A DNA stretch of 64,000 nucleotides from a virus (Duplodnaviria > Heunggongvirae > Uroviricota > Caudoviricetes). The DNA lies in IMG/VR virus record IMGVR_UViG_3300017655_000275; one strand, given 5' to 3'. The translations under genes were made by a program, and so were the position numbers. Under the pieces are notes generated by a model that worked only from the letters and a program-made list of their open reading frames with translations, searched no databases and was not told the origin of the DNA. Numbering within the stretch: position 1 is the first letter of the stretch; the number at the start of each line of letters is the position of its first letter. Shown here piece after piece: positions 1-64,000 of this stretch.

Positions 1-387
1 GCGACGATGAGGCTACGGCGGGAGTCTCGGGTCTCCGGCGCCTTTTCGGTTTTCATCGCGCCGCTTGACGGTCCGCCGTTCAAGAGGACGATTACATGCG
101 CTCCCGCCCAGGATACTGCGCTCTTCCTGCGTCTGAATCGCGCCCTCTGGCGCCAGGCGTGGCGAGACATCCGGCATCACAGGATCATCTCGATCGGTAT
201 CCACCTGGGAGCCGTCGCATTGCTCGATGCGCGCCCCGGAGACTTTCTCCTCGGGATCGAGCCAGGCAGGCCCACCAGCGGAGAGAAGCTGGGAACCATG
301 CTCGATCGCATCAATGACCGGTTCGGGATGGGCACGATACGTTATGGCCTGAACCGGCCTCATGAAGGCTTTTTCGAGAAAGGCTGA
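1..387 (+). CDS. Y-family DNA polymerase (DinB/UmuC-like), C-terminal part, 5' truncated by window edge
   Basis: Frame is open from base 1; C-terminal LDRINDRFGMGTIRYG and preceding little-finger-like segment resemble DinB/UmuC C-termini. Confidence 0.6.
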   Translation, partial: ATMRLRRESRVSGAFSVFIAPLDGPPFKRTITCAPAQDTALFLRLNRALWRQAWRDIRHHRIISIGIHLGAVALLDARPGDFLLGIEPGRPTSGEKLGTMLDRINDRFGMGTIRYGLNRPHEGFFEKG

Positions 388-509
388 CAACGCGCCGAGA
401 CGTATGAAGCGAATGCCGTGAACCGCCCCGATTGTGTAGGATTGTCGGATCATGCGAAAATTATGGATAACATCGCCATATCCTGCTAAAACATCTCCGT
501 AGCAGATGG

Positions 510-1895
510 ATGACGCAGCGAAGCACCATGACAATGACCACGCCCTCCGAAGAGTTTCTCGCCAGGAACAATGCCATGAACTGCGGCTTTCTCCTTGTCG
601 AGCGGGAGAATTTTTCCCGGGGTCGTGATCTGTTCGGTTCAAGATCACCGGTTCTGACCTGTCGCAGGGTGACGGTTTTCGCCGGCAAGATCGGCGATGA
701 TGGAGCGGATACGGTCCCCGGAGATGAGGTTCTGTCACTGCTGATGACCGATGAAGCATTTGCCGGTCTTGCATTCGGAAGCGGCGCCTATGCGCCTCCC
801 GCGACCGTGGACCGGGCTGCCGGTGAGCAGATCATGCCATATGATGTCTCATGGCGAGAAGGTATCGAGGCGCGGGCAGTGGAGAGCCTCACCTCGCTGG
901 ACCAGCCGCGCAGGGTCAGAGCCCAGGCTGACATTGTCAGGGAGATCGTGGCAGGAAAGGGTTTCGTCTCAAAGACGGAAGGGCAGGCCCTTGGCTTCAG
1001 TCTTCTTTGCTACGCCGAGAACCTTTTCCGAGACGCGGAATTCGAACTGGAGGAATATGCGAAGGCAACGATCCTTGGTGCGGTCAGCGACAGGATCAGC
1101 ATGTCGGCATCCGTCTCCCACGCCGACGGTATTATCGAAAGAATTCAGGAGGAGCGCGGACTTGTCGAAGACCATTCCGGGCACCCCCTCAGCAACTGGC
1201 TTCTGGAGTTGATGACAAACGGCCGGACGGACCCCCGGCAGATGTGCGTGACGAACCACCAGACCTCTGGTGCACTGAATGGGCATAGCGATATGCCAGA
1301 CGCGGTAAACTTCCTCAGCCTTTCCTTCGGACCTCCGATGCGCGGCCAGGGCGAACGGCTGAATGATGAAGACAGACTCTATCCGGACACCGAATCCCTT
1401 CGCCTGAGAATTACCGCCAAGGAAATGATCATGGCTATCGAAAACGGTGCCCATGGCGATCCGGTCCGTTGCGAAATCGAGAGGATCACCGGACTTAACC
1501 ATCATGTCCGGCATGCATATCGCAGTCCGTGGGGAGAGCTGCCGGCGTTGACCCCCGATACAGGCAGTCGAACCGAGGATCTGGATCGGGAAGCTGTCAT
1601 GGCCGCGGCCAGGAGTATCGCGGAGGAACTCAGGCTCGGAGCTTCGGCCAGGAAGGGTCATGCAGATCTTGCCGATCGCATGAACGCCCTGGCCGAGCAC
1701 ATGGAAGACGTCGCCAGATCATTCGAGCGCAAGACGAGAAAGGATCGAGAGCGCATCCGAGACGAGGTGGCCGAGATGTCGATGCGCGAGATCCGCGGAA
1801 GTCGGATACTCGGAAAAATTGCCGCGATCAGGGAGGAAATGCAGATCACTGCCGAGATCGGAAAATCCAGCCATGCAGGACCCGGGTTTCTGTAG
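510..1895 (+). CDS. Hypothetical protein, 461 aa, internal duplicated motif and C-terminal coiled coil
   Basis: Long ORF with genome-like codon usage; no recognised family. Confidence 0.75.
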   Translation: MTQRSTMTMTTPSEEFLARNNAMNCGFLLVERENFSRGRDLFGSRSPVLTCRRVTVFAGKIGDDGADTVPGDEVLSLLMTDEAFAGLAFGSGAYAPPATVDRAAGEQIMPYDVSWREGIEARAVESLTSLDQPRRVRAQADIVREIVAGKGFVSKTEGQALGFSLLCYAENLFRDAEFELEEYAKATILGAVSDRISMSASVSHADGIIERIQEERGLVEDHSGHPLSNWLLELMTNGRTDPRQMCVTNHQTSGALNGHSDMPDAVNFLSLSFGPPMRGQGERLNDEDRLYPDTESLRLRITAKEMIMAIENGAHGDPVRCEIERITGLNHHVRHAYRSPWGELPALTPDTGSRTEDLDREAVMAAARSIAEELRLGASARKGHADLADRMNALAEHMEDVARSFERKTRKDRERIRDEVAEMSMREIRGSRILGKIAAIREEMQITAEIGKSSHAGPGFL

Positions 1896-1935
1896 GTGGC
1901 GGAGAACAGGCTGAAGTATCAGGGAGCACTGACGC

Positions 1936-2481
1936 ATGACCATGCAATCCTGCCACACCGAAGGCATGTTGACCAATCGCCGCAGCGAACATCTGTTCCT
2001 GTGGCATGACCCGCTCTGCATCGGACAGCGCCGTAAATTCGAATTCACGCTCGAGATCTTCAACTGCCATGAAACGACCAGCAAATGGCATATGCTGGTC
2101 GGAAATGTCGAGTTGAAGTCCGGAAGCGCCCACAACGATTTCTATGGATTTGGCACATCCTCCGAATGCGCCATCGAATCCGCTGAAGCGGCCCATGAGA
2201 CGGTGCAAGGACGGGGCGTCGATGTGATCGTCAGGACATGCCTGGAGATGTGTCCTGTCTTCCTGCCGGAGAAGATGGATACAGGGTTACGCCGGCGTCG
2301 CACCGTGGAGGTCTTCCGGGTGCCCGCGACCTGGTATCTCCGCGAAGAGGGCAGCCTTCGCGATGCCGCCACATTCGAGGTGTGGAAAAACGGAAACCGA
2401 GGCAAGGATGCCGATCAATACGACCTGATGGTCTCCCGTCTCAAGGAGGCGGATATCGCCGGAAAACTGCGGGCAAGGTAA
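1936..2481 (+). CDS. Hypothetical protein, 181 aa
   Basis: ORF with GGAG upstream, same strand as neighbours. Confidence 0.65.
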   Translation: MTMQSCHTEGMLTNRRSEHLFLWHDPLCIGQRRKFEFTLEIFNCHETTSKWHMLVGNVELKSGSAHNDFYGFGTSSECAIESAEAAHETVQGRGVDVIVRTCLEMCPVFLPEKMDTGLRRRRTVEVFRVPATWYLREEGSLRDAATFEVWKNGNRGKDADQYDLMVSRLKEADIAGKLRAR

Positions 2482-2555
2482 TGGCCACCGCGACCTGAAA
2501 GACCATATGCATTTCCAATGCGGCCGGAAACCAACCTAAAACTGTGGATCCCGGG

Positions 2556-2585
2556 TTGATATGTCATGCGAAAAAATAGTATGGT
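2556..2585 (+). promoter_or_regulatory. Candidate sigma70 promoter of cas operon
   Basis: TTGATA-N18-TATGGT upstream of cas8f; spacer contains the ATGCGAAAA motif. Confidence 0.5.
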
Positions 2586-2618
2586 AAGCCGGATAGCAAT
2601 AAGGACTTCATTTCCTTC

Positions 2619-3719
2619 ATGTCTGAACCGGCAGCCGGCAGGATGCGGCGGCTCGTGTTGGGTTGTAATGATCCAGGGCAGCCCTATCCTGTGACGGAGA
2701 TCCTCAGGGTCTTCTCCGATCGAAAAATCGCCGCCGGGCAGGCGGATAATACAGAGTCCTTCGCCGCTGTGGCGCGGAATTCCGGCACCCATAACATGAA
2801 GGCCCTTGCGCCTAGGGCCAAGGATTACGTGATCCGGGCCACCGCAGCAGGAAATGCGCATCAAAGGCGTTGGTTACCTTTCGGGAATGGCCATCTGGCG
2901 AAGTATGCGAAAATAATCTTCATGCCGATCGCCATCGATGGTGCCGGACCGGCGCGTTCGCTTGTCGATCACGTCCTGGAACCGGACGAATGGTCCGATC
3001 TCGTCTTTGCCTCCTTCATCAACGCGTTCAGTCTTGAAAGCCTTTTGGCCATTCAGGATGGCCTTTCTGAACGCAGGAAGTTCGTGAGCGATATCAGGGA
3101 TCCCGGCATCCCTGTCACATTCATTCCCGGTCCGGACGGAGCCGACCTTCAGGTCACTCCGGTCAGCCCTATGGCCATGTTCAACGAATTCGCCGAGGAG
3201 CTGAAGACCGCGGATCGTCGTATTCCGGTCTGTTATCAGATGGTCTCGACGAAGCCACTCAACATCTCTGTCGCATTCGGCGGCATGAGAAAAAAATTCC
3301 ATGCGAAATTTCCGGAAAGGTTGAGCCCGCGATATGCGGCGGCCTGGAAGATCGTAAAGGGTGGGCATTTTCCCCCGCTTGACGATGAACAGGTCAGGCA
3401 GTTGATCGTGACATTTGCAGAGATGTATGCGCGCGAGCGTCTCGCCGCTTCCGGTGAAGCCTTCGTCAACGCACGGATGCGGATCGGGCTCGACCGGCTC
3501 GGCCATTGGATCATCGACCTTCTTCACGATCATCTGGAGGAAATCCGGGAGACGGTCCTGGAAGTCGATCCCCAATGCGAGCCGCGCTGTCAGGATCCGG
3601 TCGCGCTCCTCTGTAATGGGTATTGGGCCGACAAGGATCAGCGCGACAGGGTCCGGCAGGCATTGCGTTCCGCACGCTTCACATCCCTGCTCGAAAGGCG
3701 GGAATTGCCATGCGCGTGA
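2619..3719 (+). CDS. cas8f: Type I-F Cas8f (Csy1)-like large subunit, divergent
   Basis: GTHNMKALAPRAK resembles Csy1 THxxKxxHPxA; LQVTPVSP segment; first gene of a csy2-csy3-csy4 run. Confidence 0.6.
   Translation: MSEPAAGRMRRLVLGCNDPGQPYPVTEILRVFSDRKIAAGQADNTESFAAVARNSGTHNMKALAPRAKDYVIRATAAGNAHQRRWLPFGNGHLAKYAKIIFMPIAIDGAGPARSLVDHVLEPDEWSDLVFASFINAFSLESLLAIQDGLSERRKFVSDIRDPGIPVTFIPGPDGADLQVTPVSPMAMFNEFAEELKTADRRIPVCYQMVSTKPLNISVAFGGMRKKFHAKFPERLSPRYAAAWKIVKGGHFPPLDDEQVRQLIVTFAEMYARERLAASGEAFVNARMRIGLDRLGHWIIDLLHDHLEEIRETVLEVDPQCEPRCQDPVALLCNGYWADKDQRDRVRQALRSARFTSLLERRELPCA
2731..2745 (+). repeat. Third copy of the CRISPR-repeat hairpin core CCGCCGGGCAGGCGG, inside cas8f
   Basis: Exact 15-bp match to cores at 9392-9406 and 9455-9469. 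Confidence 0.8.
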
Positions 3720-4540
3720 TGATTTCAAACCTGATCGCCTATGATGTGAACCTGTCGCAGAACGATATGGTGGGAGGAATGCCGGCGATTTCGGCCTTCC
3801 TGGGTTTGGGATCAGTGCTTCTGCACGATGCCGGGTTCGACCGCTGGGAAGTCCGTGTTCTTCCCGTCATTCATGATTTGCAGAGAACGATGGGCCGCAC
3901 CAGGCCGGAATTGAGGATGGCCGACAAGACAGTGTCCGAGGGCTGGATGCTTGAGGATATGCCCGGCACCGTAAGGTTTTCGCTGATCCTGGACCTGCCG
4001 GGGCCCTGCGAGATCGACGACCTCATCATGTCACTCGAGGGAAGGCGCCTTGCGGGAGGCGTCATTTTCCCGGACCGGGTGGAAACGGGCCTGAAGGTGG
4101 CGGTCATATCGAAAGATGGAAAGGGCCTTCGCGGGCTTCGTCGCGGCAGGGCAGTCATCCCGGTGCCCAATTCGCCCGTGACCTTTGGTGACCCGGGCAC
4201 GATCCTGCCGGTCGGAATTGCCTATAGCCCGGCAGATCCGGAACCCGGACGACCGTGCAGCGATTTTCCGTCCTTTCCAGGTTTCATGGTCCCATGTGCG
4301 ATCGGTTATCGTTTCCTCAGCCGACCGGGCGAGGTGCCCAAAATGAAGGGCTTGCGAAAACCGGATATCCCACATGCTTTCGTGGAGCCGGGGGCCGGAA
4401 TTGCCGAACTCCTGTCGGTTCGAAATCCGCGCCTGACGGGGGCAAGCGAGACATGTCTCGATGAACTGTTCTGGCGTTGGTGCACAGGCCACGACCATGT
4501 CACGTTTCATCCGGCCTACAATCCAGATCACAAGGAGTGA
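3710..4540 (+). CDS. cas5f: Type I-F Cas5f (Csy2)
   Basis: GMPAISAFLG, RLAGGVI, PCAIGYRFL, HAFVEP motifs typical of Csy2; overlaps cas8f stop. Confidence 0.8.
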   Translation: MRVMISNLIAYDVNLSQNDMVGGMPAISAFLGLGSVLLHDAGFDRWEVRVLPVIHDLQRTMGRTRPELRMADKTVSEGWMLEDMPGTVRFSLILDLPGPCEIDDLIMSLEGRRLAGGVIFPDRVETGLKVAVISKDGKGLRGLRRGRAVIPVPNSPVTFGDPGTILPVGIAYSPADPEPGRPCSDFPSFPGFMVPCAIGYRFLSRPGEVPKMKGLRKPDIPHAFVEPGAGIAELLSVRNPRLTGASETCLDELFWRWCTGHDHVTFHPAYNPDHKE

Positions 4541-4544
4541 CCCA

Positions 4545-5675
4545 TTGATTCCGGTGAATTTCGAAGCTGGGCTTCGGTCGGCGAAGCATGGTTTCATGCG
4601 TTCGGTCCAGGCCTCATATGCCAGAATGTATGCAAGCTTGCCAGGCGGATACCGCAAACCGATTTCCGTCGATACCATCGGGATTTCCGGGGTGATCACC
4701 AATGCTCCGGGCGTGAAGGGGAAAGACGTCAAGGAAGGCCGGAACAGCCGTCAGCTTGTCGATCGGGCGATTATCCCGTTCGGGGCGATCGGACTCGAGA
4801 TCGAGTTTCACCTCCGCTTCATGCCGATGAGCTGGACACCGACCTTCTGCGATGATCCGGATGTGGATGACAACTACCGCAGTCTTGTGGACGCCTATAT
4901 CTCGAAAGGCGGATATCGCAATATTGCCCTGCTCTATGCCAACAACATCCTCAATGGCCGCTTCGCATGGCGGAACAGGCAAATGACCGACCGGGCGCAG
5001 ATCATCATATCCTTCGACGGGGTGATGATCTTCAGCGTCGATCCGCTCAAACTGAAACTCAGCCGCATGCATGGTATCGATGATCTGAAATCGGCCGTCA
5101 TCACCGGCAACCCCGATCGGATCGATGACTTCCTGGACCTGATCTCCCGTGGGCTTTCCGAAGCACCGACAAGCATTACGGTTACCTGGCGTTCAAGCAT
5201 GTTCGAAGGGGAAGAGGTGTTCCCATCGCAGAGGCTGCCGGCGAGCGACATGGAGGATCGTTTCAAGAACAAGGACGTCTTTGCAAACAGCCGACCCTAT
5301 ATGTCGGAAAGATGCTTCCACGAAGGTTTTCCGGTCAAACAGGCCGTCATGACAGCCCACAAGATCACAAACGCGATCCACACGATCGACCACTGGCACG
5401 GAAGCCACAGGCATGGTCCTATCTATGTCAGCGCCTATGGCGGAGTTCAGCGAACCAATGAGGCCTTGCGTGGCAGGGAGGCGCCGGCGCGCAGTTTCTT
5501 CGAGATCCGGGATGACCTTTCTTCCCTGATTGCCGATTTAGGCAGGGAGTGCGATGAAATGTCCGGAGATACCCATTTCTTCTTTGCATGTATCGCCAGA
5601 GGCGGCGTCTACTCGCAGGCGAAAACGACGGCCGCGGAAATGAAAGCTACCGAACGGGAGTTGGCCGATGCGTGA
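4545..5675 (+). CDS. cas7f: Type I-F Cas7f (Csy3); probable TTG start behind AAGGAG
   Basis: YANNILNGRFAWRNR, EVFPSQ, KITNAIHTIDHW, HFFFACIARGGVY match Csy3 motifs. Confidence 0.9.
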   Translation: MIPVNFEAGLRSAKHGFMRSVQASYARMYASLPGGYRKPISVDTIGISGVITNAPGVKGKDVKEGRNSRQLVDRAIIPFGAIGLEIEFHLRFMPMSWTPTFCDDPDVDDNYRSLVDAYISKGGYRNIALLYANNILNGRFAWRNRQMTDRAQIIISFDGVMIFSVDPLKLKLSRMHGIDDLKSAVITGNPDRIDDFLDLISRGLSEAPTSITVTWRSSMFEGEEVFPSQRLPASDMEDRFKNKDVFANSRPYMSERCFHEGFPVKQAVMTAHKITNAIHTIDHWHGSHRHGPIYVSAYGGVQRTNEALRGREAPARSFFEIRDDLSSLIADLGRECDEMSGDTHFFFACIARGGVYSQAKTTAAEMKATERELADA

Positions 5676-6339
5676 TCATGTGAATGAACATGGGGGGATA
5701 GGACTGAGCGCAGGCAAGGGAACCTGTCCTCTGGAATCCATGCTCGTGGTGGACATGGATGCGCAATCGCTTGAGATGGGCTTGGGGAAAACACTTCTCA
5801 AGGTGATCTTCAACGCCGCGCACCGGATAAACCGCCACAGCAGGACCGATGATTTTGTCGCCCTGCAGCTTCCCGATCTCGGAAGCCGTGCAGGCGTGAA
5901 GGGTATCGACACGGCTGGTTCGAGAGTATGTCTGTTCGGCAGACGATCCACTCTGGACAAGGTGATCCAGGATCTGGATTTCCTGCGCTTCGAGAAACGG
6001 CAGAGCCTGGAGTTCACCTTCGGGAAGATCCCTGCGGATTGCCAGGCTCGTGCCCTGGTTCGCAATAGGGCATGCGAAAAATTCTCCCCCGGAAGAGCCA
6101 AACGAGATGCGGCCCGTCGGGAACGCAGACAGGCCCATATTACAGCGACCTCCGGGCAGTATTCGGACAACAGGAAAGCCAGACCGCAACGGGATTTCCA
6201 TATCCAGCTCGACTCCGGTGTCTGCCTGGACATCCTCGCGGTGGATGGAGGCCCCTTGGCCACCGAAGTCTCGGTTTCCACCTATGGGTTATCGTCCGCA
6301 GCCGAGCCGCAATTCCTGCCTCTCGTCCCGTCGCTGTGA
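5668..6339 (+). CDS. cas6f: Type I-F Cas6f (Csy4) crRNA-processing RNase
   Basis: N-terminal His (NAAH), VALQLPDL, C-terminal STYGLS...FLP; position after cas7f. Confidence 0.75.
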   Translation: MRDHVNEHGGIGLSAGKGTCPLESMLVVDMDAQSLEMGLGKTLLKVIFNAAHRINRHSRTDDFVALQLPDLGSRAGVKGIDTAGSRVCLFGRRSTLDKVIQDLDFLRFEKRQSLEFTFGKIPADCQARALVRNRACEKFSPGRAKRDAARRERRQAHITATSGQYSDNRKARPQRDFHIQLDSGVCLDILAVDGGPLATEVSVSTYGLSSAAEPQFLPLVPSL

Positions 6340-6344
6340 GCACC

Positions 6345-9287
6345 ATGAACGATCGCCTTCATGCCCTGCTTGCCTCGATCCGTGTCGCTGCACTGTTTCA
6401 TGACCTTGGGAAAGCCACCAGGGTTTTCCAGGAAAAGCTCCGTCTTGCCATAGCTGGAGGGCGGGCAGCACCCGACCCTGTCCGACATGAGCTCCTGTCG
6501 GCCCTGATCTGGGACCAGCTTTGCGAGCGCAGGAGCGAGGCGGAAATCCTGGTCATGCTGCGCCGTATCAAGCCTGCCGATATTGACAGGGCATACGGAA
6601 AGGCAGTGCGCTCCGCGATCGAAATCCAGATGAAGGCGCGCAAGCTGCGCATGACCAATGTCTCGATTGACTTCAAATTCAATGCCAATGGCGGCCTGTC
6701 CCAGGCTGTCGGACTATTGATCCTGAACCATCACCATTTGCCCGGGCTGAGTGAAACCGGGCTGCGTTTCACCGCGGAAAACCACATCGCGTTGCAGGAC
6801 GTCTTCCGCTCTGGCGACCTCGATCACCACAATGCTCCGCGCTGCTGGCATGAAGACCGATGGATCTCGGGATTGCGCAAGCAGGCATCGATCCTGGAGG
6901 TGAACTCTGTCGATCCACTGATGGTGGATCTGTTCGGTCGAACGGTTCTCATGATGGCCGATCATCTCGCCTCGGCCAGGAAGGTGCCGTCAGATGGCCA
7001 TGGCCTGCTGGCCAATACCTTCATCACTGATGATGGTGATTGTCTTCCCGCGGACAGCCTGATCACCCATACCATGAAGGTGACCAATCATGTTACCGGA
7101 GCGTTCTCCGCGCTCATGGGAAGCCGTAATTGCTACCCCTCCATCCTGCAGGAAGACCTGCCCTCGAGCGTGATGCCAGAGGCAGATGAGACGGCCGGTC
7201 GTTTTCGGTGGCAGGGCAGGGCAGCAGAAGCTGCGAGAAGGATTGCATCTGAGGGGGGCGGTTTCTTTGCCTGCGTCATGGCCGGGACCGGCGCCGGAAA
7301 GACCAGGGCTGCGCCCAGCATCCTGGCCGCAGCGGCCGCCGGCGAGCCAGACCGGAACCGGAGACACCTGCGGTTCACCTTGGCTCTGGGCCTGCGGACA
7401 CTGGCCACGCAATCCGGAAAGGAATATCTCCGCGATCTCGGCTTCATGAACCATGACGTCGCGATCATGGTTGGCCAGCCGCCGATCGAGTTCCGGAGCC
7501 CTGCGCAGGAGGGGATGAAAGATCTGGACGGCATCGAACTCCTCGATGCCTATGGCAACCACCTTGTCGATGATCCCAGCCGGATCGTTCCGGGGTTCAT
7601 CCGTTCCATGGCGAGATCGGGCGGTCTGTCACGGGGCAGGAAACTCATGAGCCTTGCTGCGGCGCCGGTGATCTGCGCGACGATCGATCATCTGATCGCC
7701 GCAGCATCGCCGCTCGGCTCGAACCATCTCGCGGCATCCCTGCGTGTCATGACATCCGATCTGATCATCGATGAAGTCGACCAGTTCGGCTCCGAGGATT
7801 TTTCCGTCGTTGCGCGGCTTGTCAATCTTGCCGGACACTCCGGCAGGAAAGTCATGGTCATGTCCGCAACGATAACCCGGCAGATGGCCTGTGTCCTTGC
7901 TGAAAGCTATAGCCGCGGGTGGGCCGAACATGCGCGGCTGTTCAACGCACAGCGCCATGTGAACTACCTCTGCACCTCGGATGCTGATCAGGTGGAGGCA
8001 TGCCTGACAACGAGGGTGGATGGGGGATTCCGGTCGATATTCGAGACGGTGAGCTCGGCTACGATCGAAGCCCTTTCGAAGGCGCCGGCCTGCCGGAGCG
8101 CTGAGATCCTCCCGTTGGAGTCTCATGTCGATGTTCCGGCCGTCGTCGGCGATTGCATCTCCAGGATGCATGACCGTCACGCCTCCGACATCGAGGGCTA
8201 CAGGGTCAGTTTCGGATTTGTCCGCCTGACGAGGGTCAGCCATACGGCTGAGCTCGCTCGTGTCCTGCCGATGGATGTGGAGGGAAGGCTCCGGCTCGTT
8301 CTCTGCCTTCACTCCAGGTTTCCACGACTTCACCGATCCTGGATCGAGGACCAGCTGCGCGGATCCCTGACAAGGAAAGGAGCCGATCCGCATGCCGGGC
8401 TAGCAGCCTTCTGCAGGGATCACGAGGTTTTTGATCGCGCCGATGCCCGCTCGACAAGGGAGATCGAACTGGTTCTGATCTGCTCTCCTGTGATCGAGAC
8501 CGGGAACGATCTGGATTTCGACTATGCCATCCTTGATCCATCGAGCACCAGATCCATCATTCAGTCCAGCGGGCGGGTCGTCAGACACCGGATGATTTCA
8601 GTCCACGAACCCAACATCGCGATCCTCGGTCGCCCCCTGGTCAGCTTCGACAAGGGAAGAGTAGAGATGCCGGGCGTAGAGACCGACAATCCGGAAGCGA
8701 CGAGGGTTTCCCGGCTCGACCTTGCCGAGTTCGGCATCGCCAAGCCCCTGAGCCGGGAGCTGTTCGACGGCCCGGATCTTTCGAAGATCGATGCATCCTG
8801 GATCCTGGACCGGATGGTCACTTGTCCGCTTCTTGCGGCAGAGATGGATCACGTCGGCCGCTTCCTGTGCGGCGATGAGGCAGGCCTCGATAACTGGATG
8901 GTCGATATCCTGCGCCGCAACAGTTCAAGGCAGGCAATGATGCGCCGCTTCCGCCGATCAATTTCGGAAAATGTCACCGTCCTCATCGCAGATGATGAAG
9001 CTGGCCGGCCAACATGGATGGTCGATCGGAATCCTCTCTCGGTGGAAAAACTCCTGGAGCCCGCCACCCTGGAGGTCGAGGAGGAGCCTCGCCATCTGAT
9101 CGTCCCGGATATCGCAGGGCGCGCCTGGACGGACAGGCATGGCAAGGATGCGGAGGTCACGCCGGAAAGATTGCGTGAGGCGAGCGAGATTGGCTGGCCG
9201 ATCTATTTCGGTTCGGAAACCGGCAAGATGATCTATTCAGAGGCGCTCGGACTCCGGCGAGAGAACAGCAGAGGAATCTTTTCCTAA
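6345..9287 (+). CDS. cas3: Cas3 HD nuclease-SF2 helicase, type I-F-like, without N-terminal Cas2 domain
   Basis: LFHDLGKA 16 aa from start, NHHH, ADHLAS, Walker A AGTGAGKT, DEVD, MSAT, IIQSSGRVVRHR. Confidence 0.93.
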   Translation: MNDRLHALLASIRVAALFHDLGKATRVFQEKLRLAIAGGRAAPDPVRHELLSALIWDQLCERRSEAEILVMLRRIKPADIDRAYGKAVRSAIEIQMKARKLRMTNVSIDFKFNANGGLSQAVGLLILNHHHLPGLSETGLRFTAENHIALQDVFRSGDLDHHNAPRCWHEDRWISGLRKQASILEVNSVDPLMVDLFGRTVLMMADHLASARKVPSDGHGLLANTFITDDGDCLPADSLITHTMKVTNHVTGAFSALMGSRNCYPSILQEDLPSSVMPEADETAGRFRWQGRAAEAARRIASEGGGFFACVMAGTGAGKTRAAPSILAAAAAGEPDRNRRHLRFTLALGLRTLATQSGKEYLRDLGFMNHDVAIMVGQPPIEFRSPAQEGMKDLDGIELLDAYGNHLVDDPSRIVPGFIRSMARSGGLSRGRKLMSLAAAPVICATIDHLIAAASPLGSNHLAASLRVMTSDLIIDEVDQFGSEDFSVVARLVNLAGHSGRKVMVMSATITRQMACVLAESYSRGWAEHARLFNAQRHVNYLCTSDADQVEACLTTRVDGGFRSIFETVSSATIEALSKAPACRSAEILPLESHVDVPAVVGDCISRMHDRHASDIEGYRVSFGFVRLTRVSHTAELARVLPMDVEGRLRLVLCLHSRFPRLHRSWIEDQLRGSLTRKGADPHAGLAAFCRDHEVFDRADARSTREIELVLICSPVIETGNDLDFDYAILDPSSTRSIIQSSGRVVRHRMISVHEPNIAILGRPLVSFDKGRVEMPGVETDNPEATRVSRLDLAEFGIAKPLSRELFDGPDLSKIDASWILDRMVTCPLLAAEMDHVGRFLCGDEAGLDNWMVDILRRNSSRQAMMRRFRRSISENVTVLIADDEAGRPTWMVDRNPLSVEKLLEPATLEVEEEPRHLIVPDIAGRAWTDRHGKDAEVTPERLREASEIGWPIYFGSETGKMIYSEALGLRRENSRGIFS

Positions 9288-9346
9288 GCGTTGTGGCGTT
9301 GCTCCTCACCTGGAAAGTGGGGCGGTTCCAAGCGCAATAAAATCCG

Positions 9347-9375
9347 TTGCGAAACATTTTCTCATGATATAAAAT
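9347..9375 (+). promoter_or_regulatory. sigma70 promoter of the mini-array
   Basis: TTGCGA(9347-52)-N17-TAAAAT(9370-75); predicted +1 near 9382, just before repeat 1. Confidence 0.7.
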
Positions 9376-9386
9376 ATTGATGTCGG

Positions 9387-9477
9387 AAGATCCGCCGGGC
9401 AGGCGGCTGAAAGATGTTTTCTCCCGACGCAGTCGCTTATCAGCGATTTCATACCCGCCGGGCAGGCGGATCTTCAA
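9387..9477 (+). CRISPR. Degenerate one-spacer type I-F-like mini-array (repeat-spacer-repeat)
   Basis: Two CCGCC-GGGCA-GGCGG hairpins (5-bp stem, 5-nt loop, as in I-F repeats) 63 bp apart; repeat 1 is followed by handle-like CTGAAAGA; adjacent to cas3. Confidence 0.7.
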
Positions 9478-10282
9478 TACGGGCTGTGGAACAGGAACGT
9501 CTCGCAGCCCGTATTTCGTCGCGATTTTTCCCATGCATCGACCGGTTCGTCACCAGCGTCCTGGTGACGTCCAGATCTCCGGTCTCGATCCGCCGCCACT
9601 CCTCCGTCACGCGTTCAATTTTTCTGGAAAACCAAACCGGATCCTTCTCGATGGTCACGGCCCTGCGTCCCGTCCGCATGGCCGCGATCGCCGTTGTGCC
9701 GGACCCGCAGAATGGATCCAGGACCAGATCGCCAGGTTGGGAACTGTTCAGTATATATTCCATGAAGAGCTCGACCGGCTTTGCCGTCGGGTGCCAGTCT
9801 ATGTCCGGCCTTGAATGGAAGGCCGATTGCTTGGACCCGGGGAAATTGATGGTTCTTGCTTTCCCCTTGAAGAGATAGACCGTGTATTCGGTATCCTTCA
9901 TATACCAGCGGTTCCTGGTTGCGGTCTCTTTCCGCCAGGTCAGCAGGTTGTGAAGCCGAAATCCTGCCGCCGTGAATGCGGCATGGGCATTGAAGACCTC
10001 CTTGTCATTGGCCATGATATAGGCGTCCGCCCGATCCTTGCAGGCATCGAACATCGGGCCGGCCATCTCATCCCATCGAAGAAGGCGCATCAGCTTGCCG
10101 GAATTGTCATACCGGTCAGAAGAGAATTTTCCCTTCATGTGATCACCCTTCCGGCCGCCGGATGTCAGCTTGTAGGGCGGATCGCTCACCAGGAGATCCG
10201 CCATCCCCTTCAGGTCTGGAAGAACATCCCGGGAGTCGCCGAGTATGAGCCGGCATGGGCCAATCTGGACTTCCTTGCGCAC
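9449..10282 (-). CDS. Beta-class N6-adenine/N4-cytosine DNA methyltransferase, orphan
   Basis: SDPPY, then HPTAKP and LDPFCGSGTT; probable GTG start at 10282 behind GGGGGAAGG (ORF open to 10348). Confidence 0.9.
   Translation of the reverse strand: MRKEVQIGPCRLILGDSRDVLPDLKGMADLLVSDPPYKLTSGGRKGDHMKGKFSSDRYDNSGKLMRLLRWDEMAGPMFDACKDRADAYIMANDKEVFNAHAAFTAAGFRLHNLLTWRKETATRNRWYMKDTEYTVYLFKGKARTINFPGSKQSAFHSRPDIDWHPTAKPVELFMEYILNSSQPGDLVLDPFCGSGTTAIAAMRTGRRAVTIEKDPVWFSRKIERVTEEWRRIETGDLDVTRTLVTNRSMHGKNRDEIRAARRSCSTARIEDPPARRV
9476..9515 (+). terminator. Hairpin closing the mini-array transcript
   Basis: Perfect 11-bp stem AATACGGGCTG/CAGCCCGTATT directly after repeat 2. Confidence 0.55.
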
Positions 10283-10421
10283 GAACCTTCCCCCTGCATC
10301 GTCAGGGAGAAGGTAATCCGGCTTGCACCATAGCGAATAAATTCGCATTGGAATTATTCTGGTATCATGTGGATAACCAGGATGGCGGCCGATCGGTCAA
10401 CACGACCAGGCAGATGCGGCA

Positions 10422-11267
10422 TCAGGCGGTGAAAATTTCCTGTGCCAGACCACGTCCGTGCGCCTTAACGATCTTCCATGCCTTCGCAACCGTCCGGTGC
10501 TCACAGGAATCCAGCATCCAGCACCATTGGCTCACCTGACGGAGATATTTCTCAGAGCTGGAGGGCATGGTTTCGAATGCCTCTTCCAGTCCTTCGGCAC
10601 CTGGCCACAGAATGTCCATGAAGCCAGGGACAGAAAGTGCAAGACCGAGACCTGCAGGATCGAAGTCCGGAAAGACGACGACCCGCGGCTTGCAAGCGCG
10701 CAGGAATTCCTGACATGCACTTTCCGGAATCGTTGGGTCGCCCCTGTAGACGATGATGAACGTCCTGTAGCATGCAGGGATATCGAATGAGAGCCGGTCG
10801 AACCTCTCGAAGCTTTCCCAGTTCTCAACAGTGATCACCCCCTCTATTTCATAGGATGCAAGCTCCGATGGAAGCATCGATGCCCAGGTATTGCCGGGAA
10901 GCGTCAGCTTTCCAGCAGTCCCTTCAAGGGCCTGTCCGGTCTGCAAGCGAAATGCGACCCGCGGCTCACGGACGCGGGTTCGGGTCATTTTCTCATTGGA
11001 TATCCGGAGAGACAGGAAGCCTCGGCTTGAGTCGATTGGAATTGGCTTGTCTCCGATCTCATCGATCGTCCGCCGGCTCGCTTTGTTCATTTGCTCGACC
11101 AGGTTCTGGAGCCTGTCGCAGTCATCGGGCGACAGGTGGATTTTCTTGCCGGCCCGGGCCGGGATATCCGCCTGTCGCAACAACCTGGCCAACGGCTCGC
11201 CGCATTTGCCGACAAATCCCTGCTTCAGCGCCTTTGCTGCCTGGTTCAAAGCTGTGATCTGGTTCAT
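10422..11267 (-). CDS. jetD: Wadjet JetD/MksG-like TOPRIM nuclease
   Basis: ITVENWESF, IVYRGD, FPDFDPAGL (TOPRIM E and DxD); ATGA overlap with upstream gene. Confidence 0.75.
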   Translation of the reverse strand: MNQITALNQAAKALKQGFVGKCGEPLARLLRQADIPARAGKKIHLSPDDCDRLQNLVEQMNKASRRTIDEIGDKPIPIDSSRGFLSLRISNEKMTRTRVREPRVAFRLQTGQALEGTAGKLTLPGNTWASMLPSELASYEIEGVITVENWESFERFDRLSFDIPACYRTFIIVYRGDPTIPESACQEFLRACKPRVVVFPDFDPAGLGLALSVPGFMDILWPGAEGLEEAFETMPSSSEKYLRQVSQWCWMLDSCEHRTVAKAWKIVKAHGRGLAQEIFTA

Positions 11268-12442
11268 GCCGCCCTCCTGACTTCGATATCGCTCACCATG
11301 CTGGTGAACACCTGATCCAGCGGAGGCTGGAACGTGCAGTCGAAATGATCCGGCGAGGCCAGGACGTTCTGCAACACCAACTCGAATGCGACGTCCTTGT
11401 CCTCGCCATGTTCGAATGTCTCCAGCCATCTCCGGACGGAGAATTTCTCATTCCCGACATCCTTCCCGAACCTGTCGAGGATGATTTCAGCCGTGCTTTT
11501 GGGCAGATCCATGTGCCTTTCATCGAAGGGGACAGGGGTCAGGGCCTTGAGTGCCTTGCCCTTCGCGCGTTGCGGTTCCTTCGGTTGCATAGTTGCCGCA
11601 TGCCGGATCCTCGCGATCTCGAGTTCCTGATCGTTGGGATCGGTGATGACTCCGAAAGAAAATCTGGGAAGAATCGGAAAGAGTTCCGGATGCGCAAGAA
11701 CCGCTTCGACCATTTCAGTATGCGAAATCTCCCGCAACGCACGGCCGATCAGGCGCAGACGCCGTGTCCGCTCCATGATCTCGGTGTTTCTGGCCAGCAG
11801 GACCCGCAATTTCCCGATTACGGCGGTGAGACGGGCGCTGAGATGCGGGATGTAACGAGAAATCATCCGGTCATATTCGCGACGGACTTCGCGACAGCCG
11901 GACTCTGCCAGGTGATCGCGCAATGCGTGATCCTGAAGTTGCGAGATGCTTTCGTTCAAAGCGTTCGCACGATCGAAATAGAAGCGATTTCGGCGCAATC
12001 GCTGGTCGAGCGTGCGTGCTTCCTGAAAACCTGTGTGCAGATGCATCTCGAATTGCGCGAGTTGCATATCGAGGGCATCTCTGATCGACCAGATCAGGCC
12101 GTGAGCCTCCTCGATATGGTCGAGCCGGTCCTGTTCGTCCCCATCGCCGAAATCTGCCGAAATTTCTATCAGGAGCATGCGCAATGCGCCAAGATCCTCG
12201 ACAATTCCGGCCGCTGAGCCAAGCGCGCCACGGCGACCGACAGAACGATCCAGCATGTCGCGGCATGTCCGGCTGAGCCTGAACTTTCCTTCATCATCAC
12301 CGATGACGACCTGAATCGACCGGAGCTCTGCAAAAGCCCGCATGGTCGACTGATCGGCATAGACATGCCCTTCACGGTGGATCCTGTCGAGCAGATCACC
12401 ATATTTTGCGCCGATGCTGAAGAATTTCGCAACATCAATCAT
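11264..12442 (-). CDS. jetA: Wadjet JetA/MksF-like kleisin subunit
   Basis: Helical 392-aa protein with N-terminal wHTH-like FRLS segment; assigned mainly from operon position. Confidence 0.55.
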   Translation of the reverse strand: MIDVAKFFSIGAKYGDLLDRIHREGHVYADQSTMRAFAELRSIQVVIGDDEGKFRLSRTCRDMLDRSVGRRGALGSAAGIVEDLGALRMLLIEISADFGDGDEQDRLDHIEEAHGLIWSIRDALDMQLAQFEMHLHTGFQEARTLDQRLRRNRFYFDRANALNESISQLQDHALRDHLAESGCREVRREYDRMISRYIPHLSARLTAVIGKLRVLLARNTEIMERTRRLRLIGRALREISHTEMVEAVLAHPELFPILPRFSFGVITDPNDQELEIARIRHAATMQPKEPQRAKGKALKALTPVPFDERHMDLPKSTAEIILDRFGKDVGNEKFSVRRWLETFEHGEDKDVAFELVLQNVLASPDHFDCTFQPPLDQVFTSMVSDIEVRRAA

Positions 12443-13068
12443 GAGAACAGGTCTCCCTGGATCTCGGTCTCGATTTCGCCGACGCGCTCGGTCAACCTGG
12501 GAATGTGGGCAAGGAACTGTTCGAGATTATCGAAAGCATAGTCCACCTTGCCGCTGACCACGTATTCTTCCCGGGCGGCGTTCAGCTCCACCAGATAGCC
12601 GTCATCCGCAAATTTCCGGAGAACCCGGCTTGCGGCTTGTGCATGGGTATCAGGTCGAAGGCCGAAACTGTCGGCCAGGAGCATGAGCTTTTCACCCAGC
12701 GAGGAGTGATCCTCGATTGCGGCAACAATCCTGCCCGCGGAGATGACGAGCCCCATTTCAAGGGGCGGCGATGCCTTGTCGACATCCTGCCAGAACTCCG
12801 AAAATGCCAGAATTCTGTTTGTCCCTTCTACGATGTCACGGGCTTCGCTGCGCAGAAGGACTTCACCTTCACGCTGCGAGGCCGGTGTCGCAAAGAACGT
12901 GCGCTTGCTCGAGGTTACGCCCAGCCTCAGGCCGATGCGGCTGAGGGTGACCTCGAGCATGTCGCCACGATCGGGATCCGTGAGATAACCATGAAGATCT
13001 CCGGCCGAATAGCGGCAGATCGTCTGTTTCGACAGAAGTGCCTGGAGAGTGCGTGCCAGAATGTCCAT
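12439..13068 (-). CDS. jetB: Wadjet JetB/MksE-like KITE subunit
   Basis: 209 aa, tandem wHTH-like pattern (LRKFADDGYL...YVVSGKVDY); coupled to the SMC gene. Confidence 0.65.
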   Translation of the reverse strand: MDILARTLQALLSKQTICRYSAGDLHGYLTDPDRGDMLEVTLSRIGLRLGVTSSKRTFFATPASQREGEVLLRSEARDIVEGTNRILAFSEFWQDVDKASPPLEMGLVISAGRIVAAIEDHSSLGEKLMLLADSFGLRPDTHAQAASRVLRKFADDGYLVELNAAREEYVVSGKVDYAFDNLEQFLAHIPRLTERVGEIETEIQGDLFS

Positions 13069-16000
13069 CAGTTCACCTCCGGATAGACGAGTTCACCGGT
13101 ATCAGTCCACTCACGGACGGCGCGGCGCATGATGCCGCTATTGTCGGACCGCAGAATCTGCGCGCCATTCTTGTCGGGACGAGCCGTAATGCTCAGCCGG
13201 TTCTGGAACGCCTTCATGACTTCGATATCCATATTGGGGGCGCCGGTTACCAGGCGGATGCCATTATCCCCCAGCATCCTGACGAGATTGGTCCCGTTGT
13301 TGCGGTCCAGCCGGCCGAATTCATCGACACACCAGGTGAAGATGACATTGCTGCCCGATCTCATGATGGTGATCGCCGCGGTAAGAATGATCAGACGGAT
13401 GATGCTCGATCCGCCTTCCGATGACAGGTCCTCGATCTTGGTATCGCGGCTCATGCGCCAGGTCTGACGACCCTCGGTCACAGTTCCTTCGAGATACATC
13501 ATCTCGCGGATGTTGATCGTCGGCGCGCCACCATCGCTCCAATGCTCGAACAGCATGGCCATGGCGTCGACCAGTTCGTCCGGCGCCGAAGTTGCGATCT
13601 CCCTTTCCCAGAGCCCGAAGAGTTCATCGAAGCGTTGGAGATCGGCCCAGAAAGGCTGTGCTGAAATCCTCGACCGGACATGCAGGTCGATGTCGGTGAT
13701 GCCGGGAAAACGGACATTGGACCGGATGGCATCACGCAGGCGGCGGTTCAGCGTGGAAATCTCTCGATCCGCATCGCTCAGGTCAATGTAGAACTTCCTG
13801 ATAGGATGGCACATCGCGCGGAGCTCCAGTCGGAGCCCCTCACTGACCTCGACATGCCGTTCGTTATACCAGGATGCGAAGATGGGGAGCCACTTCAGGC
13901 TTGCGGCGGCGCTTCCCGATTTCGCCATTCCGTCCTGCATGAAGTCATGGATCACGCCACGCTTCTGGAGAAAGCGGCTCTGCAGGGCACCGAGGTCGTC
14001 GATGATCGTTCGGGTGAGCGATTTCCGCTGGACGTCGAGAGACCTGATCGACGTGATGATGGCTTCAGGCGTTTCGATCACCTGCTCATCTGCCTGGGCT
14101 TCCACGCGATATCCGAAACTCTTGCCGTTCTCGATTTCCTTGACGCAGGTCTCATGGGCCCGAGCGGTGGCTGCGATCCGTTTCACGAGCTTTTCGATCT
14201 TGGCTTCATGCGCTGCAACCGCCGCCTTGAATGTCGCCTTGCGATCGGCGAGGCGATCCTCATCCATGCGGATCTGCTGTTCAGCAGCTGAAATGCGGGC
14301 GGGCAGGGAATCGAGCTTCGGCTTTTGCTTGCCGAGGAACCAGTTCCATTCCGCAAGCATCTCCGACAGCGCCTCGTTGGCGGAGATGCGGCCGGCCAGT
14401 TCGTCACGTTCCGCCGAGAGGCTTCTGATGCGCTCCGGGTCCGCGCCTTTTTCCGAAAGAGCCGCGGCCAGATCGGTCTTGTTCCGTGCAATGTCCTTCC
14501 GGAAGTTCTCGCGAACAGACTGGCGTTGCGCCTCGATGCTTTCCTGCTCCATCCGGAACGCAGCGTTTGCCTCCGTCATTCGGACCGCAAGCCCATCCAT
14601 CAGAGACTTGATCCTGGTCTTCAGGTCGGCCTCATGAATCCGCGCGTTCTCATGGTGTCGCTGAAGCTCACGGCTTGCCTCGGCCATCCTGGCATCGACA
14701 TCCTTCCTGCGGTTGGCAACACTCTCCTGAACGGCCTCTTCCGCAAGCTGAAGTTCTTCGCGACGGCGATCGCGAGACTGGGTGGCGAGTTGGAGCTCCG
14801 TTTCCAGCCTGGTTTGTTCCTTGCTGGAGTTCCGATACAGCGCCGCAGCTTTTTCCAGCGCCTTGCGGTCGGTGGAAACCATGGCTTTTGCCGCTTTGAC
14901 CGCTTCATGAGCGGATTCAACGGCGGCTTCCAGCTTTTCCCGGTCGGCAAATTCCGGCAGGTCGATCTTCTCGATATCGATAGCTACGCCGTAGATGCTC
15001 TGGCCATCGGCCAGGCGCGGGGAGAGATCGCGACGACGCAGGAGTTCAGGATGAACCAGCCGGCCGATCGAGGTCCCCCAATCCGGGTGGTTCTTCGAAA
15101 GCCAGGCATGGAAGCTTCCATCTTCGGGGCTCAGACGCTGAACCAGTCTTGCATGACGGGCGACAGCCTCCACCTCATTAGCCTGCGATTTCAGGACTTC
15201 CCGCTCGATCTCCGAGAGGGCGTCCTTCGCCTTTCCGGTTTCAACTCGCGATTTTTCACACGAGGCGGCAGCGGTGCGCAGGGTTGCGTCTGCAGCGATC
15301 AATGCTGTTTTGGCGCGTTCCTGTGCAAGAATGACATCGGAATCCGCGGTAATGGCCAAGGCTTCCCGCGACAGGGCGTCACGCAACTGGTCGACCTTGA
15401 CGATTTCGGCATTGATCTCAGAGGATCGGATTTCTGCCTGCTCCCGGGCATGGGCCTCAGCCGCCGCGGCTTCTGCGCGAGTGCCGTCAGCGATTTTTCG
15501 CAGCCTTTCCTCATTGATGGAATTGGCCTCGGCCAGTTCCGCCTCCCGCTTGTGAAATGCGTCTTTCAGCCGGTCCGAGTTGCGCTCGAAAGCATTGACG
15601 ATGCTTTTGCCATTGCCATTGAGCGCTTCGAGTGTCGCTTCGGTTCGTGCCAGGGCGCTCCGCAATGAGGGAAGCTCGGATTTGGCCTGCTGGGCCTTGT
15701 CCGCGCCTTTCGAAAGAAGAATACGCTCTTGTTCCCTCAGATCCGAGATCTCCCCGTTCATGGAAAGGAGGCCACCCTCGGTTTTGCCGATCCGTTCGCT
15801 GATGATCGCGATTTCGGTTTCGGATGCGGATTTGCTGTCCTTCCAGGCATCCGTCGTCTTCGACTTCTCATCTTCAAGGTCAATCAGTTCTCGCGCAAGA
15901 CGCAGCTCCGCCCCCGCCAGGCGGTCGTATTCCGAGGCGATGCCATCCTCTACGACCGTGAGGTTCACCGCCTTCTTCTCGGTTTCCCGAAATGACGGTT

Positions 16001-16802
16001 CGTGTTCCATGACCGATCGGTAGGCCCGGAACTGTTCAGGATACTCCCTGCGCGTCTTCGATTTCGCATCAACGAGATGAATAATGCCCTTCTTGCCGGC
16101 ATCATCGTCTGAATCGATGATCTGGCGGGCAAGAATCCCCAGGAGGTCGTTGATCGAGAAGCTGTTCTGGAGCGTGGTGATCGCCAGGCGATCGATCCCA
16201 ATCAAAGGGTTCTTCAGGCTCCCAAGACCGAATTCGGCAATCATGCCTTGCAGGAAGGACCTGTCCTTGGGGGAGTCCGTATCGATGAACCCCTGGATGA
16301 TTCCGCGATACTCTCGGTTGACCTCGATCAGACGCTCGGCCGGCTGATAGCCCAGTCGCCGCGCATGACGTTCAAAATCCTGAGCACGGACCCACTCGCG
16401 TTCTCCATCTTCGTTTTCGCGAAGGAACAGCTCCGCAGAAAGACCCGATCGCAGGAACCGATACTGGACCTCCGTGCGGGATGGGTTGGAATGCATGACC
16501 ACAGATCGCACATCGCCGCGGGCATTACGATATTCGAATGCGATATAGGATTCCTCGCGCGGCAAGTAGAAGTTGATGAAGTTCAGTCGCTCCCGACTGG
16601 AGACGATCTGGCTCTTCCTGGCGCCCAGAAAGAACGGCGTCAGGCTCATCAGCGAGGTCTTTCCTGCCTGGTTATGGGCAATGAGCGCCGTGTGCTCGTC
16701 GAGGGGGAGTTCCTCGATCCGCCCTTCCATGAGCGTGAAGTTGACCACAAGCATGCGGATGAGGCCCGGCATGACGCGCGCGCCCGTCTCGATATCAGTC
16801 AT
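13068..16802 (-). CDS. jetC: SMC-like ATPase JetC/MksB (DUF3584-like)
   Basis: N-terminal Walker A AHNQAGKT, long coiled coil, signature LSSEGG, Walker B WCVDEFGRLD. Confidence 0.85.
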   Translation of the reverse strand: MTDIETGARVMPGLIRMLVVNFTLMEGRIEELPLDEHTALIAHNQAGKTSLMSLTPFFLGARKSQIVSSRERLNFINFYLPREESYIAFEYRNARGDVRSVVMHSNPSRTEVQYRFLRSGLSAELFLRENEDGEREWVRAQDFERHARRLGYQPAERLIEVNREYRGIIQGFIDTDSPKDRSFLQGMIAEFGLGSLKNPLIGIDRLAITTLQNSFSINDLLGILARQIIDSDDDAGKKGIIHLVDAKSKTRREYPEQFRAYRSVMEHEPSFRETEKKAVNLTVVEDGIASEYDRLAGAELRLARELIDLEDEKSKTTDAWKDSKSASETEIAIISERIGKTEGGLLSMNGEISDLREQERILLSKGADKAQQAKSELPSLRSALARTEATLEALNGNGKSIVNAFERNSDRLKDAFHKREAELAEANSINEERLRKIADGTRAEAAAAEAHAREQAEIRSSEINAEIVKVDQLRDALSREALAITADSDVILAQERAKTALIAADATLRTAAASCEKSRVETGKAKDALSEIEREVLKSQANEVEAVARHARLVQRLSPEDGSFHAWLSKNHPDWGTSIGRLVHPELLRRRDLSPRLADGQSIYGVAIDIEKIDLPEFADREKLEAAVESAHEAVKAAKAMVSTDRKALEKAAALYRNSSKEQTRLETELQLATQSRDRRREELQLAEEAVQESVANRRKDVDARMAEASRELQRHHENARIHEADLKTRIKSLMDGLAVRMTEANAAFRMEQESIEAQRQSVRENFRKDIARNKTDLAAALSEKGADPERIRSLSAERDELAGRISANEALSEMLAEWNWFLGKQKPKLDSLPARISAAEQQIRMDEDRLADRKATFKAAVAAHEAKIEKLVKRIAATARAHETCVKEIENGKSFGYRVEAQADEQVIETPEAIITSIRSLDVQRKSLTRTIIDDLGALQSRFLQKRGVIHDFMQDGMAKSGSAAASLKWLPIFASWYNERHVEVSEGLRLELRAMCHPIRKFYIDLSDADREISTLNRRLRDAIRSNVRFPGITDIDLHVRSRISAQPFWADLQRFDELFGLWEREIATSAPDELVDAMAMLFEHWSDGGAPTINIREMMYLEGTVTEGRQTWRMSRDTKIEDLSSEGGSSIIRLIILTAAITIMRSGSNVIFTWCVDEFGRLDRNNGTNLVRMLGDNGIRLVTGAPNMDIEVMKAFQNRLSITARPDKNGAQILRSDNSGIMRRAVREWTDTGELVYPEVN

Positions 16803-16927
16803 CCAATCGTTTTCCCTATCGTGGAATTTGTCCCATTCTAGCAGGCGGCCCTTACGACTTAAAGCATTTTCGCATGGACTATTCCTGGTGGAGCAGGTAG
16901 CTTCGCCAGATGCCGAAGGAGGAACCC

Positions 16928-17611
16928 ATGATGAAAATCAGCTGGCCTTGGAAGCGCCGCAACGGACAGCAAGTATCTGGATTTCCGATGACGTCCGTGA
17001 ACGGTTTTACAAGACGCCTGCAGGTGAGTATCGAAGACAGGGAGCAAAGAGCCAGGCATTTCGCCGACTTCGTGTTCCTGCCGGACGGTAAGGTGATGCG
17101 ATTCCCGGATGGCGCCGATATCGAGATTGCCATCGCGCTGGCCGAGCCTGCACCTGTGAAATATAGGACGCGAGGAAAACCCGGTCATGGTGAGAAAGCG
17201 GTGCTCTTCCGCCTTGGAGAGGGCGGTGCGCTGACCGGACCATGTTTCTGGAAAAGAACCACAATCATGGATAGTCGCGCTGACAGGTTCAGCCGGTTCG
17301 TTCTCGGGAAAATCCATACCATCATCGGGCTATCAACGGCCTCTACTGTGTTTTTCGCAACTCTCATCCAGGGGTTCGGTATGGATATGGCCAGAATTCC
17401 GGCGCTTCTCTCCATCTTCGCCCTTTTCCTGGCCGTATTGATCTGGGTGAGGGAAATCCTGCAGAACGAGGAGGCGGCCAAGCCGGTCATGATGATGCCC
17501 GGATGGTGGGTCCTCGCCTATTCACAAAACCTCCGGGAGCAACTGGCACGCGGCATTGCCCGTGATGCAGGTGATGAAAGGAGCCATGCAGGGCAGGCAT
17601 GGGAGACCTGA
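16928..17611 (+). CDS. Hypothetical membrane protein
   Basis: AGGAGG RBS; two or three hydrophobic segments in the C-terminal half. Confidence 0.7.
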   Translation: MMKISWPWKRRNGQQVSGFPMTSVNGFTRRLQVSIEDREQRARHFADFVFLPDGKVMRFPDGADIEIAIALAEPAPVKYRTRGKPGHGEKAVLFRLGEGGALTGPCFWKRTTIMDSRADRFSRFVLGKIHTIIGLSTASTVFFATLIQGFGMDMARIPALLSIFALFLAVLIWVREILQNEEAAKPVMMMPGWWVLAYSQNLREQLARGIARDAGDERSHAGQAWET

Positions 17612-17706
17612 AAACCCAGAACTGGTTTTCGCATGGATAGTCCCCTATATTCTGCGGTGCAGCATGGCTGGATCGTCCTGCCAGCAGTCGTTTTCAGGAG
17701 AGAAAC

Positions 17707-17940
17707 ATGTCCGCCGTTTCCGCATTCGACGCGGTCCATCCACCAAGCATGAAGCACCCCTCGCTTCTGCGTCGGATCTTTGCCAGCTTCGTTGCCGCCA
17801 AGGCCGCCCGCGACACGGCGGATGCGCTTTACCGACTGTCCGATCGGGAACTCGACGATATCGGACTGACGCGCGGCGATATCCCCGCCAGGGCCATCAA
17901 GTCGAGCGAGCAGACCTACATGAGCATGATCGGGCGCTGA
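17707..17940 (+). CDS. DUF1127 (YjiS-like) small protein
   Basis: LYRLSDRELDDIGLTRGDI signature. Confidence 0.9.
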   Translation: MSAVSAFDAVHPPSMKHPSLLRRIFASFVAAKAARDTADALYRLSDRELDDIGLTRGDIPARAIKSSEQTYMSMIGR

Positions 17941-17960
17941 TCCGAGACCCAATTTGCGAA

Positions 17961-17995
17961 AAGGCCGGAACTGTGTTCCGGCCCTTCTTTTTTTT
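17961..17995 (+). terminator. Rho-independent terminator
   Basis: AAGGCCGGAA-ctgtg-TTCCGGCCCTT followed by a T run. Confidence 0.85.
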
Positions 17996-18018
17996 GCAGA
18001 CTTTTCAAGAAGCATGGG

Positions 18019-18648
18019 CTACATGATCATCTCGATCGCGGCAGCGCAGGTTTCCCTGTTATCCCACAGTTCCGCAAGGGAGCCGTTCTTCGGTGGCAGG
18101 ATGCCACCTGGATGATATTCACAGATCGCCCTTCCTTCCCTGGAAACCGAGATCCATTCACTGGAAGGCCCCACCCTTGATATCTCGATTTTCGGAATGT
18201 CCTCCGGCGGGATGGAGGAAGGCTTCACATCCCTGATCATCTCCAGGACCAGCCGAAAGGAGCCACAGCTGGCTTCTCCATAAGGCAGGAGTTGGGCTGG
18301 CAGCGTCCTTCCAGGCGCCAGGTAGACGCGGCCATCAAGGCGGCACAGGAAGCCTGTGTCGGCAAGCTCGAAGGTGGTTTCATCATGGAAATCACGCCGC
18401 ATGACGAGATCGAGGTCATTCATTGATATGACCTTGAATTTCCGGATGTCACCCCGCCTTTCCTTGACTGCCAGGGCGCTCTGTTCCTTTTGCCTGGCTT
18501 CGACGATGGCCTCTTTTCGTGCATCCGTCTGATCCAGTGCTCCGGCAAGCATCATCGCCATGAAGGCGCCACCGATCAGGGTGATCGCAAGCGGAGAACC
18601 TTGCCGATCCTTGACCTCTTCGTGATAACCGCGTCTCGCCATGACCAT
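18019..18648 (-). CDS. Hypothetical protein with N-terminal membrane anchor
   Basis: Start MVMARR behind GGAAAGGAG; hydrophobic LAITLIGGAFMAMMLAGAL. Confidence 0.65.
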   Translation of the reverse strand: MVMARRGYHEEVKDRQGSPLAITLIGGAFMAMMLAGALDQTDARKEAIVEARQKEQSALAVKERRGDIRKFKVISMNDLDLVMRRDFHDETTFELADTGFLCRLDGRVYLAPGRTLPAQLLPYGEASCGSFRLVLEMIRDVKPSSIPPEDIPKIEISRVGPSSEWISVSREGRAICEYHPGGILPPKNGSLAELWDNRETCAAAIEMIM

Positions 18649-18838
18649 CTCCTTTCCCTCATTATACAATTTCGCATGATTATTCCTATCGGAAAACTTT
18701 CCGGAGTTCTCAACTTTGCATGGATAACGGCAATTGCCTCCGCTAAGGAGGTGAGGGCCGGAAACTCCGGCTTTAGATGGTCCAGAATTGGCAGGCAGGG
18801 CATCATCAGCCTGACTTCCGTAATGATCGAGGTGAACC

Positions 18839-19342
18839 ATGGATGCAGCCGTGCTCACAGATCCCGTGAGGGACTGGCTTCCTGTAGAAACATATCCAGG
18901 ATACAGACCAGGCCTTCCCGATGTCGTTCTTGCCCGGTTGCCTGGCTGGCTCGCGGGCATGGCGGGTCAGGACTTCAAGAGCTGGATCCTCGAAAACCAC
19001 AAGGAAAAGGCTCTTCTGGAGGCGAGACTGGGTGAGATCTTGCCCATAACGGAAAACGGATCCCTGGATTTCATCAGAGGTCCGGATTCGGCCGTCCGCA
19101 AACCGGGGAAGGGCGCGAGCAACACTGATATTGTCGCTGCACTCTACTCGCCTCCCCGGGACGGCTGGCCCTACCTCCTTCTCTTCAGCTGGCCATTCGT
19201 CAATCCGGACGCGGAGCGGGGACGATACACCTGGGAAGTTTTCGCCGAATCCCAGGAAGCTTTCGACTTTGCATCGGAGATGTGCAAGAAGATCGGACTG
19301 CCGATAGAGATCGGAACGCCGGACGATCTGGTCAGGCAATGA
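18839..19342 (+). CDS. Hypothetical protein, 167 aa
   Basis: GAGGTG RBS; ORF fills the gap between convergent genes. Confidence 0.65.
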   Translation: MDAAVLTDPVRDWLPVETYPGYRPGLPDVVLARLPGWLAGMAGQDFKSWILENHKEKALLEARLGEILPITENGSLDFIRGPDSAVRKPGKGASNTDIVAALYSPPRDGWPYLLLFSWPFVNPDAERGRYTWEVFAESQEAFDFASEMCKKIGLPIEIGTPDDLVRQ

Positions 19343-19369
19343 TCGATCGGGATCTAGCCTGTCCTTGAT

Positions 19370-20353
19370 TCAAAAAGGAGAAGGTGAGGGCCCGGTTTCC
19401 TCATTCACGAGTTCGGAGATGTGTCGACGGTAGCCGTTCTGCAGTTCCGCGCAGACTTTGGCATCCCGGGCCCGGTCATATGCCAGGGGCCCGGACCTGA
19501 AACGATCGCCCTTCATTCCCGCTTCTGATCCCGTCACATTGACCTCGCCGCGGATGAAGCGAAAGCCGCTGAAAACCGTCCCCTGATCCTTGGTGACGGC
19601 ATTCATTGTGATCCCTTCGGCCTGGGCGCGAGCAACGAAATCCTGAAAATCAACCGCCTCGCCATATGCCTTCTCGAGATCAGCTTTCAATCTCGCGAGA
19701 TCCTGCCCTGCAGGGGAAGGCAAGGATGTCCTTGCAGGTGGGCCGGCATTGATGCTCGTCCGGGTTTCACCGCGAAGCTGTGATAGATTGGCCTTCCGAT
19801 GGATGCCGGACAAGGGGCTTTGAAGGGCGCGAGCCGTAAGTCCAGGCATGCGTCTTTCCATCGCGATCACGACATCAGCCAGAATGTCTGCATCGAGTAG
19901 CGCGCCATGCTTGCCACGAGGTGGGATCGGAAGGTCGAGCATCCTGACGACATTGTCGAGATTGAGCTTGGCCTTTTTCCCGAATATGGCACCTGCCATT
20001 GGAATGGTGTCGATGAAGGCCGTCCGGCAATCGCGCCCCGCCAGTTGCATCTCATTCAGGACAAATCCCCTGTCGAAACGAGCATTATGGGCGAAGGTCG
20101 GCGATTCCCCGATGAAATCGAGGATTTCATCGCAAAGACTGGCAAACAGCGGCTTGTCGGCAAGAAAACGGTCGGAAAGGCCATGGACCTTCTGCGCCGC
20201 CCAGTTCATCTTGCTCTGGGGGTTGAAATAGGCATGAAATGTCCGGCCGGTTTTCACGAAATCGACAACCTCCACCAAGCCGATTTCGCAGATTCTTCCA
20301 CCCTTGTCGGGGCTGAAACCGGTGGTTTCTGTATCAAGCTTGATCAGACGCAT
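19370..20353 (-). CDS. dnaQ: DnaQ/epsilon-like DEDDh exonuclease with extra C-terminal domain
   Basis: LDTETTG, AHNARFD, HGALLDA motifs. Confidence 0.9.
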   Translation of the reverse strand: MRLIKLDTETTGFSPDKGGRICEIGLVEVVDFVKTGRTFHAYFNPQSKMNWAAQKVHGLSDRFLADKPLFASLCDEILDFIGESPTFAHNARFDRGFVLNEMQLAGRDCRTAFIDTIPMAGAIFGKKAKLNLDNVVRMLDLPIPPRGKHGALLDADILADVVIAMERRMPGLTARALQSPLSGIHRKANLSQLRGETRTSINAGPPARTSLPSPAGQDLARLKADLEKAYGEAVDFQDFVARAQAEGITMNAVTKDQGTVFSGFRFIRGEVNVTGSEAGMKGDRFRSGPLAYDRARDAKVCAELQNGYRRHISELVNEETGPSPSPF

Positions 20354-20886
20354 CAGCCGGGCTCCATTCCGCGATCATCATCGATTTCAGCTCTCTCCTC
20401 GGCGAGATGCGCCGTCCCGCCGAAGTTCATCAGGTTGTAATAATTCTTCAGGAAGTTCACATCGTCCGATTGGGTCTCATATCGGGCAAATTTGCGGCTC
20501 TTGAATGCACGGCGATCGATGATGTCGACCTCGGACCATTTCGCTCCGAACACCTCAAGCTCATCTCCGAGGTAGGCCTCGATCGCCGAAAGACGCTGCT
20601 GCCCATCGATCAGTATGTGGTCGACAGGATCGCCCAATCCGCTCCGGTTGATCGTATAGGTTCCGAGCGGCATGCCGAGCCAGATGCTCTCGATGAAGCG
20701 GGTCTTCTGTTCTTCAGACCAGACCAGGGGGCGCTGCCATTCCGGAACAGGAAAGCCCATGACGGTGCGCAAACCTGCAGGATTGTCGAATTTCGGATCG
20801 AAGTCGGATTTCTGAATAAGGATCGCACCCATGGTTGAGGAGCTGTGAGAACCGAGTTGCAGGGGCTCTGGCATCTTGATCGGCAT
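20353..20886 (-). CDS. Stand-alone DUF262 (ParB-like/GmrS-type) domain protein
   Basis: VPEWQRPLVW, FIESIWLGMPLG, LIDGQQRLSAI. Confidence 0.85.
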   Translation of the reverse strand: MPIKMPEPLQLGSHSSSTMGAILIQKSDFDPKFDNPAGLRTVMGFPVPEWQRPLVWSEEQKTRFIESIWLGMPLGTYTINRSGLGDPVDHILIDGQQRLSAIEAYLGDELEVFGAKWSEVDIIDRRAFKSRKFARYETQSDDVNFLKNYYNLMNFGGTAHLAEERAEIDDDRGMEPG

Positions 20887-20960
20887 GCGGAAATCCTTTC
20901 GCACTCTACCCGGTGAGCATAGGGATGAACCGGGAAAGATGCAATTTCGCAAATTTATAT

Positions 20961-20987
20961 TCTCACCGCAGCAGAGCTGCGGTGAGA
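20961..20987 (-). terminator. Terminator after nadE
   Basis: Perfect 12-bp stem TCTCACCGCAGC-AGA-GCTGCGGTGAGA. Confidence 0.75.
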
Positions 20988-21003
20988 GGTTTCCTCCGGC
21001 TCA

Positions 21004-22002
21004 TCAGATGAATTCGAGACCATTCCTGGTCAGAAGGCCTTTGTCGATCTCATCCAGCAAGCGGAACCGCAGATGGTTCGGACCCGCGTAGAATGCCGGG
21101 TTCTTGCGCTTGAACCAGGTTCCTCCCAGCCTCGCATATGCGAGGTCGAACACCCGTTTGGCATGACCGTCTTCACCAAAGGTCTTTGCCATCCAGTCGC
21201 CTGGATCTCTGGAGAGATCGTCCTGGTGCACCAGGATCTGATGCATCATCAAATCCCATTCGAGATAGCTGCACCCGATCTGAGCTTCGTCGCCGGCGTC
21301 GATGCCAAGACCGTCGGTTGGCGTCGCCCGCCACGTCCGCTCGGGGACGCCGATTTCCCTGGACATGGCAGGAACTTCCCAGGACTTCAGGAAGCCCTGA
21401 AGGGGGGAAATATCACCCACATCGCCGTGCAATGTCCAGAAACCGGCCGTCAGTTCGGAGAAGTTATCCGTCGATGCCACGACGGCACCGGTCGATCTGG
21501 CCCGATCGTAGAGCGTGATCATCCGCAGCCTCGCGCGGATATTGCCTCGCCGGATCCTGGCATCCTTGCTGTCATCCAGGATGCTGGGATCGCTGGCCGA
21601 TTGCGCCTCCAGCATTGCATCATACATCGGGCTGAGATCAAAACCGATATGAGCGATGCCGGCTGCCTCGCAGGCCTCCACCCCACGCTCGGTTTCGATG
21701 GGTTCCTGGTGGATCGGCAAGGTCATGCCCGTGACCTGCCAGCCCGCCTTGGCAAAAAGATGCGCGGTCAGAGCGGAATCCACGCCGCCAGACATGCCGA
21801 GCCAGACTTTCGAGACGCCGTGCGTGGTTCTGTAGAGCTCGAGCTCATGAACCAGGTTGTCGACATCGGTCGCCAACTGAGGAACCGCGCGGAAGCCGCC
21901 ATTGGTAATCCAGTGGTCGAATCTCATCTGAAACCAGGGGGACAGTTGAGGCCTGGCGGCTTGACGGGACAGGTCAAGAACGTCTTCCTTGAGATCGCGC
22001 AT
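21004..22002 (-). CDS. nadE: NH3-dependent NAD(+) synthetase NadE (no glutaminase domain)
   Basis: LGMSGGVDSA, GNIRARLRM, STDNFSE...GFWTLHGD, PTDGL. Confidence 0.92.
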   Translation of the reverse strand: MRDLKEDVLDLSRQAARPQLSPWFQMRFDHWITNGGFRAVPQLATDVDNLVHELELYRTTHGVSKVWLGMSGGVDSALTAHLFAKAGWQVTGMTLPIHQEPIETERGVEACEAAGIAHIGFDLSPMYDAMLEAQSASDPSILDDSKDARIRRGNIRARLRMITLYDRARSTGAVVASTDNFSELTAGFWTLHGDVGDISPLQGFLKSWEVPAMSREIGVPERTWRATPTDGLGIDAGDEAQIGCSYLEWDLMMHQILVHQDDLSRDPGDWMAKTFGEDGHAKRVFDLAYARLGGTWFKRKNPAFYAGPNHLRFRLLDEIDKGLLTRNGLEFI

Positions 22003-22017
22003 GGGATGTATCCTTTC

Positions 22018-22045
22018 CTACTTATAGTCAATCTACAAATAAGTC
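22018..22045. promoter_or_regulatory. Putative NAD-regulon operator upstream of nadE, overlapping a TTCACA-N17-TAGATT promoter on the minus strand
   Basis: CTACTTATAGTCAATCTACAAATAAGTC; 24/28 identical to the site upstream of pncB. Confidence 0.75.
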
Positions 22046-22078
22046 GGACATCTGTGAAGAGGGAAAATTCCCATCGAC

Positions 22079-22960
22079 TCAGATTTGCTCCTTCATTGCG
22101 GTTTCCAAGGTTATCCCGCGCTCCGCGAGAAGTCTTGCCAGCATGTCCTCGGTGCCACTGAATTCAGCTTCGGCCGGAGCAAGCCTTTGGCCGCATGCGT
22201 CCAGGATGCGGCGCGCCAGGTTCTCGTCCCCCATGATGGCAAACTGTAGCGCTTCCGGCGGAAGAGACCTGATCAGATCGAGGAAGTCGTTTCCCGCTCG
22301 CCCAATTTCGAGGATTTCCTCGATATCATGCCAGATTTCGCTCACAGGAACGGATCCGTCAGGGAGATCGCCCTCGATCCTTTCCTCGAAGAAATCCGGA
22401 ACTGACAATTGCAAGACGGATGCGGACCACAGTGAGCTGATGACCGAGACACCGGCTGTGAATGCGGCCGGATCGCTCAATGCCCGGTGAAGACCAGGTG
22501 CGCCTCCTGCCAACTGGGCCACGTAGCCGGAGAACAGGGGGATAGCCGCAAGCAATTCCCATGCCGGGGCGGAGTCCGGAGCGAGATGCGTGTAGCCATT
22601 TCCCATCTCGCTTGCCAGGCGCAGTCTTTCCGTCGACGACAGGTCGGCTTCAGCAAGACTCTGGGAGCGCATCAGCTCTTCGAAGCCGACAGGCAATTCC
22701 TGTTGAGCAAAAGCCGATAGAAAAGCGTCTTCAATGCTGCCGTCGTCAAGGAAGGTCCTGACCATATCCAGATGGCATTTCGCAAACCAATCATCTTTTC
22801 CTTCCATCGGCAAAAGTCGCATGCTGAGGCAGGGGTAGGTGGCCGAAATATCCTTGACCGCTTCCTGCATGCGTTTGCTCTGATAAGCCGGAGGAATAGC
22901 ATCATTGTCGATTCTGTCCGGGATGGCCCAATTAAGTAGGGCCTTCAAGTTTCGCAACAT
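22079..22960 (-). CDS. Hypothetical protein, 293 aa
   Basis: Long ORF, no recognised motif. Confidence 0.7.
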   Translation of the reverse strand: MLRNLKALLNWAIPDRIDNDAIPPAYQSKRMQEAVKDISATYPCLSMRLLPMEGKDDWFAKCHLDMVRTFLDDGSIEDAFLSAFAQQELPVGFEELMRSQSLAEADLSSTERLRLASEMGNGYTHLAPDSAPAWELLAAIPLFSGYVAQLAGGAPGLHRALSDPAAFTAGVSVISSLWSASVLQLSVPDFFEERIEGDLPDGSVPVSEIWHDIEEILEIGRAGNDFLDLIRSLPPEALQFAIMGDENLARRILDACGQRLAPAEAEFSGTEDMLARLLAERGITLETAMKEQI

Positions 22961-23057
22961 CTGTCATCCTGTTTCGCTGGCCGCGCCTATCCTTCGAAGA
23001 TCAGCACGACCAGGAAAAATGAAAGATTTTCCACGGCAGTATCTGCTTGTCCGGCCC

Positions 23058-24206
23058 TCAGGTCGGCCGGAGTTCGGAAAAGTCGCTGACAGTGCCGAAC
23101 TCGAGCCTCTCACCGATGCGGTCGAGAACTCCGTTCTGATAGGCTTTGGCGTAAGAACCCTGATGATGTGCTCTCCATGCCTTCATGCTGTCGATCTTTT
23201 CACCCTGTTCCGTTTCGAACCCAGCGACGAAATCGGTCAGGAATTCGACCAGTTCATCAACATCCTTTGGATATTCAAGATATTTTCGGCCACTGTCATG
23301 GCGATGCATGGTAATTCCCAGGCGATCCATAACATCGCGATGAAGCCCTCGCCGTCTCGCCACAGCCAGTGAAGACGGATAGACGGCCTCCCATTTCGTC
23401 AGGGATGTAATCACACCGCTCTCGACATGTTCGGAAAGACGGCGCGCAACTTCCTCCACGAATTCCTCATCATCATCCGGATAGGCTTCCCGCATACCCC
23501 TATGTGCGAAGTCATGGTTTATCTTCTCCCGCTGGGGACTGGGCGCGACCGCCATGTTGTCGTAGTCCGTCCAGCCGAATTCGGATGCGATCCGTCCCAC
23601 GATCTTTCTGCGCATCGCTGTTCTGAAGTTGACGGGATCCTCCGTCTTCCATTCGGCAATCGACGACAATGGCATCCCGTTCGGGAACCGTTTTCTCGCA
23701 GTATTATCGCAAATATGGTTGAAAAAATCCGGCCCAGACCGTCCGGTTGCGGGGATGAATGCGCACCACTCCTGGACCGGCCTGGATGCCCACTGCATTC
23801 GAACAGCAATTCGGTCGAGCATGTCCATCGACATGGCGATCTCGTAGCCGATCTCATCCCGCATTTTCCAGTCATCGAAATCGCGGGGGGGTCTTCCGCG
23901 AGGGGCAGATGTTCTCACCCAGTCGACCAGGAAATTGAGCTGATTGTATGGGGTGGTCCGGAAGTCCGCCGGTCGGGAGGATGAAATTCCGAACTGGTCC
24001 ATGATCCCCTGCGTGAGATCATTGTTGCGCGCGCTCATCCATCCGGCGCGGTCGACGGTCCACCATTCGGCGACAGTCGTAACGGTGAGATTTCTCGCCG
24101 AGCTGATTCTCGACAATCTTTCCGAAATCCGTTTCAATGCAGAAGAATATTTTTCGCTATCGCTCCCGCCCTTGTCGGAAGCGACCCTGTGGTCTGGATA
24201 GTTCAT
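23058..24206 (-). CDS. Helical repeat protein (about five 60-aa units), paralog B
   Basis: Repeated S/T-x2-EW-x3-D-x2-Y-x2-A pattern; probable start MNYPD. Confidence 0.75.
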   Translation of the reverse strand: MNYPDHRVASDKGGSDSEKYSSALKRISERLSRISSARNLTVTTVAEWWTVDRAGWMSARNNDLTQGIMDQFGISSSRPADFRTTPYNQLNFLVDWVRTSAPRGRPPRDFDDWKMRDEIGYEIAMSMDMLDRIAVRMQWASRPVQEWCAFIPATGRSGPDFFNHICDNTARKRFPNGMPLSSIAEWKTEDPVNFRTAMRRKIVGRIASEFGWTDYDNMAVAPSPQREKINHDFAHRGMREAYPDDDEEFVEEVARRLSEHVESGVITSLTKWEAVYPSSLAVARRRGLHRDVMDRLGITMHRHDSGRKYLEYPKDVDELVEFLTDFVAGFETEQGEKIDSMKAWRAHHQGSYAKAYQNGVLDRIGERLEFGTVSDFSELRPT

Positions 24207-24327
24207 CTTAATCCGTTTACGTGGTTCGTGAGATTCGGCGGATATTCGCCTATAGGCGGTGATAGGGGAGTTCATCTCGCGTTGCAATCGATTGTAGCAC
24301 ACAACCGGCATGCGTGTTCGAAACGCC

Positions 24328-25470
24328 TCAGTCCGCGATCTCTGCCGCGGTCGGCTGCTCATGCCGCTCCGATTTGTAGGTGATTTCCATGGCCTTGGCG
24401 ATCGCGGGGAACAGACCGCGCTCGACTGCCCTGGTGTATGACATCGGATGATAACGATACCAGTCCAGGGCAGAGGTTATCTTCTGTCCTTTCTTCGTGC
24501 GGATATTTCGAACGATATCCGTCACGAAACGGATGAACATCTCATCGGTGCTTGGAAAGGCAATGACGTTCCTGAACCTCCTGGCCTTGATCCGCCCGCC
24601 AGTGAACTTCTCCATGATCTGGTAGTGCAGGTTGCGCTCAACCGCTTCTCCGTAACAGGCCTTGTCGATCTTTCTCCATTCCACCAGGCTGTTCACAACG
24701 CGCCTGCCGGCTCTCCGCCTGAGCCGTTCGACGCCGAAGTCGATGAATTGCTCCCTGTCCTTGGGATATCGTGCAGACGGGTCCGCCGCCTCTCGCTTCT
24801 GCTTGGCCTTCTCGGCTTTTGTCAGCCGGATCTTGAAGTTTCTGTCGAGTGTGGGCTCCACCCATCTGAACTCGCACAGGATACGATAGACAAGCCGAAG
24901 CTTCTCGGCCGTCCTGTAATTGCTGAAGTCCTTCATCGCCCACTCGGTCGATGAGGAAATCGGCATGCCATCTTCGGCGCGATAGGCAGCGACATTGGCG
25001 CAAAGCGCCTCGCATGCTTCTTCAAGATCGAGATCGTGCATCACGAGTACGGCCTGCCAGGCCTCTCGCGGCTTGCCTTTCCATTTGAACGTTACGCAGA
25101 GCTTTTCGATCAGGTCATGCGTTGCCGCATGGTCGTAGGCAAGGGGGTCGGCCTCTTTCCATTGACGGAGTGTGGAAGGAATACCCTTGCCTCCAGCATT
25201 GATGAGCCGGATCCTGTCAATCAGATAGTTGTAAAGGTCAGCCCTGCCATCCGGAAATATCGCATCCCCGCCATTCCTGATGCCGAACCTGTTCATCACC
25301 TGATCAAGCATGCCCGCGCGCGACGCCAGCAGCCAGCTTTCGCGATCGTAGATCCACCAGTCGGCGCCTGTGAGGATAGATACGGCCTCCCGCTGTTCGC
25401 AATGCAAAATGCGGCGTCTCACCTCTTCGAGAAGGTTGGGCGAATTGCTGGAGCGGGATGGGAGGCCCAT
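24328..25470 (-). CDS. Helical repeat protein (about five 60-aa units), paralog A
   Basis: Same repeat unit as the downstream paralog. Confidence 0.78.
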   Translation of the reverse strand: MGLPSRSSNSPNLLEEVRRRILHCEQREAVSILTGADWWIYDRESWLLASRAGMLDQVMNRFGIRNGGDAIFPDGRADLYNYLIDRIRLINAGGKGIPSTLRQWKEADPLAYDHAATHDLIEKLCVTFKWKGKPREAWQAVLVMHDLDLEEACEALCANVAAYRAEDGMPISSSTEWAMKDFSNYRTAEKLRLVYRILCEFRWVEPTLDRNFKIRLTKAEKAKQKREAADPSARYPKDREQFIDFGVERLRRRAGRRVVNSLVEWRKIDKACYGEAVERNLHYQIMEKFTGGRIKARRFRNVIAFPSTDEMFIRFVTDIVRNIRTKKGQKITSALDWYRYHPMSYTRAVERGLFPAIAKAMEITYKSERHEQPTAAEIAD

Positions 25471-25544
25471 GGAGATCGACTTCCGATTTTACATAGATGG
25501 ATCATCCATAGGGCAAACGTGACCGTTCATGCAATCCCGCATCG

Positions 25545-25607
25545 CTGACCAACCACGTCGCGCGACAAGCCCCCTCCAAGCTACGGCATGGGTGGGGGGG
25601 GTCATGA
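25545..25607 (-). repeat. About 62-bp structured intergenic element, copy 1
   Basis: Reverse complement matches 34769-34829 (shared GCTTGGAGGGGGCTTGTCGCG and ACGTGGTTGGTCAG). Confidence 0.85.
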
Positions 25608-25756
25608 AGGATTGCGGGCGAACATGCAGCAAGAGAAGCTCGCTCCGAGCGACCTGGCGCGGGAAGGATTTTCCAGTCATGGAAAGGCCCCCAGGACATT
25701 AATCACGCAAAACTTTCGCATGGAGAGTATATCCTGTATCCAAAAAGGAGGTTCCC

Positions 25757-26524
25757 ATGCATATTCCGTTTCCGCCGACGCTTGCCGGCATTTCCGCGCG
25801 CAGTGCCCGCGAGGCGGTAAGAACCAGACAAGAAAAAGCCAGGGGCCAACGGGCATACATTCCCCAGGACAGGGACGATACGCATGACATCGCCGGCTAC
25901 ATGACCCCGGACGGCAAGGTGCATCTCGTCCACGACGTCTACAATCCGACGATGCCGGACGCTGCAGAACCCGGCCTGGGAACCATGGTGAGCGAGCTCA
26001 AGCACTATCCAAACGACTCGTCGATGTATGTTTCCCATATCCAGGATTTCCGTCCGATGTCGCTCCTTCAGGACCAGGGTATGGTCGTCGATGAGACTTC
26101 AGCCGCCATCGTCACCAGGGACGGTGAGACCGCCATCCTCATCGCGACTGACCGAAGAGAGATGAATCACATGCTGGACGAGATCGCCGGTCACGATATT
26201 CTTGTCGCACATGGCAATATCGTTCTGCACAATGTTGCTCCAGGAGAAGCCGTGGCGTGGTTTGGCGCGACCAACACCGTTGGGGGCGGAGTCGAGATCC
26301 GCGGTGCAATGAGCAGGGAAGATCTCGCGGAAACCCTGTCGGAACGCTACGCCTTCATCGACAGGGGACGAAACTGTGACGATTTTCTCGCCAACCTGGA
26401 GAGGCATGCCGAGAACGCGGGGTGGTCACTCGCAATCCAGAGCCGCAGCGACATGGTTCACGTATTCGAATCGAAATTTGGCGTGAAACTCTCGATCGGC
26501 ACCTTTGATTCGCCAGGATTTTGA
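25757..26524 (+). CDS. Hypothetical protein, 255 aa
   Basis: AAGGAGG RBS; no recognised motif. Confidence 0.75.
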   Translation: MHIPFPPTLAGISARSAREAVRTRQEKARGQRAYIPQDRDDTHDIAGYMTPDGKVHLVHDVYNPTMPDAAEPGLGTMVSELKHYPNDSSMYVSHIQDFRPMSLLQDQGMVVDETSAAIVTRDGETAILIATDRREMNHMLDEIAGHDILVAHGNIVLHNVAPGEAVAWFGATNTVGGGVEIRGAMSREDLAETLSERYAFIDRGRNCDDFLANLERHAENAGWSLAIQSRSDMVHVFESKFGVKLSIGTFDSPGF

Positions 26525-26535
26525 TTGGCGTTCAT

Positions 26536-26562
26536 GGAAAGCGCGCCGGCGGCGCACTTTCC
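26536..26562. terminator. Terminator-like hairpin between convergent genes
   Basis: GGAAAGCGCGCC-GGC-GGCGCACTTTCC. Confidence 0.65.
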
Positions 26563-26574
26563 GATTCCTGCCGG

Positions 26575-27006
26575 TCAGGCGGAATTGATCTCGATGGACC
26601 TTGCCTGCTTGGCCTCGGGGATCTCCCTCTCGAGGTCGATATGGAGCAGGCCGTCGGCGAGGTTTGCGCCACTCACTTTCACATGCTCAGTCAGATGGAA
26701 TACCTGCTTGAATGAACGTTGGGCAATGCCCTGGTGGAGGTAGCTACGCGCTTTCTCTTCTGCCTTCTTGGAGCCCGCAATCAGCAAGCTGTCCTGCTCC
26801 GTCGTGACCTGCAGCTCCTCCGCGCTGAACCCGGCCACGGCAATGGTGATGCGATAGCTGTTCTCGTCGATCTTTTCGACATTGTGAGGTGGGAAATTCG
26901 ACAGGGCGCTTCCACCGATCGTGCAGGCGCGATTGAGGAAATTCGAGAGATGGTCGATGCCGATATTCGAGCGATAGAGCGGCGAAAGATCGAAGCGAGC
27001 GTTCAT
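26575..27006 (-). CDS. ibpA: Small heat-shock protein IbpA (Hsp20)
   Basis: FDLSPLYRS, FPPHNVEK, YLHQGIAQRSF, LADGLLHIDL. Confidence 0.95.
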   Translation of the reverse strand: MNARFDLSPLYRSNIGIDHLSNFLNRACTIGGSALSNFPPHNVEKIDENSYRITIAVAGFSAEELQVTTEQDSLLIAGSKKAEEKARSYLHQGIAQRSFKQVFHLTEHVKVSGANLADGLLHIDLEREIPEAKQARSIEINSA

Positions 27007-27066
27007 TGGACATCCTTTCCAGCAATGTGATCGCTATTCCACCCGGACCCGTTATGGCACCCGGTG
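27007..27066 (-). promoter_or_regulatory. ROSE-like RNA thermometer in the ibpA 5'UTR
   Basis: Last hairpin ACAU-UGCU-GGAA-AGGA-UGU pairs U(U)GCU (bulged G) with the AGGA Shine-Dalgarno. Confidence 0.75.
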
Positions 27067-27072
27067 CATCCC

Positions 27073-27100
27073 ATCTAGGATGAGGCATGAATCTTTCAAT
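27073..27100 (-). promoter_or_regulatory. RpoH (sigma32)-type promoter of ibpA
   Basis: ATTGAA-N15-CCTAGAT on the minus strand, close to the alphaproteobacterial CTTGAA-N15/16-CCTATAT consensus. Confidence 0.6.
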
Positions 27101-27129
27101 AAAATTCGCATGAAATTTTTAACTACGTC

Positions 27130-28329
27130 CTATCCTATTTTGGCCGTCACCCGGTGGATGACCGGCTGATCCAGTGTGCCACGCCAATGGGCCTTGCGCC
27201 AAACGAGCTTTCCGCTCCGGGCAAGAAAGAGATGACCCCTCACTGGATGGCGAACCCTGTTTCCGTGATGGCCCTTTCCTGTTGCGGCGCCATCAAGGGA
27301 AGCCGTGAACGCTTCTTCGTGCTCGGTCATATCGAAGGCGAGGGTGACAACGCGAAGCTGACCCGGACGCGCTTCCTGGCGTTCTCTTTCCGCCGCTTTC
27401 GTTCCGGTCGGTGCGAGACGCTCTCCTAGAGCCTGCTTCTCTGCAGCTGCCCGCGTGACGAAGGCGATCTCTCGTGCCTCCGCGGAAAGAAGGGCCAGCA
27501 TTGCGATCACATGAAGGCCAATGCGGAGAGGATCGATGAACTGCACCACACCATGATCCTGGACAGATCCGATTCCAATCGGCGGAGTCTCAGGCCCTGC
27601 GCTCTCCAGCAGGTCAAGGAACCGAGCCATTCTCCAGTATTGATCCATGACGTCGCTCTTCGCGCGGATGCCGCTTGCCGCAGCCACGGCGGCTCGACAC
27701 TCATCCAGGATGGCATCACCGCGTGCCTGGCTTTCGACAATGACCTGGAATTCCTCGCGAGACATCCCGGTTCGACGCCCCATCTCGACCCGACCGACAA
27801 CCATGGGATCAATTATCCGCAGGCACTGGTTCAGCTTTTGACGAATGGATACCGGCGCCTCTGTCACGTCGCCATCACGGAGATGCTCACGGCGGCCGCT
27901 GACAGATCCCAAGCCTTTCATCAGGAATGGTCGAAACTCCATCCTTCCAACCCCAAGGATATCGACCATGACACCGATGCGGTCCTCGGGCTCCAGGGAC
28001 AGGGAGGCTGCCGGGTCGATAAACCCCCTGATCTTGGAAAGGGCAGCCTGTCCCTCCTCTGCCGGCGCCTCCAGGAAGATCTTCATGGGTTCGAGTGTCA
28101 CCGCTTCGATCAGGCGTTCCATGCGCTCAGGAGTGTCGATCCGCAAATCGGATGCGGCAACAAGGGCACGCCCTGTGAATGCATATATCTGACGTTCATC
28201 AAGCATGGAGGCCAGAGAAGCTGTATTCCTGACGATCGCCCGCACGTCATTGCCGACTTTCGCCGCAGGCGGCACCCGCAGGGACTTCATTGCGGTCAAG
28301 GCGTCAGCGATGTATTCGATCCGGCGCAT
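27130..28329 (-). CDS. Hypothetical protein with C-terminal HPVRGH...VWRKAHWRG motif
   Basis: 399-aa ORF; basic His/Trp terminal motif of a kind I recall from phage hypothetical proteins. Confidence 0.75.
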   Translation of the reverse strand: MRRIEYIADALTAMKSLRVPPAAKVGNDVRAIVRNTASLASMLDERQIYAFTGRALVAASDLRIDTPERMERLIEAVTLEPMKIFLEAPAEEGQAALSKIRGFIDPAASLSLEPEDRIGVMVDILGVGRMEFRPFLMKGLGSVSGRREHLRDGDVTEAPVSIRQKLNQCLRIIDPMVVGRVEMGRRTGMSREEFQVIVESQARGDAILDECRAAVAAASGIRAKSDVMDQYWRMARFLDLLESAGPETPPIGIGSVQDHGVVQFIDPLRIGLHVIAMLALLSAEAREIAFVTRAAAEKQALGERLAPTGTKAAERERQEARPGQLRVVTLAFDMTEHEEAFTASLDGAATGKGHHGNRVRHPVRGHLFLARSGKLVWRKAHWRGTLDQPVIHRVTAKIG

Positions 28330-28388
28330 TACATGGAATCCTCGACAGAAGCCTCATCTTCCGTTACAGGTTTTCGCAAGCATGTTCA

Positions 28389-29408
28389 ATGGGAGAACGA
28401 AACGTGAGGACTGACCACAAGGGTTTCGATTTCCCCGGGAACATGACGCTCCTTCGCAAGGCGATGCTGCCTGTCATGGCGCGGGTCAAGATTGCCAGGA
28501 CCGTACCGGAACGGGAGCAGATCATCGCGAAATCGCTCTCCCGGCTCAACCCCGAGGACCAGTTCTGGCCGGAGGCGCTGGCATCACTGCTTACCGAGAA
28601 TGGTGTCAAGGAAAGCGCCGATGCACATATCATGGCTCTGGCAGCCTTGATTTCCGCTGATCCGGAGGGTCTGTCGAGAATCATTTTGGAAATCACTCCC
28701 GGTCATCCCCTGGTCAAGGAGTTCCTTGACGGGATGTCCAGGGCTTCTCCTGAGTTCATGGAACGCCTTGCCAAGGGGCGGATGGACAGCGACCAGATAG
28801 CAATCAGGTGCTATCTCTGTCACCTGTTCAGGAGAGAAACGTCCAACATCTTCCAGATGTTCCTGATCGATGCGATGGCGCGCAAGCTGCCAGTGGGCTT
28901 GAAAACCTCTGTCCAGGAGGTCGTGGCGGACTTGCAGTCCCACCACCGCCCACCCGTCCCTCCGGAGGCCTGGGGCTATTGCCTTTATATCGGCGGCACT
29001 ACCACGCATCAGGCCTTTTATTTTACGGAGAACAGGAAAGAGCTCCGGGAAGAGTTGAAGAGAATCCTTCCAGCTTTCAGGAACGCGATGCCGGAGGCAA
29101 GCGACCTGGCCATCGCAAATGCGCTTGTCGCCACCCTGGCGGAAAGAAGCTCCTCAGGGGATGGGATCTCGGCCGGCAGCAAGGGTGCGGAACTCGCATC
29201 GGTTCTTCTCGATATGCCATTCATGGTCATACGAATTCGCAGGGAGGACGAGGGCACAATCACCGAGATCTATCCTGTCGAGGCGGAGAGCGTCGAGGAT
29301 GCCAGGCTCAAGGCGGCCAAACATCCGGTGCTGCAGACCCAGATGAAGGTCAGGCGGATGAAAGAGGTTCTCGACCCTCTGTTCGAGACAAGGAAAGGCG
29401 ATCACTGA
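28389..29408 (+). CDS. Hypothetical protein
   Basis: Long ORF upstream of ligA; start uncertain (28389 or 28443). Confidence 0.7.
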   Translation: MGERNVRTDHKGFDFPGNMTLLRKAMLPVMARVKIARTVPEREQIIAKSLSRLNPEDQFWPEALASLLTENGVKESADAHIMALAALISADPEGLSRIILEITPGHPLVKEFLDGMSRASPEFMERLAKGRMDSDQIAIRCYLCHLFRRETSNIFQMFLIDAMARKLPVGLKTSVQEVVADLQSHHRPPVPPEAWGYCLYIGGTTTHQAFYFTENRKELREELKRILPAFRNAMPEASDLAIANALVATLAERSSSGDGISAGSKGAELASVLLDMPFMVIRIRREDEGTITEIYPVEAESVEDARLKAAKHPVLQTQMKVRRMKEVLDPLFETRKGDH

Positions 29409-29428
29409 TCGCATTTCCAGGCCGATGA

Positions 29429-31570
<2,142 letters not shown>

Positions 31571-31652
31571 CCGGAAGGGTCAGGCATGTCCCTGCAAATT
31601 TCGCGATCCAGCATTACTCTCGTAGAGACAATGCGATCAGGAGCCTTTCGTT

Positions 31653-32792
31653 ATGTCTGAAAACGCACCCGCGTTTCTCGCACGGATAAAATCCGCAACA
31701 GAAAGAAGCGATGATCTTCCAGGTTTCATCCGGAATCTCGAGCAGGAGGGATTGCGGGTCAGGCCTTTCATCCAGGGTCGGGGAAAATGGAACGGACTTC
31801 GCATCGTCATGGGCGATCTGGCCACAAGTCCGATGCGACTGAGCGCCCATATTCCGAAATATGCCGAGATCCGGGCAAGCTATGACCGCCGACGCGACAC
31901 GGAAATGCTGAGGAATATCGCCCAGGCATTCGATCGCGACTTCGGCGAAGTGAAAGAACAGAATTTCACTGTGCTGTCCTCGCGCGACTTCCAGGATGCG
32001 ATCATGAATGCGGATATGGAACAAGCCAGGAGGGATGTTCCTGCCATCGACCCGGAAGTCTCTGAAGCGATCGCGGAGGTGAACGCGAATCCGATGAGCT
32101 TGAATGCGCGAGATTATGCAAGACTTCAGAGCGGTTACGACGGCTGGTCCCGGGCCCCGATCCGCCTCGTCGAGCACGTCTCGAACGATGCAATTGACGG
32201 AAACCAGGAAATTGCCGCAACTGTCGAGGGCTTGCCCCCGTCCAAAGGTTCATCTGTCCGCAGGTGGATCTGCCGTGGGCTCGAACCAGAACAGGCGTTG
32301 GCGATGATCGCGACAAGGACGCTTGCAGCGAATTCGATGATCACGCAGGGCCTCGCGAGTTTCATCCAGCAACGAACCGGGAAGATCATAGACCGCTTCC
32401 ATATCATGCGGGAAGCAAGCGATCCCGTCACGGACCCGGCGGTCGCGCAGCAGGTTGCCATCATCAATGAGACCAACCCATCCCTCGACCATCAGCATTA
32501 TGCCGAACTCCGTTTCGGATCTGACGACTGGTCGAGAGCGCCATCCCGTCGCATCGCGATGGTCGCTCATGCCGCTGTCAAGGATCGTCCGGTCGTCGAA
32601 GATGCCTTGATGGAACTCGACCAACAGGCCCGCAAGGCCGCTCTTCGTTGGCTGTGTCGCGGCCTGGCGCCCGAGCATGTCGTTTGCATGACGGCCGCGC
32701 GGCAAGAACTCTATGGCAACCCGGTTCCAGAGAGGCTGAGGGACCTCGCCTCGAAATATTCATGCCCAACGCCCTCTCCTTCGATGGAGTGA
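31653..32792 (+). CDS. Hypothetical protein: N-terminal domain shared with the DnaQ extension plus two about 95-aa WSRAP/RWxCRGL repeats
   Basis: Internal duplication visible in the translation. Confidence 0.78.
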   Translation: MSENAPAFLARIKSATERSDDLPGFIRNLEQEGLRVRPFIQGRGKWNGLRIVMGDLATSPMRLSAHIPKYAEIRASYDRRRDTEMLRNIAQAFDRDFGEVKEQNFTVLSSRDFQDAIMNADMEQARRDVPAIDPEVSEAIAEVNANPMSLNARDYARLQSGYDGWSRAPIRLVEHVSNDAIDGNQEIAATVEGLPPSKGSSVRRWICRGLEPEQALAMIATRTLAANSMITQGLASFIQQRTGKIIDRFHIMREASDPVTDPAVAQQVAIINETNPSLDHQHYAELRFGSDDWSRAPSRRIAMVAHAAVKDRPVVEDALMELDQQARKAALRWLCRGLAPEHVVCMTAARQELYGNPVPERLRDLASKYSCPTPSPSME

Positions 32793-32797
32793 CGGCG

Positions 32798-33211
32798 ATG
32801 TATGAGAAAGCGAGTGTGCATCAATTTTTTCGCGATGTTACGGGCAAGCCGTTCCACTCCGACCGGTCTGCAACCCGGATGCTCAACATACTGATGGCGG
32901 AGAATGACTACCTGGATGTCGAAATCCCGATCAATCGTCTCAATGCGACCCAGGACGAGGTCAATGCCGATTACCTCGACGCGGCGAAAAAGCGCATGGG
33001 GGATGGAAGGGATCTGCCGGCCGTCGTCAAGTATCAAGGAAGCTACTATGTCGCCGATGGCCACCACCGCCTTATGGCCGCAGCGACAAGCGGGGCCGTT
33101 CAGGCGAGGGTTCGCCTCTTCGATCTGGATTGCGATACCCAACTCGATTTCCCGCTCCTGGATGTGCTGGACCAGGATGTGGACAAGGAAATGGTGCAGG
33201 ATCCCTGGTGA
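32798..33211 (+). CDS. Small stand-alone ParB/Srx-like domain protein
   Basis: IPINRLNATQ, PAVV, YVADGHHRLMAA. Confidence 0.75.
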   Translation: MYEKASVHQFFRDVTGKPFHSDRSATRMLNILMAENDYLDVEIPINRLNATQDEVNADYLDAAKKRMGDGRDLPAVVKYQGSYYVADGHHRLMAAATSGAVQARVRLFDLDCDTQLDFPLLDVLDQDVDKEMVQDPW

Positions 33212-33267
33212 GACTCTGGAGAAGCCATGGCAACGGGCCCGCTGCAAAGGCAGCGGGCCTGATGTGA

Positions 33268-34458
33268 TCATGGCCTGTTCATCGCCGAAATCCGGTCCAT
33301 CGCCTCGCCGACGGGCAGGCTATCCTTGCGGCCGCCCATCTGCAGCATCAGCTTGCCTTCGGACATCTCCCTTGCACCGATCACCACAGAGACGGGAATA
33401 TTCCTCTCATGCACGGAGACCAGTCTGCGGCCAAGGCTTTCGGCGCCATCAAAGACCCGCGCCTGCAGACCGGCTTGCTCAAGACGGGAACAAATCGACC
33501 TGGCTTCCTGTTGTTGCCCCTCTCCGATCGGAAGAACCGCAACCTGCTCGGGCGCAAGCCAGAAGGGCAGACATCCCTCATGATGCTCGAGAAGGATGCC
33601 GATCATGCGGCCCATCGATCCGAGAACGGCATGATGCAGCATGACCGGCACCTGGCGTTCATTGTCGCTGTCCACATACGAGGCTCCCAGCCGCCCGGGC
33701 AGAACCATGTCAAGCTGGATGGTCCCGCACTGCCATGAGCGGCCCTGTCGATCCTTCAGCGCGAATTCGAGCTTGGGCCCGTAGAATGCGCCTTCTCCCG
33801 GCTGGATCTCCGGCTCAAGCCCGCAGGATCTCGCTGCAGCCAGAAGTTGGCTTTCGGCCTGATCCCAATCCTTGTCGGAACCGGCCCGGATATTCGGGCG
33901 CAGGGAAAGCGCTACGGAAAACTCATCGAAGCCGAGGCTCCTGTAAACTTCCGAAAGCATGTCGACGAAGCGCTTGACCTCGCTCTCGACCTGCCGGGGC
34001 ATCAGCAGAACATGGGCATCATCCTGCTCGAAGGCCCGGGTCCGCATGAGACCGTGCATGGAGCCGGAAGGTTCGTCGCGATGGCAACTCCCGAACTCCG
34101 CATATCGGACCGGAAGGTCGCGCCATGAATGATGCCCATGATTGAAGATCTGGATGTGACAAGGGCAGGACATGGGCTTCAGCGCCATCTCGCGCCCGCC
34201 GTCCTTCGCTGGCATCGCGAACATGTTTTCGCCGAACTTCTCCCAATGTCCGGATTTCTCCCAGAGGGAGCGCGGAAGAAGCTGGGGCGAGCGGACTTCC
34301 TGATAACCAAGGCTGCGCATCCAGCTCCGGATATGCTCTTCGAGCTTGCGGTAGATACGCAAGCCCGGCCCATGCCAATAAACCATCCCGGGCGCGTCCT
34401 CCTCCATATGATAGAGGCCGAGCCTTCGTGCGATGATGCGATGATCGTTCTGTTCCAT
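33268..34458 (-). CDS. thrS: Short threonyl-tRNA synthetase (catalytic and anticodon domains, no N-terminal editing domains)
   Basis: LKPMSCPCH, FGSCHRDEPSG...RTRAFEQDDAH, GAFYGPKL, WQCGTIQLD. Confidence 0.95.
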   Translation of the reverse strand: MEQNDHRIIARRLGLYHMEEDAPGMVYWHGPGLRIYRKLEEHIRSWMRSLGYQEVRSPQLLPRSLWEKSGHWEKFGENMFAMPAKDGGREMALKPMSCPCHIQIFNHGHHSWRDLPVRYAEFGSCHRDEPSGSMHGLMRTRAFEQDDAHVLLMPRQVESEVKRFVDMLSEVYRSLGFDEFSVALSLRPNIRAGSDKDWDQAESQLLAAARSCGLEPEIQPGEGAFYGPKLEFALKDRQGRSWQCGTIQLDMVLPGRLGASYVDSDNERQVPVMLHHAVLGSMGRMIGILLEHHEGCLPFWLAPEQVAVLPIGEGQQQEARSICSRLEQAGLQARVFDGAESLGRRLVSVHERNIPVSVVIGAREMSEGKLMLQMGGRKDSLPVGEAMDRISAMNRP

Positions 34459-34518
34459 GTCCGTGTCCTAGATTGTCGAGGGGAAGGGCCGGACAAGAGC
34501 CAGGGTCGGAAATGGCGA

Positions 34519-34605
34519 ACCCCCGCGCGGTTGTCCGGCGGGGGTCGGGGTCGCTATACGAGCGCGCTGCTCACAAATCGACCGGCCACCGCAGGTTGGC
34601 GGTGG
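34519..34605 (-). promoter_or_regulatory. Attenuator hairpins of the thrS leader
   Basis: Hairpin CCACCGC/GCGGTGG over the Thr codons; GGTCG/CGACC antiterminator overlaps the ACCCCCGC/GCGGGGGT terminator stem. Confidence 0.65.
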
Positions 34606-34642
34606 TGGTTGTCGTGAGAAGGGATGCGATCGGGTTTGACAT
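34571..34642 (-). CDS. Thr-rich leader peptide MSNPIASLLTTTTTANLRWPVDL
   Basis: Five consecutive Thr codons upstream of thrS; ATG at the predicted +1 (leaderless). Confidence 0.8.
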   Translation of the reverse strand: MSNPIASLLTTTTTANLRWPVDL

Positions 34643-34648
34643 GCCCAG

Positions 34649-34677
34649 AACGTAAAAGGTGCAAGGCAGGCTGTCAA
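34649..34677 (-). promoter_or_regulatory. sigma70 promoter of the thrS leader
   Basis: TTGACA-N17-TACGTT, then 6 nt, then ATG. Confidence 0.8.
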
Positions 34678-34768
34678 GTTTTCTCATGCGATTTTTTTCC
34701 ATCTCGACGAATGATGCTCGAGATCGGATGGGTTGTGTGTCGAGGTGCTGTCGACACACCATATGTGG

Positions 34769-34829
34769 CATGAACCTCCCCCACCAATACAGCGGCTTGG
34801 AGGGGGCTTGTCGCGACGTGGTTGGTCAG
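34769..34829 (+). repeat. About 62-bp structured intergenic element, copy 2
   Basis: Matches 25545-25607 in inverted orientation. Confidence 0.85.
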
Positions 34830-36925
34830 GGAACCGGAGCCGGTTGTATCTGAACCTCGAAATGTCGAGATCTGATCTCGTCCCTCAGCCTGTCGAAACC
34901 TGGACCAGCCAGGGCTGCCTCCCAGTCTTCGACACACCTCCCGGAAAGACTTTCCGGGAGATAGGGGCGGATCGAAGCAAGGATCTTCTCGGGAAGATCC
35001 GGATCGGTAAGGTTGGCACCGAATTCCGAGAGCATCTTCGCAAATTCGTTGCGGATCTGTCCATCGCCCAACAGGTGGTAGTCCATGTATTTGTTCACTT
35101 GTGCCGCAGGGATCCTGTCGAGCAAGGAGATAACCGCATTTGCGGCATCTTCTGCGATATCGCAGGGGTCTTCATTATGAGCCGCCATGTTCTGTTCGCA
35201 GTCCCAGGACCATCTGTCCTTGCCACGGACAGGACGGCCTGTGAATTCAGCGGTGGACAGGATCTCTCCACCCTGTTCTTCGATCGACATGACGATCGTC
35301 AGGTCTTTGCGCTCTCTCGCGGAATCCATGACCTTTCTGGCATAAGATGCCACGCAATGGCCCTCAAGTTCGCCCTGCTGGACGAAATCTGCGGTCGAGA
35401 CCATCTCCCGCGCGTTCAAACCGCCGATTTCAACCGTTCCAAGCAAGGGCTTCCAGGAAAGATCGCTTGTCTCTGCCATGAGCCTGGATTCGATATTGGT
35501 CGCCTGCCGGTGCCAGAGAGCGCTGGCCTCTTTCAGCTGCTTGTAGGTCATCAACCCCGTGGCATGAATCGCCACAGGTTCGACAACGCTCTCGGACAGC
35601 CTGGCAGCATGGCCCTTCAGCGCCGTCATGAAATCCCTCATCCGAAGGCTTTCCTCTTCTGAAATCGGCTTTCCGTTCAGAATCGAATTCCCGATCTCAT
35701 GAAGATCATAAAGCGCCGGGCCCGCAGCCTGCCGGATGGCACTCGACAACAGGGTATTTTCTACGGATCTCCTCAGAAAACCGGTGAAATCCGCAACGTG
35801 ACGCAGGAGGCCGGTGTTGAGCGACTTGACCTCGTATTGCAGATCCTCGGTCTCCAATCTGCGCATCCGCGACCCGAAGACATCGATCGAGACACTGGCG
35901 CGTTCAGAGGCGAAGGAAAGGGACCAGATCGTTGCCATCCGTCTGAGGACCTGATCGACCGGATCGCCAGGCTGACGATCCGGCATCAGATGTTTCATTC
36001 CAGTCCGGGGAATGGTGGAGGACTTCGGGGGCGCCGGAGAAACCACCGAGGTGGGCAACGCGCCCCTGGCTGCGGAAAGCCCAAGCAATGATCCGTTCCT
36101 GGACAGTGTCAGGGCCGCCTCCAGCATCTGTTTCGTCGGATCGGCTGGCCTGGTCTTGCCCTTGACCACCTTATGGCGGCAGAACTCCTCTTCCAGGGTG
36201 TGGATCGAGGATATTCTTTTTTCCGCATACAACTCTCCGGCAAGAAGCTGGTTCAGCCTCGAAAACGCCCGGGCTTGTTCAGGCAGAAGCCGGTAAGCGT
36301 CTGCAACGACCGGAAGTAATTCCTCCCGCCGGTCGATCGCCATGACCAGATCCCTGTTACCGCCGGCGATCATGCCGCTCGACAGCAGAGGAAAGGACAT
36401 GAGGGCCTGGGCCCTGGCTTCGGTATCTCCGGAGGTGAGAAACCTGAGCCCACGCCTGAGCTCATATTGATGCAGATGATCCAGGCCCGTCAGGGCTTTC
36501 CTTCCGATCTCCGGGAGGTGACGATCGATGAAGCTCGCCACCTCCGGACGGAAAGGCTCGAAGGTTTCGAAATCATATTCAGCTTTCCCAAAAACGGCTT
36601 TATAGAGAAATTCCCACGGAAAACCACCACCGTCGATTTTCCCGGATTCATTCATCTCGAAAAGATCTGGCATATCGGACTGGAGCAGACCATCCATTGG
36701 AACGCCCGCCGTCACCTCCAGGCGATGGTCGATGTATCCAGGCAGATCCGTGATGGAACCCGGATCCTTCAACGAATAGCAGCAGAGCGAAAACAGGCCG
36801 ATCCGTGCCGAATGCCCGACAACGAAGAACCGGTCCTTACCCTTGCTGTCAGGCCTCTGGATAATCATCAGATCCTCCAGATTTCTGAGTTCACCTTTTC
36901 CGAACCTGGAAATCTCTTGCGACAT
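34826..36925 (-). CDS. Large protein with C-terminal PcfJ-like domain
   Basis: QQGELEGHCVASYARKV followed by LSTAEF, resembling the PcfJ EGxxxxHCVxSY motif. Confidence 0.65.
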   Translation of the reverse strand: MSQEISRFGKGELRNLEDLMIIQRPDSKGKDRFFVVGHSARIGLFSLCCYSLKDPGSITDLPGYIDHRLEVTAGVPMDGLLQSDMPDLFEMNESGKIDGGGFPWEFLYKAVFGKAEYDFETFEPFRPEVASFIDRHLPEIGRKALTGLDHLHQYELRRGLRFLTSGDTEARAQALMSFPLLSSGMIAGGNRDLVMAIDRREELLPVVADAYRLLPEQARAFSRLNQLLAGELYAEKRISSIHTLEEEFCRHKVVKGKTRPADPTKQMLEAALTLSRNGSLLGLSAARGALPTSVVSPAPPKSSTIPRTGMKHLMPDRQPGDPVDQVLRRMATIWSLSFASERASVSIDVFGSRMRRLETEDLQYEVKSLNTGLLRHVADFTGFLRRSVENTLLSSAIRQAAGPALYDLHEIGNSILNGKPISEEESLRMRDFMTALKGHAARLSESVVEPVAIHATGLMTYKQLKEASALWHRQATNIESRLMAETSDLSWKPLLGTVEIGGLNAREMVSTADFVQQGELEGHCVASYARKVMDSARERKDLTIVMSIEEQGGEILSTAEFTGRPVRGKDRWSWDCEQNMAAHNEDPCDIAEDAANAVISLLDRIPAAQVNKYMDYHLLGDGQIRNEFAKMLSEFGANLTDPDLPEKILASIRPYLPESLSGRCVEDWEAALAGPGFDRLRDEIRSRHFEVQIQPAPVP

Positions 36926-36946
36926 GGATACGCCTTTTCCGATGCG

Positions 36947-37705
36947 TCAGCCTGGAACGGGTCCAGCCGGTCCAGCACCTTCCAGTCTCTTCTCGAGATT
37001 GACGAATCCGCTCAACAGGTTCGCGGCATCGACAGGATCATGGACGGCCGCCGGCGTCAGTTCGAATTTGCCGTCAAGCCGGGAGAGCAGGACATCGCGG
37101 AGCAGAGCGCCGTTCAGGACAACCGTCTCACCATCCGCAAGCGCCTCGTTGATCTCGCCGGCCTTCAACGGATAGTCGCAGAAAGCCTTGGCTCCCCGCG
37201 CATCGGCGATGGCATAGGCCTCATGGGGATTGACGGCAATGATGGCAAGTCCGGGCATATCCCGGGAGTTGTTGCGTTCGACCGCCTCGAAGAGCGCACT
37301 TCCAAGCTTCTGATCGGCTCTACGGTTTCTGAATGGGCTATCCGCGATCAGCATTTCAACGAACGGCTGTCCGGTTCTGTCTATCGAATTTGCCCGAAGG
37401 TCCGAATGTCCAGCATGATAGGGACGTCGACCTTCGATCTGGGCGCGGAGCGCATGATGAGCCGGATTGCTCGACAGGTCATCGTCAAGAATCGTCTCGA
37501 CATCGACTCCCTCGGGGAACTTCCATCCGGTAAACAACTGCTGCGCGTTGACGACGGAATCGCGCCCTTCCCTGATCGCTTCGATCAGCTTTGGCGTGTC
37601 CGAACTGCCATTGGCACGGAACGGTTTCGACAGACCCTCGGAGGCCAATCGCCTCTCCCACTCATCCATCGAAGCCTTCGAAAGGCAAAAAGCTACTCTG
37701 ACCAT
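36947..37705 (-). CDS. Hypothetical protein
   Basis: Probable start MVRVAF behind AAGGAG. Confidence 0.7.
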   Translation of the reverse strand: MVRVAFCLSKASMDEWERRLASEGLSKPFRANGSSDTPKLIEAIREGRDSVVNAQQLFTGWKFPEGVDVETILDDDLSSNPAHHALRAQIEGRRPYHAGHSDLRANSIDRTGQPFVEMLIADSPFRNRRADQKLGSALFEAVERNNSRDMPGLAIIAVNPHEAYAIADARGAKAFCDYPLKAGEINEALADGETVVLNGALLRDVLLSRLDGKFELTPAAVHDPVDAANLLSGFVNLEKRLEGAGPAGPVPG

Positions 37706-37786
37706 CGCCGACTCCTTTTTCCGCTTGATGAGAGTAGGCACAGCACGAGAAAAAGGAAATGCGCAACATCCAGCTGCACATTTCAA

Positions 37787-38602
37787 TCACAATGCGAGCT
37801 CCGGCTCGCAGGCGATAAGCCGGACATGCACTGCCTTGGCATATTCCTGGGGATCGGCCAGATAGGTATCGAAACCGCCAGGCGGCGCCGCGGCGACGGA
37901 TTCGACATGCCCGGTCACCTGATCTCCATGGAAGGAAAGTCCGACATCGATCGCCCCGCTCTCAAGGGGATAGCGGGTAAGAAAATCATCGACTGCTGTT
38001 CGCTGCGTTTCTCGCCAGGCCCCTGGAGCCTGCGAAGGTTTCGCGTTGAAATCCCTGCATTGGAAGTCCAGCTCGTCACCGGACAGGCGAAAGGCACCGG
38101 CCATGCGAAAGGTCACGGGTGTCTCCGCTGCCACATCTCCACCAACAACCAGGAACCTGCGGTAATGGCTCAGATCTCGATTGATCTGGACAAGGACCTC
38201 GTCGGGGGTTCCGATCGCCTGATCGTGCTGGGCAAAGACATCCTTTTGGGTCGTGTAGCGAATACGGTCCACCGGGCCCGACATGTTGCGCAAAATCGCC
38301 CCTGATCCCCGCGCTGACAGCACGGACAGGACGGCATCCACAGCGTTCCTGGGGACGATCTCCCCTCCGATAGCATGGAGAACAGCGGAATTCCGATATA
38401 CTTCGATCTGCTTCGACAGGCGGGACCGGTCCATGTGGAGAGGATCACGGCCCCAGAGAATTGCGCCCTGAGGGGGCGTTCTGAAGCTGTCCATACTTTC
38501 GAGGCCTTCGCCAAGGGCCATCGAAAGATGATGATAGAGCATAGCGTCGGCGAGCCTCACTTCGGACTCTGCACTGTTTTCCAGCATGTAGATGATCTTC
38601 AC
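37787..38602 (-). CDS. Possible divergent ATP-grasp (DUF4343-like) protein
   Basis: YRRFLVVGGDV, GAIDVGL and TYLADP segments loosely resemble ATP-grasp C-terminal motifs. Confidence 0.4.
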   Translation of the reverse strand: MKIIYMLENSAESEVRLADAMLYHHLSMALGEGLESMDSFRTPPQGAILWGRDPLHMDRSRLSKQIEVYRNSAVLHAIGGEIVPRNAVDAVLSVLSARGSGAILRNMSGPVDRIRYTTQKDVFAQHDQAIGTPDEVLVQINRDLSHYRRFLVVGGDVAAETPVTFRMAGAFRLSGDELDFQCRDFNAKPSQAPGAWRETQRTAVDDFLTRYPLESGAIDVGLSFHGDQVTGHVESVAAAPPGGFDTYLADPQEYAKAVHVRLIACEPELAL

Positions 38603-38971
38603 CGGTTCGCTCCGCTATGCATGATGCGAAAATATCCAACCAAAGCAGCCAAGACAATCATTATTGTTCGCCAGCCCAAACGGCGACTACTGGAAATGCC
38701 TCCTGGGCCGGAATCATTAAAAAACACTGGAAATGCCGCCCCTCTTGAGGTAACTTTTTCGAGAGGTCCAACAGTTACATCCTCCGGCTTTCACTTCCAC
38801 CGATCCGATACCCTGTCGCCCTGCAATTAGAAATTGCATGACCCACTGCGAGTATACTCTCCGGGTGGCGCATTTCGCCTGTCCGATTTGAAGTGAATAG
38901 CTCCTCGGATTTCTGCCTTAGGGGATGATTTCGGGAAGAATCCATCTGTAAATGATGAAACGAGGTGTGTG

Positions 38972-40744
38972 ATGAAGTTACTGCGCTTTGCGGCATTTAT
39001 TTCGGCGACCTTTTCATTCGGCAGTTATGCTTACGGGCAGGACACCCCTGTTAACGTAAAGACACTCATGGCCGATACATCGAATGTGAAGAGCCGGGTC
39101 AGCATTCCGTTTCTGAACAACGCCAGCATCACATTATATGGCGTAGATGATGATTATTTCTTCACTCCCAATCCACTTGCGGAATGGGCCACATTCAATG
39201 ACAGGGTTCAATCTTCATGCTCCGGGCAAGGTGGAGAGTCCGTCAATAGGGTTCCTCTTGACATATTGATGTATGACGACTCCATCATACCAGCACTTGC
39301 GAAGGGTGCAGGCGTGGGCGCTTCGCAAATCGGCCCAATTCCCTCCTATGCTTATTCGATATTCTACCGGATTGGTGACGATCCGGCTGTGTTGATCGAG
39401 ACCACTCTCAATGCCAAGACTCTCCTTGCCAATGAGAGCTTGACTTCCCTACGGGAAATTCCAAAAAGCTATAATGTCCTGGTCAAAGACACCTGTGACA
39501 GGCTTCAGGAAATAGGCCAATATGCAAGAATACTGGTCATCTTCCATGTCCTTGGAAATTCCTTCACCTCCAACTCATTCTCAGCCGAGGTAACGCTAAG
39601 AGATTCTGTCAAACTGGCTTTGAACGCAAATCAGGATGCCAAGGAAATCGATGAGCTGAAGATAACCTCCGCATCTTCCAGTTCGGGGTTCGGGCTTTCG
39701 ATCGGGCCCATTGACTTCAGCAACGCGAGCTCTGGTGGTGATACGACACGGAAGGTAACCCGTTATCGGAGCATCGATTCAGACTGGTCGCAGGGCGTTG
39801 TCGACAATGCCATGGCTACGATCAACATCAGCCAGGTCTGCAGCGGGGGGAGATGCGATGTCGGGAATGTCAGCAACCTACTGATGACTTTCCTGAACCA
39901 GTATATAACGACCTCCACCGCCCGCATAAACAAGATGGCAGATGACAGCATGAAGCTGTCGGTCGACAATATTCCGGGCGAGATCAAGATCAGTGTCTCA
40001 GAGGAACTGAAGGCGAAGCTTGAAACATTGTTGCAAAACTCGAACGGCCAGGAAGTAGAATACGATGGGGTGAAGGCCAAGAAGACGGATGACAATACTC
40101 TCCAGGTCGACGACGGGACGGAATGGAAACGAGATGGGGATGAGTGGATCCCGACATCCTTCAATATCAGACTGGTCAATGAAACTGCACTACAGCAGCA
40201 GCTGGACCTGAAATATTCCCAGGTCATTCTTGAAGGCAGTGAAGCGGTATCGGTCACCGGCGGTCAGCAGGAGGTTTTCAGACGCGATCAGCCGATGGGT
40301 GTCTTGCCGTTGACCTATGTTCAATCTGCCAATGACCTGAGCAAAAGAACGGAGGATTTGTCGAAGAAGGCAGATGCATTGTCAGCACGGATCGAGGGTA
40401 ACTCCGTTACGGATCTGTTGCCTCAGATTCAGGCTCAGGCAATCTGCACCGCAATCGCCTACCGGGATCGTCCGGGCTGGTCGACGGCTGTTCCGCGCAC
40501 ATGCAGCGCTTCATATCCGTCCTGTGCCGAAATATGTGCTGACCTGAAGAACAGATCGGATGATGCACAAGTGGATAGCTCGCCACAGAGGCATACATAC
40601 GGCGCATTGCATATTTATTCTGGTAACCCCGCGACCTCGCAGGCTGGCATTACCGGTTTGAAGACCTTCATCTATCCGGCAGGTGAGTTTGGGCGAAGGT
40701 TCTGCGGCCCCAATTTCTGTTGCTGCAAAAGCGACCATCCATAA
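38972..40744 (+). CDS. Secreted protein, about 590 aa, with coiled coil and C-terminal Cys-rich domain
   Basis: Signal peptide MKLLRFAAFISATFSFGSYAYG; ends CGPNFCCCKSDHP; visibly more AT-rich than flanks. Confidence 0.85.
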   Translation: MKLLRFAAFISATFSFGSYAYGQDTPVNVKTLMADTSNVKSRVSIPFLNNASITLYGVDDDYFFTPNPLAEWATFNDRVQSSCSGQGGESVNRVPLDILMYDDSIIPALAKGAGVGASQIGPIPSYAYSIFYRIGDDPAVLIETTLNAKTLLANESLTSLREIPKSYNVLVKDTCDRLQEIGQYARILVIFHVLGNSFTSNSFSAEVTLRDSVKLALNANQDAKEIDELKITSASSSSGFGLSIGPIDFSNASSGGDTTRKVTRYRSIDSDWSQGVVDNAMATINISQVCSGGRCDVGNVSNLLMTFLNQYITTSTARINKMADDSMKLSVDNIPGEIKISVSEELKAKLETLLQNSNGQEVEYDGVKAKKTDDNTLQVDDGTEWKRDGDEWIPTSFNIRLVNETALQQQLDLKYSQVILEGSEAVSVTGGQQEVFRRDQPMGVLPLTYVQSANDLSKRTEDLSKKADALSARIEGNSVTDLLPQIQAQAICTAIAYRDRPGWSTAVPRTCSASYPSCAEICADLKNRSDDAQVDSSPQRHTYGALHIYSGNPATSQAGITGLKTFIYPAGEFGRRFCGPNFCCCKSDHP

Positions 40745-40795
40745 TCGATCCATGTGTCCATGTTCCTTCTCAATCATTAATTTCGGGGAGCTCCC

Positions 40796-41137
40796 ATGTT
40801 TCGATCGGTAGTGTCTGCCATTGTTGCCAGTTGTGTGATCACGACCACCTTTCCGACCGTAACTCTAGCCCATGACCACCGCATGTCGGGATTTATCGTC
40901 CTTGCACAAGGTGGGCAGAGTAAGGACACGGAACAGCAGTGCAGGAAGGAGAGGGCGGATACCCTCGCGGCCTGTATCGGGAAGGCTACGGACGATGTTC
41001 TCGACTGTCAGAAGGTCTGTGAGGATCTGCACGATGTGGGCGCAGACCTCAACGACTGTCGCCGGGATTGTTCCGAAGTGGAGCTCGAGCAAAAAACCGA
41101 CTGCTACGATGAGGAGAGAGCAACCTCCTGTGATTGA
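40796..41137 (+). CDS. Small secreted Cys-rich protein
   Basis: Signal-like N-terminus; 8 Cys in the mature part. Confidence 0.75.
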   Translation: MFRSVVSAIVASCVITTTFPTVTLAHDHRMSGFIVLAQGGQSKDTEQQCRKERADTLAACIGKATDDVLDCQKVCEDLHDVGADLNDCRRDCSEVELEQKTDCYDEERATSCD

Positions 41138-41295
41138 AATCCTCTGAGGACTGCAGGATTGTTCCACAGCGCCAGGCATGGGTATAGCGCCTTGCCTGGC
41201 AATGTTTATGCTCGCAGCCTCTGGACCGGAATGCGAAAAAGATATAGATTTCGCAGAAATCCCATCCGGTCGGGAAAGTTGAGACGAGGTCCGCC

Positions 41296-41775
41296 ATGAC
41301 AAGGCACGCCAATACGAATTCCTCATTGATCGCCGAAAACCGGCGTGCCCGTTTCGATTATCATATCGAGGATGACCTGGAGGCCGGGATCATCCTGCAC
41401 GGGTCCGAGGTCAAGTCGCTTCGCGCCGGCGGCACCAATATTGCCGAGAGCTATGCATCTGTCGAGGGTGGGGAGCTTTGGCTCGTAAATGGCTATATCG
41501 CCCCCTACAAGATGTCGGGGGTCTGGGGGCACGAAGAGCGCAGACGCCGCAAGCTGCTGGTCTCGCGCAAAGAGCTGGCGCGTCTCTGGAACGCGACCCA
41601 GCGGGAAGGCATGACGATCGTTCCGCTGAAAATGTATTTCAGTGAACGCGGTGTTGCGAAAATCCGCATCGGAATCGCCAAGGGGAAGAAGCTTGCCGAC
41701 AAGCGCGAGACCAGCGCCAAACGTGACTGGAACCGGCAGAAGGCACGCCTGTTGAAAGAGGGTGCCCGCGGATAA
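41296..41775 (+). CDS. smpB: SsrA-binding protein SmpB
   Basis: [38 protein letters not shown]. Confidence 0.97.
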
Positions 41776-41790
41776 GCGCAGGGCATCGGC

Positions 41791-41988
41791 ATGAGCCAGT
41801 CGGTCCGCATCCTTCCGCTGCATCTCCGGGGCCCGCGTCACGCGCGGCTCCGCCAGCAGCTGTTCGAGGCGCAGGGCGAGACGGCCAGGTTGTGGAACGA
41901 CTGCGTCACCTGGCATCGGCCACATATCCGTGGTGGAGGCGAGGCGCAGCACAAGCTCATGATCATTGGAGCGGATGATGTCGGTTAG
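41791..41988 (+). pseudogene. N-terminal remnant of an IS200/IS605 TnpB
   Basis: MSQSVRILPLHLRG...AQGETARLWNDCVTWHR resembles TnpB N-termini; similarity stops after about 43 aa. Confidence 0.55.
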
Positions 41989-42070
41989 AAGCCCTGATCG
42001 ATCGGTTCCAGCAATCCACAGGTAAGCAAGGGTTTAGGTTCAATCCTTAAACATATTCGCATGAATGGCG

Positions 42071-42099
42071 TTGCGGCAATCGGGCCACGGGAATACAAT
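42071..42099 (+). promoter_or_regulatory. sigma70 promoter of the PARP gene
   Basis: TTGCGG-N17-TACAAT. Confidence 0.7.
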
Positions 42100-42136
42100 C
42101 CACAAGGACTTTCATTTCAGGGACGTATTTCTTCTC

Positions 42137-43426
42137 ATGCAGGGTTCTTCCGAGACAAAGATGTTCATCCTTACGGATGCGAAAAATAACAACAACAAAT
42201 TTTGGGAGATCTCCATCGACGGATCCGGAACCGTTGCGACCCGGAACGGGCGGGTCGGATCCAAAGGTCAGTCTCGCGTTCTTGGGAATGGTCGCAGGCT
42301 GTTCGATTCCAAGATCCGGGAAAAGGAACGCGGAGGCTACAAACCGATCGATCTCGTCGGGGCGCCGGCATCAGCAGCCAATATCAATGGCGAGGCCTTG
42401 GTGACGGCCGCGGAAGAACAGATCGGGCAGGGCAATCCGGTGGTGATCGGGCTCGTCCGCGAGCTTGCGAAAATCAACAGGCATCAGATTCTTGCCGCAT
42501 CCGGCGGTCAGATGGATCTCGACCTCTCAACTGGAGTCATCAGCACGCCAGTAGGTGTCGTCACCGGCGAAAACGTGGCAAGGGCCCGGGCCATGCTGCA
42601 GGGCTTCGAAGGTTTTGTTTCCGCCGGAGACTTCGACAATCCGGCCTTCATACACCCGCTCGAACAATATCTGATGCTGGTGCCGCAGAAGGTTGGATCC
42701 CGCCGCGGTTGGCATCGTGATTTCATCCGCGGGCTGGAAGATCTGGTGAAGCAATCCTCTCTTCTGGATCAACTCGAATCCTCCATCGAGATCGCCGAGC
42801 AGCGCGTCAAAGACGCGAAGATGGCGGGCGACAAGCCGGAAATCGAAAAGATCTTCGATGTGGCAATGCGGATTTCCGAGGATGGAAGGCTCCGCAACCA
42901 GATCCAGGACTTCTTCGAGAAGGGCCGGCAGCGCATGCATGCGTCCCGAGATCTGAAAATGGCCAGGATCTTCGAGGTGTCTCTTGGAGGCATGAACAGG
43001 GAATTTGCGGAAGATGGAGAGACGGTCGGCGGTATCCGTCAGCTCTGGCACGGCACGCGCGCACATAACCTGATTTCGATCCTGAAAAGCGGATTGATCA
43101 TTCCGAAATCGAACGGCTCGATTCATGTCACTGGACGCATGTTCGGCGACGGCCTCTACTTCAGCGACCAGAGCACCAAATCGCTGAATTATGCCTACGG
43201 ATACTGGGATCGAGGTGCCAGGGACGACCGGTGCTACATGTTCCTGGCGGATGTGGCGATGGGTAAGTCCTGGCACCCCAATCGGACAGGATCAAACGTG
43301 CGGCCGCCTGCCGGCTATGACAGTGTCTTCGCCCGTGGCGGCCAGGACATCGTCCACAACAACGAGATGATCGTCTACAGGACCAGCCAGGCGAAGCTCA
43401 ATTACCTCGTCGAATTCGAAGCATGA
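42137..43426 (+). CDS. PARP-like ADP-ribosyltransferase (WGR - helical regulatory domain - ART)
   Basis: NNKFW...RNGRVGSKGQ (WGR); LWHGT, GRMFGDGLYF, KSLNY, NNEMIVY (H-Y-E triad). Confidence 0.92.
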   Translation: MQGSSETKMFILTDAKNNNNKFWEISIDGSGTVATRNGRVGSKGQSRVLGNGRRLFDSKIREKERGGYKPIDLVGAPASAANINGEALVTAAEEQIGQGNPVVIGLVRELAKINRHQILAASGGQMDLDLSTGVISTPVGVVTGENVARARAMLQGFEGFVSAGDFDNPAFIHPLEQYLMLVPQKVGSRRGWHRDFIRGLEDLVKQSSLLDQLESSIEIAEQRVKDAKMAGDKPEIEKIFDVAMRISEDGRLRNQIQDFFEKGRQRMHASRDLKMARIFEVSLGGMNREFAEDGETVGGIRQLWHGTRAHNLISILKSGLIIPKSNGSIHVTGRMFGDGLYFSDQSTKSLNYAYGYWDRGARDDRCYMFLADVAMGKSWHPNRTGSNVRPPAGYDSVFARGGQDIVHNNEMIVYRTSQAKLNYLVEFEA

Positions 43427-43440
43427 AAGGAATGTGAAAA

Positions 43441-43971
43441 ATGGATTCTGGAAAGATCTTCAGTGCCGAGGTTGCACCTTCGCTCATCCTTATGGATGTC
43501 TTGGGGCGCCGCAATCCGGTCGTAACCGCGGAGCATGCGCTTTTCGCCCTCGACTATGCGAACAAGCTGCATGGATTGGGCGGTAAGGGGATCGCAAAGC
43601 GTGTGGATGATGATTCAGGAGTGCTGGACTATCGGGGGATGTTCATCCTGCATTATCGCTCTCGCGCAGGCAGAGCGACGAAGTCAGAGATCGCCCGTGT
43701 CGCACGGATCATTGCCTCCAGCCAGATCCGCAGGAACGATTGGCCGGTGGCCGGTGAAACGCTTTTCGTGACCGGGAGTCGCGCGCTCGTCTATCCCGAA
43801 ATCGCAGCCGTCGGCGCCTCGACCGTCCCGTTCCTTGTTTCGACCAGCATCTGGTATAACCACAACCGTGTCACCGAAGCTTTCCCGTCAACGAAGGCCC
43901 AGGAGCAGATGCTTCTCGAAGACATCAACTCCCGCCTGGATGACGGTGAGGTGTCCGTCCATCGCCAGTAA
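43441..43971 (+). CDS. Hypothetical protein co-transcribed with PARP
   Basis: 14 bp after the PARP stop; shared terminator downstream. Confidence 0.7.
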   Translation: MDSGKIFSAEVAPSLILMDVLGRRNPVVTAEHALFALDYANKLHGLGGKGIAKRVDDDSGVLDYRGMFILHYRSRAGRATKSEIARVARIIASSQIRRNDWPVAGETLFVTGSRALVYPEIAAVGASTVPFLVSTSIWYNHNRVTEAFPSTKAQEQMLLEDINSRLDDGEVSVHRQ

Positions 43972-43991
43972 TCAGGGCTGGCAGTCTGATC

Positions 43992-44029
43992 AAGAAGGTC
44001 CCCAAATGAAATCGGGGACCTTCTTTTTT
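43992..44029. terminator. Bidirectional terminator
   Basis: AAGAAGGTCCCC-N10-GGGGACCTTCTT plus T run, between convergent genes. Confidence 0.88.
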
Positions 44030-44034
44030 GCGGA

Positions 44035-44379
44035 TCAGGGTTGCACCGTGTCCATCCCGTTCATCACTTCCTGCCACACCTCGATCTCAACCAGGGGGAT
44101 CGTGGTCTTCTCGTCATCGGCCGAATGCCATTTGACGATGCCGGGACGCGGCTCCGGCAGGCCCAGTTTCCTCACCAACAGATGTCCCCCGCTATGGAGA
44201 TCTTCGACATCGACCGAGATTTCCTCGTCCAGGATCGCCTGGCAGTAAAACTCGGCTGCCTGCACCGGACTGTCCGCATAGACGCACCAGGATGTGTTCT
44301 CCTCGGTATTCGGACCTTCGACATCATAGAGGTTCAGAGACATGGCTTTTCCTTCAAGGGGACGGTGTTGCGTTTTCAT
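44035..44379 (-). CDS. Hypothetical acidic protein
   Basis: ORF in a minus-strand gene run. Confidence 0.65.
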   Translation of the reverse strand: MKTQHRPLEGKAMSLNLYDVEGPNTEENTSWCVYADSPVQAAEFYCQAILDEEISVDVEDLHSGGHLLVRKLGLPEPRPGIVKWHSADDEKTTIPLVEIEVWQEVMNGMDTVQP

Positions 44380-45082
44380 TTCCTGACATGGTCCAGGCTA
44401 TGTCATCGGGGTCGATCAGCCTTTCCGTGAGATCGGCCGGTCGTGCAATGGCCTTCACGACAACGTCGCCAGGGCCGATTTCGGAATTGTCCTCTTTCTC
44501 CTGAACCCAAGCCAGGAACCGCAAAGTCGCTTCCTCCTGATCCCGGGCGACGACATAGGCGTCCACGAAAGTATCGCCGACCCATGCCTTCATCACCGCG
44601 GGACCGTTTTCAGGGGGGACCACTTCACCCGGAAGAAAACCTGTGGGCAGACCGCACACTTCCCTGGCACAGGCGCCATCGTCGCAGGTTCCGCCGAGCA
44701 GAACATCCGCGATCTGAAGTGCCTGTTCTCCGGATTCTGCTGCGATGAAGAATTCATCGGTCCTGAAATTCTCACGGACCTCGTATAGCTTCAGCTCATC
44801 GAAGGTGAAGTCGTAGAGATCATCGGCACGCAATATGATGTCGAGCGCCGAATTGACCAGATCGTTCAGATCGTCTCCCACGACGCACCAGATCTGATCG
44901 CCGCAGGACGCATCCCGCTGAGATCTGGCATCCTTCGTATCACACTCGGCAACCATGAACCTTCCGGAGAAATCCGTGTTCATCTTCGGGTCTCGATCTC
45001 CGGCGACGAAACCGAAACCCTGCAGGACGGCAATTCTGCCATCCCTGGATGCCGGGATATGGATGTGCTTCTTCTCAGGCAT
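44354..45082 (-). CDS. Hypothetical protein
   Basis: Probable start MPEKK behind GAGG. Confidence 0.7.
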   Translation of the reverse strand: MPEKKHIHIPASRDGRIAVLQGFGFVAGDRDPKMNTDFSGRFMVAECDTKDARSQRDASCGDQIWCVVGDDLNDLVNSALDIILRADDLYDFTFDELKLYEVRENFRTDEFFIAAESGEQALQIADVLLGGTCDDGACAREVCGLPTGFLPGEVVPPENGPAVMKAWVGDTFVDAYVVARDQEEATLRFLAWVQEKEDNSEIGPGDVVVKAIARPADLTERLIDPDDIAWTMSGNENATPSP

Positions 45083-45136
45083 GCGGAAACCTCGTTGCAG
45101 ACATGCATGACAGTAGTTTTCCTGCGCGAAAATATC

Positions 45137-45165
45137 TTGCGAAAAATGATACGTAATACTAGGCT
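45137..45165 (+). promoter_or_regulatory. sigma70 promoter pointing against the local gene direction
   Basis: TTGCGA-N17-TAGGCT; predicted +1 at A45172. Confidence 0.6.
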
Positions 45166-45171
45166 TACTGC

Positions 45172-45280
45172 ACACCCTGGCCGGCGGGGCAGTGGCCTCG
45201 CGGGAATTCGGCGATCTCCGGAGCGGTCAAGGTGTCTAAACCGCATTGCGGGGGTCCCGGGTCGCTACCGGGACCCATAC
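45172..45280 (+). ncRNA. Candidate structured small RNA of about 110 nt, family unknown
   Basis: 5' ACACCCTGGCCG pairs with CGGTCAAGGTGT (45224-35), enclosing two hairpins; ends in a 9-bp GGGTCCCGG/CCGGGACCC stem. Confidence 0.5.
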
Positions 45281-45281
45281 T

Positions 45282-45728
45282 TCACTGGAAGCCGGTGTCG
45301 TCCTCGAACTGATATCTCGTTTCCCAATCCTCGATCATCATGGCGATTTCCTCCGCTTCATCATCGGGGAGATGTGCCGTGACATGAAGAACGTCCTTCT
45401 GTGAAGCGGCCGTCAGAACTGCGGCAGTCAATTCCTGGAGCTCATGATCTTCGATCCGGTCAATCAGGTCGACGGTAACTTTCCGATCGGACGGTGCTGA
45501 CGATGCATGCTCCCATAGCGAGTTTCGCAAATGAACAATCGACGCTGCATCCATCATCTCGAGCGCGCCTTCGAAAAGGCCATTGCCGGCATGTTCCCCC
45601 ATGGTGTGGATAAGGTCGAGCGTGAGCGCGCCGAGATCCGCATCGCTCAAGTCCTTGATGGAATCTGCATCGATCGTTTCGATCGGTGGGTAGCTTGTCG
45701 CCATGATTTCCTCCTGATCCAAGCGCAA
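45282..45728 (-). CDS. Hypothetical acidic helical protein
   Basis: ORF in a minus-strand run. Confidence 0.7.
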   Translation of the reverse strand: MRLDQEEIMATSYPPIETIDADSIKDLSDADLGALTLDLIHTMGEHAGNGLFEGALEMMDAASIVHLRNSLWEHASSAPSDRKVTVDLIDRIEDHELQELTAAVLTAASQKDVLHVTAHLPDDEAEEIAMMIEDWETRYQFEDDTGFQ

Positions 45729-45758
45729 TCCCGAAAATATTCAGCACGCCGGTGAAAA

Positions 45759-46874
45759 TTAGAAGGACATGGACGGTATGCGAGCCGACTCGACCTCCTC
45801 CATAGCTCTGCCTGCCTCGTGCCCGCACAGCCATTGCAGGCTATATCCGGCTGGTTCAGCGAAAGCGACCAAGGCGCGATGAAGCGCGTTTCGTGTCAAG
45901 CCGACGGAGTCGGCAAAGCGCTCGACCCTGATCTCCTGACCAAATCCGCGCCCGAGGAGATCGCCGGCCACGACACAGAGCAGATCGCGACTGCCTCGGG
46001 GCATCCATTCAAGGTCCGGATCATATTTCAGGCACTTTTCCATCGCATTGATGGCATCGTGCAGCTCATCGAGCTTGTATCCGATCTCTTCCAGTTCGTC
46101 CTCTATGGTCATCTCGCGCTCCTCGATCGAGAGGAACTTCGCGAAGACCAGGAACAGCTTTTGCATTTCGGACAAGTCGGGGGAGGGGGGATCGGCATAG
46201 AAGAAGTTTGTCCCGAAAGGAGGCGAGACGCGATCCGGTTCCATGACCCTGATCCAGTTGTCGATCTTGATCAGGGATTTCAGACCTGCTGCCTGTGCCG
46301 CGCCATAGAGTGCAGGGCCGTCCTGCAGGTGCTCGACCGGATCGGCAAGCAGGCTCCGCAGGCGGCCGGCGTCCAGCAAGGACACCTCTCCCTTGGCCAG
46401 GCCGGGCAGTTCGGCCGCTTCTGCCAGGTCAAAGCGAGATGTGGGGGATGCCTTCCCGATCATGGCGGCTATTGCCGCTTCCGGCGCATGGGCGTTTCCC
46501 GAAAGAAAGCCGGCCATGAAGATGCCAGGGCGCATGCGCTGCGCCTGCCCGATGCCGCCTTCGTCATACTCGTCGTTCTCGCCGAGATAGATGTGGGGGC
46601 GGTCCGGACTGGTCATGGCCCAACGGGTCGGATCGAGAATGCGGCCGTCCTGCAGGCGCAGCCAACTGTGCTGCTGCATGCCGGCGCGTGAATAGACCGA
46701 ATCCTTCGAGACCCAACCGGTGAAATGTCCGCGGACCAGGCGCATGCCTTCCGTCGGCATCCTGTGGAGGATAGCCTCGGCGATTCCATGACAGTTTCCC
46801 GGCCAACGATCGAGCGGGATACCGATCTCAGCGGCCACGATCTCGGGATCCAGGGGAAAGGTTGGATTGGACAT
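45759..46874 (-). CDS. Hypothetical protein with N-terminal transglutaminase/papain-like Cys-His-Asp motif
   Basis: GNCHG, QHSWL, ILDPT spaced like a transglutaminase-like triad; probable start MSNPT. Confidence 0.55.
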   Translation of the reverse strand: MSNPTFPLDPEIVAAEIGIPLDRWPGNCHGIAEAILHRMPTEGMRLVRGHFTGWVSKDSVYSRAGMQQHSWLRLQDGRILDPTRWAMTSPDRPHIYLGENDEYDEGGIGQAQRMRPGIFMAGFLSGNAHAPEAAIAAMIGKASPTSRFDLAEAAELPGLAKGEVSLLDAGRLRSLLADPVEHLQDGPALYGAAQAAGLKSLIKIDNWIRVMEPDRVSPPFGTNFFYADPPSPDLSEMQKLFLVFAKFLSIEEREMTIEDELEEIGYKLDELHDAINAMEKCLKYDPDLEWMPRGSRDLLCVVAGDLLGRGFGQEIRVERFADSVGLTRNALHRALVAFAEPAGYSLQWLCGHEAGRAMEEVESARIPSMSF

Positions 46875-47361
46875 CGGAAAGGTCGGTCCTTGGAAGAGGC
46901 ACGACAAGGATAATGGGAAAGGAAGAAAATCCAAAAGACAGACTGTAAACAGATGAAGAACAAAAAATGATCGTTGCACTTCTCACTAAACGAGAAAGAT
47001 AAATAAAAAATAGCAGTTCCACGCATGAGAAAAAATAAAATACCAAATACTGAACAATCCTCACCTGAGGTAATGGAAAAGAGATGATACGCCACTCTTC
47101 TGCATGGACAGGACATGTCGAAAGGTTGCCTCACCGGCAACAGCAGACAGACTTATCATCAAAATGTGGAAAAGTATTGTCCTCCCTCTTCGAAAAAGCT
47201 ACTCTGTATGCGAAAAGGTTCGATCGGCCGCCGGCTCGACCAGGAAACGGTCGAGATACCGGGCGCCGAGGAGCCGCAGGGCATGCGCGGTATTGGACAG
47301 CCCCTTCGTATACCAGACTTTCATGGATTTTCGGTTGCTCTCATTTGGAAAGGGTTGAGCT

Positions 47362-48207
47362 TCAGGGGGAAGGAGTTTCGGATTCTGGCTCCGGTATTCC
47401 GATCAGGGAAGCAAAGCGGCCGTCGTAGAGGCTAGCCCTGCCGTTTCCGCCGATCTCCCAGACCCGATAGCCGCGGCGATGAGCCATGCGGAGGAGCGAC
47501 CCGACAGGAAGGCGCTCCGCGATACCGTCAAATCCGAATCCTGGCGCATCTGAGGCCCGGAGTTCATCGCGGATCTGTCGGAGAGCGGACTGCTGCAGCT
47601 TCCATGTGATGTCGCGCGGCGTCAGGATAAGGATGAGCGCCATTTCCGTTCCATCGCCCCCGGTCAGAGGTCCGGAACCGGGATGTGTATAGCCACGGTA
47701 ATGACCGGTCATTCCGGTCATGTAGCGCAGATCGCTTGCGATGTCCCGTGGAGGCTCGGATCCCAGGATCCTCTTGACCTGGGCCAGTGGCATGGCGTCC
47801 CACCGTGATATCCCCGCAGCGGACGATCCGTCCAGCCAGGAATTCCACACCCTGACCGCAGGGTCGGGGTGATATGCCAAGCCCTCTTCCTCAAAGCCCT
47901 GCATCGGTCGGTGTCCGGGTGGCAGGGGAGCCAGGCTCGTGCGACCCTCGATGCCGTGCTCCAGGATGAGATCGGGACGATCCCAGACGAAATTGTAGGC
48001 GCTGGAAGTCAGGCTGATACCGACGCCCATTTCGCTGGCGAAGCGGTAAGCATGATCCCAGTCATCGACAGGGTTGTTGGTCTTGATGCGATGTTCACTG
48101 CCTCCCAGCCCATCGGGCACCAGGTGGATGCCACGATAGCTCTCCGGAACCCGGCTGTCGTAGTCGACGGTGAGAAGAAATGACTCCGGCGTCTTTTTCA
48201 GCGGCAT
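47362..48207 (-). CDS. Hypothetical protein; N-terminal domain shared with the PncA extension
   Basis: VDY...PESYRG...TNNPVDDW...SS...FVWDRP. Confidence 0.72.
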   Translation of the reverse strand: MPLKKTPESFLLTVDYDSRVPESYRGIHLVPDGLGGSEHRIKTNNPVDDWDHAYRFASEMGVGISLTSSAYNFVWDRPDLILEHGIEGRTSLAPLPPGHRPMQGFEEEGLAYHPDPAVRVWNSWLDGSSAAGISRWDAMPLAQVKRILGSEPPRDIASDLRYMTGMTGHYRGYTHPGSGPLTGGDGTEMALILILTPRDITWKLQQSALRQIRDELRASDAPGFGFDGIAERLPVGSLLRMAHRRGYRVWEIGGNGRASLYDGRFASLIGIPEPESETPSP

Positions 48208-48731
48208 GACATCGACCTCGCCTCCAGATAGCCCCTGATCCGGTCCAGGCCGCAAGAGCTGCCGGCAATCTCTCGAGGCTGGCAGCAAAGCACCGTATTG
48301 TATTTTTCCATCCAGGCGAGGATGCCCGCGGTGTCATCACCCAGAATTCCGCGAAGAAGCTCGGCGATCCTGATGATTTTGAGCTTGTCCTTCAGCGGAC
48401 GGAAATCCCCCGGCAGGCCAAGGGCATCGCGAGCCCTGAGGTAGGATTGTCGAATATCGCGAAGCCTGTTCAGGCCCATGGCGTCGAGATATTCTCCGCC
48501 GCAGCAATTATCATATGGGCAGGTCTCGTCGTCCTCGATTGCGCTTTCCCATTCGTGACGGCAGCGGGTGCAGCGATGGAGATGCTGATCGGGACCTCCG
48601 CCGGAATGCGGCTCGACATGGAGGACCTTCGCCCGAGCGGAGCAGCGCGGGCAATTGCGGAAGCTGTCGCGCGCAGTATCCCATGCGTCGAAGCCGATGC
48701 TTTCAAAAGCGGCACCCATCTCAGTTTCCAA
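48198..48731 (-). CDS. Zn-ribbon protein with C-terminal Xre/MbcA/ParS (DUF2384)-like antitoxin domain
   Basis: CPRC...CTRC; AWMEKYNTVLCCQPREIAGSSCGLDRIRGYLEA. Confidence 0.5.
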   Translation of the reverse strand: METEMGAAFESIGFDAWDTARDSFRNCPRCSARAKVLHVEPHSGGGPDQHLHRCTRCRHEWESAIEDDETCPYDNCCGGEYLDAMGLNRLRDIRQSYLRARDALGLPGDFRPLKDKLKIIRIAELLRGILGDDTAGILAWMEKYNTVLCCQPREIAGSSCGLDRIRGYLEARSMSCR

Positions 48732-49188
48732 TATTCATTGCGGTTTCTTCGTTGGGATTGAAATTCGGCGGCGCATGTGTCGGCATTTCCGTCCAGGCAA
48801 TTGGATCGACCGGAGTCCAGCGACCGAAGGCCATCCAATGAGCCGCATGGCTACCTTCCTGCGCCCACCGCATCTGCTTCTGACCCCAAGCCCCAAAATC
48901 GCCGATGATCCAGCGGCCATCCTTTGGGGCATCAGCCATGGTCTTCCAACAATCGCGTTGGTTCGACGTCGACATGACCAGATATGGTAGAACGGCACTC
49001 TCGCGCCAATGTTCTGCCGCAGCCATGAGTGGATCCGGGCTTGTCACTCCGGCCAGGGTCAAATCCCAGGACGCCCAGAATTTTCCTTCCTCGTGGCAAA
49101 TACTGAAAGACTTCCCCGTGATAGGACAGGTGGCGAATAGCGTGTCGCGCTGTTCCCACATGAGCGGTTTCAAACAGATTTCCGACAT
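48721..49188 (-). CDS. Phage-like protein with DUF551-like C-terminus
   Basis: WKTMADAPKDGRWII...PIAWTEMP. Confidence 0.6.
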   Translation of the reverse strand: MSEICLKPLMWEQRDTLFATCPITGKSFSICHEEGKFWASWDLTLAGVTSPDPLMAAAEHWRESAVLPYLVMSTSNQRDCWKTMADAPKDGRWIIGDFGAWGQKQMRWAQEGSHAAHWMAFGRWTPVDPIAWTEMPTHAPPNFNPNEETAMNIGN

Positions 49189-49193
49189 CTGTC

Positions 49194-49997
49194 TCAGTCT
49201 CCCAGACTCTTCGCGGTTTCATCAACGGGATCATAGGTGCGGAACTTGCCGTCATCGCGCAGGATCTGCATCTCACCGGTTGCTGTGTGGACCACCCTGG
49301 TTCCGACAGGGTGCTGCAAGGCCAGCGCCTGGAGAAGCGATTTGCAGCCTTGGGGAGCCGTGTGAACCTCGACCGGCACACGCATCCCGGGTGGGTAGAC
49401 CTGCTCGTAGAAACGGAAAAGCTTTTCGTCGACCTCTGCTTGCCAGTCGGGGTCACGCGCCTCGATCAACGCCCGCACCCTGCTGGACGAATATGCCTGG
49501 CCAAGAGTCCGGTCGGCAATATGGATGCGCCGTCCGGTAACGGCATCTTCCCAGACCTCAAACCCACCGCTGCTGTAGCTGGGCTCTCCTTCCAGGGAGC
49601 TGAAGTGACCTGTATACCAGCGGGCTTCCTGCTTCGATCCCGCATAGAAATCAGTCGGAGCCGGCAGGTGCTGCGACCGGATCTTCGACAGGACATAATC
49701 GATCCACTCATCCGGGTGATCGGTCGCCCCGAGATCCTGCAGAAAGACATGGCTGAACTTGTCGCCCCAGAGAATCTCATGAGCCGCCAGTTTCTCTTCT
49801 GCCGTGAGGGGATTCCCCGGCTGCCGAAACTTGTCGCAGGATCCAAAGCCGATGATGTTGAACCCGTTGTCCCGGATCATCCTCTGCTTCAGAACGGCAT
49901 GGCCGTGGTGCTCGATCTGGCCACGGGTGATCATCAGGCCAACCCTGTTCTCGATCCGGTTCGACATTTCAGCCATGATATCTTTTTGAAACTTCAC
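49194..49997 (-). CDS. nadM: NadM-like NMN/NaMN adenylyltransferase
   Basis: TRGQIEHHGH (HxGH), IIGFGS, NPLTAEEK, SSSRVR; coupled to nudF. Confidence 0.75.
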   Translation of the reverse strand: MKFQKDIMAEMSNRIENRVGLMITRGQIEHHGHAVLKQRMIRDNGFNIIGFGSCDKFRQPGNPLTAEEKLAAHEILWGDKFSHVFLQDLGATDHPDEWIDYVLSKIRSQHLPAPTDFYAGSKQEARWYTGHFSSLEGEPSYSSGGFEVWEDAVTGRRIHIADRTLGQAYSSSRVRALIEARDPDWQAEVDEKLFRFYEQVYPPGMRVPVEVHTAPQGCKSLLQALALQHPVGTRVVHTATGEMQILRDDGKFRTYDPVDETAKSLGD

Positions 49998-50623
49998 ACG
50001 CCCACCTTCTGATTTCCCGCCGTGATCCGAAGCTCGGGCGCCAGAACCTCCAGACGGAACAGCAGCGTCGTCAGGTAGCCGTTCGCGGGCTTTCTCCGGA
50101 TCTCCTCCATGGCCTGCTGTCGCGGCATGGCGCGAGGCAGCGTGTATTCCGCCTCTGAAGCCAGGCTGCGGATGGTATTCTCCACCTCCGACAGATCGGC
50201 TTTCGCGATGAACAGGTGAACCATCTCGCTCGTGCCACCAGGGCTCGGGAAGATCGTCACTTTGTCGATGATCTGCTCGGCCGCCAGTTCGAGACCGGCC
50301 TCTTCCTGCGCTTCGCGCAGAACGCAGAGCAAGGGCTCCTCGCCGGGCTCAACCGAGCCCGCAACGATGCCAAGGCTCCAGCAATCGTCACCGTCGAGAC
50401 CTGCAGCGAGATGTCCGATGCGGAATTCCTCTACGGTCAGCACGGCGTCCATCGACGGATCGTAGACCAGGATCGCAGCCGATTGACCGCGTTCGAAAAC
50501 TTCCCTGGTGATCGGTTCCGACAGGGTGCCGTCGCCGATGTCATGACGAACCGTGTAGCGATCCATCTTGAAAAATCCGTCATAGGCGCGCTCACGGGAG
50601 ATGACTTCGACTTCCTTTGCCAT
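49994..50623 (-). CDS. nudF: ADP-ribose pyrophosphatase (Nudix) NudF
   Basis: REVFERGQSAAILVYDP; Nudix box GSVEPGEEPLLCVLREAQEEAG; SPGGTSE. Confidence 0.9.
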   Translation of the reverse strand: MAKEVEVISRERAYDGFFKMDRYTVRHDIGDGTLSEPITREVFERGQSAAILVYDPSMDAVLTVEEFRIGHLAAGLDGDDCWSLGIVAGSVEPGEEPLLCVLREAQEEAGLELAAEQIIDKVTIFPSPGGTSEMVHLFIAKADLSEVENTIRSLASEAEYTLPRAMPRQQAMEEIRRKPANGYLTTLLFRLEVLAPELRITAGNQKVGV

Positions 50624-50633
50624 GAAAGGCTCC

Positions 50634-51185
50634 TCAGTTTCTGGTGCCGTAAACAGCTTCAAGCGCGTGCAGGCAGGCGTTTGAAACCGCAATGACATCA
50701 GGATGCAGGTTGGGCTTCTGTGCTGTTCCGCCGGACGCAATGAAATTCCGGGCACCTGCATGAATGACAGAAAAAATCTCACCGTTTCCTGCAAGCCCGC
50801 AGGAGATGCTGCCGCGCGATGTCTCGATGGTGGCCGCATGGGTCAGGTCTGCGACCCTGTCTCCACTTTCCCGGCGGGGGAAATCATGGATTTCCAATGC
50901 CGATCTGGAAATCGGGCTCATGGCTTCCCGGACAACGGAAGTGATGAATGCGGCAGGATCGTTTGTCCCTCGCTGAGCGCCTTGCGCATAGGGAGACAGG
51001 CCCTCAAGGCTGATGGCGACGATCCCTTTTGTCGCGACTTTCCCGATATTGTAGCTCTGGCTGAAGGCGAATGCCGAGAACGCGAACAGCCCCAGCACGG
51101 CTACGACGAGAAGGGGCCGGGGAGAAGCCTGTCCGTTACCATCCGGGCCGTAACGGAATCCGGGGTCGCTGAGTTGATGTTTCAT
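50634..51185 (-). CDS. Hypothetical membrane-anchored or secreted protein
   Basis: Hydrophobic LLVVAVLGLFAFSAFAFS near the N-terminus. Confidence 0.65.
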   Translation of the reverse strand: MKHQLSDPGFRYGPDGNGQASPRPLLVVAVLGLFAFSAFAFSQSYNIGKVATKGIVAISLEGLSPYAQGAQRGTNDPAAFITSVVREAMSPISRSALEIHDFPRRESGDRVADLTHAATIETSRGSISCGLAGNGEIFSVIHAGARNFIASGGTAQKPNLHPDVIAVSNACLHALEAVYGTRN

Positions 51186-51241
51186 CGCCAGCCTTTCATC
51201 TTTTCGCATGACATCTTATCGTGCGAATATTCTTTCCGCAA

Positions 51242-51730
51242 TTACCGTTTGAGAGCCGGCAGTTGCAGCATGAGGCTGATGGCTTCATCCTCATCATTGA
51301 AGACTGGAACACCGAAGCGACGTGCCGTGACCGCGATATTTCCGTATCGCATGTAGTCGCGATCCGCCTGGATGACGATCGGCTTTCCCGATCCGAAGCA
51401 GATGCCCATTTCCAGCATGGACACGATCGCCATCGTTTCCCCGCCGCAGAGCCGGAAAAACACGGCATCGGCGCGCTGGATATTCTCCAGCTCCCAGGTG
51501 ACCTGCTGGTTGAACACTGTCCCCGGTGTCGGATCCTGGTCCAGGTCGGCATCCCAGTCGTCGCGGCGAGGGTCGAAGACATTGATGCCGGAACTGATGA
51601 AGCGTTCGGCGACGCGCGGCTGCCAAAGCTCCGCGCGCCCCATTTCAATCGAACCGGCGATGAAGACGAACCGGCCTGGAAGATCTGCCGGCGGCACATC
51701 GGGGCTGCGGAAGAGCCGTCCGGAGATCAT
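51242..51730 (-). CDS. Nucleoside 2-deoxyribosyltransferase-like (NDT fold) protein
   Basis: FIAGSI, VFDPRRDDW, QVTWELENIQRAD, SMLEMG. Confidence 0.8.
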   Translation of the reverse strand: MISGRLFRSPDVPPADLPGRFVFIAGSIEMGRAELWQPRVAERFISSGINVFDPRRDDWDADLDQDPTPGTVFNQQVTWELENIQRADAVFFRLCGGETMAIVSMLEMGICFGSGKPIVIQADRDYMRYGNIAVTARRFGVPVFNDEDEAISLMLQLPALKR

Positions 51731-52671
51731 GCGAACAGGACTCCCGCGTCTTTCATGGCCTCGACCTGGCTGGTTACGGTGTCATCCGAAATGCCACGAC
51801 AGGCATCCAGGATAACCACTGCCTCGAAGCCCGCGTCCCGTGCGTCGAGAGCCGAATAGGCGACGCAATAGTCGAGCGCCAGGCCGGCGAACCAGACGCG
51901 TTCGATACCGCGTTCCTTCAGCCAGGCCGCCAGGCCGGTGGTGGTCTTGCGGTCGTTCTCCATGAAAGCCGAATAGCTGTCGATCTCCGGGTTCATACCC
52001 TTGCGAATGATGAGCTGCGCGGCTTTGAGGATATCCGGGTGAAGGTCGAATTCCGCCCCGTCCTCGCCCTGGACACAGTGCTGGGGCCAGAGAACCTGAG
52101 CCCCATAGGGAAGCTCGATGGTCTGGAACGGCACCTTCCTGTCATGGCTGCTCGCAAAGCTGGAGTGATCGGCAGGGTGCCAGTCCTGGGTCAGGACGAT
52201 GGTCCCGAACTTGACCGCAGCTTCCTCCAGCGCACCCATGATCCGGTCACCCTCGGGAACGGCAAGGTTGCCGCCGGGCAAGAAGTCGTTCTGGACGTCG
52301 ATGACGATCAGGGCGTCACGCGGTCCGATCTCATTCATGTTCACCTTTTCCATTTCCGGTTTTCCTTCATTTTGGCGTTTGTCATCTGGATCAGGAACGA
52401 TGATTTCGCGGTTTCGTTCGTCCAGGATCATCATCCATCCAGGCACATCCCAGAGGAAATGAGTGATGCTGCTTCCCTCGAGGACATACCCTTCAAAACC
52501 TGCTTTCCAGTCGAGATAAGTCGACCAGTCCTGCTCCGGATTTCCCGTGTTCCAGCGCAGGGCTTCACGGCGTTCCCGGCCTTCGAGAACGCTGATGACG
52601 ACCCCGCGATACGATCCGGGATCGCCTTCCACGTAGTCGATGTTGACGTGATGGGATGCAGACTTTCTCAT
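51727..52671 (-). CDS. pncA: Nicotinamidase PncA with about 105-aa unknown N-terminal domain
   Basis: IVIDVQNDF, TQDWHP, WPQHCV, IRKG, GLALDYCV. Confidence 0.93.
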   Translation of the reverse strand: MRKSASHHVNIDYVEGDPGSYRGVVISVLEGRERREALRWNTGNPEQDWSTYLDWKAGFEGYVLEGSSITHFLWDVPGWMMILDERNREIIVPDPDDKRQNEGKPEMEKVNMNEIGPRDALIVIDVQNDFLPGGNLAVPEGDRIMGALEEAAVKFGTIVLTQDWHPADHSSFASSHDRKVPFQTIELPYGAQVLWPQHCVQGEDGAEFDLHPDILKAAQLIIRKGMNPEIDSYSAFMENDRKTTTGLAAWLKERGIERVWFAGLALDYCVAYSALDARDAGFEAVVILDACRGISDDTVTSQVEAMKDAGVLFA

Positions 52672-53114
52672 GCGATTTCCGCTCCATATTTCGCCGCGGC
52701 GTGACGCTGGGACACGAGATCGGACGATCTCAAGTCCTCACGGAATGCTGTGCCCATCTTCGCTACCCTGTAGGCGAGGCGGCCGTTGAAATAGACGCAG
52801 GCGGCATTCTCATGCATGACCACGACGGTCGGCGCCGTGCTGAAGGCCTGGCCGGCGACACCGCCGCCGGCGTCCATGCCACCCGCGGTATTGGGCCAGT
52901 TCTGGCTGAACACCCGGTAATCGAGGCTATCCTCGTTGGGACGGGTGATCCGCTTCCTGCCCTGCCATTCATGGGTCACGTCCGGGAGGTCGAAATCCCT
53001 CGCCTTGACCCAGGCAGTCGACAGGGCGAGGATTGGATGGCCGATGTTCATGAAGTTTGCCTCGTTCCTGAAATCTCCCCACCAGCAGATCTGGCGGGGA
53101 GTATAGGGCATCAC
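52668..53114 (-). CDS. Hypothetical protein inside the NAD cluster
   Basis: 4-bp overlaps with both pncB and pncA. Confidence 0.75.
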   Translation of the reverse strand: MMPYTPRQICWWGDFRNEANFMNIGHPILALSTAWVKARDFDLPDVTHEWQGRKRITRPNEDSLDYRVFSQNWPNTAGGMDAGGGVAGQAFSTAPTVVVMHENAACVYFNGRLAYRVAKMGTAFREDLRSSDLVSQRHAAAKYGAEIA

Positions 53115-54475
53115 ACGATGACCGGCGCATTCTCGACACCTTCGGTGCCGAAGACGCCGCGGTAGAACTCGACCTCGGTTTCCGAACCGGTCGCCTTCGT
53201 GAAATTGTCCGAAAGCTTGACCGCCGAGATCCAGGGCGCGTTACGGCCGCGCTTCACGGCCGAAACCTTGCAAACGACCGAGATCGGATCGAGGGCGTCG
53301 CCGCCGCGGGGATCGCACCCCCTGAAGTCGTTGGTCGCCAGAGTCCCCCAGCCATAGCCTTCCCGGATCCGCCCGCGGAACCGGTCATGCAGGGCGATCA
53401 TCTGATCGACATCGAGCCCGTCGGAGAAGAGCTGCAGCCGGTCGCGCGGATCGCAGCCGATATTTTCCCAGAAAGCGATCTTCTCCTCCCCGGCGACGAA
53501 GGGATCCTTGCTGTCCTCGCGAAAGCCCGTCCATTTGCGGATTTCCGGGAACTCCTCCAGGGCATGCTTCAGGAACTGGGTCGATCCGAATGTGTCCGGC
53601 AGGGCCACCAACAAGTTCCCGCCATAGGTCTGCTGCCATTTGCGCAGAACGTCATACTGGCTGCGGAAAAGCTCGCGTTCGCCCATATGGCCTTCCTCGA
53701 TCGCCTTTGCGCGGGCCAATGCGGCCTCGACCATCGGCAATTCGTGAGCATTGGTCCCGATGGCCGGCAGGCCACGACGCATGGCATGAAGCGCGTTTGA
53801 GGTGCCGATGAAATTGGCGCCGAGCTCTTCCTGCATGGCTTCGATGGCCTGCTCCTGCCACAGAAAGCCGTGCCGGCGCCGGGTTCCGAATTCGGCGATG
53901 CCCGGAACGTTGGCGGCTTTCAGGCGCTTCATCTTGTCGACCAGTTTGGACAGCCCGTTGGCATAGAGCACGCGGAGCTGGTATTTCGACATGTCCGACA
54001 TGCCTGCCCGCGAACGCGCCTCGTTCAGGATCGACAGGACATAGATCTCCCAGAGCGTGCACTCGAACCAGGTGCCTTCGAATTCGATCTCATAATCACC
54101 ATCTGCACCGATAGAGATCCGGTAATCGCACAGTCGCAGATTTCGCAGTGCGTCGACGAATTCGCCTGAGAAAATGCCGCGCTGACCATAGAAGGTATTG
54201 CCCTGCAACCAGATCAACTCGGCCTCGCTGAAACGCAGGCCTTTCACGTGATCCAGCTGCGCTTTCAGATCCTTGATGGAGATGGCATCGGCCAGGAGCG
54301 CCTTGGCTGCGGAGCGGTTCTTGACGGCGAATTTCACATGCACATCAGGATGCCATTTCCAGATATAAGCGGCCATCAGCAGCTTGTAGAAATCCGTGTC
54401 GAGAAGCGAGCGGACATAGGGATCCAGCCGGAAATTGTGATTGTGAATGCGTTCGGCAAGATCGACGCTGGCCAT
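53111..54475 (-). CDS. pncB: Nicotinate phosphoribosyltransferase PncB
   Basis: SLLDTDFYKLLM, EFGTRRR, GTNAHE, LPDTFG, FSDGL, AVKLSDN. Confidence 0.96.
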   Translation of the reverse strand: MASVDLAERIHNHNFRLDPYVRSLLDTDFYKLLMAAYIWKWHPDVHVKFAVKNRSAAKALLADAISIKDLKAQLDHVKGLRFSEAELIWLQGNTFYGQRGIFSGEFVDALRNLRLCDYRISIGADGDYEIEFEGTWFECTLWEIYVLSILNEARSRAGMSDMSKYQLRVLYANGLSKLVDKMKRLKAANVPGIAEFGTRRRHGFLWQEQAIEAMQEELGANFIGTSNALHAMRRGLPAIGTNAHELPMVEAALARAKAIEEGHMGERELFRSQYDVLRKWQQTYGGNLLVALPDTFGSTQFLKHALEEFPEIRKWTGFREDSKDPFVAGEEKIAFWENIGCDPRDRLQLFSDGLDVDQMIALHDRFRGRIREGYGWGTLATNDFRGCDPRGGDALDPISVVCKVSAVKRGRNAPWISAVKLSDNFTKATGSETEVEFYRGVFGTEGVENAPVIV

Positions 54476-54537
54476 GTCTTCTTCCTCTCTCCCCAATGGG
54501 ATCATCATGTTCCTTGCAGGTCAGCCTTTTCGATCAA

Positions 54538-54565
54538 GACTTATTTGCATTTTGACTATAAGTAG
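54538..54565. promoter_or_regulatory. Putative NAD-regulon operator upstream of pncB, overlapping the -10 of TTGTCG-N16-TATAGT
   Basis: Minus strand CTACTTATAGTCAAAATGCAAATAAGTC; 24/28 identical to the nadE site. Confidence 0.75.
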
Positions 54566-54602
54566 ATCGCCCGCTCCGACAAGTCAAGCGCCATCGCAGC
54601 TG

Positions 54603-54625
54603 AAAACCCGCCATAAGGCGGGCTT
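54603..54625 (-). terminator. Terminator after ftsH
   Basis: AAGCCCGCC-TTAT-GGCGGGTTTT on the minus strand. Confidence 0.75.
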
Positions 54626-54644
54626 CCATCTCTTTCTTCCCGAG

Positions 54645-56576
54645 TTATTCGGCTGCTACCAGGATCTGCCTTCCATCTTCACGATCATCGCCTGCCAGGC
54701 GCCTGACATCATCACCGGAGATGACATCCTTCTCCAGAAGCTCACTGGCAATGGCATCGAGCTTTTCACGATTCTCCTTCAGGAGTTTCATCGCCTCGCC
54801 CATCGTTTCACTGGCGATGTCGCGGATCTCCTGCCGGACACTTTCCTGCTGGAGGATGTCGGGGACATTGGAGAGGTCGACAAATCCTTCGCGTCCCATG
54901 CCCCAGCGAATGACCATATGGGTCGCATATCTCGTCAGCACCTCGATGTCCGATGCCGCTCCCGTGGTGACGTTGTCCTCTCCGAAACGGAGGATCTCGG
55001 CCGCGCGCCCGGCAGCAAGGATCTTCATCCTGCTCCTTATCCGTGCCTTGCTCTCAAGACGACGGTCCTTTTCCGGGACTTGCAAAACGAAGCCAAGGGC
55101 GCCCCCGCGAGGAAGGATGGTGACCTTGTCGATAGGGTCAGTATTCGGCAGCAGGGCGGCAACCAGCGCATGCCCGGCCTCATGCCATGCTGTCACCTGT
55201 CGCTCCTCGTCATCGAGAACGATCGCCCCACCGTTCTGTCCGATCAGCATTCTGTCACGCGCTGCGCGGAAATCGTCGAGTGTGACTTCGGATCGGCCTT
55301 CGCGGCCGGCCTTGAGTGCAGCCTCGTTGCAGAGCGCGGCAATATCGGCTCCGGATTGACCGGGCGTGAACTTGGCCACAACGGCCAGGTCGACCTCGGG
55401 GGACAGCCTGACGTTTCGGGTGTGGATCCTCAGCATCTCCTGTCGACCCTTCATATCCGGCGTGGAGATATGGATCCGGCGGTCGATGCGGCCGGGCCGA
55501 ATGATGGCAGGGTCAAGCCGCTCGGGCAAGTTCGTGGCGCCGATGACAAAGAGACCCTCGGTGCTACCCAGGCCGTCTAGCTCCACGAGCAGCGCATTGA
55601 TCGTCGTCGCCTTCTCGCCATTGAGGTTTGACGCGTCGCCGGATCGGCTGCCTACGGCATCGATCTCATCCATGAAGACGATGCATGGGAGGTTCTTCCT
55701 GGCTGCCGCAAAGGCCCTGCGAATGCGCAGAGCCCCAGTGCCCATGTAGAGCTCGTTCAATGCAGAGGCGTCCACGGAGAGAAAGCTTACCCCTGCTTCC
55801 CTGGCCATCGCTTTCGCCAGCAATGTCTTTCCGTTCCCCGGAGGCCCTGACAGGAGGATGCCACGAGGAAGGCGTCCGCCCGCCGCTTGTCGGCCTTTTT
55901 CATCCGTCATCAGACCGATCACCTCCCGGATGTCGTCCCGTGCATCATCGATGCCGGCAACATCATCGAGACAGACGTCGATATCATCCGGTGACACCAC
56001 CTTATGCGCCCCCTTCCCGAGCATGCCGAGTCTGCCACTCACCAGAAGGATGAGGATGGCGATGATGATGATCATCGGAAACATATCTGCGAGGAATGAT
56101 CGGAACGATTGACCGAGCGTTGCAGGCGGATCCCCGATGAAGCTCAGGCTTGCCTCTGTCTTGAGCAGCATATCCCGCATGACATCGTAGGATCGGGCAT
56201 TCAGATCCGAGGCGTAGAATGTCGTGTGATCAGGCGAATCTGCGGATCCGGATGCCGCATCCACATAGCTTTTCGCAAGAACGATCTTGTAGTTCATCAC
56301 GGCGATCCGGTCATCCGCATCGGCATCCCTTACCATCTCCGCAAGTTCCGAGAAGGGGAGGTTCTGCGCAGAGGCCAGGGCTCCATATGCCCATGCTCCC
56401 GATGGCACCAGATCGGGAGCTTCGGGCTTTTGGGACATGATCTGGATGAAAAGGACGCTATTGGCCAAGACAAGCAAAGTGATGGCCCATATCCGGTAAC
56501 GGAATTTCCGGTCCCTCCTCATCAGCGATCTGGTCGAAGACCAGGTGGACTTCATCCGCTCAAACAATTCTCGCAT
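54645..56576 (-). CDS. ftsH: FtsH-like membrane AAA+ zinc metalloprotease
   Basis: Two TM segments, GPPGNGKT, VFMDEIDAVG, RPGRIDR, HEAGH. Confidence 0.93.
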   Translation of the reverse strand: MRELFERMKSTWSSTRSLMRRDRKFRYRIWAITLLVLANSVLFIQIMSQKPEAPDLVPSGAWAYGALASAQNLPFSELAEMVRDADADDRIAVMNYKIVLAKSYVDAASGSADSPDHTTFYASDLNARSYDVMRDMLLKTEASLSFIGDPPATLGQSFRSFLADMFPMIIIIAILILLVSGRLGMLGKGAHKVVSPDDIDVCLDDVAGIDDARDDIREVIGLMTDEKGRQAAGGRLPRGILLSGPPGNGKTLLAKAMAREAGVSFLSVDASALNELYMGTGALRIRRAFAAARKNLPCIVFMDEIDAVGSRSGDASNLNGEKATTINALLVELDGLGSTEGLFVIGATNLPERLDPAIIRPGRIDRRIHISTPDMKGRQEMLRIHTRNVRLSPEVDLAVVAKFTPGQSGADIAALCNEAALKAGREGRSEVTLDDFRAARDRMLIGQNGGAIVLDDEERQVTAWHEAGHALVAALLPNTDPIDKVTILPRGGALGFVLQVPEKDRRLESKARIRSRMKILAAGRAAEILRFGEDNVTTGAASDIEVLTRYATHMVIRWGMGREGFVDLSNVPDILQQESVRQEIRDIASETMGEAMKLLKENREKLDAIASELLEKDVISGDDVRRLAGDDREDGRQILVAAE

Positions 56577-56669
56577 GGCAATCCCATAAGCTGTATCAGC
56601 ATGCGAAAATATCTTATGCGCCACATTCCCGCAAGCAGCGAAGCTTGAGGCGCTCCTCGTAGAAGTGCC

Positions 56670-57620
56670 TTATCGCGGAGCTGGACTGTCGCGTTCCACG
56701 CCTTCCGGGTCTGTGTCCACCTCAGGCTCCACGGAGTGTTTCCTGGCGTGCCACTCTGTCCATGTCTTCAGGGCCTCCTGGCCGAACACGAGATGGGACT
56801 TCACCAGCACCACCTCACTCCTGAGCCTGTTCAGGTGGTTTCGGAGATGGCGATCGAAGCCTTCATCCCCCCGCTCCACCTTCTTCCCAGGCAGCCGGTT
56901 GTCGGTTCTATTAGGAACCCAGACACTGGCAATCTCATCGGGATGGGCAAGCGTTGCCTCAAGCAGGTCGATCCTCTTTTCCGCCTGGTCGATAAGCCAG
57001 ACAAGCCCTTCCGTGGATTTTTCCAGGTTCGGGAACTTGATACCGGCGCAGCTCGAGGTCTGCATTCCCCAACCGGGGCGTTCATAACCGTGATGCGCCA
57101 TGGTTCCGGCAGTCACCGCGATATTGCGGAAGCAGCAGGAACAGGTTCCGCGGATCTGGTTCGGATTGACCGGTTTGGTCTGGGCCTCCGGCCTGGGGGC
57201 GCGCCCCTTGACGATCATTCCCTTGAGCTCCGCCGATGCTTCCGCCAGTGGCAGGGCTTCCGCAGCGACAGCCTTCATGGCATCGATCACCGGACCATCA
57301 AGTTTTGTTTTCGCAAGCTTCTTCGATGTTGAAATCACATCGTGCAGGTTGCTCATATTGAGCGTGTAGTCGAACTGCCGGATCTCTTCCGAAACATCTT
57401 CCCACTTCCCGGCATAGAAGAACGGCTCACGCACCTGCGCATCCCATGCCGCATTGACTGCGTTCCCCAGCCTGCTTTTCGCGTCCTGATAGACGACATT
57501 GCGGATGCCGCCCGTCGCCAGTCCATCGCGGAACTCCTGGACGGATTCCAGGAATAGCTCTCTTTTCCGGCCGGCCTGGGGTGTCAGGATGGGGAAATCA
57601 GCGGGCAGATCCTTGGGCAT
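56670..57620 (-). CDS. Hypothetical protein with CxCC...HHGY...C metal-binding motif
   Basis: GTCSCCF...MAHHGYERPGWGMQTSSCAG. Confidence 0.75.
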   Translation of the reverse strand: MPKDLPADFPILTPQAGRKRELFLESVQEFRDGLATGGIRNVVYQDAKSRLGNAVNAAWDAQVREPFFYAGKWEDVSEEIRQFDYTLNMSNLHDVISTSKKLAKTKLDGPVIDAMKAVAAEALPLAEASAELKGMIVKGRAPRPEAQTKPVNPNQIRGTCSCCFRNIAVTAGTMAHHGYERPGWGMQTSSCAGIKFPNLEKSTEGLVWLIDQAEKRIDLLEATLAHPDEIASVWVPNRTDNRLPGKKVERGDEGFDRHLRNHLNRLRSEVVLVKSHLVFGQEALKTWTEWHARKHSVEPEVDTDPEGVERDSPAPR

Positions 57621-57632
57621 GACGCGTTCCTT

Positions 57633-58511
57633 TCAGATCGACAGGGTTTCCGGCTGATCGCTGGAGCCAAGCATCTCTTCCCGGATCATTGACCAGTATT
57701 CCCGAAGATCCTCATCAGGGAAGATCTCAAGGAGCTTGTCCTGCAGCTCCTCGACATCGAACCAGCCGGACTTGAGGCGATCATCCCAGGAATTGACCCA
57801 CAGCTTCATCGGATATGATGTTCCGCGCTCTTCTTGCGTTTCACCGTCGATACGCCTCGGGCTGCAGGCCCGGATTCTAAGTCCGTTCTTGCGGAAAACC
57901 TCATCGAAACCCAGATCCGACGCCTCTTTCAGGAGTTTGCGATGGTCGACATCGCCGTCGTGCAAACTCTTGATCACCTGATCCGGAAGGCGATCGACGA
58001 TCACCAGGCTGAGTGAGGTCCGGGCGAATGGATTGTTGCCGCTCAAGGCAAGATGCATGATCGCAGCATTCCCCGAGGCAAGTGCTGTCTCGAAGTCCTT
58101 CAGGAACGCGACGACCTCCGGATCCGTCGCGACGACCTGGAATGCCCGATCATCCCAGGATGAGGTGTAGCCGTTCTTGTTCGTGGCAGGGTCCGGAACA
58201 TCCCATTTCTTGACGGAGGCGAGCACCTCCGCACGTTCACGTTTCCTGTAGTCCATACGCAGGACATGATAGGCGGGTTTCGTCTTTGTTTTCTTGACGT
58301 CCTCCATGCTCATACGCAGGGCAGCTTGAGCAGGATCGATCCGATGCCGCTCAATACCCAGCAGATCATCCTTTGCCCCGAGCCTGTACCGCATGTCGCC
58401 GATACCTTGCTCATGCTCCGCACAGAAGTCGTATCCGAGCGAAAGAGCCAATGGCAGGCCATCGCGGTCATCGTCCTTGACGAGCTGCAGGTCGTGATGT
58501 GCGTTGCGCAT
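57633..58511 (-). CDS. Hypothetical protein
   Basis: Probable start MRNAH behind GGAGG; a longer start would overlap the trpS leader. Confidence 0.72.
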   Translation of the reverse strand: MRNAHHDLQLVKDDDRDGLPLALSLGYDFCAEHEQGIGDMRYRLGAKDDLLGIERHRIDPAQAALRMSMEDVKKTKTKPAYHVLRMDYRKRERAEVLASVKKWDVPDPATNKNGYTSSWDDRAFQVVATDPEVVAFLKDFETALASGNAAIMHLALSGNNPFARTSLSLVIVDRLPDQVIKSLHDGDVDHRKLLKEASDLGFDEVFRKNGLRIRACSPRRIDGETQEERGTSYPMKLWVNSWDDRLKSGWFDVEELQDKLLEIFPDEDLREYWSMIREEMLGSSDQPETLSI

Positions 58512-58575
58512 GATGCCTCCGAATTCCTTACCTTCAAGCTGGCAAACAATATGGAAATTCGCAAGGCGATTCTTG

Positions 58576-58604
58576 TTGAAGTTGTCCCTGCAGATCTGTA
58601 GATT
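58576..58604 (+). promoter_or_regulatory. sigma70 promoter of the trpS leader
   Basis: TTGAAG-N17-TAGATT, then 6 nt, then ATG. Confidence 0.7.
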
Positions 58605-58610
58605 GCCCTT

Positions 58611-58658
58611 ATGGAAAAGATGAACCTCATTCACACTCATCTGTGGTGGCTGCCTTAA
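58611..58658 (+). CDS. Trp leader peptide MEKMNLIHTHLWWLP
   Basis: Tandem TGG TGG upstream of trpS; ATG at the predicted +1. Confidence 0.8.
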   Translation: MEKMNLIHTHLWWLP

Positions 58659-58720
58659 ACGGCGGCCCTTTCCTCATTCACCAGACAGGAACAGCCGCCG
58701 CATGACGCGGAAGAGCTTTT
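58648..58720 (+). promoter_or_regulatory. Four-segment attenuator of trpS
   Basis: 1:2 GGCTGCC/GGCGGCC; 2:3 CGGCGGC/GCCGCCG; 3:4 CCGC-ATGAC-GCGG plus AAGAGCTTTT. Confidence 0.7.
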
Positions 58721-58776
58721 CTGACAGGTAACCCCCTTCCGGCATGCGGCGTCCCTCATCAAGAAAAGGACGAACC

Positions 58777-59790
58777 ATGTTTGACATAGCAAAATCTTTG
58801 ACCGGCAGGACAATCCTGACAGGAGACCGTCCGACCGGCCCCCTTCATCTCGGCCATCTCACGGGATCCCTGATGTCCAGGGTCAAGCTGCAGGACCGCA
58901 ATCGACAGACGGTGCTTGTCGCCGACCTGCAAGCCCTGACGGACAATGCCGGAAATCCGTCCAGGGTAAGCGACAATGTCATGGAAGTCATGCTCGACTA
59001 CCTCGCGGTTGGCATCGATCCTTCGAAGACATGTTTCGCACGGCAATCGGGTTTGCCGGCCCTCGCCGAATTGACTGTCCTCTATATGAACCTCGTCACG
59101 CTCCCCCGGCTGATGCGAAACCCGACAATCCGGAGCGAGGTCGAATCCCGCGGTTTCGGCGAGGGCATTCCCGCAGGTTTTCTTTGCTATCCCGTCAGCC
59201 AGGCCGCGGACATCACCGCATTCGGCGCCGATCTCGTCCCTGCCGGAGCCGATCAGGCACCAATCATCGAACAGACGAACGACATCGTCACGGCAATCAA
59301 CCGGCTGGCAGGTGGAGAGGTCCTCCGGCCGGTGGTCCTGTTTGATGGTGCCGCGCCGAGACTCCCTGGAATCGACGGGCAGGGCAAGATGTCGAAATCC
59401 GCAGGGAATGCTATTTTCATCAAGGACAGCCCCGACGAGATCCGCCGCAAGGTCATGATGATGTTCACCGACCCTGGTCATCTGAGAGTCTCCGATCCCG
59501 GCCGCGTGGAAGGAAATGTCGTCTTCGCGATGCTCGATGCGTTTGATCCCGACCAGGGGGAGCTCGAGACATTGAAGGAGCATTATCGGGCCGGCGGGCT
59601 TGGCGACATGGTCCTGAAGCGCCGGCTCGATGCAATCCTGCAGGAACTCCTCAGGCCGATCCGCGAACGCCGCGAGATGCACGCCGGAGATATGGATCAG
59701 GTGAGAAGGCTGCTCGAGCAGGGGACGGAGGAGGCGCGCATCGTCACCGGCCAGACGCTCTCGAAGGTGAGATCGGCCTTCATGCTCTGA
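58777..59790 (+). CDS. trpS: Tryptophanyl-tRNA synthetase (auxiliary/TrpRS II-like)
   Basis: TGDRPTGPLHLGH, YPVSQAADI, VPAGADQ, KMSKS. Confidence 0.96.
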   Translation: MFDIAKSLTGRTILTGDRPTGPLHLGHLTGSLMSRVKLQDRNRQTVLVADLQALTDNAGNPSRVSDNVMEVMLDYLAVGIDPSKTCFARQSGLPALAELTVLYMNLVTLPRLMRNPTIRSEVESRGFGEGIPAGFLCYPVSQAADITAFGADLVPAGADQAPIIEQTNDIVTAINRLAGGEVLRPVVLFDGAAPRLPGIDGQGKMSKSAGNAIFIKDSPDEIRRKVMMMFTDPGHLRVSDPGRVEGNVVFAMLDAFDPDQGELETLKEHYRAGGLGDMVLKRRLDAILQELLRPIRERREMHAGDMDQVRRLLEQGTEEARIVTGQTLSKVRSAFML

Positions 59791-59898
59791 ATCTCGATTC
59801 AAGGTATTGTGCCTGCGATATTTTCGCGGGCACATCTTGACATTTTCAGTGATTCGAATAGCATTTAACCCTACAAATTTGTATGGCAAAGTGAGACC

Positions 59899-60798
59899 AT
59901 GAAGCGCACACACGCATCCCCGTTCCAGCTCCGCAAATGGTCTGATCTTGGTCACGTCGCCTTTATCGACGCCCTGACTTCCACGGCCCCTCTCACCGCC
60001 GACCAACTCGCTTTCCATGGAGGAACCTCCCTGCATCTGAGCTGGAAAAGTCCTCGTTTCTCGGAGGATCTCGATTTCCTCCTGGCACGTGGATCGGCAA
60101 AGAAGATCAAGACGATCATGCCCAAGGTCCTTCGCCGGCTGAAGGAAACCCTACATGGGGAAGATCCCGATCTGAAGGTCGAAATCCGCGACAAGACCCG
60201 GGAAGGCTCGCGTCTGCTGAACTTCCTGGTCGTCATCGAACACCCTCACTTCATCGGCAATGTCAAGGTGAAGGCCGAGTTCTGGCAAGTCGAGGAGGAC
60301 TACCTCAAGGCTTATGAGACCAAGTTCACCTATCCATCCAGCGCCGGCGACATGATCTCGCGCGTGACGCAGCCACTGCCAGCTGCGACATTGTCGTCGG
60401 CCTATGCCGACAAGATCACGGCTTTCGCGACCAGGCCACATCTGAAATGGCGGGATATCTATGATCTCTGGTGGATTGGATCCCAGATCAAGATCGATGT
60501 TCCGAGGATGGCCGATCGCTTCCTTCATCACGTGAAGGGGTATAACACGGTTGAGGGGCTGCCCCCCGCCGGTGCATTGCGCCATTTCCTCAAGCGTTCA
60601 GATGAGGAGATGATCTCCGTCGCGGATCCGGATATCAGGAAGTGGCTGCCCCCTGACCACTGGAACCGGCTGGAAGGTAGTGGCGTCGAGCAGATGGTGA
60701 AGGAAGTCAGGCGTGCCCTGACCGTTATCGCAGAAGCGGTCGAGGACAAGGGAATGGTCAACGGCAAGGATGACGCGGATGAACGTATCGAGCCTTGA
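59899..60798 (+). CDS. AbiEii/AbiGii-family nucleotidyltransferase toxin
   Basis: AFHGGTSL...RFSEDLDF; DKITA...RDIYDL. Confidence 0.88.
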   Translation: MKRTHASPFQLRKWSDLGHVAFIDALTSTAPLTADQLAFHGGTSLHLSWKSPRFSEDLDFLLARGSAKKIKTIMPKVLRRLKETLHGEDPDLKVEIRDKTREGSRLLNFLVVIEHPHFIGNVKVKAEFWQVEEDYLKAYETKFTYPSSAGDMISRVTQPLPAATLSSAYADKITAFATRPHLKWRDIYDLWWIGSQIKIDVPRMADRFLHHVKGYNTVEGLPPAGALRHFLKRSDEEMISVADPDIRKWLPPDHWNRLEGSGVEQMVKEVRRALTVIAEAVEDKGMVNGKDDADERIEP

Positions 60799-61390
60799 CC
60801 GGCTGCGTGAACTTCCTGAAGTCTTTACCCTCGGAACAGCCTCGTCGATGTTCGGATGGGACGGGAAGACCGCCTCCCATTACATCGCCCGGTGGAAGAA
60901 GCAGGGCTTCGTTTCCTCCCTTGGCGAACGGACCTCGGTTCATTTCAACCTCTTCAAGAACCCGGAGGCCGCAGAGGAAAGGTTGCTCGACGCGGTCAAG
61001 TTCCTGTTCCCGGGTGCCGTCGTTACCGGAGCAAGCGCGCTCCATTTCGCCGGCGTGACCACTCAGATTCCCAGGAGCATCGAGATCGCCATCCCGACTC
61101 GACCCTCTTACCCCAAAATCCCAGGGATCGAGATCACGACGCGTCCGCGCGCCTGGTTCAGCAAGATGAAGGATCACCTCGTCCGCGATGGAATCCTGCC
61201 GCGGCTGAGCGCGGAATATGCCCTGGCGGACGATTGGCAGCGAGATGGATGGAGGCCCGACCCCGACGATATCGAATGGGATGAGATCCAGACCGACATC
61301 GCCAGGACAGCCTTCACCGAACTGGAAGAGGAGTTCCCCGAAGCCTGGGAAGAATGGCTTGAAAATGAAGAGGATCGCCTTCGTTGGTAG
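60779..61390 (+). CDS. AbiEi-like antitoxin/transcriptional regulator
   Basis: N-terminal wHTH-like region; SALHFAGVTTQIP; overlaps the toxin stop. Confidence 0.65.
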   Translation: MNVSSLDRLRELPEVFTLGTASSMFGWDGKTASHYIARWKKQGFVSSLGERTSVHFNLFKNPEAAEERLLDAVKFLFPGAVVTGASALHFAGVTTQIPRSIEIAIPTRPSYPKIPGIEITTRPRAWFSKMKDHLVRDGILPRLSAEYALADDWQRDGWRPDPDDIEWDEIQTDIARTAFTELEEEFPEAWEEWLENEEDRLRW

Positions 61391-61436
61391 TTGGTTTTTC
61401 TTCCCGTCGCCATAGCTCATGGAGACATGAGGCCTG

Positions 61437-61895
61437 ATGGAGGAAAAGATGAACATAAGTGAATATGCTGGGCAGCTTCAGGGGATGTTCCAGGATGGCT
61501 CCCGCGAGGCAGTTCATCATGGCGGGAAAGTGCGCGTGCTCTCCGATGATGCGCCGGATTGGCTTCGCGATCTCTGCTATCGCGGTGAGGGCGTGACGAC
61601 TTCCGATTTCCACATCGAGGCGGTCGAAGCCATGATCGATGCCATCTCAGATGGGGATATCGAGCCAGAGCCAGCCCTTACCCAGGCACACTCACGCGCC
61701 GGATATCTCGCGCTTGCTCATGACCGTGACCTGCAGGCCGAGGTCGACCGTCTCCTTGAGGAAGGCGTCACAAAGCCGCTGTCGCAGCTGATCGGCGATG
61801 CGGCGACAGCGGTCATGAATGACATCTTCACCGATGTCTGGAGTGAAATGCAGGCGAACCTGCCCGAGCCGGACGAGGACGGAATCGAGCCCTGA
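61437..61895 (+). CDS. Hypothetical acidic protein
   Basis: ORF with GAGG RBS. Confidence 0.7.
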   Translation: MEEKMNISEYAGQLQGMFQDGSREAVHHGGKVRVLSDDAPDWLRDLCYRGEGVTTSDFHIEAVEAMIDAISDGDIEPEPALTQAHSRAGYLALAHDRDLQAEVDRLLEEGVTKPLSQLIGDAATAVMNDIFTDVWSEMQANLPEPDEDGIEP

Positions 61896-61957
61896 ACCAA
61901 CCGGAAATTCCGGATGGTTGGGGCAATGAAGCAGCCGGCAACGCCGGCCGCTTCAAT

Positions 61958-62308
61958 TTACATCGAGCATTCTTTCGAGGCAGTTTCCTGACCGACTGGC
62001 GCAACGCCGATCCCCTCCAGCAGGACAAGCACCTCCGAGGCCTTTTCCTTCGGAAGTCTCAGGACGATGACGACATCACGCTCGTCGAGCCCGGCCCATT
62101 CCTCATAAACTTCCTGGAAGGGGCGCGTCGTCTTGTCGTCCGGATAGTGAACCCATCCAAGCCGCGACAGGTCCATCACCGCATCCGGTTGCAGGATGAA
62201 CTCGCCATAATCGTCCTCGATCTCGTATTCCGCATCCTCGTGCCAGCAACCCTGCGGCCAATGGTTCTTGTAGAATTCCTTGAATTCAGCGCCCGTGATC
62301 GTCTTCAT
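61958..62308 (-). CDS. Hypothetical protein
   Basis: Start MKTIT behind GAGGAG. Confidence 0.65.
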   Translation of the reverse strand: MKTITGAEFKEFYKNHWPQGCWHEDAEYEIEDDYGEFILQPDAVMDLSRLGWVHYPDDKTTRPFQEVYEEWAGLDERDVVIVLRLPKEKASEVLVLLEGIGVAPVGQETASKECSM

Positions 62309-62421
62309 TGAAAGGCTCCTCTGTTGTTGCGAAAATACGATTAACGGTAGCTCAAAGCAATACGGACTTCCTCTTTTCACATGCGTGGTCCAGCTGGGAA
62401 TCGAGATAAAGGGAGGAAGAG

Positions 62422-62874
62422 ATGCCAGGAACCGGAGACAGCAAGATGCGTGCATTCGCCCGCAGGATCTCGCGCCAGTTCGGTGGGATGCAGAACAATG
62501 CTTCCGTTCGCGCGCTCGACCCGGTGCATCGCAAGATCAATGAGCGTGCCGAAATGCAGGAAGAGATCTCCCGCTATGGCAGACTGCTGACCGAGCGGGG
62601 AGATCTGGATGCTGAAACCGGCCAGGTCAGGATGGGCTTCATCATCGACAGCACCGATTGCGATCACACGAACTCGGTCTACGGCCGCGTCGAGCTTTTC
62701 CAGTCCGCAACAGAGCTGCGCGACTGGATAGACAGCAGATATGAGGATGCGGAGGGGCCGATTTCCGTTCGGATCGTTCCGGTTCAGGAAGCCTTGGAAT
62801 TCGAGGCCAGGACCAGGGACTACGGGCTCGAGGCTTTCGAGAACGGACACCCTCATTCGATCCGTTACGAATGA
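62422..62874 (+). CDS. Hypothetical protein
   Basis: GGGAGGA RBS; stop codon overlaps the IS right end. Confidence 0.7.
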   Translation: MPGTGDSKMRAFARRISRQFGGMQNNASVRALDPVHRKINERAEMQEEISRYGRLLTERGDLDAETGQVRMGFIIDSTDCDHTNSVYGRVELFQSATELRDWIDSRYEDAEGPISVRIVPVQEALEFEARTRDYGLEAFENGHPHSIRYE

Positions 62875-63080
62875 CACTCCCAAACCAGTGAACTGGTCGG
62901 GTTTCTTTTCCTGTGCCTAACCGCTGACGCGGCATGGAGCTTGCGCTCCCCGCAGGGTCTTGCGACCTGGCGGTGCCGATAGGGCAGGTTTGGAGAAAGC
63001 TTCAGACCGCAGGTCGATGACCTCAGCGGTGGGGCCCGTGTCTGGGCGAATACTGCTTGCAGGGCGCGGCTTGCGCAGCG
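62872..63080 (-). ncRNA. Predicted omega/reRNA scaffold overlapping the tnpB 3' end (boundaries approximate)
   Basis: Established property of TnpB loci; structured right end present. Confidence 0.5.
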
Positions 63081-63999
63081 GCCCCGGGCGCAGATACGTC
63101 ACATCGGAACGACGCGGAAAGGTGACTTTGGTGCCATAGGCAATGCGGTGCATGTTCACCGCCCCGACCACATCGCGGTGGCCTCGGAAGCCGCAGTCCG
63201 GGCAGCGCCATTCGCGCCCCCTGACCTTGCGGCGGCGCCGGCATTCAGGACAATGGGATGACGTTCCACGCTCGTCCCCATTGGAGCACTGAATGCCGGC
63301 TTTATTCGCTTTCTCGGTGAGGTATCGGATATCCGCGCCCATCTCCCATTGCGAGGTCATGCGGTTCTGCTTGCGCCCGCTTCCGCTCTGAACCCCACAT
63401 GGATTGCCGATATAGATCTCGCCGACACCGTGATCGACACACCAGTCGATGACCTTGCGCGTCGCCTTGTGGCGCAGGTCCCGGACCTGGCGCTTGGCCC
63501 GGCTGCGCAACTTGTTCTTGCGCGCCTGGATCTTCTTCCAGCGCCGCGAATACTTCCGGCAGCGCGATTGCCGCCGGGCCAGCTGGCGCATCTTCTTGCC
63601 ACGATGGCGCTTGATTGCCCGGATGCCGCGGCCGCTCATCACCAGGGCATTTCCCGCATCATCGACCACGGCCGAGTGATGGATGATGCCGAGGTCGATC
63701 GTCGCCTGGCCGGTGCCGGGGGCGGACAAGGCCAGCTCGTCCGGCGCGGCAATGTGGAGCTCGTATCCGGGATGGCCCCAGATGATGGTCACGGCGCCAA
63801 TGCGGTCAAGATCGAGATCGAGCCCCTTGAGGACGATCGACTTGCGGCCACGCCCCATCGGCAGCGTCATGCGCCGCCGTTCGGCGTCGTAGTTTACCGC
63901 CTGGGCCGGCCAGGCCAGCGGCTGGAATGATTTTTCGCGCCACGGCAGCTTCAGCCATTTCCGCGTGCCCGGCTCCTTGCGCCGCCGTGTCATCGTCGC
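62917..63999 (-). CDS. tnpB: TnpB RNA-guided nuclease family protein, 5' truncated by window
   Basis: RuvC-I IDLG, CPEC...CPDC zinc finger, RuvC-III HRDVVGAVNM. Confidence 0.93.
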   Translation of the reverse strand, partial: ATMTRRRKEPGTRKWLKLPWREKSFQPLAWPAQAVNYDAERRRMTLPMGRGRKSIVLKGLDLDLDRIGAVTIIWGHPGYELHIAAPDELALSAPGTGQATIDLGIIHHSAVVDDAGNALVMSGRGIRAIKRHRGKKMRQLARRQSRCRKYSRRWKKIQARKNKLRSRAKRQVRDLRHKATRKVIDWCVDHGVGEIYIGNPCGVQSGSGRKQNRMTSQWEMGADIRYLTEKANKAGIQCSNGDERGTSSHCPECRRRRKVRGREWRCPDCGFRGHRDVVGAVNMHRIAYGTKVTFPRRSDVTYLRPGPLRKPRPASSIRPDTGPTAEVIDLRSEAFSKPALSAPPGRKTLRGAQAPCRVSG

Positions 64000-64000
64000 A

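Follow-up and report, generated by a model that had tools for sequence, protein, structure and literature searches.

The window, as we call the whole 64-kb stretch of DNA analyzed here, carries at positions 2619-9287 a type I-F CRISPR-Cas operon in which the effector genes are intact and neither cas1 nor a Cas2 domain was found. It is probably a streamlined, adaptation-less derivative of alphaproteobacterial I-F systems with a fixed single guide, residing on a replicon of more than 200 kb in a Paracoccus-like soil host. The locus is a modest variant, in keeping with what is already known of adaptation-less CRISPR-Cas on mobile elements.

Gene calls together with PADLOC and Pfam HMM searches identified five co-directional, tightly packed genes lying head to tail on the plus strand, all of them uninterrupted and 6.7 kb in total. 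Their order, cas8f-cas5f-cas7f-cas6f-cas3, is the one that an earlier note had read from the sequence:

2556-2585, plus strand: promoter-like site 5' of cas8f, TTGATA-18-TATGGT (consensus scan)
2619-3719, plus strand: cas8f (Csy1), large subunit, 366 aa (PADLOC Cas8f PDLC01145, E 1e-71)
3710-4540, plus strand: cas5f (Csy2), 276 aa (Pfam Cas_Csy2, E 1.4e-7; PADLOC Cas5f, E 6e-11)
4545-5675, plus strand: cas7f (Csy3), backbone subunit, 376 aa (Pfam Cas_Csy3 PF09615, E 1e-42; PADLOC Cas7f, E 4e-47)
5668-6339, plus strand: cas6f (Csy4), predicted pre-crRNA endoribonuclease, 223 aa (Pfam Cas_Csy4 PF09618, E 3e-8)
6345-9287, plus strand: cas3, 980 aa, with HD nuclease, SF2 helicase and I-F type C-terminal domain (PADLOC Cas3f PDLC01286, E 1e-106)

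The match to cas7f covers the full Cas_Csy3 profile (positions 7-328 of 328), and that to cas5f comprises the C-terminal part only, as it does in relatives. Cas6f harbors the arginine-rich helix, His52 and the TYGLS residues, which are invariant in the clade; its catalytic histidine could not be placed on solved Csy4. Cas7f scored 135 bits against an NCBIfam equivalog cut-off of 157.6, and Cas3, the Cas3 portion of which is of I-F type, stayed under the cut-off of TIGR02562 (E 4e-101). Since the proteins score under these cut-offs they are divergent, as had been suspected. Inside the promoter-like site, at 2567-2574 and 44 nt before the cas8f ATG, lies the element-wide word TGCGAAAA, which occurs 25 times in the window versus 2.7 times expected. 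Two ORFs without assigned identity are located upstream of the operon.

The fusion of Cas2 to Cas3 and the complex of this fusion with Cas1 are regarded as a signature of type I-F. Here the fusion is absent. The ATG of cas3 is found 5 nt past the cas6f stop and the HD dipeptide is H19-D20, so that 18 residues precede it; the earlier note had correctly placed the start just ahead of the HD motif, but had counted 16 residues. Residues 124-896 of P. aeruginosa Cas2/3 (PDB 5b7i) align to residues 14-781 of the query (E 1e-66), and because the alignment starts at these positions the Cas2 domain and the linker are missing from our Cas3. In the same way, the alignment with Cas2/3 of relatives (40-47% identity) begins right after their Cas2 domain. 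The HD, Walker A (G314-T320), DExD (DEVDQ, 476-480), SAT (507-509) and VI (Q740...R749) motifs are retained as proposed, and all sit in alignment columns that are invariant across relatives. Clade-specific Cas1 and Cas2-domain HMMs were run against six-frame translations with all filters off, a positive control yielding E values of 1e-189 and 1e-54, respectively. Neither Cas1 nor Cas2 was matched in the window or in the 14.2 kb upstream of it, which extends the absence noted for the window to 78 kb.

The order cas8f-5f-7f-6f-cas1-cas2/3 was found in seven metagenomic contigs (L003-L009), in an assembly of Paracoccus liaowanqingii (L002, SRPG01000004) and in two complete RefSeq plasmids, from Neokomagataea tanensis (NZ_CP032486.1) and Pararhizobium gei (plasmid p3, NZ_CP119411.1). 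What had been taken for a rearrangement is thus standard in the nearest alphaproteobacterial I-F sub-lineage, that of Paracoccus, Neokomagataea and Pararhizobium, and is not peculiar to the window locus. These I-F1-like loci, some of them plasmid-borne, share with it the five effector genes, their order and the repeat stem. They differ in possessing cas1 and a Cas2-Cas3 fusion of 1092-1119 aa, usually a divergent WYL regulator, and arrays of 13-43 repeats on contigs long enough to include them, whereas the window locus has one spacer and none of these genes. Canonical 28-nt repeats with 32-nt spacers lie downstream of cas2/3 in L002, L003, L005 and L006. Identity of Cas7f with the closest non-self relatives is 36-40% (37% for the Paracoccus protein); that of Cas3 is 40-48% with the nearest Cas2/3 proteins and about 37% with Cas2/3 of the Neokomagataea and Pararhizobium plasmids. 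Judging from these comparisons, a single contiguous deletion of cas1 and the Cas2 domain from the ancestral order would yield the window locus.

The resulting architecture is not unique, as the same junction of cas6f with a Cas2-less Cas3 was detected in five further loci with no cas1 on their known DNA. These comprise a Cereibacter sphaeroides isolate (GCA_021389875.1, JAIRAS010000113.1) and the metagenomic loci L010, L011, L012 and L014. In each, the gene directly after cas8f-5f-7f-6f encodes a Cas3 of about 980-998 aa whose start lies just ahead of the HD motif; six-frame HMM searches returned neither cas1 nor cas2, L014 being a partial contig of 3.6 kb. Multi-spacer arrays accompany three of the five, and in L011 the array occupies the place expected for cas1. 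At the Cereibacter locus, whose repeat contains the exact 15-nt stem-loop of the window, the arrays on the flanks hold 91 repeats at regular spacing, a WYL regulator is encoded, and cas1 does not occur within 10 kb; the window, by contrast, has one spacer and no WYL regulator. The Cas3 proteins of the five loci are only 35-40% identical to the window Cas3 and are not its closest kin, and an AU test rejected a single origin of Cas2-less Cas3 loci (p 2e-5). On this phylogenetic evidence the losses of cas1 and the Cas2 domain are independent and occurred at least four to six times. Such recurrence speaks for the viability of the trimmed form.

Membership in type I-F is evident from Cas7f, from separate Cas8f and Cas5f genes, and from Cas6f combined with a 28-nt repeat that has a 5-bp stem, a 5-nt loop and an 8-nt handle. 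As Cas8f and an intact Cas3 are present and an HNH domain is absent, the locus belongs to none of I-F2, I-F3 or I-F4. I-F2 systems are without Cas8f; I-F3/CAST systems are without Cas3 and tied to Tn7-like genes; in I-F4, HNH is fused to Cas8f and Cas3 is typically absent (Makarova et al., 2025, PMC12669027). In the window, a Pfam scan of Cas8f gave 0 families and so no HNH domain, no TniQ or Tn7 domains were returned among the operon neighbors scanned, and cas8f and cas5f are separate, unlike the Cas8f-Cas5f fusion often seen in I-F3. Adaptation-less CRISPR-Cas systems with compact arrays have been described on huge phages and plasmids (Al-Shayeb et al., 2020, PMC7162821; Pinilla-Redondo et al., 2021, PMC9071438). 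The window locus resembles these in being borne by a mobile element, in lacking detectable Cas1 and Cas2, in its conserved effector nuclease residues, in its very short array and in a presumed role in inter-element conflict. Trimming of the Cas2 domain off a type I-F Cas2/3 is described in neither survey, and the main text of the huge-phage paper makes no mention of the I-F subtype.

A one-spacer mini-array, on which the earlier note is silent, is found at 9387-9477, 100 bp behind cas3, and the stem-loop of its repeats recurs within cas8f:

2731-2745, plus strand: exact sense copy of the 15-nt repeat stem-loop, cas8f codons 38-43 (stem-loop search)
9347-9375, plus strand: promoter-like leader of the mini-array, TTGCGA-17-TAAAAT (consensus scan)
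9387-9414, plus strand: repeat 1, with 5-nt flank, stem-loop CCGCC-GGGCA-GGCGG and 8-nt handle CTGAAAGA (read directly)
9415-9449, plus strand: sole spacer, 35 nt (read directly)
9450-9477, plus strand: terminal repeat 2, with the stem-loop of repeat 1 and a degenerate 3' end (sequence reading, stem-loop search)

Since this array is retained, the system is not guide-less. The stem of the clade is present in both repeat units and the 8-nt handle in repeat 1; the 5' flanks of both repeats depart from what is the consensus in the clade, and the 3' flank of repeat 2 (ATCTTC) is complementary to the flank of repeat 1 (GAAGAT). Repeat 2 overlaps the final codons of a convergent methyltransferase ORF. 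The period of the array is 63 nt versus 60, and a spacer unit of 35 nt instead of 32 does not keep step with the 6-nt periodicity of Cas7. Searches of the window, IMG/VR, 185,579 species genomes and JGI metagenome contigs returned no protospacer. The stem-loop has all 15 nt in common with the array repeat of Cereibacter sphaeroides, and its stem matches Paracoccus-type repeats. Three exact copies are present in the window (starting at 2731, 9392 and 9455), all on the plus strand, whereas shuffles gave 0.49 matches even when up to two mismatches were allowed.

In P. aeruginosa, Cas2/3 is recruited by the C-terminal helical domain of Cas8f, and the Cas8f of phage ICP1 is without this helical bundle, Cas1 then being necessary (bioRxiv 10.1101/2024.03.09.584257, preprint). 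An AF2 model of the window Cas8f (mean pLDDT 67) predicts a C-terminal helical bundle at about residues 235-366, the C-terminal blocks scoring 76-93 and being all helical. Structural alignment with P. aeruginosa Cas8f was weak (range Z 4.6-5.6), with Z 5.5 for the whole protein and Z 4.6 for residues 241-366 against 278-430; the structural matches, weak as they are, were nevertheless all I-F Cas8 chains. With the HD and helicase motifs intact and the predicted bundle kept, it is plausible that the operon is competent for interference. The type I-F system of ICP1 likewise resides on a mobile element and is used offensively against another element. It keeps cas1 and cas2/3, with Cas1 linking Cas2/3 to the Csy complex, whereas in the window Cas1 is absent and the Cas8f bundle appears to be present, which would be the opposite solution.

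The setting is a giant accessory element, in agreement with the mobile-element location proposed before: the host contig measures 230 kb, and a neighboring gene is also present on a larger contig (0.2-1 Mb class). The element encodes many ORFans as well as HipBA, ThyA/DHFR, NAD ligase, a ThrRS-like aaRS, PARP and NAD-salvage genes, and its GC content is the same within and outside the operon. The locus is identical in three soil metagenome samples from 2018, and short low-depth contigs of a separate 2021 study cover parts of it, most of them at least 99% identical.

We propose that the ancestor had the order cas8f-cas5f-cas7f-cas6f-cas1-cas2/3-array, and that cas1 and roughly 105 codons of the Cas2 domain were lost contiguously, which would have placed a stand-alone cas3 in translational coupling with cas6f, and that the array was reduced to one spacer. 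The mini-array would be transcribed from its own promoter and cleaved by Cas6f after each stem-loop, giving one crRNA with the 5' handle CUGAAAGA that could assemble with Cas8f, Cas5f, six Cas7f and Cas6f. Upon a PAM-flanked match, the Cas8f helical bundle would recruit the Cas2-less Cas3, which would nick and degrade the target. Cas1 would be dispensable for this step, nor would there be any Cas1 to restrain Cas3; such a restraint of Cas2/3 has been reported for P. aeruginosa (Rollins et al., 2017, as cited in PMC10161043). The element would be armed with a hard-wired single-target nuclease, most likely directed against a competing mobile element, and could obtain new guides only in trans or through recombination.

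The shared repeat features would also suit a module that depends on its host, in which crRNAs and new spacers are supplied by a compatible I-F system of the host or of a co-resident element and the local array is minor or residual. The stem CCGCC/GGCGG is the same as in Paracoccus-type arrays, and the many Cereibacter repeats without a nearby cas1 suggest acquisition in trans in this lineage; use of host adaptation machinery in trans has been proposed for systems on mobile elements (PMC9071438; PMC7162821). However, the 5' handle of the mini-array differs from the Cereibacter repeat at three of eight positions and the window Cas6f is only 26-33% identical to Cas6f of the Cas1-bearing relatives L002, L003, L006 and L007, so that cross-compatibility is uncertain, and the local array comes with its own promoter-like site. 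We consider such dependence unlikely. The single spacer of odd length, the degenerate repeat flanks and the lack of a detectable target would be expected of a remnant that has lost adaptation and nearly all of its array, serves no function at present and is gradually being inactivated; plasmids often carry orphan and incomplete loci, which are possibly undergoing erosion (PMC9071438). Yet five open reading frames persist over 6.7 kb with every catalytic motif kept, the start of cas3 has been cleanly re-engineered and is translationally coupled, the locus was unchanged between samples and nearly so in the 2021 fragments, and five other lineages have independently kept this architecture, which makes decay rather improbable.

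A single-spacer array with degenerate repeats beside cas genes resembles the mini-CRISPRs that regulate cas genes, known from the CreTA/CreR work. The locus could accordingly be mainly regulatory, with a CreR/CreA-type mini-array repressing a promoter via Cascade and partial complementarity, or with Cas6f binding the hairpin in the cas8f mRNA as a feedback, or both. The exact sense copy in cas8f, for which base composition gives an estimated chance of about 1e-3 per window, speaks for the latter. Against a regulatory device, no PAM-flanked partial spacer match of at least 9 nt to a nearby promoter or any other site was present in the 64-kb window, the best seed run being 8 nt without a CC PAM, and a pure repressor would have no need of a full Cas3 nuclease and helicase. 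The hairpin copy falls in a part of Cas8f that is rich in indels and poorly conserved, is missing from cas8f of L003, L005 and L007-L009 (a comparison that excludes L002 and L006), and in its simple form differs from the fold of minimum free energy of the surrounding mRNA. A mainly regulatory role therefore seems very improbable. A bolder reading holds that alphaproteobacterial I-F systems have repeatedly, and under selection, been turned into Cas1-independent modules that serve as weapons only, through trimming of cas1 together with the Cas2 domain. In this element the module would moreover limit itself: the array offers Cas6f just two hairpins, and Cas6f would bind or cleave the hairpin copy in the cas8f mRNA and so throttle the operon. 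This, too, we think doubtful. If true, it would constitute a natural Cas6-based autoregulatory loop, of which we know of no described case.

In sequence records, Cas2-less Cas3 proteins are annotated as 'hypothetical' or 'HD domain-containing'. Alternative start calls can imitate the Cas2-less state, so surveys should allow for such calls. Cas1 has been reported to be required for interference in phage ICP1 (bioRxiv 10.1101/2024.03.09.584257, preprint). Lineages that are without Cas1 and Cas2 and combine a Cas8f bundle with an intact Cas3 are test cases for whether I-F interference is independent of adaptation proteins, and they show mobile elements stripping CRISPR-Cas down to a fixed-guide weapon.

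Five co-directional and closely packed genes fill positions 2619-9287 on the + strand, as identified by HMM searches, with gene limits taken from the calls on a public contig identical to the window locus:

2619-3719, +, cas8f (PADLOC Cas8f, E 1e-71)
3710-4540, +, cas5f (E 6e-11, C-terminal part only)
4545-5675, +, cas7f (Pfam Cas_Csy3, E 1e-42, whole profile)
5668-6339, +, cas6f (Cas_Csy4, E 3e-8)
6345-9287, +, cas3 of the I-F type (PADLOC Cas3f, E 1e-106)

Judged by sequence, the encoded Cas proteins are divergent, and Cas7f, Cas6f and Cas3 did not reach the NCBIfam equivalog cut-offs. The cas3 ATG follows the cas6f stop at a distance of 5 nt, and the resulting protein of 980 residues carries its HD dipeptide at positions 19-20. 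In an alignment with Cas2/3 of P. aeruginosa (5b7i, E 1e-66), residue 124 of the latter was paired with residue 14 of the window protein; since the alignment begins only at residue 124, the Cas2 domain and the linker are absent from the window Cas3. The HD ligands H19, D20, H48, H129, H130, D206 and H207 all fall in columns that are invariant among the relatives, as do Walker A (314-320), DEVDQ (476-480), SAT (507-509) and motif VI (740-749). For the catalytic residues of Cas6f, the solved Csy4 structures gave no usable alignment.

HMMs for Cas1 and for the Cas2 domain were built from the nearest relatives and run on six-frame translations with all filters off. No match was obtained in the window, in the public DNA identical to its locus or in 14.2 kb of additional upstream sequence; in the Paracoccus liaowanqingii locus, used as positive control, the Cas1 and Cas2-domain HMMs scored E 1e-189 and E 1e-54, respectively. 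The five-gene order with a Cas2-free Cas3 described in the earlier note is confirmed by the HMM searches and the 5b7i alignment, and its statement that no cas1 or cas2 occurs in the window was borne out by the six-frame search.

The same note had called the gene order rearranged, which does not hold. Nine relatives, namely seven metagenomic contigs, the Paracoccus liaowanqingii assembly and the complete RefSeq plasmids of Neokomagataea tanensis and Pararhizobium gei, share the effector order in the form cas8f-cas5f-cas7f-cas6f-cas1-cas2/3, and most of them also have a divergent WYL regulator. In the sequences compared, the order of the window is thus the norm for a mainly alphaproteobacterial I-F sub-lineage, the closest members of which are 36-40% identical to it in Cas7f. 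Four of these loci (Paracoccus and the metagenomic L003, L005 and L006) carry an array with canonical 28-nt repeats and 32-nt spacers after cas2/3. In the ancestral-type order cas1 adjoins the Cas2 domain, and loss of one contiguous piece of ~1.3 kb, comprising both, would convert the ancestral operon into that of the window. The Cas2/3 alignment has its boundary exactly at the edge of this deletion.

An exhaustive HMMER search with Cas3 among 1.8 billion cluster representatives revealed many full-length I-F Cas3 proteins that begin just before the HD motif. A first count gave 18 Cas2-less proteins among 56 full-length rows, which is an upper bound. The gene context of six candidates was examined:

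L010, metagenome: genuine cas6f-cas3 junction, no arrays seen
L011, metagenome: genuine, ~10 repeats at the place of cas1 and at least 24 after cas3
L012, metagenome: genuine, 7 or more repeats
L014, metagenome, partial contig of 3.6 kb: genuine, contig too short for arrays
L018, isolate of Cereibacter sphaeroides (GCA_021389875.1): genuine, 91 repeats
L013, metagenome: artefact, alternative start within a normal cas2/3 gene

In the five genuine loci the six-frame search gave no Cas1 or Cas2 signal. The L013 call (7722-11012) is a shortened one of 1003 vs 1096 aa, and the NCBI call for Paracoccus liaowanqingii (P0165; 989 vs 1106 aa) was likewise rejected as an alternative start. Because of such artefacts, which account for one of the six candidates as well as the Paracoccus call, raw counts of Cas2-less proteins are too high.

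The stem-loop of the Cereibacter repeats is exactly that of the window. The arrays of this isolate (3210-4802 and 13734-18300) flank the operon with a regular 60-nt spacing of their 91 repeats, and the downstream array consists of several blocks with variant loops. In L011, the degenerate array of ~10 repeats lies between cas6f and cas3 (4156-4714), where the relatives have cas1, and a second array with a different repeat type is present at the contig start (1-163).

The six verified Cas2-less proteins, from the window and the five loci, are pairwise at most 42% identical, and none of them is closer to another member of this set than to Cas2-bearing proteins. On a Cas3 tree (IQ-TREE, LG+C20 PMSF) the Cas2-less state requires six changes of state, at least four of them forced by well-supported branches, and the window Cas3 clusters with three Cas2-bearing proteins at 99% support. 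Monophyly of the Cas2-less proteins was rejected by the AU test (log-likelihood difference 323, p 2e-5). Together, the state changes and this rejection show that cas1 and the Cas2 domain have been lost repeatedly; with five other genuine loci and independent losses, the architecture is not unique to the window.

TRF, generic repeat finding and Rfam detected no array in the window, and a fuzzy search with the 28-nt repeat of the relatives likewise did not detect one. Direct reading of the sequence established a minimal array behind cas3, preceded by a promoter-like site (TTGCGA-17-TAAAAT):

9387-9414, +, repeat 1, with CCGCC-GGGCA-GGCGG as stem-loop and, next to it on the 3' side, CTGAAAGA as handle
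between the two repeats, a single spacer of 35 nt
9450-9477, +, terminal repeat, with the stem-loop of repeat 1 and a degenerate 3' end

The system is hence not array-less; it has a one-spacer mini-array. The crRNA, with a predicted length of ~60-63 nt, would begin with CUGAAAGA. For the spacer, no target was found in the window, in IMG/VR, in species genomes or in JGI metagenome contigs, the last collection evidently being without the window's own contig, which the spacer scan did not return. Self-targeting of the CreR/CreTA type, in which a mini-CRISPR regulates cas genes, was rejected, as the spacer has no seed match in the window.

The GAAGAT flank of repeat 1 is complementary to ATCTTC in the 3' flank of repeat 2 (9386-9396 vs 9465-9475), and therefore the minimum-free-energy fold of the array transcript pairs both ends. 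The resulting 11-bp stem encloses the entire repeat-spacer-repeat unit; if formed as modelled, it could compete with formation of the Cas6f hairpin or stabilise the precursor.

The window has three exact copies of the 15-nt stem-loop, each in + orientation, and the third lies inside cas8f (2731-2745). It covers codons 38-43 in sense orientation, has 17 nt in common with the terminal repeat and is located in an indel-rich loop of Cas8f; it is not present in cas8f of those relatives that could be checked. Cas6f may bind or cut the transcript at this copy and so exert feedback on the operon.

On balance we incline, with some reservation, to regard the locus as a working fixed-guide interference module. 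In favour of function, every ORF is intact and every catalytic motif is kept, the new start of cas3 is clean and translationally coupled, and the GC content of the operon equals that of the rest of the element. In addition, TGCGAAAA, an over-represented word of the element that occurs 25 times vs 2.7 expected, is found 44 nt before the cas8f ATG, and three soil samples from 2018 contain the locus in identical form. Parts of it are also represented, at low depth, by short contigs from a separate 2021 study, the majority with an identity of 99% or more; these speak for presence only. Against function count the spacer unit of 35 nt vs 32, repeat flanks that deviate from the clade consensus, and the lack of a protospacer in the window and three large collections; among the public runs, no RNA data set was listed as containing the locus. 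Besides the site at 2567 before cas8f, TGCGAAAA occurs at 2906, 4353 and 6073 (+) inside cas8f, cas5f and cas6f; these three copies may be internal promoters.

In P. aeruginosa, Cas2/3 is recruited by the Cas8f helical bundle, and in phage ICP1, where Cas8f is without the bundle, Cas1 must bridge Cas2/3 to the complex (bioRxiv 10.1101/2024.03.09.584257). Retention of the bundle would be expected where Cas1 is missing, and the window Cas8f appears to retain it. An AlphaFold model from an 8-sequence alignment (mean pLDDT 67) contains a confident all-helical C-terminal domain at ~235-366, and residues 241-366 align weakly (Z 4.6) with the bundle of P. aeruginosa Cas8f (278-430). Fold searches did not improve on a Foldseek E of 3e-3 or a VIA Z of 5.6, and the top rows were I-F Cas8 chains tied with generic helical proteins; the assignment as a helical bundle is therefore no more than suggestive.

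The surroundings of the operon were annotated as follows:

510-2481, +, a pair of ORFs (461 and 181 aa) immediately before cas8f
9449-16802, -, an N6/N4 DNA methyltransferase and a four-gene operon, convergent with cas3
19370-20952, -, an adjacent pair of a DEDDh (RNase T-type) exonuclease and a GmrSD N-terminal (DUF262) protein

For the two upstream ORFs, which occupy the place of the relatives' WYL regulator, searches of Pfam, PADLOC, PHROGs and NCBIfam returned nothing; the 461-aa ORF, with its own TGCGAAAA at 453, also gave no Atlas lead. The four-gene operon encodes a DUF3584 SMC-like ATPase (1244 aa), ORFs of 209 and 392 aa and a DUF7281 protein. It was not recognised by PADLOC and looks like a candidate DNA-surveillance system of Wadjet/Mks-like type. 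The exonuclease, 10 kb from the cas operon, matches the CRISPR-associated DEDDh (E 3e-29) and PDC-S48 profiles of PADLOC. HipBA, a Y-family polymerase, ThyA/DHFR and an MgsA-like ATPase are encoded near the operon, and other neighbours include an NAD-dependent ligase, a class II aaRS, PARP, NAD-salvage genes and many ORFans. This Cas3 is encoded on a contig of 230 kb, and a neighbouring gene was found on a still larger one. PHROGs searches on 20 ORFs returned only transposase and unknown-function families and did not distinguish giant phage from megaplasmid. Among INPHARED phages megablast gave no match to the locus and the protein search a single one (Csy3 of an Acinetobacter phage, 24%); Cas7f patterns found no locus in IMG/VR. 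The taxonomy of the homologues agrees with a putative alphaproteobacterial, Rhodobacterales-type host.

Adaptation-less systems on mobile elements are already known. CRISPR-Cas systems of huge phages are typically without Cas1, Cas2 and Cas4 and have compact arrays (PMC7162821), and adaptation modules are present in 36% of plasmid systems vs 88% of chromosomal ones (PMC9071438). The 2025 classification comprises I-F1 to I-F4 and an I-F1/I-F2 intermediate (PMC12669027), and the form found in the window matches none of these as listed there. It has the whole effector set of canonical I-F, and lacks the Cas2-Cas3 fusion and cas1. Text searches of the literature found no description of an I-F Cas3 without a Cas2 domain; other accounts may exist. 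On sequence grounds the locus is filed here as a derived I-F1-like variant that would work like I-F interference. Of the earlier note, the observation stands and the interpretation does so in part; neither is the gene order new nor the architecture unique. The trimming of cas1 together with the Cas2 domain is clean and has recurred independently, with a sequenced isolate among the cases; in the window it is accompanied by an unexplained Cas6f-hairpin copy in cas8f and by one hard-wired guide.

Follow-up and report, generated by a model that had tools for sequence, protein, structure and literature searches.

CRISPR systems encoded by huge phages nearly all lack Cas1 and Cas2 and carry compact arrays (Al-Shayeb et al. 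2020, PMC7162821). The locus analysed here, which lies in a 64,000-nt stretch of DNA from an IMG/VR virus record (hereafter the window), shares with the compact arrays of huge phages and other large elements (PMC7162821; PMC11656645) the absence of Cas1 and Cas2, intact effectors, an array that is very short and adjoins the cas genes, and residence on a very large accessory replicon. It differs from them in having a single spacer, where the median reported for theirs is six repeats, in being a type I-F system with a Cas2-free Cas3 on a phage or plasmid, and in that its spacer has no match in the collections searched, whereas several of theirs match rival phages or host genes.

A second group of described relatives in form are the regulatory crRNA-like RNAs of type I-F systems, whose partial target, flanked by CC, lies close by in the promoter of a cas or toxin gene (10.64898/2026.06.02.729485; PMC10120712). 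The CreA1/CreA2 RNAs of P. aeruginosa (10.64898/2026.06.02.729485) and an I-F1 mini-array by which the Cascade promoter is repressed (PMC10120712) resemble the unit described here in consisting of two repeat-like units and one spacer of odd length, with the 5' handle preserved in the first unit and just the palindrome in the second. They differ from it in lying between cas2-3 and csy1 beside a normal array, whereas the present unit stands in the array position, and in having spacers of 20 or 26 nt with a nearby CC-flanked partial target, of which there is none in the window. [quoted passage not shown]

Compared with the canonical arrays of its own clade (L092/L093, L099, L013, L006 and L001), the unit shares the hairpin (base for base with some of them), the strand and a similar leader of about 100 nt behind cas3, but those arrays hold roughly 10-80 spacers of 32 nt against one of 35 nt here, and the window lacks the 3' handle part of repeat 2, cas1 and the Cas2 domain. 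We conclude that the locus is a true CRISPR array with one spacer, belonging to an I-F variant without adaptation genes, a kind of system already known, and put at about 0.55 the probability of the reading in which the neighbouring I-F system's own array has collapsed to one unit and yields a fixed interference guide.

The element is a very large accessory replicon, with contigs of 199-230 kb carrying these same cas genes; the sole other copies of the locus are 100% identical, so that they offer no variation by which selection on the spacer could be judged. A PHROGs search with ten proteins of the window matched only a ligase and an ATPase, and PLSDB held no near-identical DNA for positions 2500-10400 and 20000-44000. 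The coordinates of the features discussed below are collected in Table 1.

Table 1. Features of the cas operon and the one-spacer array, in coordinates of the window.
Feature	Position	Strand	Remarks
cas8f, 366 aa	2619..3719	+	PADLOC Cas8f, E 1.3e-71; aligns from Met1 with the Cas8f of relatives
Third exact copy of the repeat hairpin	2731..2745	+	Covers codons 38-43 of cas8f
cas5f, 276 aa (length from the gene call on L007, an identical contig)	3710..4540	+	Pfam Cas_Csy2, PADLOC Cas5f
cas7f, 376 aa	4545..5675	+	Pfam Cas_Csy3, E 1e-42, whole profile; relatives 33-40% identical
cas6f, 223 aa, predicted processing nuclease	5668..6339	+	Pfam Cas_Csy4, E 3e-8; PADLOC Cas6f, E 4e-8
cas3, 980 aa, HD nuclease and helicase, without Cas2 domain	6345..9287	+	PADLOC Cas3f, E 1e-106
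Leader between cas3 and array	9288..9386	+	99 nt, from the cas3 stop to repeat 1; same place as, and similar length to, leaders in 18 relatives
Promoter-like site TTGCGA-17-TAAAAT	9347..9375	+	Overlaps TGCGAAAC, which differs at one position from the element-wide motif TGCGAAAA
Repeat 1	9387..9414	+	Hairpin 9392-9406 and 8-nt 5' handle CTGAAAGA at 9407-9414
Predicted mature crRNA, 63 nt	9407..9469	+	Handle, spacer and 20-nt 3' hairpin part; inferred from type I-F Cas6f cleavage
Spacer, 35 nt	9415..9449	+	
N6/N4 DNA methylase ORF, convergent	9449..10348	-	Its 3' end (29 codons and the stop) runs across the stem-loop and repeat 2
Repeat 2, terminal	9450..9477	+	Hairpin 9455-9469 intact; 3' handle part degenerate (ATCTTCAA)
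Strong stem-loop, terminator-like	9476..9515	+	Inverted repeat, fold z -3.9

The cas genes fill positions 2619-9287 in the order cas8f-cas5f-cas7f-cas6f-cas3, and all effector genes as well as cas3 are full length, with matches to their families. Cas6f has the invariant His52, the Arg-rich helix and the YGLS motif common to relatives in the clade, and Cas3 keeps the motifs HDLGK, GTGAGKTR, DEVDQ, MSAT and QSSGRVxRHR; the PADLOC Cas3f profile is matched from position 109 only, and the protein aligns with the Cas2/3 of the closest relative, L006, from residue 113 of the latter. Among 5.8 billion proteins no relative of Cas7f exceeded 40% identity; no relative of Cas3 exceeded 48%, and IMG/VR held no close relative of the Cas7f of the window. 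The relatives that were found belong to an alphaproteobacterial I-F clade that includes Paracoccus, Cereibacter, Roseovarius, Aurantimonas and Hyphomicrobium, and in which the gene order is (WYL)-cas8f-cas5f-cas7f-cas6f-cas1-cas2/3-array, with cas1 and the Cas2 domain standing between cas6f and the Cas3 part. When proteins of these relatives served as tblastn queries (Cas1, Cas2 domain, WYL regulator), no match was obtained in 69.5 kb, that is, the window and 5.4 kb upstream of it. On our reading, the system descends from this cas8f-cas5f-cas7f-cas6f-cas1-cas2/3-array clade and has lost cas1 and the Cas2 domain, with the consequence that new spacers can no longer be acquired.

Further members of the clade without cas1, and with Cas2-free Cas3 proteins, are L099 (Cereibacter sphaeroides), L100 and L101. 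The first has large arrays on both sides of its cas genes; the second lies in a conjugative backbone, adjoins a TrwB-like coupling protein and has no array within 13.6 kb; and in the third an array starts 187 nt after cas3. Loss of cas1 and of the Cas2 domain has recurred in the clade, with differing states of the array: large, none nearby, or one spacer.

The unit itself lies between the cas3 stop at 9287 and the convergent DNA methylase gene. The preliminary description, made from the letters of the sequence, had seen here a self-contained mini-array with its own promoter, two identical 15-bp hairpins 63 bp apart with divergent flanks, a predicted crRNA of 63 nt and a terminator stem, and this anatomy was borne out. 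The putative promoter TTGCGA-17-TAAAAT is the only sigma-70-like site in 9000-10000 (9/12 matches; 0.3 expected from shuffles). The 15-mer CCGCCGGGCAGGCGG occurs exactly (15/15) at both hairpin positions, with a start-to-start distance of 63 nt, and each copy forms a hairpin of 5 bp closed by a 5-nt loop; in the remainder of the repeats, identity is only at chance level, in 2/5 nt on the 5' side and 2/8 nt on the 3' side. The crRNA length was reproduced, with a spacer of 35 nt. As for the terminator, the inverted repeat of 11 nt (9476-9486 and 9505-9515) is exact and the fold is strong, with an extended stem of 14+2 bp and -24 kcal/mol (z -3.9), but a strict terminator scan did not call it, the loop being long and just three U following directly after the stem.

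Type I-F Cas6f cuts at the 3' base of the repeat stem, and terminal CRISPR repeats often lack the handle part. The handle is present on repeat 1 and lost from repeat 2, which matches exactly the needs of one mature crRNA. At the other end of the unit, the methylase ORF extends about 54 codons beyond its Pfam domain (9449-9537, minus strand), and convergent transcription of the methylase would make RNA antisense to the crRNA.

The promoter-like site overlaps a variant of a motif that is frequent in the window. TGCGAAAA occurs at 25 sites in the window against 2.7 expected, often followed by T (e.g., at 453, 2567, 2906, 4353 and 6073); one copy precedes the start of cas8f by 52 nt and another precedes the ORF at 510 by 57 nt, while others are found inside cas8f, cas5f and cas6f. 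The one-mismatch variant in the mini-array promoter begins at 9348. The motif looks like an element-wide promoter word.

The repeats tie the unit to the clade. Clade repeats have the form NNNNN-CCGCC-NNNNN-GGCGG-CTGAGAGA or -CTTAGAAG, and in all 21 that were compared every stem position pairs (100%), including one compensatory change from a C-G to a U-A pair. The window 15-mer recurs in 23 exact copies in a 25-unit array with the handle CTGAGAGA (L092/L093); hairpin and handle of repeat 1 are identical to those of this array in 22/23 positions (CTGAAAGA against CTGAGAGA); relative to the clade consensus, the handle of repeat 1 is identical in 7/8. The same 15-mer is the hairpin of an array repeat in the Cereibacter locus L099 and of the first repeat after cas2/3 in L009 and L010, while L013 and L023 have the GGGCA loop in common with the window on a CTGCC/GGCAG stem. 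Where a relative has an array behind cas3, the distance from the cas3 stop to the array is always about 80-190 nt; for repeat 1 of the window it is 100 nt. Because both the repeat sequence and the position behind cas3 match, we regard the unit as homologous to the CRISPR arrays of the clade, with which it also agrees in strand. A minus-strand reading was rejected, as loop and handle fit the relatives on the plus (cas) strand only.

The spacer, with its 35 nt, departs from the relatives, nearly all of whose spacers are 32 nt long (60-nt period), although L012 holds many of 37-42 nt. This locus is that of Pseudovibrio flavus, in whose arrays (1091-2406 and 11416-11724) about one third of the units are spaced at 65-70 nt. 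Spacers of 37-42 nt are unusual for type I-F.

At the end of the array of L006 (8844-8974), a worn canonical repeat is followed by two variant repeats that carry the window 15-mer, with spacings of 43 and 59 nt and the loop GGGCA instead of GGATA; the first has the handle CTTAGAGA and the second has none. This array end is either a case of trailer-end decay or a separate mini-array, and the window unit may descend from an L006-like trailer end. Between the window spacer and the trailing spacer of L006 only the first 3 nt and scattered bases are alike, without recognisable homology, and the trailing pseudo-spacer of L006 has no target within its contig, which stops short of the cas8 promoter.

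As in type I-F arrays generally, the unit thus combines a 5-bp stem and 5-nt loop with an 8-nt handle on repeat 1, a repeat homologous to those of related systems, adjacent cas genes and a leader, and its assignment to the Cas3-containing I-F complex, already made in the preliminary description, is upheld by the homologous repeat and the canonical position. No other array or pair of hairpins was found in the 64-kb window or in the 5.4 kb upstream; with the effector and Cas3 genes intact, we read the unit as the only guide of the system, fixed because the acquisition genes are gone. The earlier claim that no other guide is visible is true for the window and the upstream 5.4 kb of a replicon of at least 230 kb. 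The unit would be transcribed from the leader promoter, by read-through from cas3, or both. Cas6f would then cleave at the 3' base of each hairpin and remain bound to the second, repeat 1 providing a Cas6f site and the 8-nt 5' handle and repeat 2 the 3' hairpin, so that the lost handle would be immaterial in the last repeat. The 63-nt crRNA would assemble with Cas8f, Cas5f and Cas7f into Cascade, and this would direct the intact Cas3 nuclease-helicase to a single fixed DNA target, most likely one foreign to the element, such as a rival mobile element or a host locus. We infer the interference role from the intact Cas3; a protospacer was found in none of the collections searched. Counting against a fixed guide are the spacer length of 35 nt, which is off the 32-nt norm and also off the 6-nt lattice of Cas7f, and the predicted equilibrium fold described below, in which the repeats pair with one another.

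The target was sought at several scales. In the window, no protospacer was found when registers from -3 to +3 were scanned, whether or not a CC PAM was required and with every 6th base ignored: the best CC-flanked seed is 8 nt long, which is at chance level, and none lies in a promoter, while the best match to the spacer overall (13/14, at 31259 in the ligase gene) has a CA flank, is in the wrong register and is expected about 0.5 times by chance. The same scan of the 5.4 kb upstream, taken from L007, returned nothing, and the promoter regions (of cas8f, of the operon upstream, in the leader and in the region after the array) contain no exact match to the spacer longer than 7 nt and no seed match with a CC PAM. 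Searches of PLSDB and INPHARED with the 35-mer gave best E-values of 0.1-4, none convincing; exact scans of IMG/VR with the spacer halves, with N at every 6th base and with and without PAM, gave 0 matches, as did 401 genomes of Paracoccaceae, the family of Paracoccus sp. ME4, at up to 3 mismatches. The idea of an anti-cas guide was dropped, as the spacer produced only chance-level seeds against 97 I-F loci (1.6 Mb). In the reverse direction, none of the spacers of relatives (493 and 77) targets the window; the closest match has an exact core of 17 nt, 20/32 identical positions overall and a TA flank, and is not a protospacer. Rfam recognised no family in 9000-9800. Most natural spacers have no known match, and the absent target is thus weak evidence on function.

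Two structural features of the RNA had also been proposed. The hairpin within the spacer turned out to be within chance (z -1.6; 19 of 200 shuffles fold equally well), and the pairing of TCTCCCGAC with the upstream GTCGGAAGA does exist, in 8/9 positions, but has no comparative support. A further complementarity links the flanks of the repeats, with GAAGAT 5' of repeat 1 complementary to ATCTTC 3' of repeat 2, as a result of which the minimum-energy fold pairs repeat 1 with repeat 2 instead of forming two local Cas6f hairpins. Canonical units of relatives fold in this way too, but the advantage over two local hairpins is 2.3-3.6 kcal/mol in them and 6.9 kcal/mol here. The duplex between the repeats would normally lose out to co-transcriptional folding and to Cas6f binding, but the pairing could modulate crRNA processing.

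The copy of the hairpin within cas8f extends over 17 nt (2731-2747) that are the same as in repeat 2, including the following AT; it is in sense orientation, codes for IAAGQAD and folds as the same hairpin as the array repeats. The cas8f of L008 has 12/15 of the hairpin bases at the same codons (GCC GCC GGC AAG CCG), and relatives are without this hairpin. About three substitutions would thus have been enough to create it. A feedback of Cas6f on the cas8f mRNA through the hairpin is possible. That the system is a self-contained, autoregulated weapon or switch, armed with Cas3 and with a single atypical guide of 35 nt aimed at a host or rival locus, in which such a Cas6f hairpin on the cas8f mRNA couples Cascade production to processing capacity, seems to us a rather improbable elaboration.

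Among the three roles offered in the preliminary description, namely a regulator, a fixed guide against competitors and a Cascade decoy, the fixed guide fits best. A regulatory crRNA-like guide of the CreR/CreA/Cracr type would act by partial, PAM-proximal pairing with a promoter and repress it without Cas3, and its target would lie beyond the window, e.g., in a host defence gene or in a gene elsewhere on the element. The anatomy of the unit is that of the described I-F crRNA-like RNAs, with palindromes kept in degenerate repeats, a handle on the first, the palindrome alone on the second and a spacer of odd length; such guides are known on mobile elements (10.1101/2024.10.29.618823), and the collections searched yielded no full protospacer. 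The promoter site that the proposal calls for failed to appear: neither the cas promoter nor the rest of the window has a PAM-flanked, seed-matching site, and nothing rises above chance there or in the 5.4 kb upstream. Neither was a CreTA toxin gene found: with the end of cas3 and the unit's own promoter on one side and the methylase ORF on the other, there is no room for a small toxin gene beside it; by inspection, no Shine-Dalgarno sequence or start codon precedes the stem-loop at 9476-9515 on the plus strand. Moreover, the described guides accompany a normal array instead of taking its place, their pseudo-spacers are shorter than 35 nt, and repression needs no intact Cas3. A regulator role of the CreR/CreA type is possible but unsupported, and we hold it to be on the unlikely side. 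The proposal of a decoy for Cas6f or Cascade, or of a feedback element, in which the hairpins, including the copy in cas8f, titrate or recruit Cas6f to tune the system, draws on that third exact copy and on the extra flank complementarity that favours a duplex between the repeats. The copy in cas8f is absent from relatives, however, and is in part explained by descent, given the 12/15 match in L008, and pairing between repeats is generic for palindromic repeats. RNA anti-CRISPRs of the Racr kind (PMC10651486) are solitary repeats without cognate cas genes, on elements attacking the host system; the present locus has the full guide format, with two repeats and a spacer beside a full cas operon. 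There is no evidence for such a role, which sits oddly with a proper 5' handle and cognate cas genes on the same element, and we judge it very unlikely.

The collapsed array that we favour could also be a functionless relic, the final remnant of an array whose decay followed the loss of the adaptation genes, transcribed or silent, without a current target and not under selection. The odd length of the spacer, the worn terminal repeat, the absence of a found target and the methylase ORF running into the unit are all compatible with this, and the end of the L006 array, with its two variant repeats at an irregular spacing of 43/59 nt, resembles trailer-end decay. On the other side, five intact cas genes over 6.7 kb make little sense without a guide, both hairpins are perfect although their flanks are at chance level, the handle is one base off the clade consensus, and a promoter-like site is present; a relic is in our view improbable. 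An origin outside CRISPR, as a REP-like palindrome or a pair of terminators, would find some appeal in the site between the convergent cas3 and methylase genes and in the GC-rich stem, but is scarcely credible: the preliminary description had named many copies as the mark of a generic REP-like repeat, and the 64-kb window has only three, with no more in the 5.4 kb upstream, while the loop is identical to that of bona fide repeats in related I-F systems and the handle matches in seven of eight positions.

On either side of the locus, the window carries other genes of note. Directly upstream of cas8f and co-oriented with it are two genes of 461 and 181 aa (510-1895 and 1936-2481), without matches in Pfam, PHROGs or PADLOC, in the place that the divergent WYL regulator has in relatives. 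Beyond the methylase, four overlapping genes on the minus strand (10422-16802) encode proteins of 1244 aa (DUF3584), 209 aa, 392 aa and 335 aa (DUF7281); they resemble a Wadjet/Mks-type SMC operon in unusual order, and no PADLOC model matched them.

Systems without adaptation genes reveal the use that a mobile element makes of CRISPR, because every guide that is kept must pay its way. A Cas3-containing I-F system with one guide is about the cleanest natural case of this, one RNA and one target, and the target, if found in the source metagenome or in the host, would tell directly whether the system is used against rivals, against the host, or in regulation. The clade as a whole, with its recurrent loss of cas1 and the Cas2 domain and its varied array states, is useful for following how arrays decay after acquisition has stopped.

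Follow-up and report, generated by a model that had tools for sequence, protein, structure and literature searches.

Organization of the NAD genes

The window, i.e. the whole stretch of 64,000 nucleotides analysed here, carries an operon of NAD genes and a distant nadE gene. Every gene of the cluster named in a preliminary description (pncB-orf-pncA-NDT-like-orf-nudF-nadM, plus nadE) was recovered, all on the minus strand and at the following positions:

53111-54475, minus strand: pncB, nicotinate phosphoribosyltransferase, 454 aa (NF003704, 389 bits; PDB 1YBE, 440 bits)
52668-53111, minus strand: small ORF of 127-147 aa between pncB and pncA
51727-52671, minus strand: pncA, nicotinamidase with an extra N-terminal domain (NF008623, 194 bits; PDB 2WT9, 227 bits)
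51242-51730, minus strand: NDT-like gene (PF15891, E 4.8e-23; phrog_30579)
50634-51209, minus strand: orf191, membrane ORF with a hydrophobic N-terminal segment
49994-50623, minus strand: nudF, ADP-ribose pyrophosphatase, 209 aa (PDB 9DUA and 1G0S; TIGR00052; intact Nudix box)
49194-49997, minus strand: candidate NadM-type NMN/NaMN adenylyltransferase of a ~260-aa family (HxGH and ISSSxVR motifs, family profile, predicted fold)
47362-49188, minus strand: three tightly packed tail ORFs of 155 aa, 173 aa (Cys-rich) and 281 aa (with a PncA-type N-domain)
21004-22002, minus strand: nadE, single-domain ammonia-type NAD synthetase family, 332 aa (TIGR00552, 122 bits)

The 4-bp overlaps reported earlier hold for part of the cluster. 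ATGA or GTGA overlaps are found at orf-pncA, pncA-NDT and, if nadM starts at GTG, nudF-nadM, but the other junctions are gapped by 10-60 nt. The operon probably runs past nadM through the three tight tail ORFs to 47362; homologues of the 173-aa and 281-aa ORFs come after nadM in two related loci (L005 and L032).

PncB is a nicotinate phosphoribosyltransferase and not NAMPT or NadV, as seen from its score against NF003704 (cut-off 379 bits) and its full-length match to the Agrobacterium tumefaciens NAPRTase (1YBE). The small ORF gave no lead in Pfam, PHROG or Atlas; gene callers and homologues place its start at 53051, which gives 127 aa, and homologues with 56% identity lie directly downstream of pncB in L032 and L033. 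In PncA, the nicotinamidase part comprises residues ~118-314 (NF008623 cut-off 174 bits), and the alignment with 2WT9 covers the VIDVQNDF, DWHPxxH, RKG and LDYCV motifs, with the catalytic Asp-Lys-Cys triad and the metal site in place. The ~110-aa domain N-terminal to it is also present on the ORF at 47362-48207; the fused form recurs in L022 and L024 and a separate form in L005. The NDT-like protein matches an uncharacterised structure (PDB 4MCJ), and its family adjoins pncA also in the jumbo phage Phosso and in L037. For orf191, neither a family match nor, in the 10 kb around the NAD modules of relatives, a homologue was found. NudF has a complete Nudix box and matches 9DUA (E 5e-30), 1G0S (2e-27) and TIGR00052 (96.5 bits). 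NadE is well above the TIGR00552 cut-off of 64 bits, contains the SGGVDS ATP-pyrophosphatase motif, and has its best PDB matches to 2E18 and then to the Francisella enzyme (3FIU).

The adenylyltransferase belongs to an unclassified family of ~260 aa without a Pfam model. Searched as a single sequence it gave a weak match, and the family profile matched archaeal NMNAT at 7e-6. The family alignment displays an HxGH motif, an ISSSxVR motif and an additional domain at the C-terminus, and an AlphaFold model (pLDDT 85.6) has its best Foldseek matches to NMNAT, NadR and NadM. As family profile and predicted fold, the assignment to NadM/NadR-type NMNATs is solid, making the protein a candidate NaMN or NMN adenylyltransferase. 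NadM enzymes are able to use either substrate (PMC3376133).

The predicted enzyme set is complete, as had been claimed, both for the steps from nicotinamide via nicotinate and NaMN to NAD+ and for the conversion of ADP-ribose (ADPR). PncA would deamidate nicotinamide, PncB would combine nicotinate with host PRPP into NaMN, and NudF would convert ADPR to AMP and ribose-5-P. The NadM-type enzyme and NadE would finish NAD+ synthesis in either order (NaMN to NaAD to NAD, or NaMN to NMN to NAD), as the substrate of NadE could be NaAD or NaMN.

Operator sites and an NrtR-type regulator

Inverted repeats with the 25-bp consensus ACTTAT-N13-ATAAGT were found at four places (pncB, nadE, an ORFan gap and nrtR). 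Those in the window and the regulator gene are:

54539-54563, unstranded: operator O1, ACTTATTTGCATTTTGACTATAAGT, which overlaps the pncB promoter at its -10 box
22020-22044, unstranded: operator O2, ACTTATAGTCAATCTACAAATAAGT, overlapping a -10 box, 18 nt upstream of nadE
47151-47175, unstranded: third operator-like copy, ACTTATCATCAAAATGTGGAAAAGT, in the interval that separates the operon end from the ORFan at 45759-46979
L011 5606-6298: nrtR, NrtR-type regulator gene (NUDIX, 40 bits; NrtR_WHD, 68 bits)

These sites bear out the proposal of an operator shared by the pncB operon and nadE. O1 and O2 are identical at 22 of 25 positions, and the pattern has three matches in the window against 0.2 expected, a count reached in none of 100 shuffles. 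O1 is preceded by a hairpin and T-run that follow ftsH. Outside the window, at a distance of ~12 kb, the fourth copy precedes nrtR by 50 nt, and 10 of its 13 spacer bases equal those of the pncB site. The nrtR gene is embedded in a separate, ADPR-centred Macro/ART operon and encodes an N-terminal Nudix-like domain with a degenerate Nudix box followed by a C-terminal winged-helix domain.

The presence of operator copies at pncB, at nadE and upstream of nrtR supports a putative ADPR-derepressed regulon of the pncB operon, nadE and nrtR. In characterised NrtR members, ADPR releases the regulator from DNA (PMC2330246). Because the same operator is found at all three places and the element encodes an NrtR-type repressor, the gene set is most likely off until free ADPR rises, i.e. 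upon cleavage of NAD+, for which NADase defences of the host or the PARP and ADP-ribosyltransferases of the element itself could be responsible. This sensor-controlled design would have a putative ADPR-responsive repressor join loci 32 kb apart.

The arrangement is reminiscent of the NrtR regulons (Rodionov et al., 2008; PMC2330246), which share the Nudix and winged-helix regulator gene and the inverted repeats over the promoters of pncB, nadE and the regulator. It differs in the 25-bp ACTTAT-N13-ATAAGT site, in its location on an accessory element, and in the placement of the regulator inside a Macro/ART operon. Most NrtR sites are 21-bp palindromes with a GT-N7-AC core, although some lineages are divergent (PMC2330246). 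The core is absent from the sites described here, and another repressor could therefore bind them. The operator was not found beside the NAD modules of relatives.

The carrier element and possible uses of the module

Several soil runs yielded contigs of 195-230 kb. The neighbourhood resembles a large accessory element and agrees with the mobile-element-like setting described before: the cluster lies among ORFans, an adaptation-less I-F Cas set, a Wadjet-like operon, AbiE, IS605/TnpB, auxiliary aaRS genes and two loci for NAD consumers. Genes for replication, transfer or virion proteins did not turn up among the ORFs scanned.

42065-43971, plus strand: WGR-PARP and 176-aa partner ORF, an NAD-consuming pair
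29438-31570, plus strand: LigA, NAD-dependent DNA ligase, a further NAD consumer

Taken as a whole, the most satisfactory explanation, and a fairly probable one, is that an intact Preiss-Handler nicotinamide salvage pathway with an ADPR pyrophosphatase, under operator control, is borne by a giant accessory element that measures 195-230 kb or more and comes from alphaproteobacteria of soil.

The core (nadE)-pncB-nudF-nadM-pncA, with nadE present in part of the cases, was found in >20 loci, often beside PARP; among them are Salipiger and Bosea plasmids and contigs that reach 1.1 Mb. One possibility, which we hold tentatively, is that the module feeds the element's own consumers (PARP, LigA, ART-fold proteins and Tpt1-type RNA repair) and recycles their by-products. 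PARP and its 176-aa partner lie within 5-8 kb of the module in four loci (L005, L013, L021 and L023); ART, Macro and Tpt1 genes are found nearby in addition to the consumers in the window; and PARP-bearing megaplasmids also carry pncB. A pairing of synthesis and consumption has been published for jumbo phages (PMC11662467). However, PARP does not adjoin the module in L007, L016, L022, L024 or the Salipiger plasmid, and host NAD pools are normally enough for LigA. Self-supply is moreover compatible with a role in countering defence.

Such a role is plausible from the gene content. Depletion of NAD+ ranks among the main strategies of bacterial immunity, and a dedicated counter-defence module would rebuild NAD+ after attack by NADases of the Thoeris, SIR2, DSR or SEFIR type, as a deamidating analogue of NARP1-3. 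The conflict-rich setting and the Macro/ART/NrtR operon are consistent with this, as are the DarT and AcrVA2-like genes that adjoin the module in L033, and ADPR-sensing control fits induction by NADase attack. Predictions for jumbo phages agree (PMC7824862; PMC9503650; PMC11662467), and NARP1-3 provide a precedent. On the other hand, the literature searched contained no experiment for any Preiss-Handler version, the pathway costs PRPP and several ATP and would be slower than NARP1, and the neighbour that is conserved, the PARP encoded by the element itself, points to self-supply instead. As the dedicated purpose of the module, counter-defence therefore seems rather doubtful.

The 316-kb plasmid of Salipiger sp. 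CCB-MM3 carries the same operon (nadE-pncB-nadM-like-pncA) amid ordinary metabolic genes. The module need not, therefore, be conflict-related, which counts against counter-defence and in favour of an ordinary, host-beneficial salvage of niacin or nicotinamide on a secondary replicon or chromosome. The alphaproteobacterial type of PncB and the even GC content across the window are in keeping with ordinary salvage. It nevertheless appears improbable: the neighbours are mainly ORFans, defence and anti-defence genes, IS605/TnpB and auxiliary aaRS genes, and pattern scans of limited sensitivity found no NadM-like relatives in species-representative genomes. Hosts of the jumbo phages in question have pncA and pncB of their own, and yet these phages carry the set.

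Comparison with known NAD synthesis systems

The preliminary description had proposed a candidate new route of NAD reconstitution and a survey of plasmids and phages for the gene set. The outcome of such a survey does not support the proposal of novelty. Besides the >20 loci, relatives of the module are annotated on jumbo phages and plasmids: six of the functions in Phosso, part of the set in Atu_ph07, and pncA-pncB-nadE with a NUDIX gene on pMPPla107, in addition to published clusters (PMC11662467). The locus is a good example of a gene set known from giant phages and megaplasmids, not a new pathway. What it adds is incremental, i.e. the wiring of the regulator, a NadM-like family without classification and an NDT-like gene that recurs; the latter two encode proteins that travel with a module found on giant plasmids and jumbo phages alike, usually near a eukaryote-like PARP.

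The Sinorhizobium jumbo phage Phosso (PV764938.1, 469 kb, genes 366-377), with an alphaproteobacterial host range, shares the NH3-type NadE, PncB, a Nudix hydrolase, a NadM-type NMNAT, an isochorismatase-fold PncA and the PF15891 NDT-like gene, packed in ~7 kb. It differs in gene order, in having nadE in the cluster, in a short 198-aa NMNAT, and in flanking virion genes, none of which were seen in the window. Identities are 25-54%, and no nrtR gene was found in the Phosso record. The megaplasmid pMPPla107 (NZ_CP031226.1), a giant replicon mostly of hypothetical genes and likewise with a PARP and an NDT gene, has the operon ARH-x-x-pncA-pncB-nadE-x-NUDIX at 634-641 kb. It belongs to a gammaproteobacterial host, the annotation of this segment lists no adenylyltransferase, and the record gave no passing match to NrtR; the sequence kinship computed was that of PARP (41%). 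The NAD-jumbo phages (Li et al., 2024, Microbiome 12:268; PMC11662467), e.g. Kuafu_71 with pncB-nadD-nadE, also have complete deamidating clusters on mobile DNA, alongside LigA and PARP consumers and proposed to serve the element. They are from the gut, mostly with Bacteroidota hosts, and use NadD, whereas the window has the NadM-like protein, an ADPR pyrophosphatase and NrtR-type control.

The general idea has been published, including Nudix use of NADase-derived ADPR and phage NAD synthesis against NADase effectors (predicted in PMC7824862 and PMC9503650). The element-encoded rebuilding routes that have been tested are three, NARP1-3 (bioRxiv 10.1101/2024.02.11.579819; PMC13464706), and they have in common with the locus the proposed purpose of rebuilding NAD+ from NADase products. 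NARP1 acts on ADPR directly through Adps and Namat, whereas here nicotinamide would be deamidated first and ADPR only degraded. NARP2 proceeds through NMN by Nampt and Nmnat, whereas the NMNAT-like enzyme of the window is paired with PncA, PncB and NadE. NARP3 employs PnuC and an HTH-less NadR on nicotinamide riboside. The distinction drawn earlier from NARP1 and NARP2 stands and extends to NARP3: among the ~70 ORFs scanned in the window there was no Adps/Prs-like or NAMPT-type gene, no PnuC and no NadR kinase domain. The locus is a compact candidate for testing a deamidating version of element-encoded NAD rebuilding. A bolder proposal is that ADPR-triggered rebuilding on a non-viral giant element constitutes a fourth, deamidating route in which the unclassified NadM-like protein serves as adenylyltransferase and the conserved PF15891 enzyme, of N-glycosidase fold, supplies an unrecognised step. 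We consider this unlikely; if true, megaplasmid-type elements, and not only phages, would escape NADase abortive-infection systems.

A further likeness is to the Francisella-type NadM/NMN-synthetase route (Sorci et al., 2009, as cited in PMC3376133), in which, as far as that account goes, NadM replaces NadD and NadE is single-domain. The relatives of the module, in contrast, have a two-domain, glutamine-type NadE, which points to the ordinary NaAD route.

Organization of the NAD gene cluster

The complete NAD+ salvage set attributed to this element in the preliminary description is borne out: all of the claimed genes were located, and their motifs are intact. Seven genes on the minus strand form the cluster, the start of which is preceded by a hairpin and T-run 3´ of an FtsH-like gene, and nadE lies apart.

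Genes of the NAD+ set (window coordinates)
53111-54475, minus: pncB
52668-53111, minus: small ORF, 127-147 aa
51727-52671, minus: pncA, 314 aa
51242-51730, minus: PF15891 NDT-like gene
50634-51209, minus: orf191, hydrophobic N-terminus
49994-50623, minus: nudF
49194-49997, minus: NadM-like gene, 260-267 aa
21004-22002: nadE, 332 aa, single domain

In the translations, NadE has the SGGVDS loop and NudF a complete Nudix box; the NadM-like protein shows HHGH and ISSSRVR, and PncA has Asp/Lys/Cys together with DxHxxxH, its nicotinamidase portion running from about residue 118 onward. The reported 4-bp overlaps are found at orf/pncA, pncA/NDT and nudF/nadM and not at the remaining junctions. Three further ORFs (155, 173 and 281 aa) lie downstream of the NadM-like gene, separated by -10 to +5 nt and ending at 47362, and the ten genes are probably transcribed as one unit. 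Among the public runs carrying the element, no RNA is listed. Atlas look-ups of the small ORF and of the ORF at 45759-46979 gave no usable lead.

The NadM-type identity was once the weakest assignment in the cluster. Single-sequence matches are marginal (NF002243, 1.5e-5; MJ0541, 0.32). The family consists of proteins of ~260 aa with ~50% identity and invariant HxGH-type and ISSSxVR motifs, and a 22-member profile reaches archaeal NMN adenylyltransferases at 7e-6. The best Foldseek matches of the AlphaFold model (pLDDT 85.6) are archaeal NMNAT, NadR and bifunctional NadM (TM 0.70-0.76 by target). Profile and model together now point firmly to a NadM-type protein. At 489 representative clusters (E<=1e-3) among 1.84 billion, or 47 at E<=1e-30, the family is small, and Pfam has no model for it. 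Pattern scans of IMG/VR and of species-representative genomes confirmed no relatives, but the sensitivity of this method is limited, because tblastn found the gene on three PLSDB plasmids.

NadM enzymes may take NaMN or NMN, and the partner may be NAD synthetase or NMN synthetase (PMC3376133). The window NadE is about as close to P. horikoshii NadE as to the Francisella NMN synthetase 3FIU, and the last two steps could therefore come in either order.

Operators and proposed NrtR-type control

The proposed co-regulation of the pncB cluster and the distant nadE through a shared operator holds and can be extended. ACTTAT-N13-ATAAGT occurs at 22020-22044 and 54539-54563, the two sites being identical at 22 of 25 positions and each overlapping the predicted -10 hexamer, of nadE and pncB, respectively. 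At 47151-47175 there is a third copy, with a single mismatch in one arm. Three matches in the window compare with 0.2 expected, and none of 100 shuffles gave three. The fourth copy lies outside the window, 50 nt upstream of the start codon of an nrtR gene and across the stop codon of the ART-fold gene before it; it has 10 of 13 spacer bases in common with the pncB operator. This nrtR gene, on a 195-kb ENA contig (L011 5606-6298; ~75.8-76.5 kb in window numbering), encodes a NUDIX domain and an NrtR_WHD domain (68 bits), and its Nudix box is degenerate.

Characterized NrtR proteins are freed from DNA by ADP-ribose (PMC2330246). The 25-bp candidate operators do not have the GT-N7-AC core that most NrtR motifs share, and that the element's NrtR acts at them is therefore our inference. 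An operator matrix gave no sites in three related loci (L005, L007 and L008).

Several smaller features were also noted. The third operator, beside the stretch 45759-47140, lies in a gap of 382 bp that follows the operon, and an AT-rich part of this gap could encode a small hydrophobic peptide. A word resembling TGCGAAAA, TGTGAAAA, is found just upstream of nrtR (L011 6300-6330), and TGCGAAAA itself upstream of the first cas gene (470-490 in the window). A DUF6283 protein is encoded at the end of the NrtR operon (L011 4195-4671) and again ~10 kb from the NAD module on the Bosea plasmid pANAM02 (L029 2058-2549).

Spread of the module and its neighbours

With window proteins as tblastn queries, the arrangement (nadE)-pncB-(nudF)-nadM-like-pncA was found at over 20 independent loci. 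When the cluster was compared with plasmids and phages by megablast, at most a 66-bp pncB match was obtained. Among the module-bearing contigs are some from metagenomes (90, 232, 641 and 656 kb and 1.12 Mb), one of 533 kb from an NCBI assembly and one of 30 kb from a Cereibacter sphaeroides assembly. Two PLSDB plasmids carry the module, one of 316 kb from Salipiger sp. CCB-MM3 and one of 692 kb from Bosea sp. ANAM02, and a plasmid of Bosea sp. RAC05 (708 kb) counts for the NadM-like gene alone. The nadE of the relatives is of the two-domain glutamine type and adjoins pncB; in the window, its place has been taken by a single-domain nadE 32 kb away with the same operator.

Homologues of the small ORF (56% identical) directly follow pncB in two contigs, one of which carries DarT and an AcrVA2-like gene. 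In this contig (L033, 1-5290), the latter two flank a glutamine-type nadE just upstream of pncB, an arrangement which suggests that the module can lie within an anti-defence island. The fusion of PncA to an N-domain was seen again in two loci. The Cys-rich 173-aa and the 281-aa ORFans accompany the NadM-like gene (window 47362-49188; L005 10780-12208; L032 13285-13845), and the N-domain of the 281-aa ORFan is also found fused to PncA. A Thg1-like tRNA-His guanylyltransferase gene adjoins or lies near the NAD module on the 533-kb contig (L007 5268-6107) and in phage Atu_ph07 (L035 14768-15556).

The PF15891 gene adjoins pncA in the window (51242-51730) and does so again in phage Phosso and an unrelated metagenome contig; the copies outside the window are at L034 10710-11162, L037 6001-6504 and L031 9727-10239. 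Its nearest relatives are found beside pncA in one contig and beside thymidine kinase in another, and context alone is therefore insufficient to assign the substrate. In the megaplasmid pMPPla107, an NDT gene is near PARP.

In four loci, a PARP gene (70-73% identical) and a gene for a 176-aa partner are found at a distance of 5-8 kb from the module. The WGR-PARP and its partner are conserved as a pair (window 42065-43971; L005, L013, L021 and L023) at 70% and 44-51% identity, respectively, on contigs of up to 656 kb. Variovorax, Pseudomonas and Vibrio plasmids of 0.8-1.2 Mb also encode PARP homologues, as do jumbo phages of Xanthomonas and Stenotrophomonas.

Precedents and nature of the element

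The claim that the set represents a new route does not stand, as both the gene set and the idea were already known. The Sinorhizobium jumbo phage Phosso (469 kb) carries NadE, PncB, Nudix, NMNAT, an isochorismatase-fold PncA and PF15891 in one block flanked by virion genes, and the Agrobacterium phage Atu_ph07 has PncB, ADPR pyrophosphatase, an NMNAT-like gene and an isochorismatase-fold gene. On the Pseudomonas megaplasmid pMPPla107 (~1 Mb), ARH-x-x-pncA-pncB-nadE-x-NUDIX is present in addition to PARP and an NDT gene; PARP, pncB, NADAR, NAD synthase and an NrtR are found on Variovorax megaplasmids. Li et al. (2024; PMC11662467) defined "NAD-jumbo phages" as having a complete salvage or Preiss-Handler pathway together with NAD consumers, LigA and PARP among them. 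Iyer et al. (2021, 2022; PMC7824862, PMC9503650) predicted that NAD synthesis by phages counteracts NADase effectors, with Nudix enzymes processing the ADPR set free, and reported NadM solely alongside NadV. NARP1-3 are the routes tested experimentally; the module was considered as a member of each and rejected, no Prs-like/Adps, NAMPT-type, PnuC or NadR gene having been found in the ORFs scanned. In the literature, we found neither experiments on a PncA/PncB-based route nor a report of such clusters on megaplasmids. The counter-defence role of the module is putative. Points of further interest are NrtR-type wiring carried by a mobile element, a NadM-like family that is unclassified, and the repeated placement of the PF15891 gene beside pncA.

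Most ORFs in the window fall outside any Pfam or PHROG family, and 20 ORFans searched against PHROG gave one family of no known function and no virion gene. No replication, conjugation/transfer or virion genes were seen within the ~84 kb read, and the plasmids of Bosea and Salipiger lack Terminase_6C. The identifiable genes comprise a Wadjet-like operon, a I-F Cas set lacking the adaptation genes, and genes for AbiEii, a methylase, LigA, ThrRS- and TrpRS-like proteins, Hsp20, FtsH, PARP and IS605 TnpB. Identical proteins are encoded on 195-230 kb contigs from several small soil-metagenome runs. Gene content and contig size thus give good support to an accessory giant element, either plasmid or phage. 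At the edge of the window (1-387), a gene end shows a weak match to DUF4113, a C-terminal domain of Y-family polymerases.

Follow-up and report, generated by a model that had tools for sequence, protein, structure and literature searches.

A 28-bp sequence stands upstream of nadE and again upstream of the pncB operon in the window, the whole stretch of 64,000 nucleotides that was analysed, and raises the question of which protein reads it there. An earlier note on this DNA had proposed an operator of the NrtR or NadQ type, with a left half that fits and a right half that deviates, and had found no gene for such a regulator in the window. Metagenomic contigs of 195 kb (ENA) and up to 229.7 kb include the window. 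The element is either a large phage or a megaplasmid, and a PHROGs comparison of ten unassigned ORFs did not separate the two.

The paired sites and the salvage genes

Site S1 is located at 22018..22045 (+ strand), 15 nt upstream of the start codon of nadE, and site S2 at 54538..54565 (- strand), directly after an FtsH-like gene and upstream of the pncB operon; both are predicted NrtR-type operators. Both 28-mers were found where the earlier note had placed them. Written in one common orientation, they read CTACTTATAGTCAATCTACAAATAAGTC and CTACTTATAGTCAAAATGCAAATAAGTC and are identical at 25 of 28 positions by recount (24 had been given before). All three mismatches fall within the central 4 bp (TCTA against AATG), and the flanks are dissimilar over the 40 bp compared on each side. 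Such abrupt borders, and a centre with three of four positions differing, argue for selection on two blocks and not for a recent duplication. The pattern ACTTATAGTCAA-N4-CAAATAAGT, with up to 3 mismatches allowed, is matched in the 64 kb by S1 and S2 only, and in none of 100 dinucleotide-preserving shuffles of the window.

Inverted arms of the form ACTTAT-N13-ATAAGT are present in S1 and in S2 and overlap the predicted -10 boxes of nadE and pncB. By consensus scan only, the sigma-70-like promoter predicted for nadE (22030..22058, - strand) reads TTCACA-17-TAGATT, with the -10 hexamer inside S1, and that predicted for pncB (54555..54582, - strand) reads TTGTCG-16-TATAGT, with the -10 hexamer inside S2. 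Both genes lie on the - strand, and the two sites are oppositely oriented relative to them, which fits an operator that acts at the DNA level and is roughly symmetric, and not an RNA element. The arms, the -10 overlap (here by a simple scan) and the opposite orientation had all been pointed out in the earlier note and are borne out.

Inverted 28-mers that lie 32.5 kb apart, each with two arms around a short spacer, could also serve a site-specific recombinase as crossover points for inverting the intervening DNA. Tyrosine and serine recombinases, however, need identical crossover regions in the recombining partners, and of the central 4 bp here, 3 differ. Moreover, no recombinase gene is adjacent, both sites coincide with NAD-gene promoters, and a similar copy precedes a regulator gene, nrtR (see below). 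Inversion is considered a highly improbable explanation of the pair.

The gene nadE (21004..22002, - strand; gene call confirmed) encodes an NH3-dependent NAD+ synthase of 332 aa (PF02540, E 5.8e-36; TIGR00552, 121.8 bits), and pncB (53111..54475, - strand) encodes a nicotinate phosphoribosyltransferase (PF17767; PF04095; NF003704, 388.9 bits), so that the names used in the earlier note hold for both. The likely start of pncB is 54475, preceded by a GGAG/AGGA ribosome-binding site, whereas the gene caller sets it at 54505; S2 lies ~60 nt upstream of the likely start. In the gene calls of the public contig, pncB heads a run of ten genes on the - strand. The second gene, orf127 (52668..53051, - strand), has no Pfam or NCBIfam match, and pncA (51727..52671, - strand) encodes a nicotinamidase (NF008623, 194.5 bits, residues 118-310). 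PncA carries an N-terminal extension of ~115 aa (residues 1-115) without a family match, which is homologous (29% identity over 100 aa, E 3e-7) to the N-terminus, also without a family match, of orf281 (47362-48207), the last gene of the operon.

A nucleoside 2-deoxyribosyltransferase-like protein (51242..51730, - strand; PF15891 in Pfam) has as its best solved match the uncharacterised PDB entry 4MCJ (E 2e-17); it lies within the NAD salvage operon. The next gene, orf183 (50634..51185, - strand), encodes a protein with a hydrophobic N-terminal segment. It is followed by a gene for a NudF/YffH-type ADP-ribose pyrophosphatase of 209 aa (49994..50623, - strand; TIGR00052, 96.5 bits at a cut-off of 79.55; NF008003), of which a 281-aa ORF is an over-extension. 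This Nudix gene was considered as a source of the regulator and was rejected, its 209-aa product being of the enzyme type NudF/YffH and without a DNA-binding domain. A 267-aa NMNAT/NaMNAT-like adenylyltransferase (49194..49997, - strand) is assigned on weak evidence: NF002243 matches residues 20-70 at E 1.5e-5, PDB 1F9A matches at E 0.33, and a cytidylyltransferase-like fold is indicated by a feature score of 0.88 and a TM of 0.83 by matched cluster (Atlas).

The tail of the operon (47362..49188, - strand) consists of the gene calls orf155, orf173 and orf281, with no assigned family. The product of orf173 (48198-48719) has a CxxC...CxxC zinc ribbon and no significant Pfam match; its C-terminal stretch resembles, by eye, the domain with which Xre/MbcA-type antitoxins bind their NAD+-targeting RES toxins. 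Among the unassigned ORFs of both operons, no DNA-binding family was detected at E up to 5. Together, PncA, PncB, the NMNAT-like adenylyltransferase and NadE would make up the full Preiss-Handler route from nicotinamide to NAD+, with the NMNAT step weakly supported.

The element-encoded NrtR and its operator type

No NrtR, NadQ, NiaR or NadR was found among the ORFs of the window in Pfam and NCBIfam scans or in precomputed Pfam tables for the called genes of 11-53 kb. Profile HMMs built from 28 NadQ proteins and from 32 winged-helix domains of alphaproteobacterial genomes gave no match in the six frames of the window (best E 0.17), as expected from the earlier note. Such a gene does exist on the same contig, 11.8 kb past the right end of the window. 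It encodes a canonical NrtR-family protein of 230 aa, is found on contig k141_25898 (the same 195-kb metagenomic contig), and lies at L049:3918-4610 (- strand), which corresponds to window-equivalent positions 75828-76520 (+ strand), the sequence L049 overlapping the last 4055 bases of the window with full identity. A gene for NadQ, which the earlier note had also proposed to look for, was not found on the ~100 kb inspected of this element of at least 195-230 kb: the six-frame HMM search of the window and of part of the flanks (L047 and L048) returned nothing better than E 0.04-0.17, and no NadQ-type protein is listed in the precomputed Pfam tables of the further flanks L049 and L050. The rest of the element may contain additional regulators and sites.

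The protein (P0128) has NUDIX, AraR_C and NrtR_WHD domains. Its Nudix-like domain is N-terminal (PF00293, E 4.6e-10, residues 15-139) and is followed by the winged helix NrtR_WHD (PF21906, 68.3 bits at a cut-off of 27, residues 157-216; PF19368, 40.6 bits). The best solved match is the NrtR of Shewanella, 3GZ5, at E 7.2e-34 (query residues 6-220 against chain residues 14-229), whereas NadQ 7Q91 matches in the winged helix only. The Nudix box is degenerate (...AAWRILSEKAGL), with RILSEK where the Shewanella protein, SoNrtR, has RKLAEK, and two of the REUXEE glutamates are replaced; an impaired Nudix signature GX5EX7REUXEEXGU marks non-catalytic NrtRs (PMC4666351). Three of the four alignable ADP-ribose contacts of SoNrtR, namely Arg41, Lys76 and Arg98, are kept in an ungapped alignment and Asn43 is replaced by Ala, while the N-terminal residues that contact the adenine cannot be aligned confidently. 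The distance from nrtR to pncB is 21 kb and that to nadE 54 kb. NrtR and NadE were each found on 3 contigs, the longest of 229,702 bp for both, and their closest relatives are from Rhodobacterales, at 52-58% identity.

The operator type of this family was examined in 30 loci that encode NrtR homologues (up to 48% identity to the element's protein), drawn from 401 genomes of the phylum. In these loci pncB is beside nrtR in 10 cases and pncA in 7. When a single mismatch was allowed, 10 copies of the motif ACTTA-N15-TAAGT were counted within 7.8 kb of sequence upstream of nrtR, against one copy in the remaining 101.7 kb. The 5-mers most enriched upstream of the relatives' nrtR are ACTAA, ACTTA, CTTAG, TTGCA and AGTTG (P down to 5e-21), which jointly spell ACTTAGTTGCA; the count was made without reference to the window sites and is hence non-circular. 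Taken from the other strand, S2 has the right half ACTTATTTGCA and S1 the right half ACTTATTTGTA. As ACTTAGTTGCA matches ACTTATTTGCA, the half that the earlier note had taken to deviate is, on sequence grounds, the canonical half-site of this NrtR clade, and the left half, ACTTATAGTCA, is the variant that makes the window sites asymmetric.

A GT-N7-AC core is found in most NrtR groups, with those of Vibrio and Pseudomonas diverging (PMC2330246). In S1 and S2, only the left half has GT, at its positions 6-7, and CA takes the symmetric positions, so that the fit to the generic NrtR logo is lower; the fit to their own clade is undiminished, the sites of that clade also being without the core. With a PWM from eleven relatives' sites, S1 scored 25.0 bits and S2 24.0 bits against 20.9 for the best of 200 shuffles, a comparison with some circularity, since the outer arms had also served to select the relatives' sites.

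A further site, S4, is the 25-mer ACTTATTCTCATTCTGACTTGAAGT, 49 bp upstream of the ATG of nrtR. It is identical to the reverse complement of S2 at 20 of 25 positions, also contains ACTTATAGTCA, and is the best match to S1/S2 in the 16.4 kb past the window, a level reached by none of 100 shuffles. With the PWM of the NrtR clade it scored 12.4 bits, and no consensus promoter was found at S4. A doubtful third site, S3 (ACTTATCATCAAAATGTGGAAAAGT; 47151..47175, + strand), is identical to S2 at 19 of 25 positions; it was not retained as a firm site, scoring 4.9 bits with the same PWM, and comparable matches are common in shuffles. S3 is contained in a gene-free, partly AT-rich gap of 487 bp (46875-47361) between the salvage operon and orf371. 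The eight half-sites of S1-S4 read ACTTATnnTCA, mostly with G before and C after, which gives the full motif GACTTATnnTCA-N3-TGAnnATAAGTC.

Could S1 and S2 instead be low-affinity operators for the NadQ of the host (COG4111, ATP-responsive), or for another host winged-helix regulator of the same family? The salvage genes of the element would then be under the NAD control of the host and not under their own. NadQ operators (PMC5343134) share the 21-bp geometry and the outer arms of the window sites, and the winged helix of NadQ is homologous. In particular, the TTAT-N13-ATAA geometry and the ACTTAT/ATAAGT arms equal the consensus of 26 sites collected beside nadQ genes in alphaproteobacteria, one of which is identical to S2 at 20 of 25 positions. 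With the PWM built from these 26 sites, S2, S3 and S1 are the three best positions of the window; their scores of 14.7, 8.8 and 7.7 bits, however, lie below the 22.7-37.4 bits of true NadQ sites, and NadQ was rejected as the cognate regulator on PWM strength. The published NadQ consensus is ttATRCTCannntGAGYATaa (PMC5343134); the window sites match it at 13-14 of 18 positions, and its CTCA/TGAG core is missing from them.

The nearest relatives of NadE and NrtR belong to Rhodobacterales, in which the NadQ regulon includes nadE (PMC5343134), but the element has its own NrtR with a matching site upstream, and of 41 genomes sampled from the family to which a Paracoccus genome belongs, only 2 encode an NrtR_WHD protein. 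Control by a host regulator is considered improbable. Of the two families named in the earlier note, NrtR is retained, with the matching site type beside homologous nrtR genes, and NadQ is dropped on its scores of 7.7-14.7 against 22.7-37.4 bits.

The closest named homologue of the element's NrtR is that of Defluviimonas salinarum (58%). A different palindrome, the perfect 12-bp AACTTGCAAGTT, lies upstream of its gene (L081:5900-6000), with no NAD genes nearby, and part of the NrtR clade may, judging from this locus, regulate something else.

Gene content of the element and occurrence of the site elsewhere

Further genes of the element include a type I-F CRISPR-Cas system that lacks cas1, an operon resembling Wadjet, and those for a DNA methylase, AbiE and LigA; IS605 elements are also present. 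The 10 kb to the left of the window encode DHFR, ThyA, HipBA and a Y-family polymerase. Translation genes include a class Ib aminoacyl-tRNA synthetase (PF00579; 58744-59790), ThrRS (33268-34458), SmpB (41296-41775) and a PTH2 peptidyl-tRNA hydrolase (L049:11541-11978). A WGR-PARP protein (PF05406 and PF00644) and a 176-aa partner are encoded on the + strand at 42065-43971, and the salvage operon ends 3.4 kb away. The WGR-PARP protein is likely a major NAD+ consumer of the element, and no NrtR-type site was found upstream of its gene.

The gene nrtR lies in an ADP-ribose-themed stretch, L049:2507-9438 (window-equivalent ~71.0-77.9 kb). Within a few kb it is accompanied by genes for two ART-PolyVal-like proteins (below the Pfam cut-off), a Macro-domain protein of 365 aa and a Tpt1/KptA RNA 2'-phosphotransferase, and an MmeI-like restriction-modification gene comes next. 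This neighbourhood may represent a further NAD+/ADP-ribose module controlled by NrtR as well.

A BLAST search found no near-identical relatives of the nadE region among plasmids and phages. The best non-self NadE proteins are 56-58% identical, and the NadE relatives of phages (44-51%) are without the site upstream. The nadE loci of Paracoccus and Falsiruegeria have contexts unrelated to that of the element, and no relatives of its IS605 TnpB were found among genome contigs. The exact site was found in no viral contig and in no genome contig. In metagenome contigs it occurs in 4 AT-rich contigs, apparently unrelated to NAD genes, once within a gene and three times in intergenic positions of related, Bacteroidota-like sequences. 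In these three related AT-rich contigs ACTTATAGTCAAAATAAAAATAAGT is intergenic (L001:1498-1522, L003:2845-2869 and L004:2931-2955) and lies ~30 bp before a TAnnTTTG-like promoter box, with flanks that are more diverged. These copies may represent an unrelated conserved site or chance.

Proposed regulation and comparison with known systems

Taken together, sequence comparison and analogy with characterised systems make it quite probable that S1 and S2 are operators of the element-encoded NrtR-family repressor, with ADP-ribose-released control of nadE, the pncB operon and nrtR itself. An NrtR dimer would bind the inverted repeat GACTTATnnTCA-N3-TGAnnATAAGTC of ~25-27 bp. As the repeat overlaps the -10 boxes, a dimer on S1 and S2 would cover them and block transcription of nadE and pncB, and with it the salvage route. 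The repressed set would comprise PncA, PncB, the NMNAT-like adenylyltransferase, NadE and the NudF-like ADP-ribose pyrophosphatase, and binding at S4 would provide autoregulation of nrtR. ADP-ribose, a product of NAD+ cleavage, would release NrtR from the DNA, and salvage would thus be on while NAD+ is being consumed, be it by the PARP, ADP-ribosyltransferases or ligase of the element itself or by an NAD+-depleting defence of the host.

Characterised NrtRs are dimeric repressors with sites that overlap or follow the promoter (PMC2330246), and by analogy with them we infer repression by the element's NrtR. ADP-ribose releases the NrtRs of Shewanella and Synechocystis from DNA, while the Corynebacterium homologue NdnR is NAD-responsive. 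The full-length similarity to SoNrtR and the three kept contacts point to ADP-ribose as the likely inducer here as well. SoNrtR (3GZ5, 3GZ6, 3GZ8), the ADP-ribose-dependent repressor of prs-nadV in Shewanella oneidensis, has a degenerate Nudix box as P0128 does; the identity between the two is moderate, Asn43 is Ala in P0128, and the predicted targets of P0128 form the Preiss-Handler route in place of prs-nadV.

With Asn43 replaced and the adenine contacts not alignable, the effector could differ. NrtR might bind the same sites and answer to another signal, such as NAD+ as a co-repressor, in the manner of Corynebacterium NdnR, or a derivative of ADP-ribose that the ART, Macro and Tpt1 enzymes encoded nearby produce. 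The family includes members that respond to ADP-ribose, to NAD or to L-arabinose, and nrtR lies within a few kb of the ART-PolyVal-like (below the Pfam cut-off), Macro and Tpt1/KptA genes. On the other hand, the nearest relative with a solved structure, SoNrtR, responds to ADP-ribose, and Arg41, Lys76 and Arg98 are kept; a different effector is held to be the less probable case, though a serious one. Under the preferred reading, with ADP-ribose as the signal, a tentative extension, more doubtful than the regulation itself, is that NrtR serves as a damage sensor. In that case a host NADase (TIR, SIR2 or similar) would split NAD+ to give nicotinamide and ADP-ribose, the latter of which would lift NrtR off S1, S2 and S4 and switch on an inducible, self-resetting counter-defence of the Preiss-Handler type, with the ADP-ribose cleared by the pyrophosphatase. 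If true, this would be a fourth route of NAD+ reconstitution beside NARP1-3.

NrtR regulons over pncA, pncB and nadE have long been known in bacteria, and it is the mobile-element setting that is new. The regulons described by Rodionov et al. in 2008 (nrtR<#>pncA-pncB(-nadE), #pncB ... #nadE; Pseudomonas, Vibrio, Blastopirellula and others; PMC2330246) have the same architecture of Nudix-like domain and winged helix, the same targets pncA, pncB and nadE, an operator on the promoter and a site at the regulator's own gene; the layout nrtR<#>pncA-pncB is given there for Pseudomonas and Vibrio. The operator type ACTTA-N15-TAAGT is shared with the bacterial loci that contain NrtR homologues. In contrast to the chromosomal regulons, that of the element is carried on mobile DNA of at least 195 kb, and the regulator gene is separated from pncB by 21 kb and from nadE by 54 kb, whereas bacterial NrtR genes are next to their targets. 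S1 and S2 also differ from bacterial NrtR sites in combining one canonical half with one variant AGTCA half.

NARP1-3 and the NAD-jumbo phages with Preiss-Handler genes, as described in the accessible text of PMC13464706 and PMC11662467, likewise have NAD+ synthesis genes of their own beside NAD+-consuming enzymes. What these parts of the two reports describe is enzymes, to which the present element adds NrtR and operators. An element-encoded NrtR with operators on salvage genes is not described in these parts of either report, and the word NrtR is absent from that text of PMC11662467. One survey mentions Nudix-HTH regulators in bacterial systems only.

Reconstitution of NAD+ by phages and plasmids has so far been described as a matter of enzyme sets. 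The present mobile element, at least 195 kb long, has a whole salvage regulon together with its own predicted sensor-repressor and three matching operators, and the same element is rich in NAD+ consumers and ADP-ribose processors (PARP-like, ART-PolyVal-like, LigA, Tpt1 and Macro proteins). For annotation, the locus teaches that the missing regulator of a regulon can sit tens of kilobases from its targets on a large element, and that an operator half that seems degenerate can be the canonical half of its clade. If the sensor is ADP-ribose-responsive like its closest characterised relative, the element would detect the breakdown of NAD+ and answer it.
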